A stretch of DNA of 37,927 bases, taken from IMG/VR virus record IMGVR_UViG_3300007541_005699, positions 1 to 37,927 of that record. The stretch is one strand, 5' to 3'. The DNA comes from a virus (taxonomy: Duplodnaviria; Caudoviricetes). This document shows positions 1-37,927 of this stretch, one piece after another (positions within the stretch are counted from its first letter, which is position 1; each line of letters opens with the position of its first letter). The notes beneath the pieces were generated by a model. The model worked only from the letters and a program-made list of their open reading frames with translations. It was not told the DNA's origin and made no database searches. Position numbers and translations under genes: made by a program.

Positions 1-1
1 A

Positions 2-400
2 AAGTTTAACGATAGCCTTAAAGAAGCAGTAGGTGTTAAGAACAAAAAAGAATACGGTGATCAAAACGAGTTTGAAAAAATTGATAAAGAAGTTCAAAAA
101 GACTTAGATAATCAATTTAATAATAAAGACGACAAAAACATTGATAACGTTTATGGTCAATCATTTTTAATGGGATACTATACAGAAATGAAAGATCCTA
201 AAAATGCTAAAAAAACCGTTGATGAATTAAAACAAATCGTGTTGAAAAACATGACTAAAGATATTAATTATTATCACACAAAAGCTTCTTTTGGTGTTAA
301 AGATATCGGATACACTGTAGATTCTACCGGAATGGGTGAACCAAAAGCTCCTAAAGGTAAATACAAAGCTAGTGGTTACGGTGATCTAGATAAAAAATAA
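2..400 (+). CDS. 5'-truncated acidic/basic hypothetical protein, probably a prohead core/internal head protein
   Basis: The frame of ORF 170..400 is open back to base 2 (KFNDSLKEAVGVKNKKEYGDQNEF...), so the gene starts upstream of the window. It lies directly before the prohead protease and contains an L-K-E type site. Confidence 0.6.
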   Translation, partial: KFNDSLKEAVGVKNKKEYGDQNEFEKIDKEVQKDLDNQFNNKDDKNIDNVYGQSFLMGYYTEMKDPKNAKKTVDELKQIVLKNMTKDINYYHTKASFGVKDIGYTVDSTGMGEPKAPKGKYKASGYGDLDKK

Positions 401-402
401 TT

Positions 403-1005
403 ATGAAGCAAGTATTAATCGAAACCCATCCTTTCCAGGTATCTCGTCAACAATTACATGAGGGAATGAAAGCTCCTTCAGGTAATCCTTTAGTTGAAGG
501 TATTTTAGCAACTGCCGAAGTTAAAAACGGTAATGGTCGTTATTATCCAAAAGAGTTATGGGAAAGAGAAATCGATAAATACCAACAAGTTGTTAAAGAA
601 AATAGAGCAACAGGTGAATTAGATCACCCTGAATCCTCTATTATTAATTTAAAAAACGTTTCTCATATTATTAGAGAAATATGGTGGGACGGAGATAAAG
701 TAATGGGTAAAATAGAAATCTTACCTACTGTCTCTGGAGATATTTTAAAAGCTCTTGTTGATAACAATGTTCAAGTAGGTGTTTCATCTCGTGGAATGGG
801 TTCATTAAAACAAATTGGTGAAACATTAGAGGTACAAGATGATTTCGAATTATTATGCTGGGATTTTGTTTCTACCCCATCCAATCCAGGTTCATACATG
901 CATGTAATTAAAGAGGGCAAAGAAGTTCCGACTTATCAATACGGTAAAGTTAATACTTTATTGACGGAACTTTTATGTGCTAATGGGTCTTGTCCCATAT
1001 TTTAA
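403..1005 (+). CDS. gp21: Prohead core protease (T4 gp21-like)
   Basis: Motifs NGNGRYY, GELDHP, VSHII, GVSSRGMGS and WDFVSTPS typical of T4 gp21; lies upstream of scaffold and capsid genes. Confidence 0.93.
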   Translation: MKQVLIETHPFQVSRQQLHEGMKAPSGNPLVEGILATAEVKNGNGRYYPKELWEREIDKYQQVVKENRATGELDHPESSIINLKNVSHIIREIWWDGDKVMGKIEILPTVSGDILKALVDNNVQVGVSSRGMGSLKQIGETLEVQDDFELLCWDFVSTPSNPGSYMHVIKEGKEVPTYQYGKVNTLLTELLCANGSCPIF

Positions 1006-1034
1006 AGATACCTGCTACCTTAGGTAATAAATGT

Positions 1035-1078
1035 ACCCGTAAGCATACCATAAGAACTGCTTGCGGGTCTTTTTTTTT
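1035..1078 (+). terminator. Rho-independent terminator after the protease gene
   Basis: ACCCGTAAGCA / TGCTTGCGGGT 11-bp stem (one G-U pair), 12-nt loop, followed by a run of 9 T. Confidence 0.75.
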
Positions 1079-1107
1079 CTCAATAGGCGATTTTAAAGAA
1101 TCTCCAT

Positions 1108-1116
1108 ATATGTATA
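1108..1116 (+). promoter_or_regulatory. Candidate late promoter variant ATATGTATA
   Basis: One-mismatch copy of the ATATTTATA motif seen before many late genes; lies just after a terminator and before the scaffold-capsid operon. Confidence 0.45.
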
Positions 1117-1237
1117 TTCGTAATATGCGATCTCTATATCGCATTGAGATTTATAATATCTATTACGCTTCGACATTTTGTCAATAATAAGCGTACTTCC
1201 AACACAATTTAATTGAGGAAAAACTAAAAAAAAAAGT

Positions 1238-2680
1238 ATGGTAAACAGAGACTTACTCGCAGAAGCCATTGCCGATGCCAAAGCTGTTAAGGAAACAGCC
1301 ATCGCCAATGCAAAAGCTGCTTTGGAAGAAGCCTTTACCCCATTTTTGAAAGAGAAGTTAGCTGCAAAGTTAGCTGAAATGGATAACATGGAAGAGGCTG
1401 AAATCGAAGAAGCTGACGACAAAGAGGGGTACGAAGGTCAAATGGGCAAGAAAAAACTTGGCACCAAAATGACTGAAGCTGATGATGCTGAAGGGTACGA
1501 AGGCCAGATGGGTAAAAAACATTTGGGTACTAAAGAAGTAGACGAAGCCGAAGAAATGAACCTTGACGAACTCCTTAAGGAATTAGATGAATTAGAAGAG
1601 AACATCAACTTGACTGACTTCCCAGACGAAGAAGGTGAACACGGAAACGTGGCCGCCAAAAACGTTAACGAAGACGCTCGTACAGATGCTGAAGAAGAGG
1701 GTTACCTCGACGGCATGAAGGACGAGAAAGAAGACGAAGAAGATGAAGAAATCGATCTTGAAAACATGACCGAAGACGATCTCAAATCATTCATCGAAAG
1801 TGTAATCGCTGACATGGTTGAAGCCGGTGAATTAGAAGCTGGTGAAGGTATGGAAGGCGAAGAAGAAATTGAAAGTGAAGAAACTGAAGAAGAAGAAATC
1901 ACTGAACGTAAAAAAGAAGGATATGACGATCGTGAAGACGAGTCAGTTTCAGCCCGTAGAGGTAAAGAAGCTGGTAAAAAGCAATCTTTCAAAGCCCGTA
2001 GAGATGATTCTTACGGTAAATTTGGAAAGCGTGATGCTGAAGCCGCTGGCAAAGTATCAGGTCCAGGTAAAAACAAAATTAACAAAGAAAATTACGACAT
2101 GAAAGAAGAAATTGACGAGATCGTTGGTTCAGGAACCGACTTTGCTCAGTTAGCTGACATGCTAGGTGTTAGTCTTGATGCTGCTAAGTATTTAGTAACA
2201 GCTGGTGGATTAGCAGTTCCTGCTATCTTAGCTGCTATTAAAGTTGGTGGTGACAAAGCTATCCAATTCTTTAAGAAAATGGCTACTAAAAAATCAATGG
2301 CCGAAGGTGAAGAAATGGAAGAAATGAAAGCTGAATTAAATGAAGCTTACAAAACAATTTCTACTATCAAAGAAGAATTAGCTGAAGTTAATTTGTTTAA
2401 CGCTAAGTTACTTTACACTAACAAAATCTTCAAAGCTAAAAATTTGAGCGAAGCTCAAAAGGTAAAAGTATTAGCTGCTTTTGATAAAGCTGCTAGTGTT
2501 AAAGAAGCCGAATTAGTATTCGAAACCTTAAGTGAGGGAATGACTGCTAAGAAAGCTCCTATGAATGAGTCATTAATTCATGGTGGTGCTTCTAAAGCTG
2601 CTGGTGTAGCTACTAAGAAGCCAATTATGGAAGCTAATGATCAGGTTGCTAGATGGCAAAAATTAGCCGGTATTAAATAA
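1238..2680 (+). CDS. Prohead scaffolding/core protein (T4 gp22-equivalent)
   Basis: Very acidic and coiled-coil-like; sits between protease and major capsid; many (L/I/M/V)-x-E protease-type sites; C-terminal RWQKLAGI helix. Confidence 0.8.
   Translation: MVNRDLLAEAIADAKAVKETAIANAKAALEEAFTPFLKEKLAAKLAEMDNMEEAEIEEADDKEGYEGQMGKKKLGTKMTEADDAEGYEGQMGKKHLGTKEVDEAEEMNLDELLKELDELEENINLTDFPDEEGEHGNVAAKNVNEDARTDAEEEGYLDGMKDEKEDEEDEEIDLENMTEDDLKSFIESVIADMVEAGELEAGEGMEGEEEIESEETEEEEITERKKEGYDDREDESVSARRGKEAGKKQSFKARRDDSYGKFGKRDAEAAGKVSGPGKNKINKENYDMKEEIDEIVGSGTDFAQLADMLGVSLDAAKYLVTAGGLAVPAILAAIKVGGDKAIQFFKKMATKKSMAEGEEMEEMKAELNEAYKTISTIKEELAEVNLFNAKLLYTNKIFKAKNLSEAQKVKVLAAFDKAASVKEAELVFETLSEGMTAKKAPMNESLIHGGASKAAGVATKKPIMEANDQVARWQKLAGIK
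1409..1534 (+). repeat. Tandem duplication with 22-aa period within the scaffold gene
   Basis: EADDKEGYEGQMGKKKLGTK (1409-1468) and EADDAEGYEGQMGKKHLGTK (1475-1534). Confidence 0.9.
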
Positions 2681-2705
2681 TTTAAAAAAACAAACAATAA
2701 AAACA

Positions 2706-4472
2706 ATGTCACAAGTACAATCATTATTAGAAAGCGCTGCTGGTTCTTGGAAGAACTTGCAAAGCGACGCTGCCAGATTAGCCGGAAAATGGGCTAAAAC
2801 TGGCTTATTGGAAAACTTGGCCGAGGTTGAAAAAAACAACATGTCTATCTTGTTGGAAAACCAAGCCAAGCAATTAGTAACTGAAAACAATACTATCGCT
2901 TCTAACTCTTATTTCACTTCAGGTGGTGAGGGTGAGAACTGGGCTGGTATTGCTCTTCCATTGGTACGTAAGGTATTCGGTACTATCGTAGCTAAAGAAT
3001 TCGTTAGTGTTCAGCCAATGAACATGCCTTCAGGTCTCGTGTTCTTCTTGGATTTCCAGTACGGAAACTCAAAGACTCCTTTCACTCAAGGTCAGTCATT
3101 GTATGGTAACAGAAACACTGCTTCTCAATTCCCATTCTCTACTCCAGCTGCTGAAGGTGGTTTATATGGTGGTCCAGAAGGTCGTTTCACTTACGCTACT
3201 AACAACTTCTCATCTTCATTGTTGCAAATGTCAGCTTCTTTAGCTAACACTTTGACTACAACTGGTGCTGGAACTGGTTCAATCGTTTCTGCCTCTTGGG
3301 CTGAATTGAACTTCGATTCTACTTACTCTGCTTCTGTAGCTGCTGGTGAGGTTTACAAATTTACTGTAACTGCCTCTAACACTACTTTACCTGCTTTTGA
3401 TCAGGACGCAGTTCGTGGTTTCGTATTGAGCTCTGGTTCAAATTTCACAGCTAATACTTTGTTGCCAGCTTTCACTAGCTACAACTACACTGCTGGTACT
3501 ATCAGCTTCTTCTTCACTGGTGCTGCTGACTTCGCTTCAATTCCACAATCTGGATCTTTGATCACAGTTACTTACCAGAAGATTGGTTCTCAAGATGGTA
3601 TCAACACTACTTCAGGTGGTAACTTCGCTGGTTCTCCATACAACGGTCGTGGTGATTTCGAAGCTTCTGGTTCTTTCTCAGTACCTAACAGTGCTTCAAC
3701 TGGCCAAATCGTTATCCCTGAGATCAACGTTAAGATGCAATCTCAAGCCATCACTGCTAAGACTAAGAAGTTGAAAGCTGTATGGACTCCTGAGTTCGCT
3801 CAAGACTTGGCTGCTTACCAGAACATCGATGCTGAAGCTGAATTGACTAACATCATGAGCGAGTACATTTCAATGGAAATTGATTTGGAAATCTTGGATA
3901 TGTTGATCGAAGATGCTGCTGCTGCTACTGAGTACTGGTCAGCTATTAACAACACTGTAATCACTGGTTCTACTCCAACCTTGACTACCTTGTCTTCTGG
4001 TTACTACAACACTCAAGGTCAGTGGTTCCAAACTTTGGGAACTAAGATCCAGAAAGTGTCTAACAAAATCCACCAGTTGACTTTGAGAGGCGGAGCTAAC
4101 TTCTTGGTTACTTCTCCAACTGTAGCTACTATCTTGGAATCAATCCCTGGATTTGCTTCAACTTCAAACGGTGATGCCGCTCAAATGGAATACGCCTTCG
4201 GTGTACAGAAAGTTGGTCAGGTTAACAACCGCTACACTGTATACAAGAACCCATACATGACTGAAAACTTGATCTTGATGGGTTACAGAGGTTCACAGTT
4301 CTTGGAAACTGGTGCTGTATTTGCTCCATACATTCCATTGATCATGACTCCATTGGTTTACGATCCTGATACCTTCACTCCAAGAAAAGGTCTCTTGACT
4401 CGTTACGCCAAGAAGATGTTACGTCCTGAATTCTACGGTAAGATCTACATCAACGGTTTAAACACCTTGTAA
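2706..4472 (+). CDS. gp23: Major capsid protein (T4 gp23-like)
   Basis: Motifs LLENQ, LPLVRKVF, VSVQPMNMPSGLVFFLDF, AKTKKLKAVWTPEFAQDL, DAEAELT, GAVFAPYIPL and PRKGLLTRY; codons biased to C-ending forms, as in a highly expressed gene. Confidence 0.97.
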   Translation: MSQVQSLLESAAGSWKNLQSDAARLAGKWAKTGLLENLAEVEKNNMSILLENQAKQLVTENNTIASNSYFTSGGEGENWAGIALPLVRKVFGTIVAKEFVSVQPMNMPSGLVFFLDFQYGNSKTPFTQGQSLYGNRNTASQFPFSTPAAEGGLYGGPEGRFTYATNNFSSSLLQMSASLANTLTTTGAGTGSIVSASWAELNFDSTYSASVAAGEVYKFTVTASNTTLPAFDQDAVRGFVLSSGSNFTANTLLPAFTSYNYTAGTISFFFTGAADFASIPQSGSLITVTYQKIGSQDGINTTSGGNFAGSPYNGRGDFEASGSFSVPNSASTGQIVIPEINVKMQSQAITAKTKKLKAVWTPEFAQDLAAYQNIDAEAELTNIMSEYISMEIDLEILDMLIEDAAAATEYWSAINNTVITGSTPTLTTLSSGYYNTQGQWFQTLGTKIQKVSNKIHQLTLRGGANFLVTSPTVATILESIPGFASTSNGDAAQMEYAFGVQKVGQVNNRYTVYKNPYMTENLILMGYRGSQFLETGAVFAPYIPLIMTPLVYDPDTFTPRKGLLTRYAKKMLRPEFYGKIYINGLNTL

Positions 4473-4503
4473 TCTAACCTAAAAGGATAAACATTAACAA
4501 AGG

Positions 4504-4532
4504 GCCCCGCAAAAGCGGGGCTTTTTGTTTTT
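4504..4532 (+). terminator. Rho-independent terminator after the major capsid gene
   Basis: GCCCCGC-AAAA-GCGGGGC followed by TTTTTGTTTTT. Confidence 0.9.
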
Positions 4533-4539
4533 ATTTTCA

Positions 4540-4548
4540 ATATTTATA
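4540..4548 (+). promoter_or_regulatory. Candidate late promoter ATATTTATA
   Basis: Recurrent motif; here between the terminator and the ATG at 4554. Confidence 0.6.
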
Positions 4549-4553
4549 GATAT

Positions 4554-4829
4554 ATGTTTAATATATTTGAGGAATTAACTTGGCCACAATTTAGCAAATT
4601 GCCTAATATTGTTAAGTTACCTCTTAACGAACAAGTAACACATTACAATCAGTATTTATTTGAATTAAATACAGCAAGACAAAACTGGATAGATTACCAA
4701 AATAAAGGACCTCAATCTAACATTATAGGTGTCTTAGCACAAGAAGAATCGTATATTAACATTGACTATCTTTTAGATTATTTTGCTCTATTGCAAGAAG
4801 ATGGATCATATATTTATGTAACAGGATAA
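4554..4829 (+). CDS. Small hypothetical protein, probably virion-associated
   Basis: 91 aa ending in an LLQEDG motif often seen in phage virion proteins; follows the promoter motif. Confidence 0.6.
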   Translation: MFNIFEELTWPQFSKLPNIVKLPLNEQVTHYNQYLFELNTARQNWIDYQNKGPQSNIIGVLAQEESYINIDYLLDYFALLQEDGSYIYVTG

Positions 4830-4833
4830 TAAC

Positions 4834-5472
4834 ATGCCAAATTTACCAATATCACAATTACCAGCATCAGATGCTTTAACCGGAGCCGAATTATTTGCTG
4901 TTGTACAAGGAGGAATTACTAAATACACTACTTTAAATAATATTACCTATGCTCCCGGAAATACTTATGGATTATATGCTCAAACAGCAAACAGTACTCC
5001 TATAAGCGGTACTACTGCTGAAAGTTCTTTAATAAATGGGGGAGTAGGAACATTAAGTGTTCCAGCTAACGGTTTTAAAGTCGGTGATAGTTTTAGAGCT
5101 ATTATGGCTGGTGTTTTAAATGTTGATAATAACCAAACTCTTCGAATTAGAGTAAAAGCAGGATCAATAGTTTTATTAGATAGTGGTCTTCAATCTATTT
5201 CAAACATTACTAACGATGTGTTTTCTTTAAATATAGATTTTACTATTAGACAAATAGGAGGTGCGGGAACAGCATCTATTGTTTCTTTAGGAGTTTTTAA
5301 TTATACAAAAACAGTTAATGGTACTATTGAAGGTTTTTCTTTTAATACTATTAATAACACTACTTTTAGTACTACAATTAGTAATACTTTAGTCATTACT
5401 GCTCAATGGGGTAGTACAAGTATTAATAACAGCATTTACAGTGATATATTTGTTTTAAACAAAACTTACTAA
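4834..5472 (+). CDS. Putative virion decoration/fibre protein
   Basis: N-terminal ISQLP...ELFAVVQGG module typical of phage appendage proteins; beta-rich, S/T/N-rich C-terminus. Confidence 0.55.
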   Translation: MPNLPISQLPASDALTGAELFAVVQGGITKYTTLNNITYAPGNTYGLYAQTANSTPISGTTAESSLINGGVGTLSVPANGFKVGDSFRAIMAGVLNVDNNQTLRIRVKAGSIVLLDSGLQSISNITNDVFSLNIDFTIRQIGGAGTASIVSLGVFNYTKTVNGTIEGFSFNTINNTTFSTTISNTLVITAQWGSTSINNSIYSDIFVLNKTY

Positions 5473-5539
5473 TCCCTATACTTACCTAGGTCTAGGTAAT
5501 ATGTATAGTAGAATAATAAGTTTAACTAATAGTTTTAAA

Positions 5540-6454
5540 ATGAAAGAGACCCCAAGTCAGTTACAATTACAAAGTTATGTAATGAACTTCCCTTTTTCGC
5601 TATCAACAGCGGATCCGAACAACATCTGGATGCAAGAATTAACAGATGAAGAATTAGCAATTAATAGACCTAAAGCATACAAGCAATTTATGGACTTGTA
5701 TAACTTTATGGCTGGACAATCACTTGTTTATTTACTACCCTCAGAAGGTAATCTACAAGACCAAGTTTATGTAGCTAATTTGGGTTTACAATTACCTCAT
5801 ATTACAGACTCTAATAAAATTTTATTATCAAACTTTACATCAGACCCACGTAAAGGTGAAGAGTGGGTTGGTAAACATTTCTTTGATATGATGGGTTACG
5901 AAACTCATATTTCTCCTTTTAAATGGGAAGGTGAAGCAGATATCAAATACCTTTACGATAATGTTTACATTGGTGGTTATGGTATCCGTTCAAATATTAA
6001 ATCTTATGAATGGATGGAAGAACAATTTGGTATGAATATTATCAAAGTAGCTATGGTTGATGAATATTTATACCATTTAGATTGTTCTATTTTTCCATTA
6101 AATACCGACCAAACATTAATTTGTACGGAGCTGTTTGACCCTGAAGAAATACGCGCTATAGAACAACATACTGAGATTATAGACATAGATGTTGAGGATG
6201 CCTTGGGAGGAATAACTAATTCTGTACGCATGGGTAATATGATTTTATGCGCCTCAAACATTTCAGAAATGAAAAAATCTCATGAATATTATGAGGGTGA
6301 AAAACATAAAATTGAAACACTAGAAAAAATCTGTTCTGATGCAGGTATGGAACCTGTAATATTTAACTTGTCAGAATATATGAAATCAGGTGCTATGTTG
6401 TCTTGTATGGTAATGCACTTGAATAGAGTTGACCATTCTAAAACTTTACTATAA
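5540..6454 (+). CDS. Amidinotransferase / arginine-deiminase (pentein) superfamily enzyme
   Basis: DQVYVAN, EGEAD, YHLDC and a C-terminal SEYMKSGAMLSC carrying the catalytic Cys. Start placed at ATG 5540 (MKETP) because the listed start at 5501 overlaps the promoter-like ATATGTATA at 5499-5507. Confidence 0.85.
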   Translation: MKETPSQLQLQSYVMNFPFSLSTADPNNIWMQELTDEELAINRPKAYKQFMDLYNFMAGQSLVYLLPSEGNLQDQVYVANLGLQLPHITDSNKILLSNFTSDPRKGEEWVGKHFFDMMGYETHISPFKWEGEADIKYLYDNVYIGGYGIRSNIKSYEWMEEQFGMNIIKVAMVDEYLYHLDCSIFPLNTDQTLICTELFDPEEIRAIEQHTEIIDIDVEDALGGITNSVRMGNMILCASNISEMKKSHEYYEGEKHKIETLEKICSDAGMEPVIFNLSEYMKSGAMLSCMVMHLNRVDHSKTLL

Positions 6455-7179
6455 TGGCACAAACATTAAAAGAATGGTTAGGAGGGGAAGTTAAACAATT
6501 ACAAAAACTTCCTGTTGGTGATTTATCTAATACTTTCTTTTTTAGAGATCCTATTAGACCAAATTATATAGATCACGAACATTTTTATAGTCCTGCTGAT
6601 GGAACTATTTTATACCAAAAAGTAGTACAACCTGATGAGGCTGTTGTTGAAATTAAAGGTATGAATTATACCTTAAAAGATGTTGTAGGTGATGACGAAT
6701 ATAATAAACCATCTTTAGTGATTGGTATTTTTATGTCTTTTTACGATGTTCATATTAACAGAATTCCTTATGGAGGAATATTAACTTATGAACATTTGGA
6801 ACCTATTGAATCTACAAATAAACCAATGTTAGCAGTTGAAAAAGATATCTTAAATAAAGTTATCAATCCAGCTAATATGGAATACTTAAAATACAACGAA
6901 CGTATGTTTAATCAGATATATGTTCCTTCTTTAAATTATACTTATTATTTAATACAAATAGCTGATGAAGATGTAAACGTAATTGCTCCATTTAAGAAGC
7001 AATTAGATCTTTGTGCCCAAAACGAAAGATTTAGTCTAATTAGGTGGGGCTCTCAAGTTGATCTAGTATTACCACTAGATGAGAGATTCGAATTTGAGAC
7101 AGTGTTAGACGATGCTATGCACGTTAACGCTGGACTCGATAAATTAGTAAAAATCAATTTCAAAAATTATGACCTCTAA
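6454..7179 (+). CDS. psd: Phosphatidylserine decarboxylase-like pyruvoyl enzyme
   Basis: FFFRDP, SPADG, GIFMSFYDVHINRIP and the IRWGSQVDL self-cleavage (G|S) motif; translationally coupled (TAATG) to the amidinotransferase. Confidence 0.85.
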   Translation: MAQTLKEWLGGEVKQLQKLPVGDLSNTFFFRDPIRPNYIDHEHFYSPADGTILYQKVVQPDEAVVEIKGMNYTLKDVVGDDEYNKPSLVIGIFMSFYDVHINRIPYGGILTYEHLEPIESTNKPMLAVEKDILNKVINPANMEYLKYNERMFNQIYVPSLNYTYYLIQIADEDVNVIAPFKKQLDLCAQNERFSLIRWGSQVDLVLPLDERFEFETVLDDAMHVNAGLDKLVKINFKNYDL

Positions 7180-7903
7180 CCACCATGAAGACGAGATCTT
7201 CAAAGAGAAAAGAAAACCAAAAAATCCAATTAGATTTAAAATTTCTTTAAACGAAGAACAAAAAGAAGCTAAAGCTAAAATTTTAGACAACACAATTACT
7301 TTATTAGCAGGAGCAGCAGGTTCAGGTAAAACCTTACTTGCCTGTCAAATTGCTCTTGAAAAATTATTTATGAAGGATTGTGAAAAGGTTATAATTACTC
7401 GCCCAACAGTATCTAAAGAAGATATTGGATTTCTACCAGGCGATTTAAGAGAAAAAATGGATCCTTGGGTACAACCTATTTATCAAAACATGTTTTTACT
7501 TTATGATAAAGACAAAATAGAAAAGTGTATAAGCGATGGTTTGATAGAAATAGTGCCTGTATCATTTATGAGGGGACGTACGTTTGTAAACAGTGTAGTA
7601 ATTGTAGACGAGGCTCAAAACGTTACACATGAGCAAATGGAAATGATTGTTACCCGTATAGGTAAAGGATCTAAAATGATGGTTTGTGGAGACGATGCTC
7701 AGGTTGACTTAAAACAAAAACGTGATTCTGGATTTAAATTTTTATATAAATCAGCTCGTAAAATTAAAGGATTAGAAGCTATTACTTTAAAACAAAATCA
7801 TAGAGATGATATTGTAGAAGCATTGATTGACTTGTATAATGAGGCATATGAACAAGGATTAACCTTAGGTACATCAGGAACTAACGGAACTTCAAAGAGA
7901 TGA
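7169..7903 (+). CDS. phoH: PhoH-family ATPase
   Basis: GAAGSGKT Walker A, ITRP, IGFLPGDLREK, FMRGRTF, IVDEAQN, TRIG and GDDAQVDL. Confidence 0.95.
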   Translation: MTSNHHEDEIFKEKRKPKNPIRFKISLNEEQKEAKAKILDNTITLLAGAAGSGKTLLACQIALEKLFMKDCEKVIITRPTVSKEDIGFLPGDLREKMDPWVQPIYQNMFLLYDKDKIEKCISDGLIEIVPVSFMRGRTFVNSVVIVDEAQNVTHEQMEMIVTRIGKGSKMMVCGDDAQVDLKQKRDSGFKFLYKSARKIKGLEAITLKQNHRDDIVEALIDLYNEAYEQGLTLGTSGTNGTSKR

Positions 7904-7911
7904 TATTTATA
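7903..7911 (+). promoter_or_regulatory. Candidate late promoter ATATTTATA
   Basis: Motif 7 nt before ATG 7919. Confidence 0.6.
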
Positions 7912-7918
7912 ATATATC

Positions 7919-8404
7919 ATGGCTAATTTAACTGTAACTATACAAGAAACCGTAATATTACCTAATAATAATGTTGAAACTGCTTTAAATTCAAAAATTA
8001 TTACAGGAGTTAATCAGGTTCAAAGAAGAACAGACACTATAGGACCTACCTTTAGTGGCAGTGGTCAACAAATTTTAGCTTTTGTTGACAGTGAATCACA
8101 ACAAGTAGCAGGTTCATTTGTACGAGATGCTGTAAAATATATTAGAATTACTAATTTAAACAATACTACAGCTTGTGATATTTATTTAATTCAAACAAGT
8201 GAAGATGAAACTTTATTCCAATTAGATGCTGGTAAATCATTAATGTTTGCTAATGCTTATTTTGATTCATCTAATACTACTCAATATGTAGCTGGTGATT
8301 ATGTTGATCAATTATATTTTTCATCATTCTCTACTTTAGATTCTATAATGGCAAAATCTCAATCAGGAAGCATTCAATTAGAATACTTTGTAGCTTCTTC
8401 ATAA
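7919..8404 (+). CDS. Hypothetical protein, probably virion structural
   Basis: 161-aa beta-rich ORF after the late motif, within the structural cluster. Confidence 0.6.
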   Translation: MANLTVTIQETVILPNNNVETALNSKIITGVNQVQRRTDTIGPTFSGSGQQILAFVDSESQQVAGSFVRDAVKYIRITNLNNTTACDIYLIQTSEDETLFQLDAGKSLMFANAYFDSSNTTQYVAGDYVDQLYFSSFSTLDSIMAKSQSGSIQLEYFVASS

Positions 8405-8412
8405 TATTTATA
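8404..8412 (+). promoter_or_regulatory. Candidate late promoter ATATTTATA
   Basis: Motif 14 nt before ATG 8427. Confidence 0.6.
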
Positions 8413-8426
8413 ATAAACTTTAGACC

Positions 8427-8801
8427 ATGGCATTAACTTATAGAAACGTAAAAGGTGAAGCATTAACTATTGATGAATTAGATGCTAACTTTCAATACTT
8501 TACAGGATCACACTCTATTACAGGATCATTAATAGTAAGCTCGGCAGTAACAGCTTCTGTCTTTACTGGTTCTTTTGTAGGAACAGGTGCTCTTACCACA
8601 TTAACAACTACAGGAACACTTACAGCTTCAGGATCATTAAGCACTTTTAACTATGTTTCAGGATCTGTTCTTACTCCAACACAATCAGCTGCTCCAAATT
8701 TTGATGGTGTAGATGGTCAATTTACTTTTGCTACTGTTAGTGGACAGTATTACATTTATGTTTGGATGAATGGTGGTTGGAGATCAGCTGAATTAACTTA
8801 A
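8427..8801 (+). CDS. Short virion fibre/decoration protein
   Basis: N-terminal RxxKGxxLTxxExDxNF motif common in phage appendage proteins; TGS/SGS-rich; ends YIYVWMNGGW. Confidence 0.6.
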   Translation: MALTYRNVKGEALTIDELDANFQYFTGSHSITGSLIVSSAVTASVFTGSFVGTGALTTLTTTGTLTASGSLSTFNYVSGSVLTPTQSAAPNFDGVDGQFTFATVSGQYYIYVWMNGGWRSAELT

Positions 8802-8824
8802 ATATAATAATAAAATAAATATAT

Positions 8825-8855
8825 AAAGGGTTCCTAAATTGGAACCCTTTTTTTT
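8825..8855 (+). terminator. Rho-independent terminator
   Basis: AAAGGGTTCC-TAAATT-GGAACCCTTT plus T-tract. Confidence 0.85.
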
Positions 8856-8856
8856 C

Positions 8857-8865
8857 ATATTTATA
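8857..8865 (+). promoter_or_regulatory. Candidate late promoter ATATTTATA
   Basis: Immediately after the terminator, 11 nt before ATG 8877. Confidence 0.6.
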
Positions 8866-8876
8866 ACAAAATAATT

Positions 8877-10109
8877 ATGGCATCTACTGTAATTCCAATA
8901 TGGCCCGGTTCAGCATCTTTTGCTCAAGTATATAATAATTATTATGTTAGTGGTAATTGGCCACCACCAACCCCTTTTGGGTTTTATGATAATGATCCTC
9001 AATTCCAAACCGATGCTAATAAAGTTTCTAACTTTTGTGCTTTGCACTTAGGTTATCCTATTGAAAACGTCGAATTACAAGATATTAACTTTTTTGCTGC
9101 TTTCGAAGAAGCAGTAACAGTATATGGAAACGAATTATACGCTTTTCAATTAAGAGATAATTACTTATCTTTAGAAGGAGCTTCAACTCAAATTGATGTA
9201 AATAATTCTGTATTTACTCCTACAATGGCTACTGTTGTTAGATTATCTCAACAGTATGGTGAAGAAGCAGGTGCTGGAGGTAATGTAACTTGGTATCAAG
9301 GCAGATTAACTCTAGTACCAGGACAACAAAGATATGATTTATCAGCGTGGGCTGAAGCTGAAGGTATAACCGGAGGTATAGAAATTAAAAATGTTTGGTA
9401 TCAACCACCACCTGCAGTTAACCAGTTATATTCAACTGCCTTGTTAACAGGCCAGGGTGGCTTGGGAGGTGTCCCTCCAGCCGGTTTATACGGCTATGGA
9501 TACGGTTACTCAAACTATTTAATGATGCCTACCAGCTTTACTATGCAAAACATTCAAGCAATTGAAATGCAAAACCAAGTAATGCTTTCAAATTATACCT
9601 TTAATATTATAGATAATGTATTAACAGTATTCCCTGTTCCTGGAACAGGTTTTGGTGGAGAGGGATTTGAAGGAGGAGAAGAATTATATTATGGTCAATA
9701 CTTAGTATTTGATTTTATTAAAATACAAGATAGAATTGATGCTGCTTTTGCAGATGGTACAAACAAAATTACCAACACATCAGATGCTCCTTATTTAAAT
9801 CCAACCTATTCTAAAATTAATTCAATAGGTAGAAGCTGGATTTTTGAATATACTTTAGCTAAAGCTAAAGAAATGTTAGGTTTAACTCGTAACAAATATT
9901 CTCAAATTCCTATTCCTGGGGCTGAAGTAACATTAAATGGTGATTCTTTAGCTACACAAGGTATTGCTGAACAAGAAACTTTAATTACAAGATTAAGAGA
10001 ATATTTTGATCAAACTTCTCGCCAAGCATTGCTTGAAAGAAGAGCAGCAGAATCAGCAGCACGTGTACAAGAAATCAATCAGGTACCAATGACAATTTTT
10101 ATAGGATAA
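8877..10109 (+). CDS. Neck / head-tail adaptor protein (T4 gp13-like)
   Basis: LGYPIENVEL, WIFEYTLAKAKEMLG..R.KY..IPIPGAEVTLNG and terminal PMTIFIG match the gp13-like pattern. Confidence 0.8.
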   Translation: MASTVIPIWPGSASFAQVYNNYYVSGNWPPPTPFGFYDNDPQFQTDANKVSNFCALHLGYPIENVELQDINFFAAFEEAVTVYGNELYAFQLRDNYLSLEGASTQIDVNNSVFTPTMATVVRLSQQYGEEAGAGGNVTWYQGRLTLVPGQQRYDLSAWAEAEGITGGIEIKNVWYQPPPAVNQLYSTALLTGQGGLGGVPPAGLYGYGYGYSNYLMMPTSFTMQNIQAIEMQNQVMLSNYTFNIIDNVLTVFPVPGTGFGGEGFEGGEELYYGQYLVFDFIKIQDRIDAAFADGTNKITNTSDAPYLNPTYSKINSIGRSWIFEYTLAKAKEMLGLTRNKYSQIPIPGAEVTLNGDSLATQGIAEQETLITRLREYFDQTSRQALLERRAAESAARVQEINQVPMTIFIG

Positions 10110-10110
10110 T

Positions 10111-10632
10111 ATGGCACTATACGGACAAATGAGAGATATTAGTATGTTTCGATTCGTGAATCGCGAATTGATGCATAACATTATTTCTCAACAATGCGTA
10201 TTTTACAAATACAATTCAACAAAAACAAAAGTAAACATGTATGGTGAAGCAACAACTGGAAGATATTTTGCTGATCCTGTTATATTGTTTGCTTTAATTG
10301 AAACTAGCCAGTTTGAAAACCCAACAAGTGATTTTGGTGTAGATTTTAATTGGAACGTTCAATATAGATTTTTAAAAGACGATTTAGTAGACGCTCAGGT
10401 TTTCCCAGAAGCAGGGGATATTATTATGTTCCAAAATGGTTATTGGGAGATAGATAACGTTAGTACAGCTCAATTCTTTGTAGGTAAAGATCCTAAATAT
10501 CCTTATTTAGATGGAGCAGGATCAAATCCGTACGAAGAAGATTTAGGTCAGTTTGGATATAGTGTATCAGTTATATGTACAGCTCACTATACCCCATCAG
10601 ACAAAGTTAACATAGAATTATCAAGATTATAA
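10111..10632 (+). CDS. Head closure / neck protein (T4 gp14-like)
   Basis: Follows the gp13-like gene; NMYGE and PEAGDII...YWEI motifs. Confidence 0.65.
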   Translation: MALYGQMRDISMFRFVNRELMHNIISQQCVFYKYNSTKTKVNMYGEATTGRYFADPVILFALIETSQFENPTSDFGVDFNWNVQYRFLKDDLVDAQVFPEAGDIIMFQNGYWEIDNVSTAQFFVGKDPKYPYLDGAGSNPYEEDLGQFGYSVSVICTAHYTPSDKVNIELSRL

Positions 10633-11573
10633 TGGCTCAAGTTAGAAAACCAATACCAAAAACCCAACAACAGCTCTCTAATGAGCAGGTCACTCCTTAT
10701 GATCAGCAGGCAGGTAACCCAAATAACTTTATACAAACACCTCAAAATAACAGAGCCTTAAATACATCTTTTAAAGGTGATACTGTTAAACCTTTTAGTG
10801 TTGGTATTCAAGATATTGATGAGGCTGTATTTTATTACTTTCAAAATGTAATTCAACCCTCAGTAATACAAAATGGATCTAGATTAAATGTTCCTGTAAT
10901 TTATGGTTCACCTGAAAAATGGAAATCATATCAAAAAGATGGATATTATAGAGATCAAAAGGGTAAAATTATGGCTCCTTTGATTATGTTCAAAAGAACA
11001 GATATAACTAAAAATAGAACCATTGCAAATAAATTAGATGCTAACTATCCTAATAACTTTGGAGTATTTACAAAACAATATACTCAAAGAGATGCTTATT
11101 CTAATTTTAAAGTATTATCTAATAGAATCCCTCAAAAAGAATTCTATGCTGTAGTAGTACCAGATTATGTTACTGTAACTTATGAAGTAGCTGTATTTAC
11201 TTACTACGTAGAACAATTAAATAAAATAGTAGAGGCAATGGAATACGCTTCAGATGCTTACTGGGGTAATCCACAACGTTACCAATTTAAAGCAATGATT
11301 GATTCCTTTGGTTTCCAAACTGAATTAACTCAAGATAGTGAAAGAATAGTTAGAAGCACATTTAGTGTTAAATTAAACGGATATATTATACCAGAAATAT
11401 TACAAAAAGATATAACAGCCCTTAAGAAATTTTCAAATAAGACCAAAATTATATTCTCAGTTGAAGCTGTAGATAACGCTGCTTTCTTTGAAGGCAACGT
11501 AGTAGGAGACAGAATTGTAACAGAAACAGCTTCTGACAAAGAAACTCAAAATAGATCAACTGCAATTGGATAA
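10632..11573 (+). CDS. Tail terminator / sheath stabiliser (T4 gp15-like)
   Basis: VPVIYGSPEKW, PLIMFKR, PDYVTVTYE and QLNKIVE; located after gp13/gp14-like genes. Confidence 0.65.
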   Translation: MAQVRKPIPKTQQQLSNEQVTPYDQQAGNPNNFIQTPQNNRALNTSFKGDTVKPFSVGIQDIDEAVFYYFQNVIQPSVIQNGSRLNVPVIYGSPEKWKSYQKDGYYRDQKGKIMAPLIMFKRTDITKNRTIANKLDANYPNNFGVFTKQYTQRDAYSNFKVLSNRIPQKEFYAVVVPDYVTVTYEVAVFTYYVEQLNKIVEAMEYASDAYWGNPQRYQFKAMIDSFGFQTELTQDSERIVRSTFSVKLNGYIIPEILQKDITALKKFSNKTKIIFSVEAVDNAAFFEGNVVGDRIVTETASDKETQNRSTAIG

Positions 11574-11577
11574 CCTG

Positions 11578-11586
11578 ATATTTATA
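11578..11586 (+). promoter_or_regulatory. Candidate late promoter ATATTTATA
   Basis: Motif 19 nt before ATG 11606. Confidence 0.6.
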
Positions 11587-11605
11587 CCAGATAACATCTA
11601 AGTTA

Positions 11606-14600
11606 ATGGCTCAAGTAAGATTTTTAGATCAGGTTCCCGTAGGTGTATATAATGTTGATACAGCTGGAAGCGGCGGTGGAACAATTGATATTTACCAAAA
11701 CGGTGCATTAGTAAGTGCTAGTGTACCCTATATTAATATAAGTGGTTCAGCCGAATTATTTACATTCCAAACCTCAGGGGTAACAGTATATGTTTCATCC
11801 TCAGGCGTTGGATTTCCTTTTTCAGGTTCAGCTGTAATTACAGGATCTTTAGTGATCTCAGGATCTGATCCTCAACCAATTATAATTCAAAATTTACCAT
11901 ATGATGCAACCCCATCATATGTTGTAACATATAATACAGGAACTGGAGTATTTGAATATTCTGATATGCCATCTAGTGGTACTTCAGGTTCTTCTGGTTC
12001 ATCTGGTACTTCAGGTAGCTCAGGCTCATCAGGCACTTCTGGTTCTTCAGGAACTTCAGGCTCATCAGGCACTTCTGGTTCAAGCGGAACATCAGGTTCT
12101 TCAGGAACAAGTGGAAGCTCAGGCTCTTCAGGAACATCAGGTTCAAGTGGAACAAGTGGTTCATCAGGAACTAGCGGTTCTTCAGGTTCAAGTGGAACTT
12201 CGGGTAGCTCAGGTTCTTCAGGAACAAGTGGCTCATCAGGTACTAGTGGTTCATCAGGTACTAGCGGTAGCTCAGGTTCATCAGGTACAAGTGGCTCTTC
12301 AGGCTCATCAGGTACTAGCGGAAGTTCAGGCTCATCTGGCACTTCAGGCTCATCAGGCTCAAGCGGAACATCAGGTTCTTCAGGAACTTCAGGTTCTTCA
12401 GGAACTTCAGGTATAAACGGTAGTTCAGGTACTAGTGGCTCATCAGGAACCTCAGGTTCAAGTGGTTCATCAGGTACTTCAGGTTCATCAGGAACAAGTG
12501 GTTCATCAGGAACAAGCGGCTCTTCAGGCTCAAGTGGAACAAGCGGCTCTTCAGGCTCATCAGGTACAAGCGGCTCTTCAGGTAGTTCAGGTACTTCAGG
12601 TTCATCAGGCTCAAGTGGAACTAGTGGTTCTTCAGGTTCATCTGGAACATCAGGTTCATCAGGATCAAGTGGTACCTCAGGAAGTTCAGGTTCTTCAGGA
12701 ACATCAGGCTCAAGCGGAACTTCAGGCAGTTCTGGTACATCAGGTATTGATGGCTCATCAGGCTCATCAGGTACAAGTGGTTCTTCAGGTACAAGCGGTT
12801 CTTCAGGTTCATCAGGAACCTCAGGTTCATCCGGTTCTTCAGGAACTAGTGGTTCTTCGGGATCAAGCGGAACCTCAGGAAGTTCAGGTTCATCTGGAAC
12901 AAGTGGCTCATCTGGAACTTCAGGTTCCTCAGGTACAAGTGGCTCTTCAGGTTCAAGTGGCACTTCAGGTTCAAGTGGGTCTTCAGGAACAAGCGGCTCT
13001 TCAGGCTCAAGTGGAACAAGTGGAAGCTCAGGTACATCAGGTTCATCAGGAACTTCAGGCAGCTCTGGCACTTCAGGCATTGATGGTTCATCAGGTTCTT
13101 CAGGAACAAGTGGCTCATCAGGTACTAGCGGTAGTTCAGGTTCATCAGGTACTAGTGGTTCTTCAGGATCATCGGGCACATCAGGTATAAGTGGTATTAA
13201 TGGTACTTCAGGTTCAAGTGGAACCTCAGGCAGTTCAGGTACTTCAGGCTCATCCGGATCTAGTGGAACATCAGGTTCATCAGGTTCAAGCGGAACAAGT
13301 GGTTCAAGTGGAACATCAGGTAGCTCAGGTTCTTCAGGTACAAGCGGAAGCTCAGGTTCTTCAGGTACAAGCGGTAGCTCAGGAACTTCAGGTTCCTCTG
13401 GTTCTTCTGGTACATCTGGTTCTTCTGGTACATCTGGTTCATCAGGTACTTCAGGTTCCTCTGGAAGTAGTGGCACCTCAGGTATAAGTGGTGTTAATGG
13501 TACTAGTGGTTCTTCAGGCTCAAGTGGCACTTCTGGATCTAGTGGTTCATCAGGAACATCAGGTTCAAGCGGAACGAGTGGTTCATCTGGTTCATCCGGA
13601 ACCTCAGGCTCATCAGGTACAAGCGGCTCTTCAGGCTCAAGCGGAACTTCAGGTAGTTCAGGTTCATCAGGAACAAGTGGTTCATCAGGTTCAAGTGGAA
13701 CAAGTGGTTCATCTGGAACAAGTGGTTCAAGTGGATCATCAGGTACTAGTGGCTCAAGTGGTAGTAGCGGTACTTCAGGTATAAGTGGTGTTAACGGCAC
13801 TAGTGGTTCATCTGGTTCATCCGGAACCTCAGGTTCAAGCGGAACTAGTGGTTCTAGTGGTACTTCAGGTAGCTCAGGCTCATCTGGAACTTCTGGCTCA
13901 TCTGGCACTTCAGGCTCATCAGGTACATCTGGTTCAAGTGGCACCTCAGGAAGTTCAGGTTCATCTGGAACTTCAGGTTCATCAGGAACTAGTGGTAGTT
14001 CAGGTACTAGTGGTTCATCTGGAACAAGTGGTTCTTCAGGCTCATCAGGCACATCAGGTTCTTCTGGAAGCAGCGGAACATCAGGTATATCAGGTGTAAA
14101 TGGCACATCTGGCTCAAGTGGAACTAGTGGTTCAAGTGGAACCTCTGGTTCAAGTGGTACAAGCGGATCTTCTGGCTCATCAGGTACATCAGGTTCATCA
14201 GGCACATCTGGTTCAAGTGGTACTTCAGGTAGTTCTGGTTCATCAGGAACTAGTGGCTCAAGTGGAACAAGTGGTTCATCTGGAACTAGTGGTTCAAGTG
14301 GCTCTTCAGGCACTTCAGGCTCTTCAGGCACTTCAGGCTCTTCAGGCTCTTCAGGTACATCAGGTTCCTCAGGTACATCAGGTTCAAGTGGTTCAAGTGG
14401 TACTTCAGGTATAAGTGGTGTTAACGGCACTAGTGGTTCATCTGGAACTAGTGGTTCAAGTGGTACATCAGGAAGTAGTGGTTCAAGCGGAACAAGTGGT
14501 TCATCTGGTACATCAGGTTCAAGTGGAACCTCAGGTTCATCTGGTTCAAGCGGAACAAGTGGTTCATCTGGAACATCAGGTTCTTCAGGAACAAGTGGCT

Positions 14601-17600
14601 CATCAGGTTCTTCAGGAACAAGTGGCTCTAGTGGTTCAAGCGGAACATCTGGTTCAAGCGGAACAAGTGGTAGCTCAGGATCATCAGGTACTTCAGGTTC
14701 ATCAGGATCAAGCGGTACTTCAGGTATATCGGGAGTAAACGGAACTAGTGGTTCTTCAGGAACTTCAGGCTCATCAGGTACTAGTGGCTCATCTGGTACA
14801 TCAGGTAGCTCAGGTTCTTCAGGAACAAGTGGTTCATCCGGTTCAAGTGGAACTAGTGGTTCTTCAGGTACTTCAGGTTCAAGCGGTACATCAGGTAGTT
14901 CAGGTTCTTCAGGAACAAGTGGATCTTCTGGCTCAAGTGGAACTAGTGGGTCTAGTGGAACTAGCGGATCTAGTGGTACATCAGGTTCAAGTGGTTCAAG
15001 TGGCACTTCAGGTTCTTCTGGTTCTAGCGGTACTTCAGGTTCAAGCGGAACTAGTGGTAGCTCAGGTACTAGCGGTTCATCTGGAACATCTGGTAGTTCA
15101 GGTTCATCAGGTACAAGTGGAAGTTCAGGAACTTCCGGCTCATCAGGTTCATCAGGTACAAGCGGCTCTTCAGGCAGCTCAGGTACTTCAGGTATATCTG
15201 GCGTAAATGGTACGTCAGGCTCTTCAGGAACTAGTGGTAGTTCAGGTACTAGTGGTTCATCTGGAACAAGTGGAAGTTCAGGCTCATCTGGAACTTCAGG
15301 CTCATCAGGCTCATCAGGAACTTCAGGTTCAAGTGGAACTAGCGGATCTAGTGGTACATCAGGTTCAAGTGGTTCATCAGGCACTTCTGGTTCTTCAGGT
15401 TCTTCTGGAACATCAGGTTCAAGTGGCACCTCTGGTTCATCTGGAACATCTGGCAGTTCAGGTTCCTCAGGTACTTCAGGTAGTTCAGGTTCTTCTGGAA
15501 CAAGCGGTTCAAGCGGTTCATCTGGAACATCTGGTTCTAGTGGAACAAGTGGTTCATCAGGTTCTTCAGGAACAAGTGGCTCATCAGGTTCAAGCGGAAC
15601 CTCAGGTAGTTCTGGCACTTCAGGTTCTTCAGGGACATCTGGATCAAGTGGTTCATCAGGGACTAGTGGTTCAAGCGGCTCTTCAGGAACTAGTGGTTCA
15701 AGCGGAACTTCAGGCTCATCAGGAACAAGTGGAAGCTCTGGAACATCAGGTTCTAGTGGCTCATCAGGTACAAGCGGTTCTTCAGGCAGCTCTGGTACCT
15801 CAGGTATAAGTGGTGTGAATGGAACTAGTGGTTCATCAGGAACTAGTGGTAGTTCAGGTACATCAGGTTCAAGTGGTTCTTCAGGAACATCAGGAAGTTC
15901 AGGAAGCTCAGGAACAAGTGGTTCTTCAGGTACATCAGGCTCAAGCGGAACATCAGGCAGCTCAGGTTCAAGTGGAACCTCAGGTTCATCTGGTTCATCT
16001 GGAACTTCAGGCAGCTCAGGAACAAGTGGTTCAAGCGGAACTAGTGGCTCATCAGGCTCATCTGGTACTAGTGGCTCATCTGGTTCATCAGGAACTTCAG
16101 GTTCAAGTGGAACAAGTGGTTCATCTGGTACTTCAGGCTCATCAGGAAGTAGTGGTACTTCAGGTAGCTCAGGAAGTTCAGGTACAAGTGGCTCATCTGG
16201 TACTTCAGGTAGTTCAGGAACTTCAGGTAGCTCTGGTTCATCAGGAACTAGTGGCAGCTCAGGTTCAAGCGGAACTTCAGGTAGTTCTGGTACTTCAGGT
16301 TCAAGTGGAACCTCTGGTTCATCAGGTACAAGCGGCTCAAGTGGTTCTTCAGGAACTTCTGGCTCATCAGGCTCATCAGGTACAAGCGGCTCAAGTGGCA
16401 GCAGTGGTACTTCAGGTATAAGTGGTGTAAATGGAACTAGTGGTTCATCAGGAACAAGCGGTAGTTCAGGTTCTTCAGGAACATCAGGTAGTTCTGGTTC
16501 TAGTGGCACATCAGGTTCTAGTGGCTCAAGTGGAACTTCAGGCTCATCTGGTACTTCTGGAGCTAGTGGGGCTTCAGGAACAAGTGGTACTTCAGGAACA
16601 TCAGGTTCAAGCGGTTCAAGTGGAACAAGTGGTTCATCAGGAACTAGCGGCAGCTCAGGTTCAAGTGGAACTTCAGGTAGTTCAGGTTCTTCAGGTTCTT
16701 CAGGTTCATCTGGTTCTTCAGGTTCATCCGGTTCATCTGGTACTTCAGGAAGTTCAGGTTCATCTGGAACATCAGGCTCTTCAGGTACTAGTGGTAGCTC
16801 TGGAACCTCAGGTTCATCAGGCTCATCTGGAACCTCAGGTTCAAGTGGAACAAGTGGCTCTTCTGGAACATCAGGATCATCAGGTTCAAGCGGAACAAGT
16901 GGTTCTTCTGGTTCTTCTGGAACTAGTGGAAGTTCAGGAACAAGCGGTTCTTCAGGTTCAAGCGGAACAAGTGGTTCTTCAGGTTCTTCCGGAACCTCTG
17001 GTTCATCAGGATCAAGTGGTACTTCAGGTATAAGTGGTGTAAACGGAACTAGCGGTTCTTCAGGAACAAGTGGTTCAAGTGGCTCATCAGGTTCTTCAGG
17101 AACATCAGGTAGCTCAGGTTCATCAGGTACAAGCGGCTCTTCAGGTACATCCGGCTCTTCAGGTACTTCAGGTTCTAGTGGAACATCAGGTAGCTCAGGC
17201 TCATCTGGTACTTCAGGAAGTTCAGGTTCATCAGGAACTAGTGGTTCTTCGGGTACATCAGGCTCTTCAGGCTCAAGTGGTACTAGTGGCTCATCAGGTT
17301 CATCAGGAACAAGTGGTTCAAGCGGTACTTCAGGTTCTAGTGGCTCATCAGGAACATCGGGTTCATCAGGTACTAGTGGTTCAAGTGGCTCATCTGGAAC
17401 TAGTGGTTCAAGCGGTTCATCAGGAACATCTGGTTCATCTGGAACATCAGGTTCTTCAGGATCTAGTGGAACAAGTGGCTCTAGTGGCTCTTCAGGAACA
17501 AGTGGTTCAAGTGGTACTTCAGGTTCAAGTGGTTCATCAGGTACATCGGGCTCATCAGGATCAAGCGGTACAAGCGGAAGTTCAGGAACTTCCGGCTCAT

Positions 17601-20600
17601 CAGGTTCATCAGGTACAAGCGGCTCTTCAGGCAGCTCAGGTACTTCAGGTATAAGTGGTGTAAACGGAACATCAGGTTCTAGTGGTACATCAGGCTCAAG
17701 TGGTTCAAGCGGTACTAGTGGCTCAAGTGGTAGCTCTGGTACTTCTGGGTCAAGTGGCTCAAGCGGAACAAGCGGTTCAAGTGGAACATCAGGCTCTTCA
17801 GGAACAAGCGGTTCTTCAGGCAGTTCAGGAACTTCTGGTTCTTCTGGAAGTAGTGGTACTTCCGGTTCATCAGGAACATCTGGTTCATCAGGTTCATCAG
17901 GAACAAGCGGCTCATCAGGTACCAGTGGCTCAAGTGGAAGCTCAGGTTCAAGTGGAAGTTCAGGCACTTCAGGTTCTTCAGGTTCTAGCGGAACATCAGG
18001 ATCAAGCGGTTCTTCAGGAACAAGCGGTTCTTCAGGAAGTTCAGGAACATCAGGAAGCTCAGGCACATCAGGTTCAAGTGGAACAAGCGGTTCATCTGGA
18101 ACTAGCGGAAGTTCAGGTTCAAGTGGAACATCAGGTTCTTCAGGCTCAAGCGGAACAAGCGGTAGTTCAGGTTCATCAGGAACAAGCGGTTCTTCAGGTA
18201 CTAGTGGTAGCTCTGGAACTTCAGGTTCTAGTGGCTCATCAGGAACTTCAGGTTCATCAGGATCAAGTGGTACCTCAGGTATAAGTGGTGTAAACGGAAC
18301 TAGCGGTTCTTCAGGTACTAGTGGTAGTTCTGGAACTTCAGGTTCAAGTGGAACAAGCGGTTCAAGTGGTTCTTCTGGTACTTCAGGTAGTTCTGGTTCT
18401 TCAGGAACTAGTGGCTCATCAGGAACATCAGGTTCATCAGGAAGTTCAGGAACAAGTGGTTCAAGCGGAACAAGTGGTTCAAGTGGTTCATCTGGTACTT
18501 CTGGTTCTAGCGGTTCATCAGGAACATCAGGTTCTTCTGGTTCTTCAGGAACATCAGGAAGTTCAGGTTCAAGCGGAACAAGTGGTTCTAGCGGAACATC
18601 AGGAAGTTCTGGAACATCAGGATCTAGTGGTTCTTCAGGAACATCTGGTTCTTCAGGTTCTTCAGGAACATCAGGTAGTTCTGGTACTAGTGGTTCATCA
18701 GGAACTAGTGGTAGTTCAGGTACTTCAGGATCATCTGGTTCGTCTGGTACTTCAGGAAGCTCAGGTTCTTCAGGTACATCAGGTTCAAGCGGAACTTCAG
18801 GTTCTAGTGGATCAAGTGGTACATCAGGTAGCTCAGGATCAAGCGGTACTTCAGGTTCATCAGGTACTTCAGGTTCAAGTGGAACTAGCGGTTCATCTGG
18901 TTCTTCAGGAACATCAGGTATATCAGGTGTTAATGGAACAAGTGGTTCAAGCGGAACTTCTGGTTCAAGCGGCACTTCAGGTTCTTCAGGAACTAGTGGC
19001 TCAAGTGGTTCATCTGGAACTTCAGGCTCATCTGGCTCAAGTGGAACAAGCGGTTCTTCAGGCACATCCGGCTCATCTGGCACTTCAGGTTCATCAGGTA
19101 GCTCAGGTACTTCTGGTTCATCTGGAAGCAGTGGCACTTCAGGTTCTTCAGGAACATCAGGTTCAAGTGGCTCATCTGGAACATCAGGTTCAAGCGGTTC
19201 AAGTGGAACAAGTGGTTCATCTGGTACTTCTGGTTCTTCTGGAAGTAGTGGCACTTCAGGTTCTTCAGGAACATCAGGTAGTTCAGGTTCTTCTGGTACT
19301 TCTGGATCATCTGGTTCATCAGGAACTAGCGGTTCAAGTGGTACTTCAGGTTCAAGTGGAACTTCAGGAAGTTCAGGTACTTCAGGTTCATCAGGTTCTA
19401 GTGGAACATCAGGATCAAGCGGTTCATCAGGAACATCTGGTTCATCTGGAACATCAGGTTCTAGCGGAACATCAGGTTCTTCAGGATCTTCTGGAACAAG
19501 CGGATCTTCAGGTTCATCTGGAACATCTGGTTCATCTGGTACTTCAGGGTCTTCAGGATCAAGTGGAACAAGTGGTAGCTCAGGCTCATCAGGAACTAGC
19601 GGTTCATCAGGAACTAGCGGTTCATCAGGAACAAGTGGAAGCTCTGGAACATCAGGTTCTAGTGGCTCATCAGGTACAAGTGGCTCAAGTGGTAGCTCTG
19701 GTACCTCAGGTATAAGTGGTGTAAATGGAACATCAGGTAGCTCTGGAACTTCAGGTTCTAGTGGAACTAGCGGTTCAAGTGGTACTTCAGGATCTTCAGG
19801 TTCTTCTGGAACAAGTGGATCAAGTGGTTCATCCGGAACAAGTGGTAGTTCAGGAACAAGTGGTTCAAGCGGAACTAGTGGTTCATCAGGCTCATCTGGA
19901 ACAAGCGGTTCTTCAGGTTCCTCAGGCACATCAGGTAGTTCAGGTACTTCAGGTTCATCTGGTACAAGCGGTTCATCTGGATCTTCTGGAACAAGCGGTT
20001 CTTCAGGTTCATCAGGTACTTCTGGATCTTCTGGAACATCAGGTTCAAGCGGAACTTCAGGATCAAGCGGCTCAAGTGGAACAAGCGGAAGCTCAGGATC
20101 AAGTGGAACCTCTGGTTCAAGCGGAACAAGTGGTTCAAGCGGAACAAGTGGCTCTTCAGGAACATCAGGATCAAGTGGTTCATCAGGAACATCAGGTTCA
20201 TCCGGATCAAGCGGAACAAGTGGTTCTAGTGGAACATCAGGATCAAGTGGAACATCAGGTAGTTCAGGTTCTTCAGGAACAAGCGGATCAAGTGGCTCTT
20301 CAGGAACTTCAGGATCAAGTGGAACAAGTGGAAGTTCAGGCACATCAGGATCTAGTGGTTCTTCTGGAACAAGCGGTTCATCTGGTTCTTCAGGAACAAG
20401 TGGAAGCTCTGGAACTTCAGGTTCAAGTGGATCTTCTGGAACATCAGGTTCAAGCGGAACAAGCGGTTCAAGCGGAACTTCAGGTTCAAGTGGATCTTCA
20501 GGAACATCAGGTATAAGTGGTGTTAATGGAACAAGCGGTTCTTCAGGTACTAGTGGTAGCTCTGGAACATCAGGTTCTAGTGGAACAAGCGGTTCAAGTG

Positions 20601-22060
20601 GTTCAAGCGGAACTTCAGGTAGTTCAGGAAGTTCAGGAACAAGTGGCAGTTCAGGAACTTCAGGTTCTTCAGGAACATCAGGTTCAAGCGGTTCAAGTGG
20701 AACAAGTGGTTCAAGTGGTTCATCTGGAACTTCTGGTTCTAGTGGTTCATCAGGAACAAGCGGTTCTTCAGGAACATCAGGTTCAAGCGGCTCATCAGGA
20801 ACTAGCGGAAGTTCAGGCTCAAGCGGAACAAGCGGTTCTTCAGGAACATCTGGTTCATCTGGCTCAAGCGGCACTTCAGGTAGTTCAGGTTCATCTGGTA
20901 CTTCTGGTTCTTCAGGAACAAGTGGTTCATCAGGAACAAGCGGTTCTTCAGGTTCAAGTGGAACATCAGGATCTTCAGGTTCATCAGGAACATCTGGTTC
21001 TAGTGGTACAAGTGGATCAAGCGGTACTTCAGGTTCATCTGGAAGCAGCGGTACTTCAGGTAGTTCTGGTTCTTCAGGAACCAGTGGCTCATCTGGTACT
21101 TCAGGCAGCTCAGGTACTTCAGGTAGCAGTGGTTCATCAGGAACAAGTGGTAGCTCAGGCTCATCTGGAACTTCAGGAAGTTCAGGTACTTCTGGATCAT
21201 CTGGAACATCAGGTTCATCCGGAACTTCAGGCTCATCAGGTTCTTCAGGCACTTCAGGTTCATCAGGTTCTAGTGGTACTTCAGGCTCAAGCGGTTCATC
21301 AGGAACATCAGGTATAAGCGGAGTAAATGGAACATCAGGTTCTAGTGGTACTTCAGGTTCAAGCGGAAGCTCAGGTACTTCAGGATCAAGTGGTTCTTCA
21401 GGAACATCAGGTTCATCTGGCACTTCAGGTTCTTCAGGAACAAGCGGTACTTCAGTATCAGTAAGTGGTACTAATAATACAATTGTTAAGTTTACAAGTG
21501 CTACAACAATTGGTAACTCTACTATTACAGATGATGGAACTACTATTGATTTTGGTGTTCCAACAATGGATGTAGCAAGCGGTAACCTAAATATGGGTGG
21601 TGCTAACATCGACACTGGTGGAGGTAATATTGATATCACTGGAGGCGGAGGTATGAACTTTAACGCTGGTACTATAACAGGTACAGCAGGTTCAGTGATT
21701 AACGTAGATACCTTAAATGGTGTAACTAAAAACTTTGATATAACACACCCAACAAAAGGCGAACCTCATAGATTAAGATACTCAGTATTAGAAGGTCCAG
21801 AAATTGGTGTATATGTTAGAGGTAGATTAACTAATAATAACATAATTGAATTACCATACTACTGGGTTGATTTGGTACATGAAGATTCTATAACAGTAAC
21901 TTTAACTTCAATAGGTAGTTACCAAAACTTATATGTAATATCTACAAGTCCAAAAATAATAACAATAGGAAGTGAAAACGGAAATATAGATTGTTACTAT
22001 GTAGTATACGGAGAACGTAAAGACGTAGACAAACTAACAATTGAATATACTAAAAAATGA
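11606..22060 (+). CDS. Giant Gly-Ser/Thr-Ser repeat (collagen-like) virion fibre protein, 3484 aa
   Basis: ~124-aa N-terminal domain, 3159 aa of G-X-Y triplets and a ~200-aa C-terminal region with a KxFxIxHP...LEGPE..VYxRG phage-fibre terminal motif; preceded by the late motif. Confidence 0.85.
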   Translation: MAQVRFLDQVPVGVYNVDTAGSGGGTIDIYQNGALVSASVPYINISGSAELFTFQTSGVTVYVSSSGVGFPFSGSAVITGSLVISGSDPQPIIIQNLPYDATPSYVVTYNTGTGVFEYSDMPSSGTSGSSGSSGTSGSSGSSGTSGSSGTSGSSGTSGSSGTSGSSGTSGSSGSSGTSGSSGTSGSSGTSGSSGSSGTSGSSGSSGTSGSSGTSGSSGTSGSSGSSGTSGSSGSSGTSGSSGSSGTSGSSGSSGTSGSSGTSGSSGTSGINGSSGTSGSSGTSGSSGSSGTSGSSGTSGSSGTSGSSGSSGTSGSSGSSGTSGSSGSSGTSGSSGSSGTSGSSGSSGTSGSSGSSGTSGSSGSSGTSGSSGTSGSSGTSGIDGSSGSSGTSGSSGTSGSSGSSGTSGSSGSSGTSGSSGSSGTSGSSGSSGTSGSSGTSGSSGTSGSSGSSGTSGSSGSSGTSGSSGSSGTSGSSGTSGSSGTSGSSGTSGIDGSSGSSGTSGSSGTSGSSGSSGTSGSSGSSGTSGISGINGTSGSSGTSGSSGTSGSSGSSGTSGSSGSSGTSGSSGTSGSSGSSGTSGSSGSSGTSGSSGTSGSSGSSGTSGSSGTSGSSGTSGSSGSSGTSGISGVNGTSGSSGSSGTSGSSGSSGTSGSSGTSGSSGSSGTSGSSGTSGSSGSSGTSGSSGSSGTSGSSGSSGTSGSSGTSGSSGSSGTSGSSGSSGTSGISGVNGTSGSSGSSGTSGSSGTSGSSGTSGSSGSSGTSGSSGTSGSSGTSGSSGTSGSSGSSGTSGSSGTSGSSGTSGSSGTSGSSGSSGTSGSSGSSGTSGISGVNGTSGSSGTSGSSGTSGSSGTSGSSGSSGTSGSSGTSGSSGTSGSSGSSGTSGSSGTSGSSGTSGSSGSSGTSGSSGTSGSSGSSGTSGSSGTSGSSGSSGTSGISGVNGTSGSSGTSGSSGTSGSSGSSGTSGSSGTSGSSGTSGSSGSSGTSGSSGTSGSSGTSGSSGSSGTSGSSGSSGTSGSSGTSGSSGSSGTSGSSGSSGTSGISGVNGTSGSSGTSGSSGTSGSSGTSGSSGSSGTSGSSGSSGTSGSSGTSGSSGTSGSSGSSGTSGSSGSSGTSGSSGTSGSSGTSGSSGSSGTSGSSGSSGTSGSSGTSGSSGTSGSSGTSGSSGSSGTSGSSGTSGSSGSSGTSGSSGSSGTSGISGVNGTSGSSGTSGSSGTSGSSGTSGSSGSSGTSGSSGSSGTSGSSGTSGSSGTSGSSGSSGTSGSSGSSGTSGSSGTSGSSGTSGSSGSSGTSGSSGSSGTSGSSGSSGTSGSSGTSGSSGSSGTSGSSGSSGTSGSSGTSGSSGTSGSSGSSGTSGSSGSSGTSGSSGTSGSSGTSGSSGTSGSSGSSGTSGSSGSSGTSGISGVNGTSGSSGTSGSSGTSGSSGSSGTSGSSGSSGTSGSSGTSGSSGTSGSSGSSGTSGSSGSSGTSGSSGTSGSSGTSGSSGSSGTSGSSGSSGTSGSSGTSGSSGTSGSSGSSGTSGSSGSSGTSGSSGTSGSSGTSGSSGSSGTSGSSGSSGTSGSSGTSGSSGTSGSSGTSGSSGSSGTSGSSGSSGTSGSSGSSGTSGISGVNGTSGSSGTSGSSGSSGTSGSSGSSGTSGSSGSSGTSGSSGTSGASGASGTSGTSGTSGSSGSSGTSGSSGTSGSSGSSGTSGSSGSSGSSGSSGSSGSSGSSGTSGSSGSSGTSGSSGTSGSSGTSGSSGSSGTSGSSGTSGSSGTSGSSGSSGTSGSSGSSGTSGSSGTSGSSGSSGTSGSSGSSGTSGSSGSSGTSGISGVNGTSGSSGTSGSSGSSGSSGTSGSSGSSGTSGSSGTSGSSGTSGSSGTSGSSGSSGTSGSSGSSGTSGSSGTSGSSGSSGTSGSSGSSGTSGSSGTSGSSGSSGTSGSSGTSGSSGSSGTSGSSGSSGTSGSSGTSGSSGSSGTSGSSGSSGTSGSSGTSGSSGSSGTSGSSGSSGTSGSSGTSGSSGSSGTSGSSGSSGTSGISGVNGTSGSSGTSGSSGSSGTSGSSGSSGTSGSSGSSGTSGSSGTSGSSGTSGSSGSSGTSGSSGSSGTSGSSGTSGSSGSSGTSGSSGTSGSSGSSGSSGSSGTSGSSGSSGTSGSSGSSGTSGSSGSSGTSGSSGTSGSSGTSGSSGTSGSSGSSGTSGSSGSSGTSGSSGSSGTSGSSGTSGSSGTSGSSGSSGTSGSSGSSGTSGISGVNGTSGSSGTSGSSGTSGSSGTSGSSGSSGTSGSSGSSGTSGSSGTSGSSGSSGTSGSSGTSGSSGSSGTSGSSGSSGTSGSSGSSGTSGSSGSSGTSGSSGTSGSSGTSGSSGSSGTSGSSGSSGTSGSSGTSGSSGTSGSSGTSGSSGSSGTSGSSGSSGTSGSSGTSGSSGSSGTSGSSGSSGTSGSSGTSGSSGTSGSSGSSGTSGISGVNGTSGSSGTSGSSGTSGSSGTSGSSGSSGTSGSSGSSGTSGSSGTSGSSGTSGSSGSSGTSGSSGSSGTSGSSGTSGSSGSSGTSGSSGSSGTSGSSGTSGSSGSSGTSGSSGTSGSSGSSGTSGSSGSSGTSGSSGTSGSSGTSGSSGTSGSSGSSGTSGSSGSSGTSGSSGTSGSSGTSGSSGSSGTSGSSGSSGTSGSSGTSGSSGSSGTSGSSGSSGTSGSSGTSGSSGTSGSSGTSGSSGSSGTSGSSGSSGTSGISGVNGTSGSSGTSGSSGTSGSSGTSGSSGSSGTSGSSGSSGTSGSSGTSGSSGTSGSSGSSGTSGSSGSSGTSGSSGTSGSSGTSGSSGSSGTSGSSGSSGTSGSSGTSGSSGTSGSSGSSGTSGSSGSSGTSGSSGTSGSSGTSGSSGTSGSSGSSGTSGSSGSSGTSGSSGTSGSSGTSGSSGSSGTSGSSGSSGTSGSSGTSGSSGTSGSSGSSGTSGSSGSSGTSGSSGTSGSSGSSGTSGSSGTSGSSGTSGSSGSSGTSGISGVNGTSGSSGTSGSSGTSGSSGTSGSSGSSGTSGSSGSSGTSGSSGTSGSSGTSGSSGSSGTSGSSGSSGTSGSSGSSGTSGSSGTSGSSGSSGTSGSSGSSGTSGSSGTSGSSGSSGTSGSSGSSGTSGSSGTSGSSGTSGSSGSSGTSGSSGSSGTSGSSGTSGSSGTSGSSGSSGTSGSSGSSGTSGSSGTSGSSGTSGSSGSSGTSGSSGSSGTSGSSGTSGSSGTSGSSGTSGSSGSSGTSGSSGSSGTSGSSGSSGTSGISGVNGTSGSSGTSGSSGSSGTSGSSGSSGTSGSSGTSGSSGTSGTSVSVSGTNNTIVKFTSATTIGNSTITDDGTTIDFGVPTMDVASGNLNMGGANIDTGGGNIDITGGGGMNFNAGTITGTAGSVINVDTLNGVTKNFDITHPTKGEPHRLRYSVLEGPEIGVYVRGRLTNNNIIELPYYWVDLVHEDSITVTLTSIGSYQNLYVISTSPKIITIGSENGNIDCYYVVYGERKDVDKLTIEYTKK
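11978..21454 (+). repeat. 9-nt-period coding repeat: 1053 Gly-X-Y triplets (almost all GSS/GTS)
   Basis: 9477 nt = exactly 1053 x 9; all 19 variant triplets checked fall in the same 9-nt register; synonymous codons are heavily shuffled. Confidence 0.95.
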
Positions 22061-22068
22061 TATTTATA
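22060..22068 (+). promoter_or_regulatory. Candidate late promoter ATATTTATA
   Basis: Overlaps the stop of the giant gene, 4 nt before ATG 22073. Confidence 0.55.
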
Positions 22069-22072
22069 ACAA

Positions 22073-24433
22073 ATGGCTAAAAATGTCCAAATAATACCAG
22101 CTTCAGGAACTCTAGATTTCCAGGATGGAACTCAATCAGTTACACTAACCATGAAAAAATCAGGGGCAGTTGCTACAGGTGTTGATATATCTGTAAATGG
22201 TTCAGCTCCTGTAAGTATTCAAGGTACTCAAGGTACTCAAGGAAGACAAGGTATCACTGGACCTCAAGGTACTACAGGAACCCAAGGTACAACAGGTACA
22301 CAAGGTACAACAGGTACCCAAGGTACAACAGGTACCCAAGGTACAACAGGTACACAAGGTACAACAGGTACCCAAGGCACAACAGGTACACAAGGTACAA
22401 CAGGTACTCAAGGGGCTACAGGAACCCAAGGTGCTATAGGAGCTCAAGGTATAACAGGTGCTCAAGGTGTTCAAGGTAATATTGGTCCTTTAGGTCCAAC
22501 GGGTCCAACAGGCCCAACAGGTCCTCAAGGTACAACAGGTGCAACAGGTGCTCAAGGTATTCAAGGTATAACAGGTAATACGGGTCCCACTGGTCCAACA
22601 GGTCCTACTGGTCCTCAAGGTACTACTGGTGGAACAGGCCCAACTGGTCCTCAAGGAACAATTGGAGCTCAAGGTATCCAAGGTCGCCAAGGTATAACAG
22701 GTCCTGTAGGTGCTACAGGTCCTCAAGGTACTACTGGAGGAACAGGTCCAACAGGTCCAACAGGTCCAACAGGTCCTCAAGGTATACAAGGTATTGTAGG
22801 AGCAACAGGAGCTACTGGACCAACAGGCCCAACAGGTCCTACTGGTTCTCAAGGCACTACTGGTGCTACTGGACCAACAGGTCCTACAGGTGCTCAAGGT
22901 ATCCAAGGTCGTCAAGGTATAACAGGTAATACGGGTCCAACAGGCCCAACAGGTACCCAAGGTACTACAGGCCCAGTAGGTCCTGTTGGTGCTCAAGGTA
23001 TTCAAGGTATAATAGGTCCAGTAGGTGCAACAGGTCCAACTGGTCCAACAGGTCCTCAAGGTACAACAGGTGCAACAGGTGCCCAAGGTATTCAAGGTCG
23101 TCAAGGTATTACTGGTAATACAGGAGGAACTGGTCCTACTGGTCCTACTGGTCCAACAGGTCCTCAAGGTACAACTGGTGCCACTGGAAGTACAGGTGCC
23201 CAAGGTATTCAAGGCCGTCAAGGTATAACAGGTAATACAGGAGGTACTGGTCCAACAGGCCCAACAGGTCCTACTGGTCCTCAAGGTACAACAGGGTCTA
23301 TTGGTCCTATTGGTGCTCAAGGTTTACAAGGTATACAAGGTATAGTAGGTCCTTTTGGAGCTACTGGTCCTCAAGGTACAACAGGTGCAACTGGAAGTAC
23401 AGGTCCTCAAGGTATTCAAGGCCGTCAAGGTATAACAGGTAATACTGGAGGAACAGGCCCAACAGGTCCTCAAGGTACTACAGGTGCAACTGGAGGAACA
23501 GGCCCAACAGGTCCTCAAGGAACAACAGGCGCTACAGGTGCAACAGGTGCCCAAGGTATTCAAGGTCGTCAAGGTATAACTGGTAATACAGGAGGTACTG
23601 GTCCAACAGGTCCTCAAGGTACTACTGGTGCAACTGGCGCTACAGGTTCTCAAGGAACAACAGGTGCTACTGGAAGTACAGGTGCTCAAGGTATCCAAGG
23701 TCGCCAAGGTATAACAGGTAACACAGGTGGAACAGGCCCAACAGGTCCTCAAGGTACTACTGGTGCAACCGGTGGAACAGGTCCAACAGGTCCTCAAGGA
23801 GCAATTGGAGCTCAAGGTATCCAAGGCCGTCAAGGTATAATAGGTCCTGTAGGTGCTACAGGTCCTCAAGGAACAACTGGTGCAACTGGAGGAACAGGCC
23901 CAACAGGTCCTCAAGGTACAACCGGGGGAACAGGTGCTCAAGGTATTCAAGGTCGCCAAGGTATAACAGGAGCAAATGGAGGTACAGGCCCAACAGGTCC
24001 TCAAGGTACAACTGGTCCTCAAGGTACTACTGGTGGATTTACTACAAATTCAAATGCTCAAATTAACTCATTAGGAGTAAACACTCCAGCACCAGGTATA
24101 GCCGGAGAAATTAGAGCTACAGGTAATATTATTGCTTTCTTCTCAGATGCTAGATTAAAAACTAATGTAGAAAAAATTGAATCTGCTTTAGAATTAATAT
24201 CAAAGATTAGAGGTGTTAGATATAATTGGACTGAAGAAGCTGAAGAAATGGCCCCTTCAAGAGCAGGTAAAACTGAAATTGGAGTTATTGCTCAAGAAAT
24301 TGAAACAGTATTTCCAGAAGTAGTAGTAGATTGGGATGAATATAAGACAGTAGTATATGATAGATTAGTAGCGGTATTAATTGAAGCTGTTAAAGAACTT
24401 CATGAAGAAATTAAACAACTAAAAAATAAATAA
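22073..24433 (+). CDS. Collagen-like fibre with C-terminal peptidase S74 intramolecular chaperone
   Basis: 202 G-X-Y triplets ([15 protein letters not shown]); [19 protein letters not shown] cleavage motif at 24143; IGVIAQE and [12 protein letters not shown] coiled-coil end. Confidence 0.9.
22223..24040 (+). repeat. Collagen Gly-X-Y repeat region (202 triplets)
   Basis: 1818 nt = 202 x 9; recurring [13 protein letters not shown] blocks. Confidence 0.9.
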
Positions 24434-24436
24434 TAT

Positions 24437-25321
24437 ATGTTACCATATTCAGGAGAAATAGGATACGGTGATATTCGAGGAGAATTTGGAAGTCCAAATA
24501 ACTTTAATTTGCAAGATGTTTGGAATGGAACTTATGGCCCTTTTAATGTATATAGTTATATCCAACCTATAGACCCGGGAGGAGCTAATTACTCTCCTGC
24601 TGATTTTTATGGGTATGATGGTCAATATATAGTTTCAAATAATCTAGTTACTGTTTGGGATGCCTGGCCTACCATTAACTCATACCCAGGATTTGGAACA
24701 TCAATTACAGATGTCACATTTAATGGACATGATGGTACTCTTTACAATGGAACTGGTTGGGATCCTAGTGATGGAGGATCTTTTTCTTTTGATGGTATAG
24801 ATGATTATATAGCTGGTTTTACTCCTTACTGGACTTTTGGAAATGAAATAACAGTAGATATTTGGATTAAATGGAATACTTCTATTAACTATGGTCAAGG
24901 AGTTGGACAAGGAGTACTAAACAATTATGACAATCCAGGTGATAATATGTGGTTAATGCATGGGAATGGTGGAGGCCAACAAACACTTTCTATATTTGCT
25001 TGGGATTCACCTACTTCTACAGTTGGAGGAGCTACATCAGGATATTTAACTACAGGTAACTGGTACAATTTAATAGGTGTTATAAACTCTGCCGGTTCTC
25101 AAATGTATACAAATGGTACTTTGACAGGAACGGGGGGTGGTTTTGGTGGTGGAAATATGAATACAACCCCATCATCATGTTTATTAGGTGGGGGTGATGT
25201 TAGATATGATTTTAGACGTATGGGTGGAAATATAGCTGCTATTCATATTTACAACTCTGCTTTTATACAAGCTGAAGTAACCCAAAATTTTGGTGCTTTA
25301 AGAGGAAGATTTGGTATTTAA
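24437..25321 (+). CDS. LamG / concanavalin A-like lectin domain virion protein (possible adhesin)
   Basis: FSFDGIDDYI, ITVDIWIK, WYNLIGV and IAAIHIYNSA...EVTQNF; short fibre-tip-like N-terminus (LPYSGEIGYGDIRGEFG). Confidence 0.75.
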   Translation: MLPYSGEIGYGDIRGEFGSPNNFNLQDVWNGTYGPFNVYSYIQPIDPGGANYSPADFYGYDGQYIVSNNLVTVWDAWPTINSYPGFGTSITDVTFNGHDGTLYNGTGWDPSDGGSFSFDGIDDYIAGFTPYWTFGNEITVDIWIKWNTSINYGQGVGQGVLNNYDNPGDNMWLMHGNGGGQQTLSIFAWDSPTSTVGGATSGYLTTGNWYNLIGVINSAGSQMYTNGTLTGTGGGFGGGNMNTTPSSCLLGGGDVRYDFRRMGGNIAAIHIYNSAFIQAEVTQNFGALRGRFGI

Positions 25322-25323
25322 AT

Positions 25324-25352
25324 TTGGTTTTTTAAAATAATTTTATTATATT
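25324..25352 (+). promoter_or_regulatory. Possible sigma70-like promoter for the modification cluster
   Basis: TTGGTT-N17-TATATT just before ATG 25359; the region is very AT-rich, so a chance match is possible. Confidence 0.3.
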
Positions 25353-25358
25353 ATAGTT

Positions 25359-25940
25359 ATGTATTCAAGACCTATATTTGATCCTAATTTAGAAGTTGAT
25401 CAAACTAATTATTATTGGTTCGAAAATGGATTTACTTCAAAAGAAGTAACAGAAATCCTAGAACTTACAAAAACTTATGAATTTCAACAAGGTACTATTA
25501 TATCTGGTAACACTGGAGATATAAGAAATAGTAGTATTAAATGGCTTGCTCCTGATGAAAAAACATCATGGGTTTATGATCGTTTAATGGGATGTGTTAA
25601 AGAAGCCAATAATGTTTGGAAATTTAATCTTAATTCTATTTTAGATGATATTCAATATACTGAATATAGAGGTGGAGGAGGTCATTATGATTGGCATATA
25701 GACATAGGTCCAGGACCAATTTCCCACCGTAAAATTTCAGTTATTGTCCAACTTTCAAATCCTTCAGAGTATACTGGAGGTACTTTAGAAATAAGTTCAG
25801 GAAGTAATACTCAAAAAATATCTAATAAAAAAGGAGCCGTAATTGTATTTCCTTCATTTTTACAACATCGAATAACTCCTGTAGCCTCAGGTCTAAGAAA
25901 AAGTTTGGTATTGTGGGCTGGTGGAGAACATTATAAATAA
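25359..25940 (+). CDS. 2OG-Fe(II) dioxygenase (prolyl-hydroxylase/PKHD-like)
   Basis: HYDWHID (HxD), RKISVIVQL, YTGG, FPSFLQHRITPV (distal His) and RKSLVLW (2OG-binding Arg). Confidence 0.9.
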   Translation: MYSRPIFDPNLEVDQTNYYWFENGFTSKEVTEILELTKTYEFQQGTIISGNTGDIRNSSIKWLAPDEKTSWVYDRLMGCVKEANNVWKFNLNSILDDIQYTEYRGGGGHYDWHIDIGPGPISHRKISVIVQLSNPSEYTGGTLEISSGSNTQKISNKKGAVIVFPSFLQHRITPVASGLRKSLVLWAGGEHYK

Positions 25941-25941
25941 A

Positions 25942-26931
25942 ATGATTGATAATCTTGTTAAATTAGTTTTAGATAAAGGAGGTTCTATATCTCATTTAAA
26001 AATTCCTTCAATTGATAGTAAAGGAACAGGTTTATGTAATCCTTCTATTTTTGTAGATAATGATGGAACTCTTTTACTTAATTTACGAAATGTAGGATAT
26101 GTTCTTTATTTATGTGAAAATGAACAAAAATTTCAAGGACGTTGGGGACCATTAGCATATCTCCACCCAGAAGAAGATCCCCATTTACGAACAGATAATT
26201 TTCTTTGTATTTTAGATCCTAAAACCTTAGAAATTAAATCTTACAATAAAGTAAACACATCAGAATTGGATATTGAGCCTGTTTGGGATTTTATAGGACT
26301 AGAAGATGCTAGAGTAGTTCGTTGGGATGGTATTTTATACATTACAGGTGTTAGAAGAGATACTAAGCCAAATGGAGAAGGACGAATGGAATTATCTGAA
26401 ATAGATAATTTTAAAACTGCTAATGAAATTTCAAGAGTCAGAATAGAACCACCTAACGACCCTGATTCTTATTGTGAAAAAAATTGGATGCCTATTAATG
26501 ATATGGATTACTGTTATGTTAAATGGGCTAATCCAACTGAGGTAGTTAAAGTAGATCCTATTAAAGGAACTAGCGAAACCATATTTTTAGGAAATTTTAA
26601 AGAAATAAGTCCAAACCATGATGCTAGAGGAGGCTCATCAGTAGTTAAATGGAAAAACTACAGATTATGCGTTGTTCATGAAGTTGATTTTTGGATGAAT
26701 GAAAATAATAATAAAGATGGTATTTATAACCATCGTATTATTGTTTGGGATGAAAATTGGAATATTGTAAAATATTCTGATGTTTTTAAATTTATGACAG
26801 GACGAATTGAATTTATTTGTGGAGCAGCAGTTGTTGATAATGATTTAGTTTTAACTTATGGATTCCATGATAATGCAGCTTTTGCATTAAGAATCCCTGA
26901 AAATGTTGTAGAGGAATTAATCAATGGATAA
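25942..26931 (+). CDS. Five-bladed beta-propeller glycoside hydrolase/phosphorylase-like protein (GH130-like)
   Basis: CNPSIF, GLEDARVV, EKNWMP, RGGS and IEFICG motifs; ATG 25942 preferred over the overlapping GTG at 25921. Confidence 0.7.
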   Translation: MIDNLVKLVLDKGGSISHLKIPSIDSKGTGLCNPSIFVDNDGTLLLNLRNVGYVLYLCENEQKFQGRWGPLAYLHPEEDPHLRTDNFLCILDPKTLEIKSYNKVNTSELDIEPVWDFIGLEDARVVRWDGILYITGVRRDTKPNGEGRMELSEIDNFKTANEISRVRIEPPNDPDSYCEKNWMPINDMDYCYVKWANPTEVVKVDPIKGTSETIFLGNFKEISPNHDARGGSSVVKWKNYRLCVVHEVDFWMNENNNKDGIYNHRIIVWDENWNIVKYSDVFKFMTGRIEFICGAAVVDNDLVLTYGFHDNAAFALRIPENVVEELING

Positions 26932-28153
26932 AATATTAGAAAACTTTATAAACCATCCTTACAATCCAGAAACTAATTTTTTGTTTGGAGAACAGTATTA
27001 TCAAGAAGGACATAAAGCTGCTGCTTTAACATTATTTTTAAGAACAGCAGAATATGGAACTGATAAAGATTTAGTGTATGAAGCCTTACTTAAAGTAATG
27101 TTATGTTTAAAAGAATTAGAAGGACGACCTCATTCAACAAGAGGTGCTATTTTAAATGCTATTACTTTTGATCGTGAACGACCTGAGGCTTATTATCATT
27201 TAAGTTGTGATCATCAAATTAAAGGTGAATGGCAAGAATCTTATTTAGCAGCTGTTCAAGGACTAGATAAATTAAATAATATGAAACCAACATTAACTAG
27301 TGTTAACTTTCCTGGTGAATATGCTTTGTTATTTCAAAAAGCAGTAGCAAGTTGGTGGATTGGATATTGTGATGAATCAAGAGAATTATTTAATCACTTA
27401 CTAAAAGAATATTCAATGCGCTCTGAATTTGTAGAAGCTTGTTATACTAATTTATCTAAAATTCATGGAATCCAATATCCTTCTTTATTATATACAAAAG
27501 AAGAATACCCAAAACTTAAATACAAATTTAAAAACTCAGATAAAATTGAAAAAAATTATTCCCAAGCATACCAGGATCTTTTTGTTTTGTCTATGTTAGA
27601 TGGAAAAGAAAAGGGAACTTACGTTGAAATAGGAGCATCAGACCCTTATTACAATAGTAATACAGCTTTGTTAGAAAAAGATTTTGGTTGGACCGGAGTA
27701 TCATTAGAAATTAACGAAGAAGAAGTAAATAAATTTAATTTAGAACGTTCTAATAAATGTATTCTTCAAGATGCTACAACTGTTAACTATGAAGAGTTAT
27801 TTAATAATAACGGCTTAACTGAGGTTATAGACTATCTACAGGTTGATGTTGAACCCGCAGAAGTAACGTTTAATGTTTTACTTTCTATACCTTTTGATAA
27901 GTATAAATTTAGAGTAATTACATATGAACATGATTATTATTTAAATCATCCTGTTGATTATAGAAAACTTTCAAGAAAATTTTTAGAAGCTCAAGGTTAT
28001 AAAATGATTGTAGGAGATATTGCTCCTGATTCAAATAGTACTTTTGAAGACTGGTGGGTACACCCTGAACTAGTAGACTCAGAAATTATTACAGCAATGG
28101 TTGATTACTCAGAAAAAATTAAAAGAGCAGATCATTATATATTAAATGGGTAA
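26924..28153 (+). CDS. TPR-like domain fused to an FkbM-type methyltransferase
   Basis: Helical N-terminal half (RPEAYYHL); NYSQAYQDLFV, YVEIGASDP, SNTALLE, IDYLQVDVEP, ITYEHD and EDWWV. Confidence 0.8.
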   Translation: MDKILENFINHPYNPETNFLFGEQYYQEGHKAAALTLFLRTAEYGTDKDLVYEALLKVMLCLKELEGRPHSTRGAILNAITFDRERPEAYYHLSCDHQIKGEWQESYLAAVQGLDKLNNMKPTLTSVNFPGEYALLFQKAVASWWIGYCDESRELFNHLLKEYSMRSEFVEACYTNLSKIHGIQYPSLLYTKEEYPKLKYKFKNSDKIEKNYSQAYQDLFVLSMLDGKEKGTYVEIGASDPYYNSNTALLEKDFGWTGVSLEINEEEVNKFNLERSNKCILQDATTVNYEELFNNNGLTEVIDYLQVDVEPAEVTFNVLLSIPFDKYKFRVITYEHDYYLNHPVDYRKLSRKFLEAQGYKMIVGDIAPDSNSTFEDWWVHPELVDSEIITAMVDYSEKIKRADHYILNG

Positions 28154-28991
28154 TCAAGACTGGAAAATAACACCTTATGCAACTATGGAGGTTACAACTA
28201 ACCTTCCTAAAAAAGGTTGTGTAGTTGACTGTATTTTCTGTCCTCAACGAACCTTAGTTAAAAATTATAATGGAACTCGTCATTTATCTTTAGAAGACTT
28301 TAAGAGAGCAGTAAATAAAATTCCAACAGAAGTTAGAATCACATTTGCAGGATTTACTGAACCTTGGACTAATAGACATTGTACAGATATGTTACTTTAT
28401 GCTTATGAAAAAGGCCATAGAGTAGCAGCTTTTACTACAGGAGTAGGAATGACAGTAGAAGATGTTGAAAGACTTAAAGATATTTCTTTTGATGAAGGAC
28501 CAAATGCAGGGTTTGTTTTACATTTACCTGACCAAGAAAGACTAGCTAAACATCCTATAACCCCTCGTTATATAGAAGTAATTGAAGCTTTTGGAGTACA
28601 TCAAGATTCTTTCAATAAATTTTATTTAATGTCTATGGGTAGTGTTCATGAAAAGGTAAAACATGTTTTTGATCGAGTTGCTAACCCTGAAATGTGGTCT
28701 AGAGCAGGTAATTTAATTGGAGAAGCAATTATGAAACCTGAACTATTAAATGTTAAAGAACTATTTAGATCAGTATATCATGGAGAGTCTCCTAAAACTT
28801 GTGGTTGTATAGAAAATTTGTATCATAACGTGATGCTTCCAAATGGAGATGTATCTTTATGTTGTATGGATTATTCTTTAAGTTATATTATAGGAAATAT
28901 GTTTGAACAAGAATATGAAGAAATAATTCCAAAATTAAACACTTGTTATGATATGTGTCGTTATTGTGAAAATGGAGTAAACCCTAATTAA
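28146..28991 (+). CDS. Radical SAM enzyme with SPASM/twitch-like C-terminal domain
   Basis: CVVDCIFC (CxxxCxxC), FAGFTEP, PNGDVSLCC and terminal CYDMCRYC. Confidence 0.88.
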   Translation: MGNQDWKITPYATMEVTTNLPKKGCVVDCIFCPQRTLVKNYNGTRHLSLEDFKRAVNKIPTEVRITFAGFTEPWTNRHCTDMLLYAYEKGHRVAAFTTGVGMTVEDVERLKDISFDEGPNAGFVLHLPDQERLAKHPITPRYIEVIEAFGVHQDSFNKFYLMSMGSVHEKVKHVFDRVANPEMWSRAGNLIGEAIMKPELLNVKELFRSVYHGESPKTCGCIENLYHNVMLPNGDVSLCCMDYSLSYIIGNMFEQEYEEIIPKLNTCYDMCRYCENGVNPN

Positions 28992-28992
28992 A

Positions 28993-29994
28993 ATGAAACC
29001 AATTATAATAATATCCGCTTACTGTCCTGATGATGAAAGAAAACTAATACTTGAAAATTGTGTTAATTCTCTTCAACCAATTAGAAAAGATTTTGATATT
29101 TTAATTTCAACTCATTCTTATATTCCTGAACATATTGGAAAAAAAGTAGATTTTGTTTTTTATGATGCTAATAATGATTTAATTTATGATTGGGACTTAT
29201 TAAATACTCCTTGGTTCTCACCTTCCCCTGGGTTAGTTATAGTTTCTTCTTTAATCTCTAATTTTAGTACTTACTCTGCTTGTAATAGAATTATTATGGG
29301 TGGTTTTGGTATAGCTAAAAACTTTGGATATGAAAAAGCACATTATATAGACTATGATGCTATTATTAATGATTATTCTGATTTTTATGAAAACAATAAA
29401 TTACTAGATAATTATGTCGCTATCCAATATAAAAAAGAATATAGAAACTATGAACATAATATTGAAGGAGGAGTAGGAGTATTCCAGGCTGCAAATTTAA
29501 ATAAAGTAAATAAGATTTTTACAACATATAATGAAAAAGAACTATTAGAAGTATTAAAAAATGCTCCTAATAAAACAAATGAAATTATATACCAGGATCT
29601 ATATAAACTAGATGGAGAAGAAATTTTATATAAAAATTGGGATTCTCTTATAGAAAAAGGAAATATATTTAATCAATCTATTTCTACTCAAAAAGATGAT
29701 TTAAATGATTGGACAGTTCCTTATTATGATACTAAAACAGGTAAAATAAATGTTATAGCTTGGAACTCTAAAAAAGATTATCCTATTAATGTAAGTTTTA
29801 TTATTAATCAAGAAAAAATTGTAACATTAAATAATGTTAATAAATTTGAATGGAAAACATCTGAAGTAGATGACATTAATAATATTAATGAAATACTAAT
29901 TATTGTTGATAATAAAATTAAAAACCATGTAATTATTAATACTCCTGAATTAAAAGAAAAATTTATAAGAAATAATCAAACTCAATATAAATAA
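28993..29994 (+). CDS. Putative GT-A fold glycosyltransferase-like protein
   Basis: N-terminal IIIISAY strand, DILISTH and YIDYD (DxD); context among sugar-modifying genes. Confidence 0.5.
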   Translation: MKPIIIISAYCPDDERKLILENCVNSLQPIRKDFDILISTHSYIPEHIGKKVDFVFYDANNDLIYDWDLLNTPWFSPSPGLVIVSSLISNFSTYSACNRIIMGGFGIAKNFGYEKAHYIDYDAIINDYSDFYENNKLLDNYVAIQYKKEYRNYEHNIEGGVGVFQAANLNKVNKIFTTYNEKELLEVLKNAPNKTNEIIYQDLYKLDGEEILYKNWDSLIEKGNIFNQSISTQKDDLNDWTVPYYDTKTGKINVIAWNSKKDYPINVSFIINQEKIVTLNNVNKFEWKTSEVDDINNINEILIIVDNKIKNHVIINTPELKEKFIRNNQTQYK

Positions 29995-29997
29995 TAT

Positions 29998-30864
29998 ATG
30001 ATATATTTTGAATTAAAAAATAAAATTGCTACTCCTGAAAGTCCTGAAGTTTTTACTTTTAAAGTAGAATTAGATCCTAAGTTACAAAACATTTTAAAAG
30101 AACATTTAATTATTAAGTTTTGCACTATTGGAAAAAACAACCCAGAAGGATGGGAAACTAAAATTACCCCAGGATGTTGGAGTGAATGGAATGGAGGAGG
30201 TAATAGTAGATGGGACATTATTATTATGGATAATAATCGAAATATTTTATTTACTAGAGAATATAATTCTCTTTATGATGGTAGTGATTTAGACAAAGCA
30301 TTTAATTTATATTGTAAAATAAATAAACAAACAAAAGGAATAGTGATAGGATCCCATGATGGCCTTTTTGGACACTGGGTACAATCAGTAAGAGATAATG
30401 AAACAGAATGTTTAATTATTGAAGGATCAACCCCCCAATTTATAAAACTAACTGAAAATTATAATAAATATAAAAATTGTACATTAATAAATGAAATTGT
30501 TACTGTAAAAGGAGGTCCTGTAGAATGGCATACTGGGGGTGAAGGGTTTACTGATTCAATACATAAGGATGTTAATTTAAAGTTTTTAAAAGATGAAGAA
30601 ATTAAAACAGAAATAAAAAATAGTATTTCTATAAATGATTTAATTGAAAAACATAATTATCAAAATTATGATTGGCTTCATACAGATATTGAAGGATATG
30701 ATGCTGAATTAATTATGGGATTAAAATATTTACCTAAATTTATAATTTTTGAAAACGAACATTCTAAAACATTAGGAACTTATATACATGTTAAAAAATA
30801 TTTAGAACATTTAAATTATAATGTTATTGAAATAGGTATTGACACATTAGCAGTAAAACAATGA
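29998..30864 (+). CDS. FkbM-like methyltransferase with N-terminal extension
   Basis: IVIGSHDG, LIIEG, WLHTDIEGYD and IIFEN. Confidence 0.75.
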   Translation: MIYFELKNKIATPESPEVFTFKVELDPKLQNILKEHLIIKFCTIGKNNPEGWETKITPGCWSEWNGGGNSRWDIIIMDNNRNILFTREYNSLYDGSDLDKAFNLYCKINKQTKGIVIGSHDGLFGHWVQSVRDNETECLIIEGSTPQFIKLTENYNKYKNCTLINEIVTVKGGPVEWHTGGEGFTDSIHKDVNLKFLKDEEIKTEIKNSISINDLIEKHNYQNYDWLHTDIEGYDAELIMGLKYLPKFIIFENEHSKTLGTYIHVKKYLEHLNYNVIEIGIDTLAVKQ

Positions 30865-31814
30865 TAGTATTTGATAAATTTATAGAAAACCAAAAGGGAA
30901 TTCAATTTAGTTCTTTAGAATCCCAAGAAATTGTTATTAAAATAATAGATGGATATACTGAACTTTGTTCATATGAAAGAAAAATGGATGTTATTCCAAA
31001 TATAAACTATTATTTTTTTCATCCTGTTGATGTATATCACAGACGGTTTGAAATTTGGGATAATTTAGAACAAAATTTATTATTAAAAATAGATACAACT
31101 AAATTAGAAAATGTAAATTTAAAAAATGAAGATAAATTTAATAAAATAAACAAATTTGGTAAAATATATAATATAAAAGATTCTAGTGTAGGTTTACCTT
31201 TATATGAAATATTTGTTACAAAAATATATGATAAATTTTTTAAAGTAGAAGAAGGAGATACTGTTGTAGATATTGGAGGAAATATAGGTTTATTTTCATA
31301 TTATGCTTTATGTAAAGGAGCTTCTAAAGTTTATTGTTTTGAACCATCTCCAAAAACCTGTAATATAATAAAATCTAATTTTAATTTTAATAATCTTATT
31401 ATTGAAGAAGCTGCTGTTTCATCACAAGATGGTTATGTTGATTTTTTTGAATCTAATTCAAATTCAATTGGCTCTTCTATATTTTCGACCCCACACCCAT
31501 CAACCCCAGAAAAGGTTGAGAAAATAACTTGTAAATCTATTAATTTTAATAACTATATAGAAACAAATAATATAGAAAAAATTGATTATTTTAAAATAGA
31601 TTGTGAAGGTGCTGAATATGAAATTATTAAAAGTTTAGATGAACAATATCTTACCAATAATATAAATAAAATTTGTTTAGAATATCATTTTAATACTGAT
31701 GGTAAAATAAATACTATTTTAAATAAATTAAAAAAATGTAATTTTAATATTAATTTTGAATTTGGAGATTATCAAATTAATGATGAATTAGGAATAATAT
31801 ACGCTTATAAATAA
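30861..31814 (+). CDS. FkbM-family methyltransferase
   Basis: VVDIGGNIGLFS, VYCFEP, IDYFKIDCEGAEY and LEYH. Confidence 0.9.
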   Translation: MIVFDKFIENQKGIQFSSLESQEIVIKIIDGYTELCSYERKMDVIPNINYYFFHPVDVYHRRFEIWDNLEQNLLLKIDTTKLENVNLKNEDKFNKINKFGKIYNIKDSSVGLPLYEIFVTKIYDKFFKVEEGDTVVDIGGNIGLFSYYALCKGASKVYCFEPSPKTCNIIKSNFNFNNLIIEEAAVSSQDGYVDFFESNSNSIGSSIFSTPHPSTPEKVEKITCKSINFNNYIETNNIEKIDYFKIDCEGAEYEIIKSLDEQYLTNNINKICLEYHFNTDGKINTILNKLKKCNFNINFEFGDYQINDELGIIYAYK

Positions 31815-31823
31815 AAATAAAAT

Positions 31824-32546
31824 ATGAAAAATAAACAATTTAATCTACAAGAATTTTTAGCCCCTTATGTGTCTTCTTTAGAAATCTCAGGCTTACCTCG
31901 TTTAAAATATTATGAGTATGTGATTGAAAAATTAGTTGCCTTAAATCGTCCTATCACTATAGTAGAAACAGGTACTATGTGGTCTAGTGTTGAAGGCAAC
32001 ATGGGTGCTTTTACTTATGTTTTTGGGGACTTAATTAAAAACTATACAGGAGGCAAATTAATTACTGTAGATATTTCCGAAGAATCTATAAATAATTGTA
32101 AAGAAACTACTAAAGAATTCTCAGAGGTTATTGAATATGTTGTTTCGGATTCTGTTACTTATTTAGAATCTTTAAGTGATGAAGAAGTTCAACAGATAGA
32201 CTTTATTTACTTTGATTCATTTGATCTTTCAGTACCTGATCCTATCCCTTCACAATTACACCATTACAGAGAATTAGCTGCTGTATACAAACGTTTAAAA
32301 CATGATGTTTATTTGGCCGTTGATGATAACTTTTTACCTGGTGGATGGATTGAATGGTTCATTTTTGCTGACGATGGAAGTCGAAATATAGTTGGTCAAA
32401 CAAGGTATGATGTTGGACATTTTCGAGTTTTAGGTAAAGGAACATTAATTGATTGTTTTTTAATGGATAATGGTTGGAAACGTAATGATGAAATATTAAA
32501 TTTAGGTCACCACTATAGTTATATTTTAGGTTATGAAAGAATTTAA
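31824..32546 (+). CDS. Class I SAM-dependent methyltransferase
   Basis: IVETGT, ITVDI, DSVTYL, IDFIYFDS, AVDD and GKG. Confidence 0.75.
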   Translation: MKNKQFNLQEFLAPYVSSLEISGLPRLKYYEYVIEKLVALNRPITIVETGTMWSSVEGNMGAFTYVFGDLIKNYTGGKLITVDISEESINNCKETTKEFSEVIEYVVSDSVTYLESLSDEEVQQIDFIYFDSFDLSVPDPIPSQLHHYRELAAVYKRLKHDVYLAVDDNFLPGGWIEWFIFADDGSRNIVGQTRYDVGHFRVLGKGTLIDCFLMDNGWKRNDEILNLGHHYSYILGYERI

Positions 32547-33366
32547 TGAGGTAAAATATATCTTAGACCAATTTTATCAAAATCATAACACATATAAACT
32601 AATTTCACCAAACACATTCTCACCCTCCTCAGTATATAATAATGCTGAGGGGTTAGGAGATGCTATTATACTAACATCAATTCTTCCTTACTTAAAAGTA
32701 AGTAATAAACTTTTAAATGAAATAGGTGAAAAATATATTAATAGAAAAAATCTAACAAATGATTCAAATTTTTGTGTAACAGAATTAGCACAAAATGATT
32801 GGGGAGGTGGGCATGCTATTCAACGATTTCAAAAATCATTAGGACTACCTGTAGAAATTAAACCCAAAGGAAAAATTAATTATAATCCTAGTTTAAAAGA
32901 AAAAAATAAAGTTTTTATACATTTACAAAATAATACTGATTGGAAACGTACAATACCTAACAGTTTAGATATAGAGCAAATAAAAATAATATATGATTTT
33001 TTTAAGATTAATACTCACTTTACTCCTTATTATTATAATAATGATTTAACTATAAATGAAATGATAGAAGTAATGGAAACTTGCGAGTATTTTTTAGGTA
33101 TAGATAGTGGTCCAATGCATGTTGCTGCTGCTTTAGATTTAAAATCTGTTATTATTATAAACGATCCTAATCAGTTAGTATATTTGCCTAAAATAAAAGA
33201 ATGTGAATTACCTAATTCTGAGTGGTTATACCCACAAAATATTCATTTAAATAGAAGTGGAAAAACAGAATTAATTCCATATTTTACACTGCAAACTTTA
33301 ATAAGTGCTTTTAAAGGAGATATTTATCCTTATTTTACTGACTTATATTTAAATATCTTTATATGA
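32533..33366 (+). CDS. GT9 (heptosyltransferase-like) glycosyltransferase
   Basis: GLGDAII and FLGIDSGPMHVAAAL signature motifs. Confidence 0.8.
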   Translation: MKEFNEVKYILDQFYQNHNTYKLISPNTFSPSSVYNNAEGLGDAIILTSILPYLKVSNKLLNEIGEKYINRKNLTNDSNFCVTELAQNDWGGGHAIQRFQKSLGLPVEIKPKGKINYNPSLKEKNKVFIHLQNNTDWKRTIPNSLDIEQIKIIYDFFKINTHFTPYYYNNDLTINEMIEVMETCEYFLGIDSGPMHVAAALDLKSVIIINDPNQLVYLPKIKECELPNSEWLYPQNIHLNRSGKTELIPYFTLQTLISAFKGDIYPYFTDLYLNIFI

Positions 33367-35645
33367 AAAATAAACCAAAAATTTATGTCCATAGTTCTTA
33401 TATAGGAACAACAGGTTACAACCAACATACTAGAGATTTTTTTAGAGAAGTATCTAAACATTTACAACTAAAAATCAGAAACTTTACTGTTGGAAAAACT
33501 TGGGAAGGTTATAATGAAACTCCTCATGATAATGAACCTTATATAAATGAAATAGATAAGTCTATTTTATATGAACAAATACTTTGGAATAATGATGGAG
33601 GAAGAGATAACCATAAAATTTATCCTTCATCTAATAAAGAATTTTTACATGATTTAAATATAGTTTTATGTGAAACAGACCATCATTTATTTTATGATAA
33701 ATACAATGGTCCAAAAATAGCATATAATGTTTGGGAAACAACAAAACAACCTGAAGAATTTTTTAATAAATTAAAAGAATTTGATGAATTATGGGTTCCA
33801 TCAAAATGGCAAAAAGAAGTAACAGTAAAACAAGGATATGATCCTAACAAAATTAAAGTAGTTCCTGAAGGTGTAGACACCAATACATTCTACCCAGAAG
33901 AAACAACTCATGAATTAACATCAGATGGTAGATTTAAATTCTTTTTAGCAGGTAGATGGGATTATAGAAAATCAACTAAAGAAATTATTGAAACATTTTT
34001 AAATACTTTTACAAATGATGAACCTGTTGATTTAATTGTTTCTATAGATAATCCATTTTCAGGTGATGGATTAGAGACAACTGAAAATAGATTAAAATAT
34101 TATAATTTAGATGATGAACGAATTAAAATAGTTCATTTTCCTGTAAGAGAAGATTATATTAAAATATTAAAATCATGTAATGTATTTTTATCTTGTGCTC
34201 GTTCTGAAGGTTGGAATTTACCTTTAATTGAGGCAATGGCTTGTGGTATACCTTCAATTTACTCTAACTGTTCAGGCCAGCTTGAATTTGCTGAAGGAAA
34301 AGGAATACCAGTAAATATTTTAGGAGAAAAACCAGCAGATGATTCTTCATACAATCATTTTAATGGTTATACAGGTAATTATTATGAACCAGATTTTAAT
34401 CATTTACAATTAATGATGATGTATTCTTATATGAAGTATGATGAGTGTAAGAAAAAAGCATTAAAAGAGTCAGAAGAAATTAGACATAAATTTAGTTGGG
34501 AAAAAGTAGGAGAAATTGGTTATAAAACTATATTAAATTTTTATGAAAAAAATAAAGATAAAAACTCCCAATTAAAAAATGAAATAAAAATTGATTATAT
34601 TGATGGTCCAAAAGTAGAAATAGTAGGAAACAAATTAGAACAATATCATGTTGAATTTTTAGATGAAAAAAATAATGTTATCTATGAAGACACTATTACA
34701 AATAACATGTGGACTAAATGTTCTAGAAAATATTATACTAAATGGAAAATTAAAGTTAACGGAAATATAATAGATGAACTTAATCTAAATAATAAACGAG
34801 CATTAATAAGTTTAGAATCAAGATCAATAGGTGATACAATAGCATGGACACCGTATGCTGTTGATTTTGCTAAAAAACATAATTGTAAAGTTATTTTAAG
34901 TACATTCCATAATTATTGGTTTAAAGAAAAAGAAGAATATAAAGATATTGAATTTATTGAACCAGGAACATCTACCCTTTGTGATGTTGTTTATCGAATA
35001 GGATGGTTTAAAGGAGATTCTGGTAAATGGGACCAATTTGATTTATATCCTAATTACCCACAAACCCAACCTTTACAAAAAACAGCCTCAGACATTCTAG
35101 GTTTAGAATTTAAAGAATTAAATTATGGTATTAATTTTACCTCTAAATCAAAACCTTCTAAAATTGATTATATAGTTATTGCCCCTGAATCAACTTCAGG
35201 TTGTAAAGAATGGCCTTATGATAGTTGGGTTGTATTATCTAAAATGTTACGTGAATTAGGATATACTGTAGTAACTCTTACAAATAAATCTTACAATATA
35301 AAAGGTAATTTAAATATTAATGGTAAAACATTAAATGAATCTATTAATGTTTTATACAATGCTAAATTTTTAATTGGTTTAAGCTCAGGATTATCTTGGA
35401 TTAATTGGGCTTTAGGAAAACAAACAGTAATGATAAGTGGTTTTTCTCAAAAAGATCATGAATTTCAATCTAATAACATAAGAATTCAAAATGAATATGC
35501 TTGTAATTCATGTTGGCAAAACACAAACTTTATTTTCGATCCAGGAAATTGGGATTGGTGTCCTATTTGGGAAGGAACAGATAAACAACATATTTGTGAA
35601 AAATCAATCTCACCTTTAACAGTATTTAACTCACTACCTTTATGA
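33363..35645 (+). CDS. GT4 glycosyltransferase fused to a TibC/Aah-like autotransporter O-heptosyltransferase
   Basis: N-terminal half: GRWDYRK and SEGWNLPLIEAMACG (Ex7E). C-terminal half: SIGDTIAW.PY, IGLSSGLSWINWA, ISGFS, and the CNSCW...WCP...C iron-finger cysteines as recalled for TibC/Aah. Confidence 0.88.
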   Translation: MKNKPKIYVHSSYIGTTGYNQHTRDFFREVSKHLQLKIRNFTVGKTWEGYNETPHDNEPYINEIDKSILYEQILWNNDGGRDNHKIYPSSNKEFLHDLNIVLCETDHHLFYDKYNGPKIAYNVWETTKQPEEFFNKLKEFDELWVPSKWQKEVTVKQGYDPNKIKVVPEGVDTNTFYPEETTHELTSDGRFKFFLAGRWDYRKSTKEIIETFLNTFTNDEPVDLIVSIDNPFSGDGLETTENRLKYYNLDDERIKIVHFPVREDYIKILKSCNVFLSCARSEGWNLPLIEAMACGIPSIYSNCSGQLEFAEGKGIPVNILGEKPADDSSYNHFNGYTGNYYEPDFNHLQLMMMYSYMKYDECKKKALKESEEIRHKFSWEKVGEIGYKTILNFYEKNKDKNSQLKNEIKIDYIDGPKVEIVGNKLEQYHVEFLDEKNNVIYEDTITNNMWTKCSRKYYTKWKIKVNGNIIDELNLNNKRALISLESRSIGDTIAWTPYAVDFAKKHNCKVILSTFHNYWFKEKEEYKDIEFIEPGTSTLCDVVYRIGWFKGDSGKWDQFDLYPNYPQTQPLQKTASDILGLEFKELNYGINFTSKSKPSKIDYIVIAPESTSGCKEWPYDSWVVLSKMLRELGYTVVTLTNKSYNIKGNLNINGKTLNESINVLYNAKFLIGLSSGLSWINWALGKQTVMISGFSQKDHEFQSNNIRIQNEYACNSCWQNTNFIFDPGNWDWCPIWEGTDKQHICEKSISPLTVFNSLPL

Positions 35646-36301
35646 TAAATTTAGAAAATTTTAATTGGGGTCCTACCTCAGAATGGTATAAAGACCAAAT
35701 TACTAAAGAAATGTTTATAGAAAACATTTATGAAAAATGCTTTCCTGTTGAAGAAGGAGACATAATAGTAGACTTTGGTGCTTCTATTGGAGATTTTATT
35801 TGGTCTATTAAAAATAAAAATCCAAAACATTGTTTTGTTATTGAACCTTTAGATTCTTATTTCGATATATTACAAGAAAATTTATTAGGTTATCCTGTTT
35901 CTTTTACTAAAGCTTTTCTTAGTCAAGAAGAAACAACAAAAGTAGATTGGGATGGGTTAACAAGTGAATGTAGAAGTTTAACTTTTAAACAATTTATAAA
36001 AGAAAATAATCTTAAACATATTGATTTTTTAAAAACAGATTGTGAAGGAGGTGAATATAGTATTTTTACAGAAGAAAACCTAGACTACATTATTAATCAC
36101 GTCAAAAAAATTTCAGGTGAATGGCATTTAAGTACTCCTGAATTAAAACAACAATTTAGAAATTTTAGAGACAATTATTTATCTAAGTTTAATAATTTTG
36201 AAGTTTATTCTGTTGATGGAATTGATATTAAGTGGGATTTATGGAATGAACATTTTTTAGAATATTATAATGAGGTATTAATTTACATAGATAACCGTTA
36301 A
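35642..36301 (+). CDS. FkbM-family methyltransferase
   Basis: IVDFGASIG, IEP, IDFLKTDCEGGEY and GEWH. Confidence 0.85.
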   Translation: MINLENFNWGPTSEWYKDQITKEMFIENIYEKCFPVEEGDIIVDFGASIGDFIWSIKNKNPKHCFVIEPLDSYFDILQENLLGYPVSFTKAFLSQEETTKVDWDGLTSECRSLTFKQFIKENNLKHIDFLKTDCEGGEYSIFTEENLDYIINHVKKISGEWHLSTPELKQQFRNFRDNYLSKFNNFEVYSVDGIDIKWDLWNEHFLEYYNEVLIYIDNR

Positions 36302-36318
36302 TTTCTTCAAAAACTATA

Positions 36319-36326
36319 ATATTTAT
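36319..36326 (+). promoter_or_regulatory. Candidate late promoter ATATTTAT
   Basis: The motif reappears where structural genes resume, 5 nt before ATG 36332. Confidence 0.55.
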
Positions 36327-36331
36327 TATAA

Positions 36332-37042
36332 ATGGCACTTAAAACCCTTTCATCCACAGGTATAGCTAATAATAATCCTATCTTACCAGGACAAGTAACC
36401 CAATCCGTTGATGCTTTTACAGGAGTCGAAGGTTATGCTATTACAGTATCTGGTTCATTTACATTTACAGGAGCAACCACAGGTAGTGGTGTTTTTAGTA
36501 ATGCTGTTACTGCTGTTACTTCTACTAATGCTTCAAAATTAAATCCTACATTAAACGATTCTACAAATCTAGAATATAATGTATTATTTGCTGGTACATC
36601 AAGTGCTACTTATGAACAGATTTTTAAAGAAGATGGAAATGTAATGACATATAATCCATCAACGGATTTATTAACTGTTACTTCATCATATGCCGTTTCT
36701 TCTTCTAGAGCAATTTCATCATCATATTCAGATAATGCTACTGTTAGTCAAGTAAATACTCAACAATATTATAATGGAGTAAGTGTTGTTAATGGTGATT
36801 TTAAATTTGTTGCTGGTGTAGCTGCTATGAGTAATAGTTCTGCTACAAGTAGTATATTTACTAATTTAGCGGGTAAAACCTTAGGAACAAATGCTTGGAT
36901 TAATGCTAATTTTTATGGTGCGGTTTCAACAAATGAAGGAATAACAGTAACTAGTATTTCTTCAAGTGGTGAAGTGTTATTTGAATGTGCTCCCCCATCA
37001 AACATAAATAATACTATTATATTTACAGGAATTTATATATAA
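36332..37042 (+). CDS. Ser/Thr-rich putative virion fibre protein
   Basis: S/T/A/N-rich; TYNPSTDLL and SSYAVSSSRA fibre-like segments; preceded by the late motif. Confidence 0.55.
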   Translation: MALKTLSSTGIANNNPILPGQVTQSVDAFTGVEGYAITVSGSFTFTGATTGSGVFSNAVTAVTSTNASKLNPTLNDSTNLEYNVLFAGTSSATYEQIFKEDGNVMTYNPSTDLLTVTSSYAVSSSRAISSSYSDNATVSQVNTQQYYNGVSVVNGDFKFVAGVAAMSNSSATSSIFTNLAGKTLGTNAWINANFYGAVSTNEGITVTSISSSGEVLFECAPPSNINNTIIFTGIYI

Positions 37043-37052
37043 AAAATAACAT

Positions 37053-37304
37053 ATGGAAAATAAAGTTTTAACACAAGAAGAGTTACAATCATTAAAAAAA
37101 CTTCAAGAAACAAGAAACCAATTAGTTTCGGATTTTGGTTTTACAGAAATTCAAATCCAAGAACTAGAATTACAAAAAGATACACTTGTTAAGTCTTTAG
37201 AAGAATTAAAACAAGAAGAGTATCGCTTAGGTAACGAAATACAAAATAAATACGGTAGAGTTCAAGTTAATTTAGACAGTGGAGAAATCACTCCCCTAGA
37301 TTAA
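37053..37304 (+). CDS. Small coiled-coil hypothetical protein
   Basis: 83 aa, heptad-rich, ending KYG..NLDSGEI; sits just before the tail sheath gene. Confidence 0.65.
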   Translation: MENKVLTQEELQSLKKLQETRNQLVSDFGFTEIQIQELELQKDTLVKSLEELKQEEYRLGNEIQNKYGRVQVNLDSGEITPLD

Positions 37305-37321
37305 TTTTGATTTTTTCTGCC

Positions 37322-37329
37322 ATATTTAT
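37322..37329 (+). promoter_or_regulatory. Candidate late promoter ATATTTAT
   Basis: Intergenic, upstream of the tail sheath ATG at 37362. Confidence 0.55.
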
Positions 37330-37361
37330 TATGGAATAAAATTAAATTAATTTAAAAAAAC

Positions 37362-37927
37362 ATGGCAGAAACATTAATATCTCCTGGCGTATTAGCAAGA
37401 GAAAACGATCAATCCTTTATTTCCCAACAACCTGTAACCGTTGGGGCTGCTATTATTGGTCCTACTGTAAAAGGTCCTGTAGAAGTTCCTACAATTGTTA
37501 CCTCTTACAGTGATTACCAAAATAGATTTGGTACTACATTTTTGAGTGGTAGCCAAATTTATACTTATTTCACTTCTATAGCAGCTTATAACTATTTTAA
37601 TAACGGTGGTGAAACAATGTTGGTAGCAAGAGTAGCAAGCGGTTCATGGACTGAAGCTTCTTCTTCTATTGTTAATAGCACTTTAGCAACAACTGCTTCT
37701 TTTGATACTACTTTAACGGCAGTATCTGAAAGCTGTGATTTGAACGAATCTGGATCTCTTACTATAAATGGTATTACTTTATTATTTACTAGCTCTATTG
37801 GATATAGTGCTGGTATGAACACTTCTACTACTATTTTCATTGATACAGGATCATTTAACGCTCAAGCTGTTGCTGACTACGCTGCTACAGGATCTGCTAT
37901 TTTTAACGTTAGTAAATCAATTTCTCC
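37362..37927 (+). CDS. gp18: Contractile tail sheath protein (3'-truncated; absent from the ORF track)
   Basis: Translates as MAETLISPGVLARENDQS...AAIIGPTVKGP..PTIVTSYSDY..RFG...AYNYFNNGG..LVARV, the classic sheath N-terminus; open to the window end. Confidence 0.92.
   Translation, partial: MAETLISPGVLARENDQSFISQQPVTVGAAIIGPTVKGPVEVPTIVTSYSDYQNRFGTTFLSGSQIYTYFTSIAAYNYFNNGGETMLVARVASGSWTEASSSIVNSTLATTASFDTTLTAVSESCDLNESGSLTINGITLLFTSSIGYSAGMNTSTTIFIDTGSFNAQAVADYAATGSAIFNVSKSIS

Follow-up and report, generated by a model that had tools for sequence, protein, structure and literature searches.

The window analyzed here is a 37,927-nucleotide stretch of viral DNA, and the locus that it carries belongs to a large T4-like phage. 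A variable slot holds two genes for Gly-X-Y repeat proteins (F1 and F2), a lectin-like gene and a block of enzyme genes. Features are listed below.

10632..11573, forward strand: neck/tail-terminator-region gene in a gp15-like position, bounding the variable slot on its left; homologues precede the slot in phages immuto and Mel-JY01
11578..11586, forward strand: ATATTTATW motif 5' of F1, common to structural genes; likely late promoter
11606..22060, forward strand: F1, 3,484 aa; N-terminal anchor (120 aa, conserved), then 1,053 Gly-X-Y triplets (GSS/GTS), then a conserved C-terminal fibre domain
11978..21454, forward strand: F1 repeat, uninterrupted and proline-free, 1,053 triplets, with GIS-GVN nodes at stepped spacing
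22060..22068, forward strand: ATATTTATW sequence motif 5' of F2
22073..24433, forward strand: F2, 786 aa, Pro/Thr/Gln collagen with C-terminal Peptidase_S74 chaperone (PF01391 E 2e-80; PF13884 E 6e-18)
24437..25321, forward strand: LamG/concanavalin A-like protein, probably a lectin or the tip of a fibre (PF13385 E 7e-12; phrog_8510, virion structural protein, E 1e-15)
25359..25940, forward strand: 2OG-Fe(II) oxygenase (E 5e-15); tracks Pro-containing collagen
25921..26931, forward strand: GH130/GT108-like beta-propeller with the fold of a mannoside phosphorylase or transferase (predicted fold, pLDDT 88)
26924..28153, forward strand: TPR-like region (TIGR02795, weak) and FkbM-like methyltransferase (PF05050, 22.6 bits against a cut-off of 22.7)
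28146..28991, forward strand: radical SAM/SPASM enzyme (PF04055 E 2e-6, just under cut-off; PF13186 E 3e-5; CxxxCxxC present)
28993..29994, forward strand: GT-A-fold glycosyltransferase-like protein (predicted fold, pLDDT 93)
29998..30864, forward strand: FkbM-like methyltransferase (PF05050 E 2e-6)
30861..31814, forward strand: FkbM methyltransferase (TIGR01444 E 2e-30)
31824..32546, forward strand: Methyltransf_24-like methyltransferase (PF13578 E 8e-5, under cut-off; phrog_24975)
32533..33366, forward strand: GT9-like protein, not TibC-type (PF01075 E 2e-7 over 35 aa only)
33363..34574, forward strand: GT4 domain of fusion protein (PF00534 E 7e-12; phrog_2170)
34575..35645, forward strand: TibC/Aah-like O-glycosyltransferase domain, repeat-associated subfamily, fused to GT4 (TIGR04414 217.5 bits against a cut-off of 200; 4RAP E 1e-37)
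35642..36301, forward strand: FkbM methyltransferase (TIGR01444 41.6 against a cut-off of 37.7)
37362..37927, forward strand: tail sheath, truncated where the contig stops; bounds the slot on its right (phrog_23 E 9e-8)

Genes of the slot and their conservation

The original prediction placed the fibres, a lectin-like protein and 11 tightly coupled enzyme genes between the neck genes and the tail sheath, and this layout was confirmed. In Flavobacterium phage immuto, the gene preceding the slot is a homologue of the 10632 gene, which returned no match in PHROG and Pfam searches; the 37362 product is 42-55% identical to annotated sheaths. The LamG-like protein follows the fibres, and the 11 enzyme genes are separated by gaps of -20 to +9 nt. 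Eight of 10 ATATTTATW occurrences fall in the 60 nt before a gene start; such zones make up 4.7% of the window. A motif scan of the window found no copy within the enzyme block, whose transcription may continue from the motif 5' of F2. Both immuto (Immutovirus) and Mel-JY01 share the head-neck-sheath gene order, with major capsid proteins 54% and 49% identical, respectively. Whereas immuto carries neither a TibC-like enzyme nor a repeat, Mel-JY01 carries both, away from the gp15-sheath slot and with the repeat frame unannotated in GenBank; literature searches found no publication on Mel-JY01.

All 11 enzyme identities proposed earlier hold by HMM or by fold, some of them weakly (26924, 31824, the radical SAM enzyme and GT9). 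By the PF05050 cut-off, 29998, 30861 and 35642 are FkbM proteins, 26924 is marginal and 31824 belongs to another family. The 25921 product gave no HMM match and an empty PDB sequence search; its model matched 7FIP and 6Q4Z in Foldseek (each E 2e-8; TM about 0.55; 13-17% identity), and its homologues are fused to FkbM or GT25. The 28993 product likewise lacked an HMM match. Its model matched TarS, LgtC, hyaluronan synthase and glycogenin (E about 1e-5) and it bears a DxD-like motif (D-Y-D at 120-122; consensus E-Y-D), indicating a GT-A fold for which no family could be assigned. Only 38 columns of the 32533 product align to the TibC profile, and PDB searches with the GT4 and FkbM domains returned generic matches only.

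The claim of one fixed 11-gene locus did not survive comparison, and such a unit was rejected. Across 76 TibC clusters the core consists of the TibC-like and GT4 domains only and accessory genes vary; enzyme and fibre can be 32 kb apart. Within 10 kb of these clusters a window-type GT9 was found in 1, radical SAM in 3 and GH130-like in 4, which leaves these three genes without any link to the fibre. The slot in relatives is filled with sugar-building genes, including Galf mutase, epimerases, NDP-sugar C-methyltransferase and GT25.

Composition of the two fibres

The F1 repeat contains 603 GSS and 413 GTS triplets among its 1,053. Ser and Thr together account for 2,050 of the X and Y residues (97%), in agreement with the roughly 2000 originally estimated, and Ser occupies Y in 1,034/1,053 triplets. 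The Gly register is kept across 3,159 residues, GIS-GVN nodes included. There is no Pro, and 2 Asp are the only charged residues, with no Lys, Arg or Glu. Thus, F1 has the Gly at every third residue expected of collagen, whereas stabilizing imino acids and charge pairs are absent. The repeats of BclA, by comparison, contain Pro.

The C-terminus of F1 matched phrog_17490 (E 4e-44), has 217 longer homologues and is 54% identical to an immuto protein annotated as tail-fibre-like. Profile searches with the C-terminus found no named family, returning only weak fibre matches (8OND E 5e-4) and unnamed viral clusters. No trimerization domain was identified at either end of F1, and the N-terminus had no match among INPHARED phages. 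F1 is probably a giant virion fibre.

F2 pairs PF01391 with a C-terminal PF13884, as in a phage collagen fibre with an S74 chaperone. Its 202 triplets are 39% Ser/Thr, with 60 Pro at X and 111 Thr, 72 Gln and only 6 Ser at Y. The description of X and Y as largely hydroxy-amino acids consequently fails for this second fibre. TibC is described as modifying Ser, not Thr, so the proposal that both fibres are TibC substrates also fails, and F2 was rejected as such a substrate. The 2OG oxygenase gene is present in 6/6 TibC clusters with an F2-type collagen compared to 8/70 without; F2 is probably served separately, by this oxygenase, and a Thr-directed transferase perhaps also acts on it.

The TibC-like domain and its association with Gly-X-Ser repeats

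The TibC-like domain keeps D110, T226, K230, W305 and the four iron-finger Cys. According to the account of TibC by Yao et al., D110 is catalytic, T226, K230 and W305 bind the donor and the four Cys bind iron; Arg286 contacts adenine N1, giving ADP-sugar specificity, and is required for activity. The Asp110 equivalent is Asp in 45/45 viral rows. The Arg286 equivalent is Ser in the window domain and Arg in 6/45 viral rows, compared to 33/33 classic-clade rows. Because this adenine-binding Arg is lost and the domain lies outside the classic clade in the tree, a heptose donor is uncertain. Heptose as the sugar, as first proposed, is not supported as stated, and we give it a chance no better than even. 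No gmhA was found in five large phage records, and epimerases occur in 3/5, far from the TibC-like enzyme.

Relative to TibC-TibA and Aah-AIDA-I (BAHT; TIGR04414; PDB 4RAP), as described in PMC4358343, the likeness includes homology across the whole domain, the catalytic Asp, the Thr/Lys phosphate contacts, Trp305 and the iron-finger Cys, together with an enzyme lying near a long Ser-rich repetitive protein. The phage enzyme differs in its loss of Arg286, its GT4 fusion, its viral setting and its position in the tree, and its partner is a Gly-X-Ser triplet repeat rather than a beta-helix autotransporter. BAHT enzymes are dodecamers that use ADP-heptose to place heptose on Ser. Members are generally described as sharing >50% homology with TibC/Aah and as lying next to an autotransporter; the phage domain is 32% identical to E. 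coli Aah, and no autotransporter is present in the window.

The co-occurrence of TibC-like domain and Gly-Ser/Thr-Ser fibre, put forward as a test in the original prediction, was borne out in phages and, by an independent comparison, in bacteria. Among 36 records of a clade sampled by neck gene, 11 carried both, 19 neither and 6 one only (3 TibC, 3 repeat; Fisher p 2e-4, uncorrected for kinship), and the 3 TibC-only records are 22-48% complete. Repeats were found in 14/15 TibC-anchored records; the first ten such records showed them in 5 only, with four IMG/VR misses 15-40% complete. Repeat-anchored records carried TibC in 13/23 cases and lacked it in 10/23. Among those at least 90% complete it was present in 4/5, and the TibC-bearing ones include unrelated 66-69 kb phages. 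The association survives non-adjacency, as G026 and G027 have enzyme and repeat 32 kb apart. Two apparent exceptions were dismissed, since G002 ends inside its own repeat and the G129 repeat is Gly-Thr-Thr; L084 likewise ends inside its own fibre. Other exceptions are the 636-kb LR756504, with the enzyme and no 4-triplet match, and G136 (148 kb, 84% complete), with long repeats and no enzyme. Shared ancestry means that none of these phage counts is a set of independent observations. The enzyme was found without a repeat inside the slot in 10/35 closed gp15-to-sheath slots, a count that tests adjacency only because these loci stop at 10 kb, too short for long fibres. Across 17,877 triplets from 80 viral loci, Y was Ser in 85% and Thr in 3%, and X was Ser in 44% and Thr in 43%. 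Literature searches found no publication on this pairing.

In bacterial genomes and MAGs, Gly-Thr/Ser-Ser repeats occurred at 28/38 loci outside the classic clade compared to 0/41 classic loci, the two groups being split by bit score to Aah (L336 was dropped, having no full domain); about six of these 'bacterial' loci resemble binned phage contigs. The bacterial repeats often lie at most 2 kb from the enzyme, in ORFs that look exported; they are short runs of 6-53 triplets, placed in a tail or linker of ORFs that resemble lipoproteins or secreted proteins.

Putative O-glycosylation of F1 and competing readings

We favor the reading, at a probability of roughly 0.7 and on sequence evidence, that the phage O-glycosylates its own F1, with the TibC-like enzyme acting on Y-position serines. 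In the host cytoplasm, the TibC-like domain would attach a first sugar, taken from a host nucleotide-sugar, to Ser of the Gly-Ser/Thr-Ser triplets. Elongation and capping of that sugar would fall to the fused GT4 together with the transferases and methyltransferases encoded nearby; we infer that FkbM-type enzymes would methylate the glycan. The upstream motif, position and fibre-type termini suggest that F1 is a late virion protein. It would trimerize to give a collagen-type helix, which at the length predicted for a triple-helical repeat could reach about 0.9 micrometre. The near-invariant Y-position Ser would be the acceptor, and the sugar would replace the missing hydroxyproline and charge pairs. 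Such a coat might also shield the virion, as the original prediction suggested. The accessory enzymes form a swappable set and would make the glycan differ between phages. A broader version is tentative and falls short of an even chance: an undescribed, widespread TibC sister family would read Gly-X-Ser as acceptor, and aquatic phages would build micrometre-long proline-free collagen, its helix held only by about a thousand glycosylated Y-position Ser per chain and its coat varied by swappable transferases and methylases.

Alternatively, the TibC-like enzyme could glycosylate the repeat without any triple helix forming, Gly-X-Ser being an acceptor motif in a flexible, mucin-like bottle-brush or in a polyproline-II strand. 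A collagen rod is unneeded for the short bacterial runs, and F1 itself, with no Pro, 2 charged residues in 1,053 triplets and no trimer domain identified at its ends, fits such a strand. Its Gly register, however, is intact throughout, nodes included; GSS/GTS fibres of relatives end in a trimeric S74 chaperone (L030, L096, L098, L100 and L308), and Mel-JY01 and L045 combine GTS and Gly-Pro-X triplets in one register. We regard this alternative as possible but doubtful.

It is unlikely that the enzymes, either as a whole block or in most of their accessory members, instead modify host LPS or capsule against rival phages, their adjacency to the fibres reflecting only a gene-exchange hot spot. 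TibC and Aah are protein glycosyltransferases, the subfamily is linked to GTS/GSS repeats in bacterial chromosomes too and even where the two lie 32 kb apart, and no hydrophobic, membrane or signal segment was found in any enzyme (max KD19 1.12). Nevertheless, LPS loci contain members of the GT9, GT-A and FkbM families, the accessory genes vary freely, a non-structural promoter is possible in the 37-nt gap at 25322-25358, and section 3.4.10 of PMC7824862 presents phage glycosyltransferase clusters in this way. For the accessory genes alone this explanation is a minority possibility; for the TibC domain alone it is quite improbable.

Hypermodification of phage DNA is very improbable. DNA can be a substrate of phage glycosyltransferases and 2OG oxygenases, as noted in PMC12619734, but the enzymes here sit among virion genes and the window shows no base-modification partner. 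Protein is what the TibC fold acts on, and DNA modification would not account for the repeat co-occurrence. Finally, the idea that the giant repeat arose as an assembly artefact or as non-coding expansion, prompted by its low-complexity DNA and by a 1-nt gap that breaks the frame in a second assembly (IMG/VR locus L062), is refuted by the absence of any repeated 90-mer within its 9.4 kb and by the agreement of that assembly with positions 632-21571 (99.86%, 28 mismatches, the one gap); its codons are scrambled, with a GC3 of 0.13 as in adjoining genes, and an ORF of F1 type lies directly downstream at 63/80 neck-gene loci.

Returning to glycosylation of F1, phage glycosyltransferases are reported to modify mycobacteriophage virion proteins (Freeman et al. 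2023, cited in PMC12619734 and PMC10877033). The glycans described there are C-terminal, on capsid and tail tube, whereas the window phage has a predicted 1,000-site fibre acceptor and another enzyme family. Collagen-like filaments glycosylated on hydroxy residues are described for BclA of Bacillus spores (PMC10470788) and Riftia cuticle collagen, the stability of the latter being tied to glycosylated Thr (PMC11766948). Both are described as using Thr, and F2 resembles them more closely; F1 has Y-position Ser, no Pro and almost no charge. The prophage side-tail collagen EPclA/B of E. coli O157:H7 is also a phage Gly-X-Y fibre, with a demonstrated triple helix, but is short and stable unmodified as recombinant protein, and no enzyme cassette is mentioned in its description (PMC3368898).

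Large-phage glycosyltransferase clusters are usually read as modifiers of host surface or DNA; here, the proposed substrate is one particular viral protein, and the enzyme proposed to act on it can be tested. If correct, virion glycosylation would extend from mycobacteriophages to a common aquatic phage group, rules of collagen stability would be challenged, and glyco-engineering would gain a soluble enzyme whose acceptor motif is only three residues long. The sister-family reading, if right, would add a third route to collagen stability and a phage-made glycocalyx, and bacteria would then apply this enzyme to short glycosylation tags. The reading is testable with acceptor-like short peptides in cultured Methylobacter and with the named phage Mel-JY01. 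By estimate, IMG/VR holds about 2,600 stretches with the repeat and 1,800 with the enzyme.

The Gly-Ser/Thr-Ser fibre and its setting

The window is an entire 37.9-kb virus fragment in which profile searches ordered a prohead protease, a scaffold and a T4-type major capsid protein, followed by PhoH, neck genes and then a tail sheath. Comparison of the capsid protein places Flavobacterium phage immuto (54%) and phage Mel-JY01 (49%) closest among named relatives, which makes a host in the Bacteroidota likely. Between capsid and neck genes, an amidinotransferase/arginine dihydrolase-like gene is coupled with a phosphatidylserine decarboxylase-like gene (5501-7179). Ahead of the sheath lie two conserved small genes (236 aa, Ser/Thr-rich, and 83 aa; 36332-37304), which were found across the clade whether the enzyme cassette was present or absent. 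The feature of principal interest follows the neck genes:

11606-22060, plus strand: F1, a repeat protein of 1,053 uninterrupted Gly-X-Y triplets

F1 comprises 603 GSS and 413 GTS triplets, with Ser at Y in 1,034 of the 1,053 and no proline. A collagen triple helix rises 0.286 nm per residue, at which the repeat would measure ~0.9 micrometre. This giant repeat is genuine, because its DNA contains no 90-mer repeats, its codon usage agrees with that of the genome, and a second assembly matched the region at 99.86% identity across 20.9 kb with a single 1-nt gap. An F1-type ORF lay immediately 3' of the neck gene in 63 loci of a set of 80 that was not dereplicated, and was absent from 11; the other 6 were too short. 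The adjoining collagen F2 (22073-24433) has 202 triplets, with Pro at X, Thr/Gln at Y and a C-terminal S74 chaperone. The original prediction that hydroxy-amino acids largely fill X and Y in both fibres is correct for F1 (2,050 Ser plus Thr) and fails for F2 (39% Ser/Thr).

The motif ATATTTATW occurs upstream of both F1 and F2, with 8 of its 10 occurrences upstream of gene starts and none found within the enzyme block; it marks structural genes. GIS-GVN nodes punctuate F1 (11978-21454) at spacings of 33-37, 52, 68-71 and 88-89 triplets, growing toward the C-terminus. These fit multiples of ~18 triplets (R 0.86, reached by 0 of 1,000 random sets), and two relatives (L125 and L130) have similarly stepped nodes. 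The spacing may reflect a ruler or a duplication history.

Co-occurrence of the TibC-like enzyme and the repeat

The original prediction proposed comparing the distribution of the repeat with that of the TibC-like gene, and the association held. Among 36 records from 37 of 240 neck-gene loci, picked for long DNA, 11 carried both, 19 neither and 6 one only (3 enzyme, 3 repeat; p 2e-4, uncorrected for kinship). One of the 11 (G029) has just one 4-triplet match. The enzyme-only records are 22-48% complete; two repeat-only records (G002, G003) stop within the fibre, and the third (G010) is 22% complete. Three complete records, immuto among them, have neither. Enzyme-anchored records contained repeats in 5 of 10 cases in one set and 14 of 15 in another. 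Records anchored on the repeat, for which 3 of the 64 IMG/VR parts were searched, contained the enzyme in 13 of 23 cases and in 4 of 5 at >=90% completeness, the fifth bearing a Gly-Thr-Thr repeat and no enzyme. Two exceptions stand: LR756504 (enzyme without repeat) and G136 (repeat without enzyme, 84% complete). Adjacency is not needed, since 10 of 35 closed slots between neck gene and sheath contain the enzyme without a repeat, and in G026/G027 the two lie 32 kb apart.

In Mel-JY01 (L058 2-3052; PP395634.1 1-3052), an unannotated plus-strand GTS/GSS frame lies upstream of a GT4-GT-A-TibC fusion, and GenBank places minus-strand hypotheticals at the site of this frame; an unannotated 754-aa frame extends past the opposite record end. 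(Gly-Thr-Thr)n frames occur on the minus strand of a 58-kb phage without the enzyme (L392, 9730) and, adjoining the enzyme, of a Bdellovibrionota genome (L328, 11989).

Bacteria were surveyed through the best 80 of 544 GTDB loci, 79 of which had the full domain. Within the fetched DNA, GTS/GSS-type repeats lay near 0 of 41 classic enzymes, those grouping with E. coli Aah, and near 28 of 38 non-classic ones. About 6 of the 28 resemble binned phage contigs; among the remainder are chromosomes from Methylobacter, Methylomicrobium, Polaromonas and Arenicellales. In these chromosomes the repeats span 6-50 triplets, in ORFs that seem to begin with a signal or lipoprotein sequence and in most cases lie <=2 kb from the enzyme, and the bacterial pairing is the strongest evidence for the triplet as putative acceptor. 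Taken together, comparison supports the enzyme-repeat pairing well, and glycosylation is predicted. At seven loci in bacterial chromosomes (L318, L331, L329, L337, L322, L326, L347), the TibC subfamily is paired with small proteins that look exported and carry short GTS/GSS tails, several of which finish in poly-Asp. These pairs are candidates for an O-glycosylation system not yet described in bacteria.

Predicted enzyme class, acceptor and helix

The TibC-like domain (34575-35645) aligned to 4RAP at E 1e-37. Yao et al. (PMC4358343) named functional residues of TibC, of which the domain retains Asp110, Thr226, Lys230, Trp305 and four cysteines; Pro300 is Ser, as in Aah, and Arg286, an adenine contact required for activity, is also Ser. 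A quick tree built from 113 domains placed the enzyme outside a 33-row clade (SH-aLRT 100) that has Arg286 in every row and is the best match of Aah. Because it departs from two defining features of the TibC/Aah family (BAHT), we file it as a sister subfamily, BAHT-like in predicted working. The GT4-TibC gene is also seen in the opposite orientation to the genes around it in larger phages (L025, L035, L043), an arrangement suggestive of a mobile cassette.

Y-position Ser would be the acceptor, as TibC is described as acting on Ser, not Thr, and Ser fills Y in 85% of 17,877 viral triplets. In Riftia collagen, glycosylated Thr is linked to stability (PMC11766948), at Y according to a title cited there. 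Heptose on every Y-Ser would add a calculated 199 kDa to the 285-kDa F1 chain. A heptose donor is possible, at even odds or less. The gene gmhA was not found in five large phage records. An ADP-heptose adenylyltransferase exceeded the cut-off in 33 of 81 Flavobacteriales genomes, all 33 with a strong gmhA match, so heptose is available within the likely host order.

A rival reading, in which the repeat serves as a glycosylation motif instead of forming a helix, gains from the short versions beside the enzyme in bacterial chromosomes, and F1's lack of proline and charge pairs also counts against a triple helix. In favour of a putative triple helix, F1 keeps an unbroken register, GSS fibres of relatives end in S74 chaperones, and GTS and Gly-Pro-X triplets share one register in Mel-JY01 and L045.

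No publication on a phage TibC homologue or serine collagen was found in titles and abstract openings, most subscription journals lying outside the search. Each part has precedent, namely BAHT, virion glycans of mycobacteriophages (known through citing papers), BclA and phage collagens. A paper on moraphages (PMC12619734) counts four glycosyltransferases as core and touches on the glycosylation of virions; collagen and heptose were not found in its searched text, and its supplements may name them.

Cassette composition

The 11 enzyme genes (25359-36301) abut or overlap, and none encodes a hydrophobic segment. HMMs supported the proposed identities of nine genes: the oxygenase, radical SAM, GT9, the GT4-TibC fusion and all five methyltransferases, of which three scored above cut-off. 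Two products missed by HMMs were placed by predicted fold, that of 25921 matching GH130 phosphorylases and GT108 mannosyltransferases and that of 28993 being GT-A. The further proposal that 11 enzymes and fibres form one locus is not supported for a fixed set: among 76 enzyme clusters (from 109 loci >=12 kb, 10-kb flanks), the clusters with a homologue of the window's copy numbered at least 46 for GT4, 33 for GT-A, 24 for methyltransferases, 14 for the oxygenase, 4 for GH130-like, 3 for radical SAM and 1 for GT9. The cassette is modular. The rare radical SAM/SPASM gene (28146-28991; 3 of 76 clusters) has no apparent role.

All 6 clusters that hold an F2-type collagen have the oxygenase, against 8 of the 70 that lack such a collagen; the oxygenase therefore probably serves F2, yet F2's prolines are all at X. 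For the accessory genes, a part in building up the fibre glycan is plausible, at about even odds; alternatively, they may modify the host surface, the published reading of phage glycosyltransferase clusters (PMC7824862, section 3.4.10). In relatives, different sugar genes occupy the slot, as seen in a scan that covered 61 of the 82 ORFs without a label.

Follow-up and report, generated by a model that had tools for sequence, protein, structure and literature searches.

Collagens stabilized by sugar are known from vent-worm cuticle collagen and the exosporium glycoprotein BclA, in which glycosylated Thr at the Y position substitutes for hydroxyproline and Pro is still present. The usual inter-chain bond of collagen runs Gly-to-X. 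According to the accessible text of PMC3368898, O-glycosylation is a general collagen-stabilizing mechanism; EPclA, a collagen of an E. coli O157:H7 prophage, is Pro-rich and stable without glycosylation, and phage and prophage collagen fibers of this kind (PF01391) have a Gly-X-Y shaft and a trimerizing C-terminal domain and are encoded among tail and fiber genes. The longest unbroken triplet run in the accessible part of a 2008 survey is 383 (PMC2443231). A further relevant structure is TLP-3, a CryoSeek glycofibril from pond or fresh water, which the available portion of its report describes as a glycan-coated triplex of small-small-Ser/Thr tripeptides, modeled as Gly-Gly-Ser with a rise of 2.9 Å and a twist of 105.6 degrees, about 4 nm in diameter and with one branched O-glycan per repeat in the map; the authors' own sequence search gave no source (10.1101/2025.09.30.679562). 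TLP-3 is not mentioned in PMC12956863, and PMC12403961 has nothing on glycosylation.

The DNA studied here (the window, all 37,927 nucleotides of IMG/VR record IMGVR_UViG_3300007541_005699) comes from an uncultured aquatic phage of the T4-like type, in which a gene for a giant triplet protein lies inside the structural region. Its features are as follows.

403-1005, + strand, T4-like prohead protease (context)
2706-4472, + strand, gp23-type major capsid protein (context)
8877-10109, + strand, head-tail adaptor (context)
within 403..11573, + strand, two unannotated genes before the fiber (context)
11606..22060, + strand, giant fiber gene, 3,484 aa, with N-domain, triplet shaft, and C-terminal head
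11606..11977, + strand, N-terminal domain, 124 aa, putative virion anchor
11978..21454, + strand, Gly-X-Y array of 1,053 triplets without a break (translation, PF01391)
13184..21328, + strand, 16 hydrophobic knots, Gly-Ile-Ser/Gly-(Val/Ile)-Asn, in stepped spacing
21455..22060, + strand, C-terminal domain, 201 aa, phrog_17490/28536, no function assigned
22073..24433, + strand, second fiber, 202 Pro/Gln/Thr collagen triplets and a Peptidase_S74 chaperone
24437..25321, + strand, LamG/concanavalin-like virion protein
25359..25940, + strand, 2OG-Fe(II) oxygenase
25921..26931, + strand, viral protein, possibly of glycoside hydrolase/phosphorylase family 130 (weak hint from 32% of the members of one cluster)
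26924..33366, + strand, modification block with FkbM-type and other methyltransferases and a radical SAM protein
32533-33366, + strand, GT9 glycosyltransferase, part of the modification block
33363..35645, + strand, fusion of a GT4 glycosyltransferase with a full-length protein O-glycosyltransferase of the TibC/Aah family
34551-35645, + strand, TibC/Aah-family domain (TIGR04414, PDB 4RAP)
35642..36301, + strand, FkbM-family methyltransferase
37362..37925, + strand, tail sheath, truncated where the window stops (context)

A preliminary description of this DNA had claimed 1,053 proline-free Gly-X-Y triplets with two Asp and a helix of about 0.9 micrometre. Translation bears out the first claim, with Gly at the first position of every one of the 1,053 triplets (3,159 aa on the + strand), and 1,053 triplets at 0.286 to 0.29 nm per residue give a predicted helix of 903 to 916 nm. 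The triplets are GSS (603), GTS (413), GIS (16), GVN (15), GIN (2), GID (2), and GAS (2); Y is Ser in 1,034, and Ser or Thr fills X in 1,016. There are two Asp and no Pro, Lys, Arg, or Glu, and the absence of Pro and of charge pairs means that this is not a conventional collagen, even though it scores 1,333.6 bits against PF01391 (cut-off, 27.2). The Thr-glycosylated collagens use Thr together with Pro, whereas here Y is Ser. EPclA, as described, is Pro-rich and non-glycosylated, in contrast to a shaft that lacks Pro and is far longer. At four-fold sites heterozygosity is 0.57, yet no Gly has been lost, which indicates strong selection on the protein. Single-sequence AlphaFold2 of a 333-aa array segment (pLDDT, 25.3) says nothing on any fold. 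A PDB sequence search with the array returned collagens and 8ZXL/9IUS through Gly periodicity only, and 8ZXL, which the accessible record assigns to a collagen-assembly paper, was dropped as a relative.

The length of the array appears to be real. All 9,379 of its 99-mers are unique and the longest exact DNA repeat is 78 bp; 18 repeats of at least 36 bp were observed, against 0 to 8 (longest, 33 to 50 bp) when the codons of the same protein were resampled, so that the DNA is nearly fully scrambled. Another IMG/VR assembly, L001, which may or may not be from an independent sample, agrees in length to 1 bp, matching at 99.92% over 10,578 bp; it differs by seven mismatches and a single 1-bp deletion, which puts its reading frame out of phase, and five of the six codons that differ are synonymous. 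The array is also conserved at about 1,000 to 1,400 triplets, with 997 to 1,406 in divergent relatives. These three observations largely rule out assembly expansion, which the preliminary description had named as grounds for giving up its reading, and we find it hardly credible that assembly error or a recent functionless slippage expansion produced this length. What speaks for an artefact is that assemblies break in such arrays (the L001 deletion; relative G005, which ends inside one; the Microcystis phage Mel-JY01 record, which starts inside such a gene) and that no read or contig piece spans the array in the Logan contigs examined, which come from 4 of 24 listed runs and between them cover 30 of 30 bins. 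The hundreds of contig joints and the array depth far above that of the flanks were discarded as evidence, as both would arise from the presence of many related arrays in one sample.

The ends of the protein point to a fiber. The N-domain has no match in Pfam, PHROG, or NCBIfam, and 142 of the 164 candidate viral stretches contain relatives of it. The C-domain is confidently predicted to form a beta-sandwich (residues 93 to 199) like the C-terminal domains of tailspikes and tail fibers. Its best fold match is the Pam1 tailspike C-terminus (Z, 8.2; rmsd, 1.9; 66 residues); in the PDB the profile matched nothing below E 0.14, Foldseek gave no match at E up to 0.001, and Pfam returned no family, hence no PF13884 (Peptidase_S74). 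A trimer structure prediction, which the preliminary description had proposed as a check, makes this domain a homotrimer, with ipSAE 0.93 in three of three runs against 0.00 for the best of three controls. Of solved homo-pairs, 20 of 30 attained this mark, as did 1 of 23 monomers, and for three copies these counts are only a rough guide. At least 96% of contacts agree among runs and pLDDT is at least 92; likeness to solved trimeric fiber tips may help the score. The fiber protein is thus predicted to trimerize through its C-terminal head. Peptidase_S74 chaperones were found in three of four relatives' C-termini scanned, and relatives' arrays end in this domain or run on into proline collagen.

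On balance we favor, with moderate confidence, a collagen-type triple helix of about 0.9 micrometre that trimerizes at its C-terminal head, is O-glycosylated by phage enzymes, and serves as a host-catching virion fiber. A polyglycine-II helix bundle like that of snow-flea antifreeze protein, possibly ice-binding, would share the Gly-X-X periodicity with small polar residues. The array, however, is 33% Gly, only 2 of its 1,053 triplets carry Gly or Ala in position X or Y, and its register is never broken, whereas the accessible text on the snow-flea protein gives 46% Gly and, for the family, 6 to 13 helices with connecting loops (PMC8409303); the termini, moreover, are those of trimeric fibers. 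We consider such a bundle quite improbable. The preliminary description had held that modification or another fold was implied: a modified collagen-like fiber is supported by the predicted trimer, the S74 domains of relatives, and the TibC-family enzyme in the gene block, and the antifreeze-type bundle is disfavored.

A different reading is that the trimeric head carries a glycosylated, non-helical, mucin-like flexible tether, in which Gly gives flexibility and spaces the sugars. Triplets of Ser and Thr without Pro or charge pairs have a low triple-helix propensity, Thr-bearing triplets are kept apart in the array (408 of 410 runs are single), and the adjoining glycosyltransferases would fit a tether equally well. 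A disordered brush, however, has no need for exact register over 3,159 aa, kept into the Pro collagen of relatives, nor for the fixed rise per residue that the knots demand. We therefore regard the tether as rather unlikely.

The 16 knots were absent from the preliminary description. They are spaced at 33, 33, 34, 36, 35, 52, 68, 68, 68, 69, 70, 71, 88, 89, and 89 triplets, which are multiples of about 17.4; a step of some 17 triplets corresponds to 15 nm. Quantized spacing of this kind requires that the rise per residue be fixed. A 17-triplet DNA unit duplicated in the recent past is rejected as its origin, as DNA identity at 17-triplet lags shows no excess in the window (0.0632 versus 0.0628; four relatives differ within 0.006). 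A neat spiral winding about a capsid vertex, with five sides of 2 units, five of 3, and five of 4, does not agree with the order of the spacings. Long-range phase coherence of Thr triplets was not found in the window, where 13 of 100 shuffles reach the observed peak; among seven relatives, 0 to 4 of 100 shuffles reach it in three and 10 to 100 of 100 in four.

The triplet pattern of the array fits TLP-3. X is Ser, Thr, Ala, or Gly in 96.7% of triplets and Y is Ser in 98.2%, as in the small-small-Ser/Thr repeat reported, and the existence of a glycan-coated triplex of this composition in fresh water counts in favor of our explanation, as far as the accessible text describes it (10.1101/2025.09.30.679562). 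The reported twist corresponds to two superhelical turns per 16.7 triplets and the knot quantum of 17.05 to 17.2 to two turns at 105.9 to 106.05 degrees, a match that may be chance, since one-turn steps (about 8.5 triplets) are rare. The two also differ: one glycan per repeat is set against two hydroxyl residues per array triplet, and the inter-chain bond of TLP-3 runs from the Ser3 carbonyl to the Gly1 amide, not Gly-to-X as in collagen unless the register differs. In the available account TLP-3 is a fibril without sequence or organism and its hand is not fixed. We suggest, tentatively, that a micrometre-long, proline-free collagen built by aquatic T4-like phages may be the source of TLP-3-type glycofibrils; its fold would be held by a glycan shell from the phage's own TibC-like block, and bare knots at n x 15 nm would align the fiber with a lattice or with its neighbors.

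The candidate glycosylation enzyme lies 13 kb downstream of the array in the same gene block. Its TibC-like domain is a member of TIGR04414 (218.6 bits against a cut-off of 200, covering profile positions 9 to 369 of 374) and matches PDB 4RAP at E 1.1e-37. Heptosyltransferases of this BAHT (TibC/Aah) family characteristically form dodecamers and transfer sugar to a protein Ser. As in the heptosylation systems TibC/TibA and Aah/AIDA-I, a full-length enzyme above the family cut-off is encoded near a gene for a Ser-rich surface protein, and the catalytic and iron-finger residues are kept: equivalents of Asp110, Lys230, and Trp305 and the four iron-finger Cys, present in 45 of 45 distinct full-length TibC-like hits, and Thr226, present in 37 of 45. 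Unlike those enzymes, it is phage-encoded and GT4-fused, and the adenine-specifying Arg286, which selects the ADP-activated donor, is Ser (Arg in 7 of 45 hits). A GmhA-type SIS_2 domain was not found in five of five genomes; with the change at Arg286, this leaves the sugar donor unassigned, and we file the domain by sequence as a BAHT family relative, not an ADP-heptose transferase. In the accessible text TibC modifies Ser, not Thr, and known substrates are beta-helical autotransporters (PMC4358343), in contrast to the triplet chain proposed here. The loss of Arg286, the missing SIS_2 domain, and the beta-helical substrates count against the favored explanation. Other virion proteins or the host surface are alternative possible substrates of the enzyme. 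Elsewhere in the window, the 2OG-Fe(II) oxygenase is possibly a prolyl hydroxylase for the second fiber, and the product of 25921..26931 had no match in the PDB.

Array and enzyme tend to occur together. Among 28 records picked without reference to the enzyme, 17 had both, 5 the array only, 1 the enzyme only, and 5 neither (Fisher p 0.013). Over all 41 records, which are related to each other and mostly fragments, the linkage is weak (25 with both, 6 with enzyme only, and 5 each with array only or neither; p 0.098), and this counts against the favored explanation. When the 10 kb around TibC-like genes were inspected for arrays, the outcome was 11 of 58, a test too short-ranged given the 13 kb in the window. 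If the enzymes serve other substrates, the shaft could be a non-glycosylated triple helix, trimerized at its C-terminus, held by hydroxyl-water networks, and packed side by side at the knots. The 5 of 41 records with an array and no enzyme favor this reading, as does the stability of EPclA, although that protein is Pro-rich (PMC3368898, accessible text). We judge it unlikely, as Ser, the residue that TibC modifies according to the same portion of PMC4358343, fills Y in 1,034 of 1,053 triplets, and as the enzyme is present in 17 of the 22 array-bearing records picked without reference to it. Two records count against the glycosylated helix that we favor: G005 (269 kb, rated complete), with an array and no TibC or GT9 hit, although that array reaches the last bases of the contig, and LR756504, with the enzyme and no array motif match. 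LR756501 has 1,439 array motif matches, and the array was absent from three stretches of that record examined. In relative G027, 717 Ser triplets are joined to Pro-containing collagen within one open reading frame, and G001 and G003 hold 8 and 6 Pro triplets, respectively, in register.

By capsid protein, the nearest cultured phages are Flavobacterium phage vB_FspM_immuto (54.0%) and Mel-JY01 (48.6%), both with the structural gene order of the window. Neither array motif nor enzyme was found in immuto. Mel-JY01 is the cultured phage carrying both, with a TibC-like domain (42.6%) and, in a + strand frame without annotation where the record starts, 202 Ser/Thr-rich triplets; unlike in the window, the array is interrupted and the gene is cut by the record start. 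A literature search found no publication on Mel-JY01. As Mel-JY01 illustrates, gene prediction readily places such array genes on the wrong strand, and the class is probably under-counted. Moraphages, a TerL/MCP/PolB clade described in the accessible text as aquatic, Bacteroidota-linked, and rich in glycosyltransferases (PMC12619734), were considered as a candidate affiliation for that profile.

In the glycosylated triple helix that we favor, folding would start at the C-terminal head and the N-domain would anchor the fiber near the neck. The TibC-like domain may prime Ser, after which the GT4, GT9, and methyltransferase proteins would extend and decorate the glycan, and interlocking glycans could replace proline and charge pairs as the stabilizing force, as described for TLP-3. 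The Ile/Val-Asn knots, at multiples of about 15 nm, may be gaps in the sugar coat that serve for docking or packing, and the long fiber would serve to catch hosts.

If this is true, the fiber would represent a third way to stabilize a collagen helix, without proline or charge pairs, in a helix run about three times that of type I collagen, and the phage would encode a protein O-glycosylation system for its virion's own fiber. An orphan cryo-EM glycofibril would also gain a gene and candidate enzymes, so that glycan-driven folding would become genetically testable, and a reach on the micrometre scale would mean revising the encounter rates estimated for large phages in dilute water.

We conclude that the giant array in this phage genome is real and under selection, and that it represents a collagen-like phage fibre in extreme variant form. 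The translation agrees exactly with the preliminary description, giving 1,053 triplets (GSS 603, GTS 413, GIS 16, GVN 15, GIN 2, GID 2, and GAS 2) with no Pro and, apart from two Asp, no charged residue; the length of about 0.9 micrometre proposed there also stands, at 903-916 nm computed for a triple helix. Among NCBI entries that carry the name collagen, a survey from 2008 places a boundary at 344 triplets and the longest run at 383 (PMC2443231). Collagen-like phage fibres already known are described as Pro-rich, trimeric, and not glycosylated (PMC3368898), whereas this array is Pro-free. A literature search, with subscription journals outside its scope, found no paper on the proline-free class or on the source of the glycofibril TLP-3. 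The features of the window are as follows.

11606-22060, + strand: giant fibre gene, 3,484 aa, longest open reading frame of the window
11978-21454, + strand: array of 1,053 consecutive Gly-X-Y triplets
34551-35645: full-length TibC relative (4RAP, E 1.1e-37; TIGR04414, 218.6 bits against a cut-off of 200)
Upstream of the fibre gene: T4-like prohead protease, gp23-type capsid protein, head-tail adaptor
Downstream: second collagen fibre, Pro-containing, with Peptidase_S74
Downstream: LamG protein, 2OG-Fe(II) oxygenase, methyltransferases, GT9, GT4-TibC fusion, tail sheath

A 3,250-aa open frame (11887-21639, - strand) shadows the array; opposite-strand frames of this kind account for arrays being annotated on the wrong strand, as in Microcystis phage Mel-JY01.

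The preliminary description allowed that the array might be an assembly expansion. An assembler lengthens repeats only by copying, yet all of the 9,379 99-mers in the array DNA are unique. No exact repeat exceeds 78 bp (33-50 bp is the longest when codons are resampled for the same protein). A second IMG/VR assembly, L001, is 99.92% identical across 10,578 bp, with seven mismatches and a frame-breaking 1-bp deletion; five of the six differing codons are synonymous, and two of these variants are seen also in run contigs. Closed open reading frames of relatives (N-domain identity ~67-72%) hold unbroken runs of 1,037, 1,205, 1,249, and 1,406 triplets, and a 176-kb genome rated complete, G026, has 997 triplets preceded by a different N-domain. 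Against this evidence, no read or contig spanning the array was found in the contigs of four runs examined from 24 listed, where the runs covering it best may be the source sample itself. An artefactual length is scarcely credible. The runs that hold the array include metagenomes from fresh water, an estuary setting, and lagoons, as well as others. At four-fold sites the DNA is scrambled (heterozygosity 0.57), while every Gly is retained and, knot types aside, just two triplets deviate from the pattern, which argues for strong purifying selection.

Of the folds previously suggested, we favour a collagen-type triplex, on the strength of the predicted C-domain trimer, the Peptidase_S74 C-termini of three of four relatives scanned, and one open reading frame in related genome G027 that carries 717 Ser triplets, Pro-bearing collagen, and S74. 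The 201-aa C-domain (mean pLDDT 81.6) best matches the Pam1 tailspike C-terminus (Z 8.2, rmsd 1.9, 66 residues); discoidin I and the fibre tips of AP22 and pyocin come next at Z 5.9-6.5, a middling level. Three copies gave an ipSAE of 0.93 in three runs (best control 0.00), with contact agreement of at least 96% and pLDDT of at least 92. Among solved homo-pairs, 20 of 30 passed the ipSAE mark, against 1 of 23 monomers; these rates are only rough for three copies, and the pass may come from resemblance to solved fibres. The alternative, a polyglycine-II bundle as in the snow-flea protein, is very unlikely: that protein is 46% Gly with loops joining short helices (PMC8409303), whereas X or Y is Gly or Ala in only 2 of 1,053 triplets here.

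Related fibres vary. The same C-domain ends a G035 fibre (L138:1103-10470) of 782 unbroken GIQ/GTQ/GSQ triplets, a second proline-free chemistry, with Gln at Y; the TibC-like gene of this record is more distant (36% identity). Near the N-terminus, at about residues 324-523 of the fibres of L006 and L008, a non-repeat insert of ~180 residues breaks the array; between these two records, a pair of knot intervals differs in length by several entire triplets. The first 136 triplets of the L010 fibre include pure GSS stretches of up to ~30 triplets, with an alternating pattern elsewhere.

The CryoSeek preprint on TLP-3 (10.1101/2025.09.30.679562) describes a pond fibril ~4 nm wide, of three strands of tripeptide repeats, each repeat made up of an O-glycosylated Ser/Thr and a pair of small, variable residues, with eight sugars per repeat; rise is 2.9 A and twist 105.6 degrees, and the authors neither fixed its handedness nor found its source. 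The array matches this small-small-Ser/Thr composition, with X being Ser, Thr, Ala, or Gly in 96.7% of triplets and Y being Ser in 98.2%. With Ser or Thr at X in 1,016 triplets, either register could carry such a glycan. TLP-3 establishes that a molecule of this kind can exist, without establishing that it is the window's protein, and we consider it possible, if doubtful, that this array class is the source of TLP-3-type fibrils.

The array is punctuated by sixteen knots (Gly-Ile-Ser/Gly-(Val/Ile)-Asn pairs), spaced 33, 33, 34, 36, 35, 52, 68, 68, 68, 69, 70, 71, 88, 89, and 89 triplets apart. Over 101 segments from six phages, excluding near-duplicates G002, L007, L021, L008, and L120, spacings cluster on a lattice, with R at 0.74 by length and at 0.81 with Thr triplets down-weighted; for a comparable set of 115 segments, 1,000 trials with uniform draws gave no R above 0.34. 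When the fit was held fixed and applied to two more phages, 25 of their 33 segments lay within 0.2 of an integer, a score matched by none of 100,000 uniform draws, although these phages are kin and the test is not fully independent. The quantum, 17.05-17.2 triplets or ~15 nm, is larger where Thr triplets make up a greater share (Spearman 0.88, n=8), and DNA autocorrelation showed nothing matching it. T4 capsomers lie ~14 nm apart. Candidate explanations are the capsid lattice, staggered fibre packing, or two superhelical turns at the reported TLP-3 twist (computed, 16.7 triplets), the last leaving the rarity of single turns unaccounted for. Across the window's array and those of G026, G001, and G003, a few off-lattice spacings (41, 41, 43, 60, 77, and 97) fall near half-steps, and in most knots Asn precedes Gly-Thr, forming an N-X-T sequon; some relatives have Asp instead.

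The usual collagen stabilisers, Pro and charge pairs, are both absent, and an unmodified helix seems improbable. TibC glycosylates Ser, not Thr; the residues that it uses are Asp110, Thr226, Lys230, Arg286, and Trp305, together with four Cys that bind iron (PMC4358343). Among 45 distinct full-length TibC-like matches in the loci compared, Asp, Lys, Trp305, and the four Cys are kept in all and Thr in 37, and the window's enzyme is therefore probably active. The Arg286 equivalent is Arg in only seven (Ser in the window's enzyme), so the donor need not be ADP-heptose. A SIS_2 isomerase domain was not found in any of the five genomes searched. Over 41 of 44 records that were searchable, 25 had both enzyme and array motif, five the motif only, six the enzyme only, and five neither (p 0.098); without 13 records picked through the enzyme, the counts were 17, 5, 1, and 5 (p 0.013). 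This co-occurrence is suggestive only, as the records are related and mostly fragments. In G005 the enzyme was not found, and the contig terminates within the array. G001 has TibC-like genes in tandem (C1:10764-12715; 63% and 33% identity to the window's enzyme), and LR756501.1 (735 kb) has 1,439 Ser/Thr triplet motif matches on one strand and a TibC-like gene; the three portions of this record that were examined did not contain the array. Overall, we lean toward a glycosylated triple helix on the virion; a glycosylated, non-helical tether, which would share the sugars without the triplex, is unlikely.

The capsid protein (2706-4472, +) bears a Ser/Thr-rich insertion separating its two matched stretches, possibly another glycosyltransferase substrate. 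Adjoining amidinotransferase/dimethylargininase-like and phosphatidylserine-decarboxylase-like genes (5501-7179, +) lie between the capsid gene and phoH, and directly before the tail sheath is a small Ser/Thr-rich fibre-like protein (36332-37042, +) for which no convincing family match was found.

By capsid protein, the closest cultured phages are Flavobacterium phage immuto (54.0%), whose genome yielded neither the motif nor the enzyme, and Mel-JY01 (48.6%). The latter encodes a TibC-like domain (42.6% identity) and, ~5 kb upstream, a + strand frame of 202 triplets split into four runs. This frame extends past the beginning of the record, and the annotation gives two hypothetical proteins on the minus strand in its place. 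Mel-JY01 thus provides a cultured test system for array and enzyme together.
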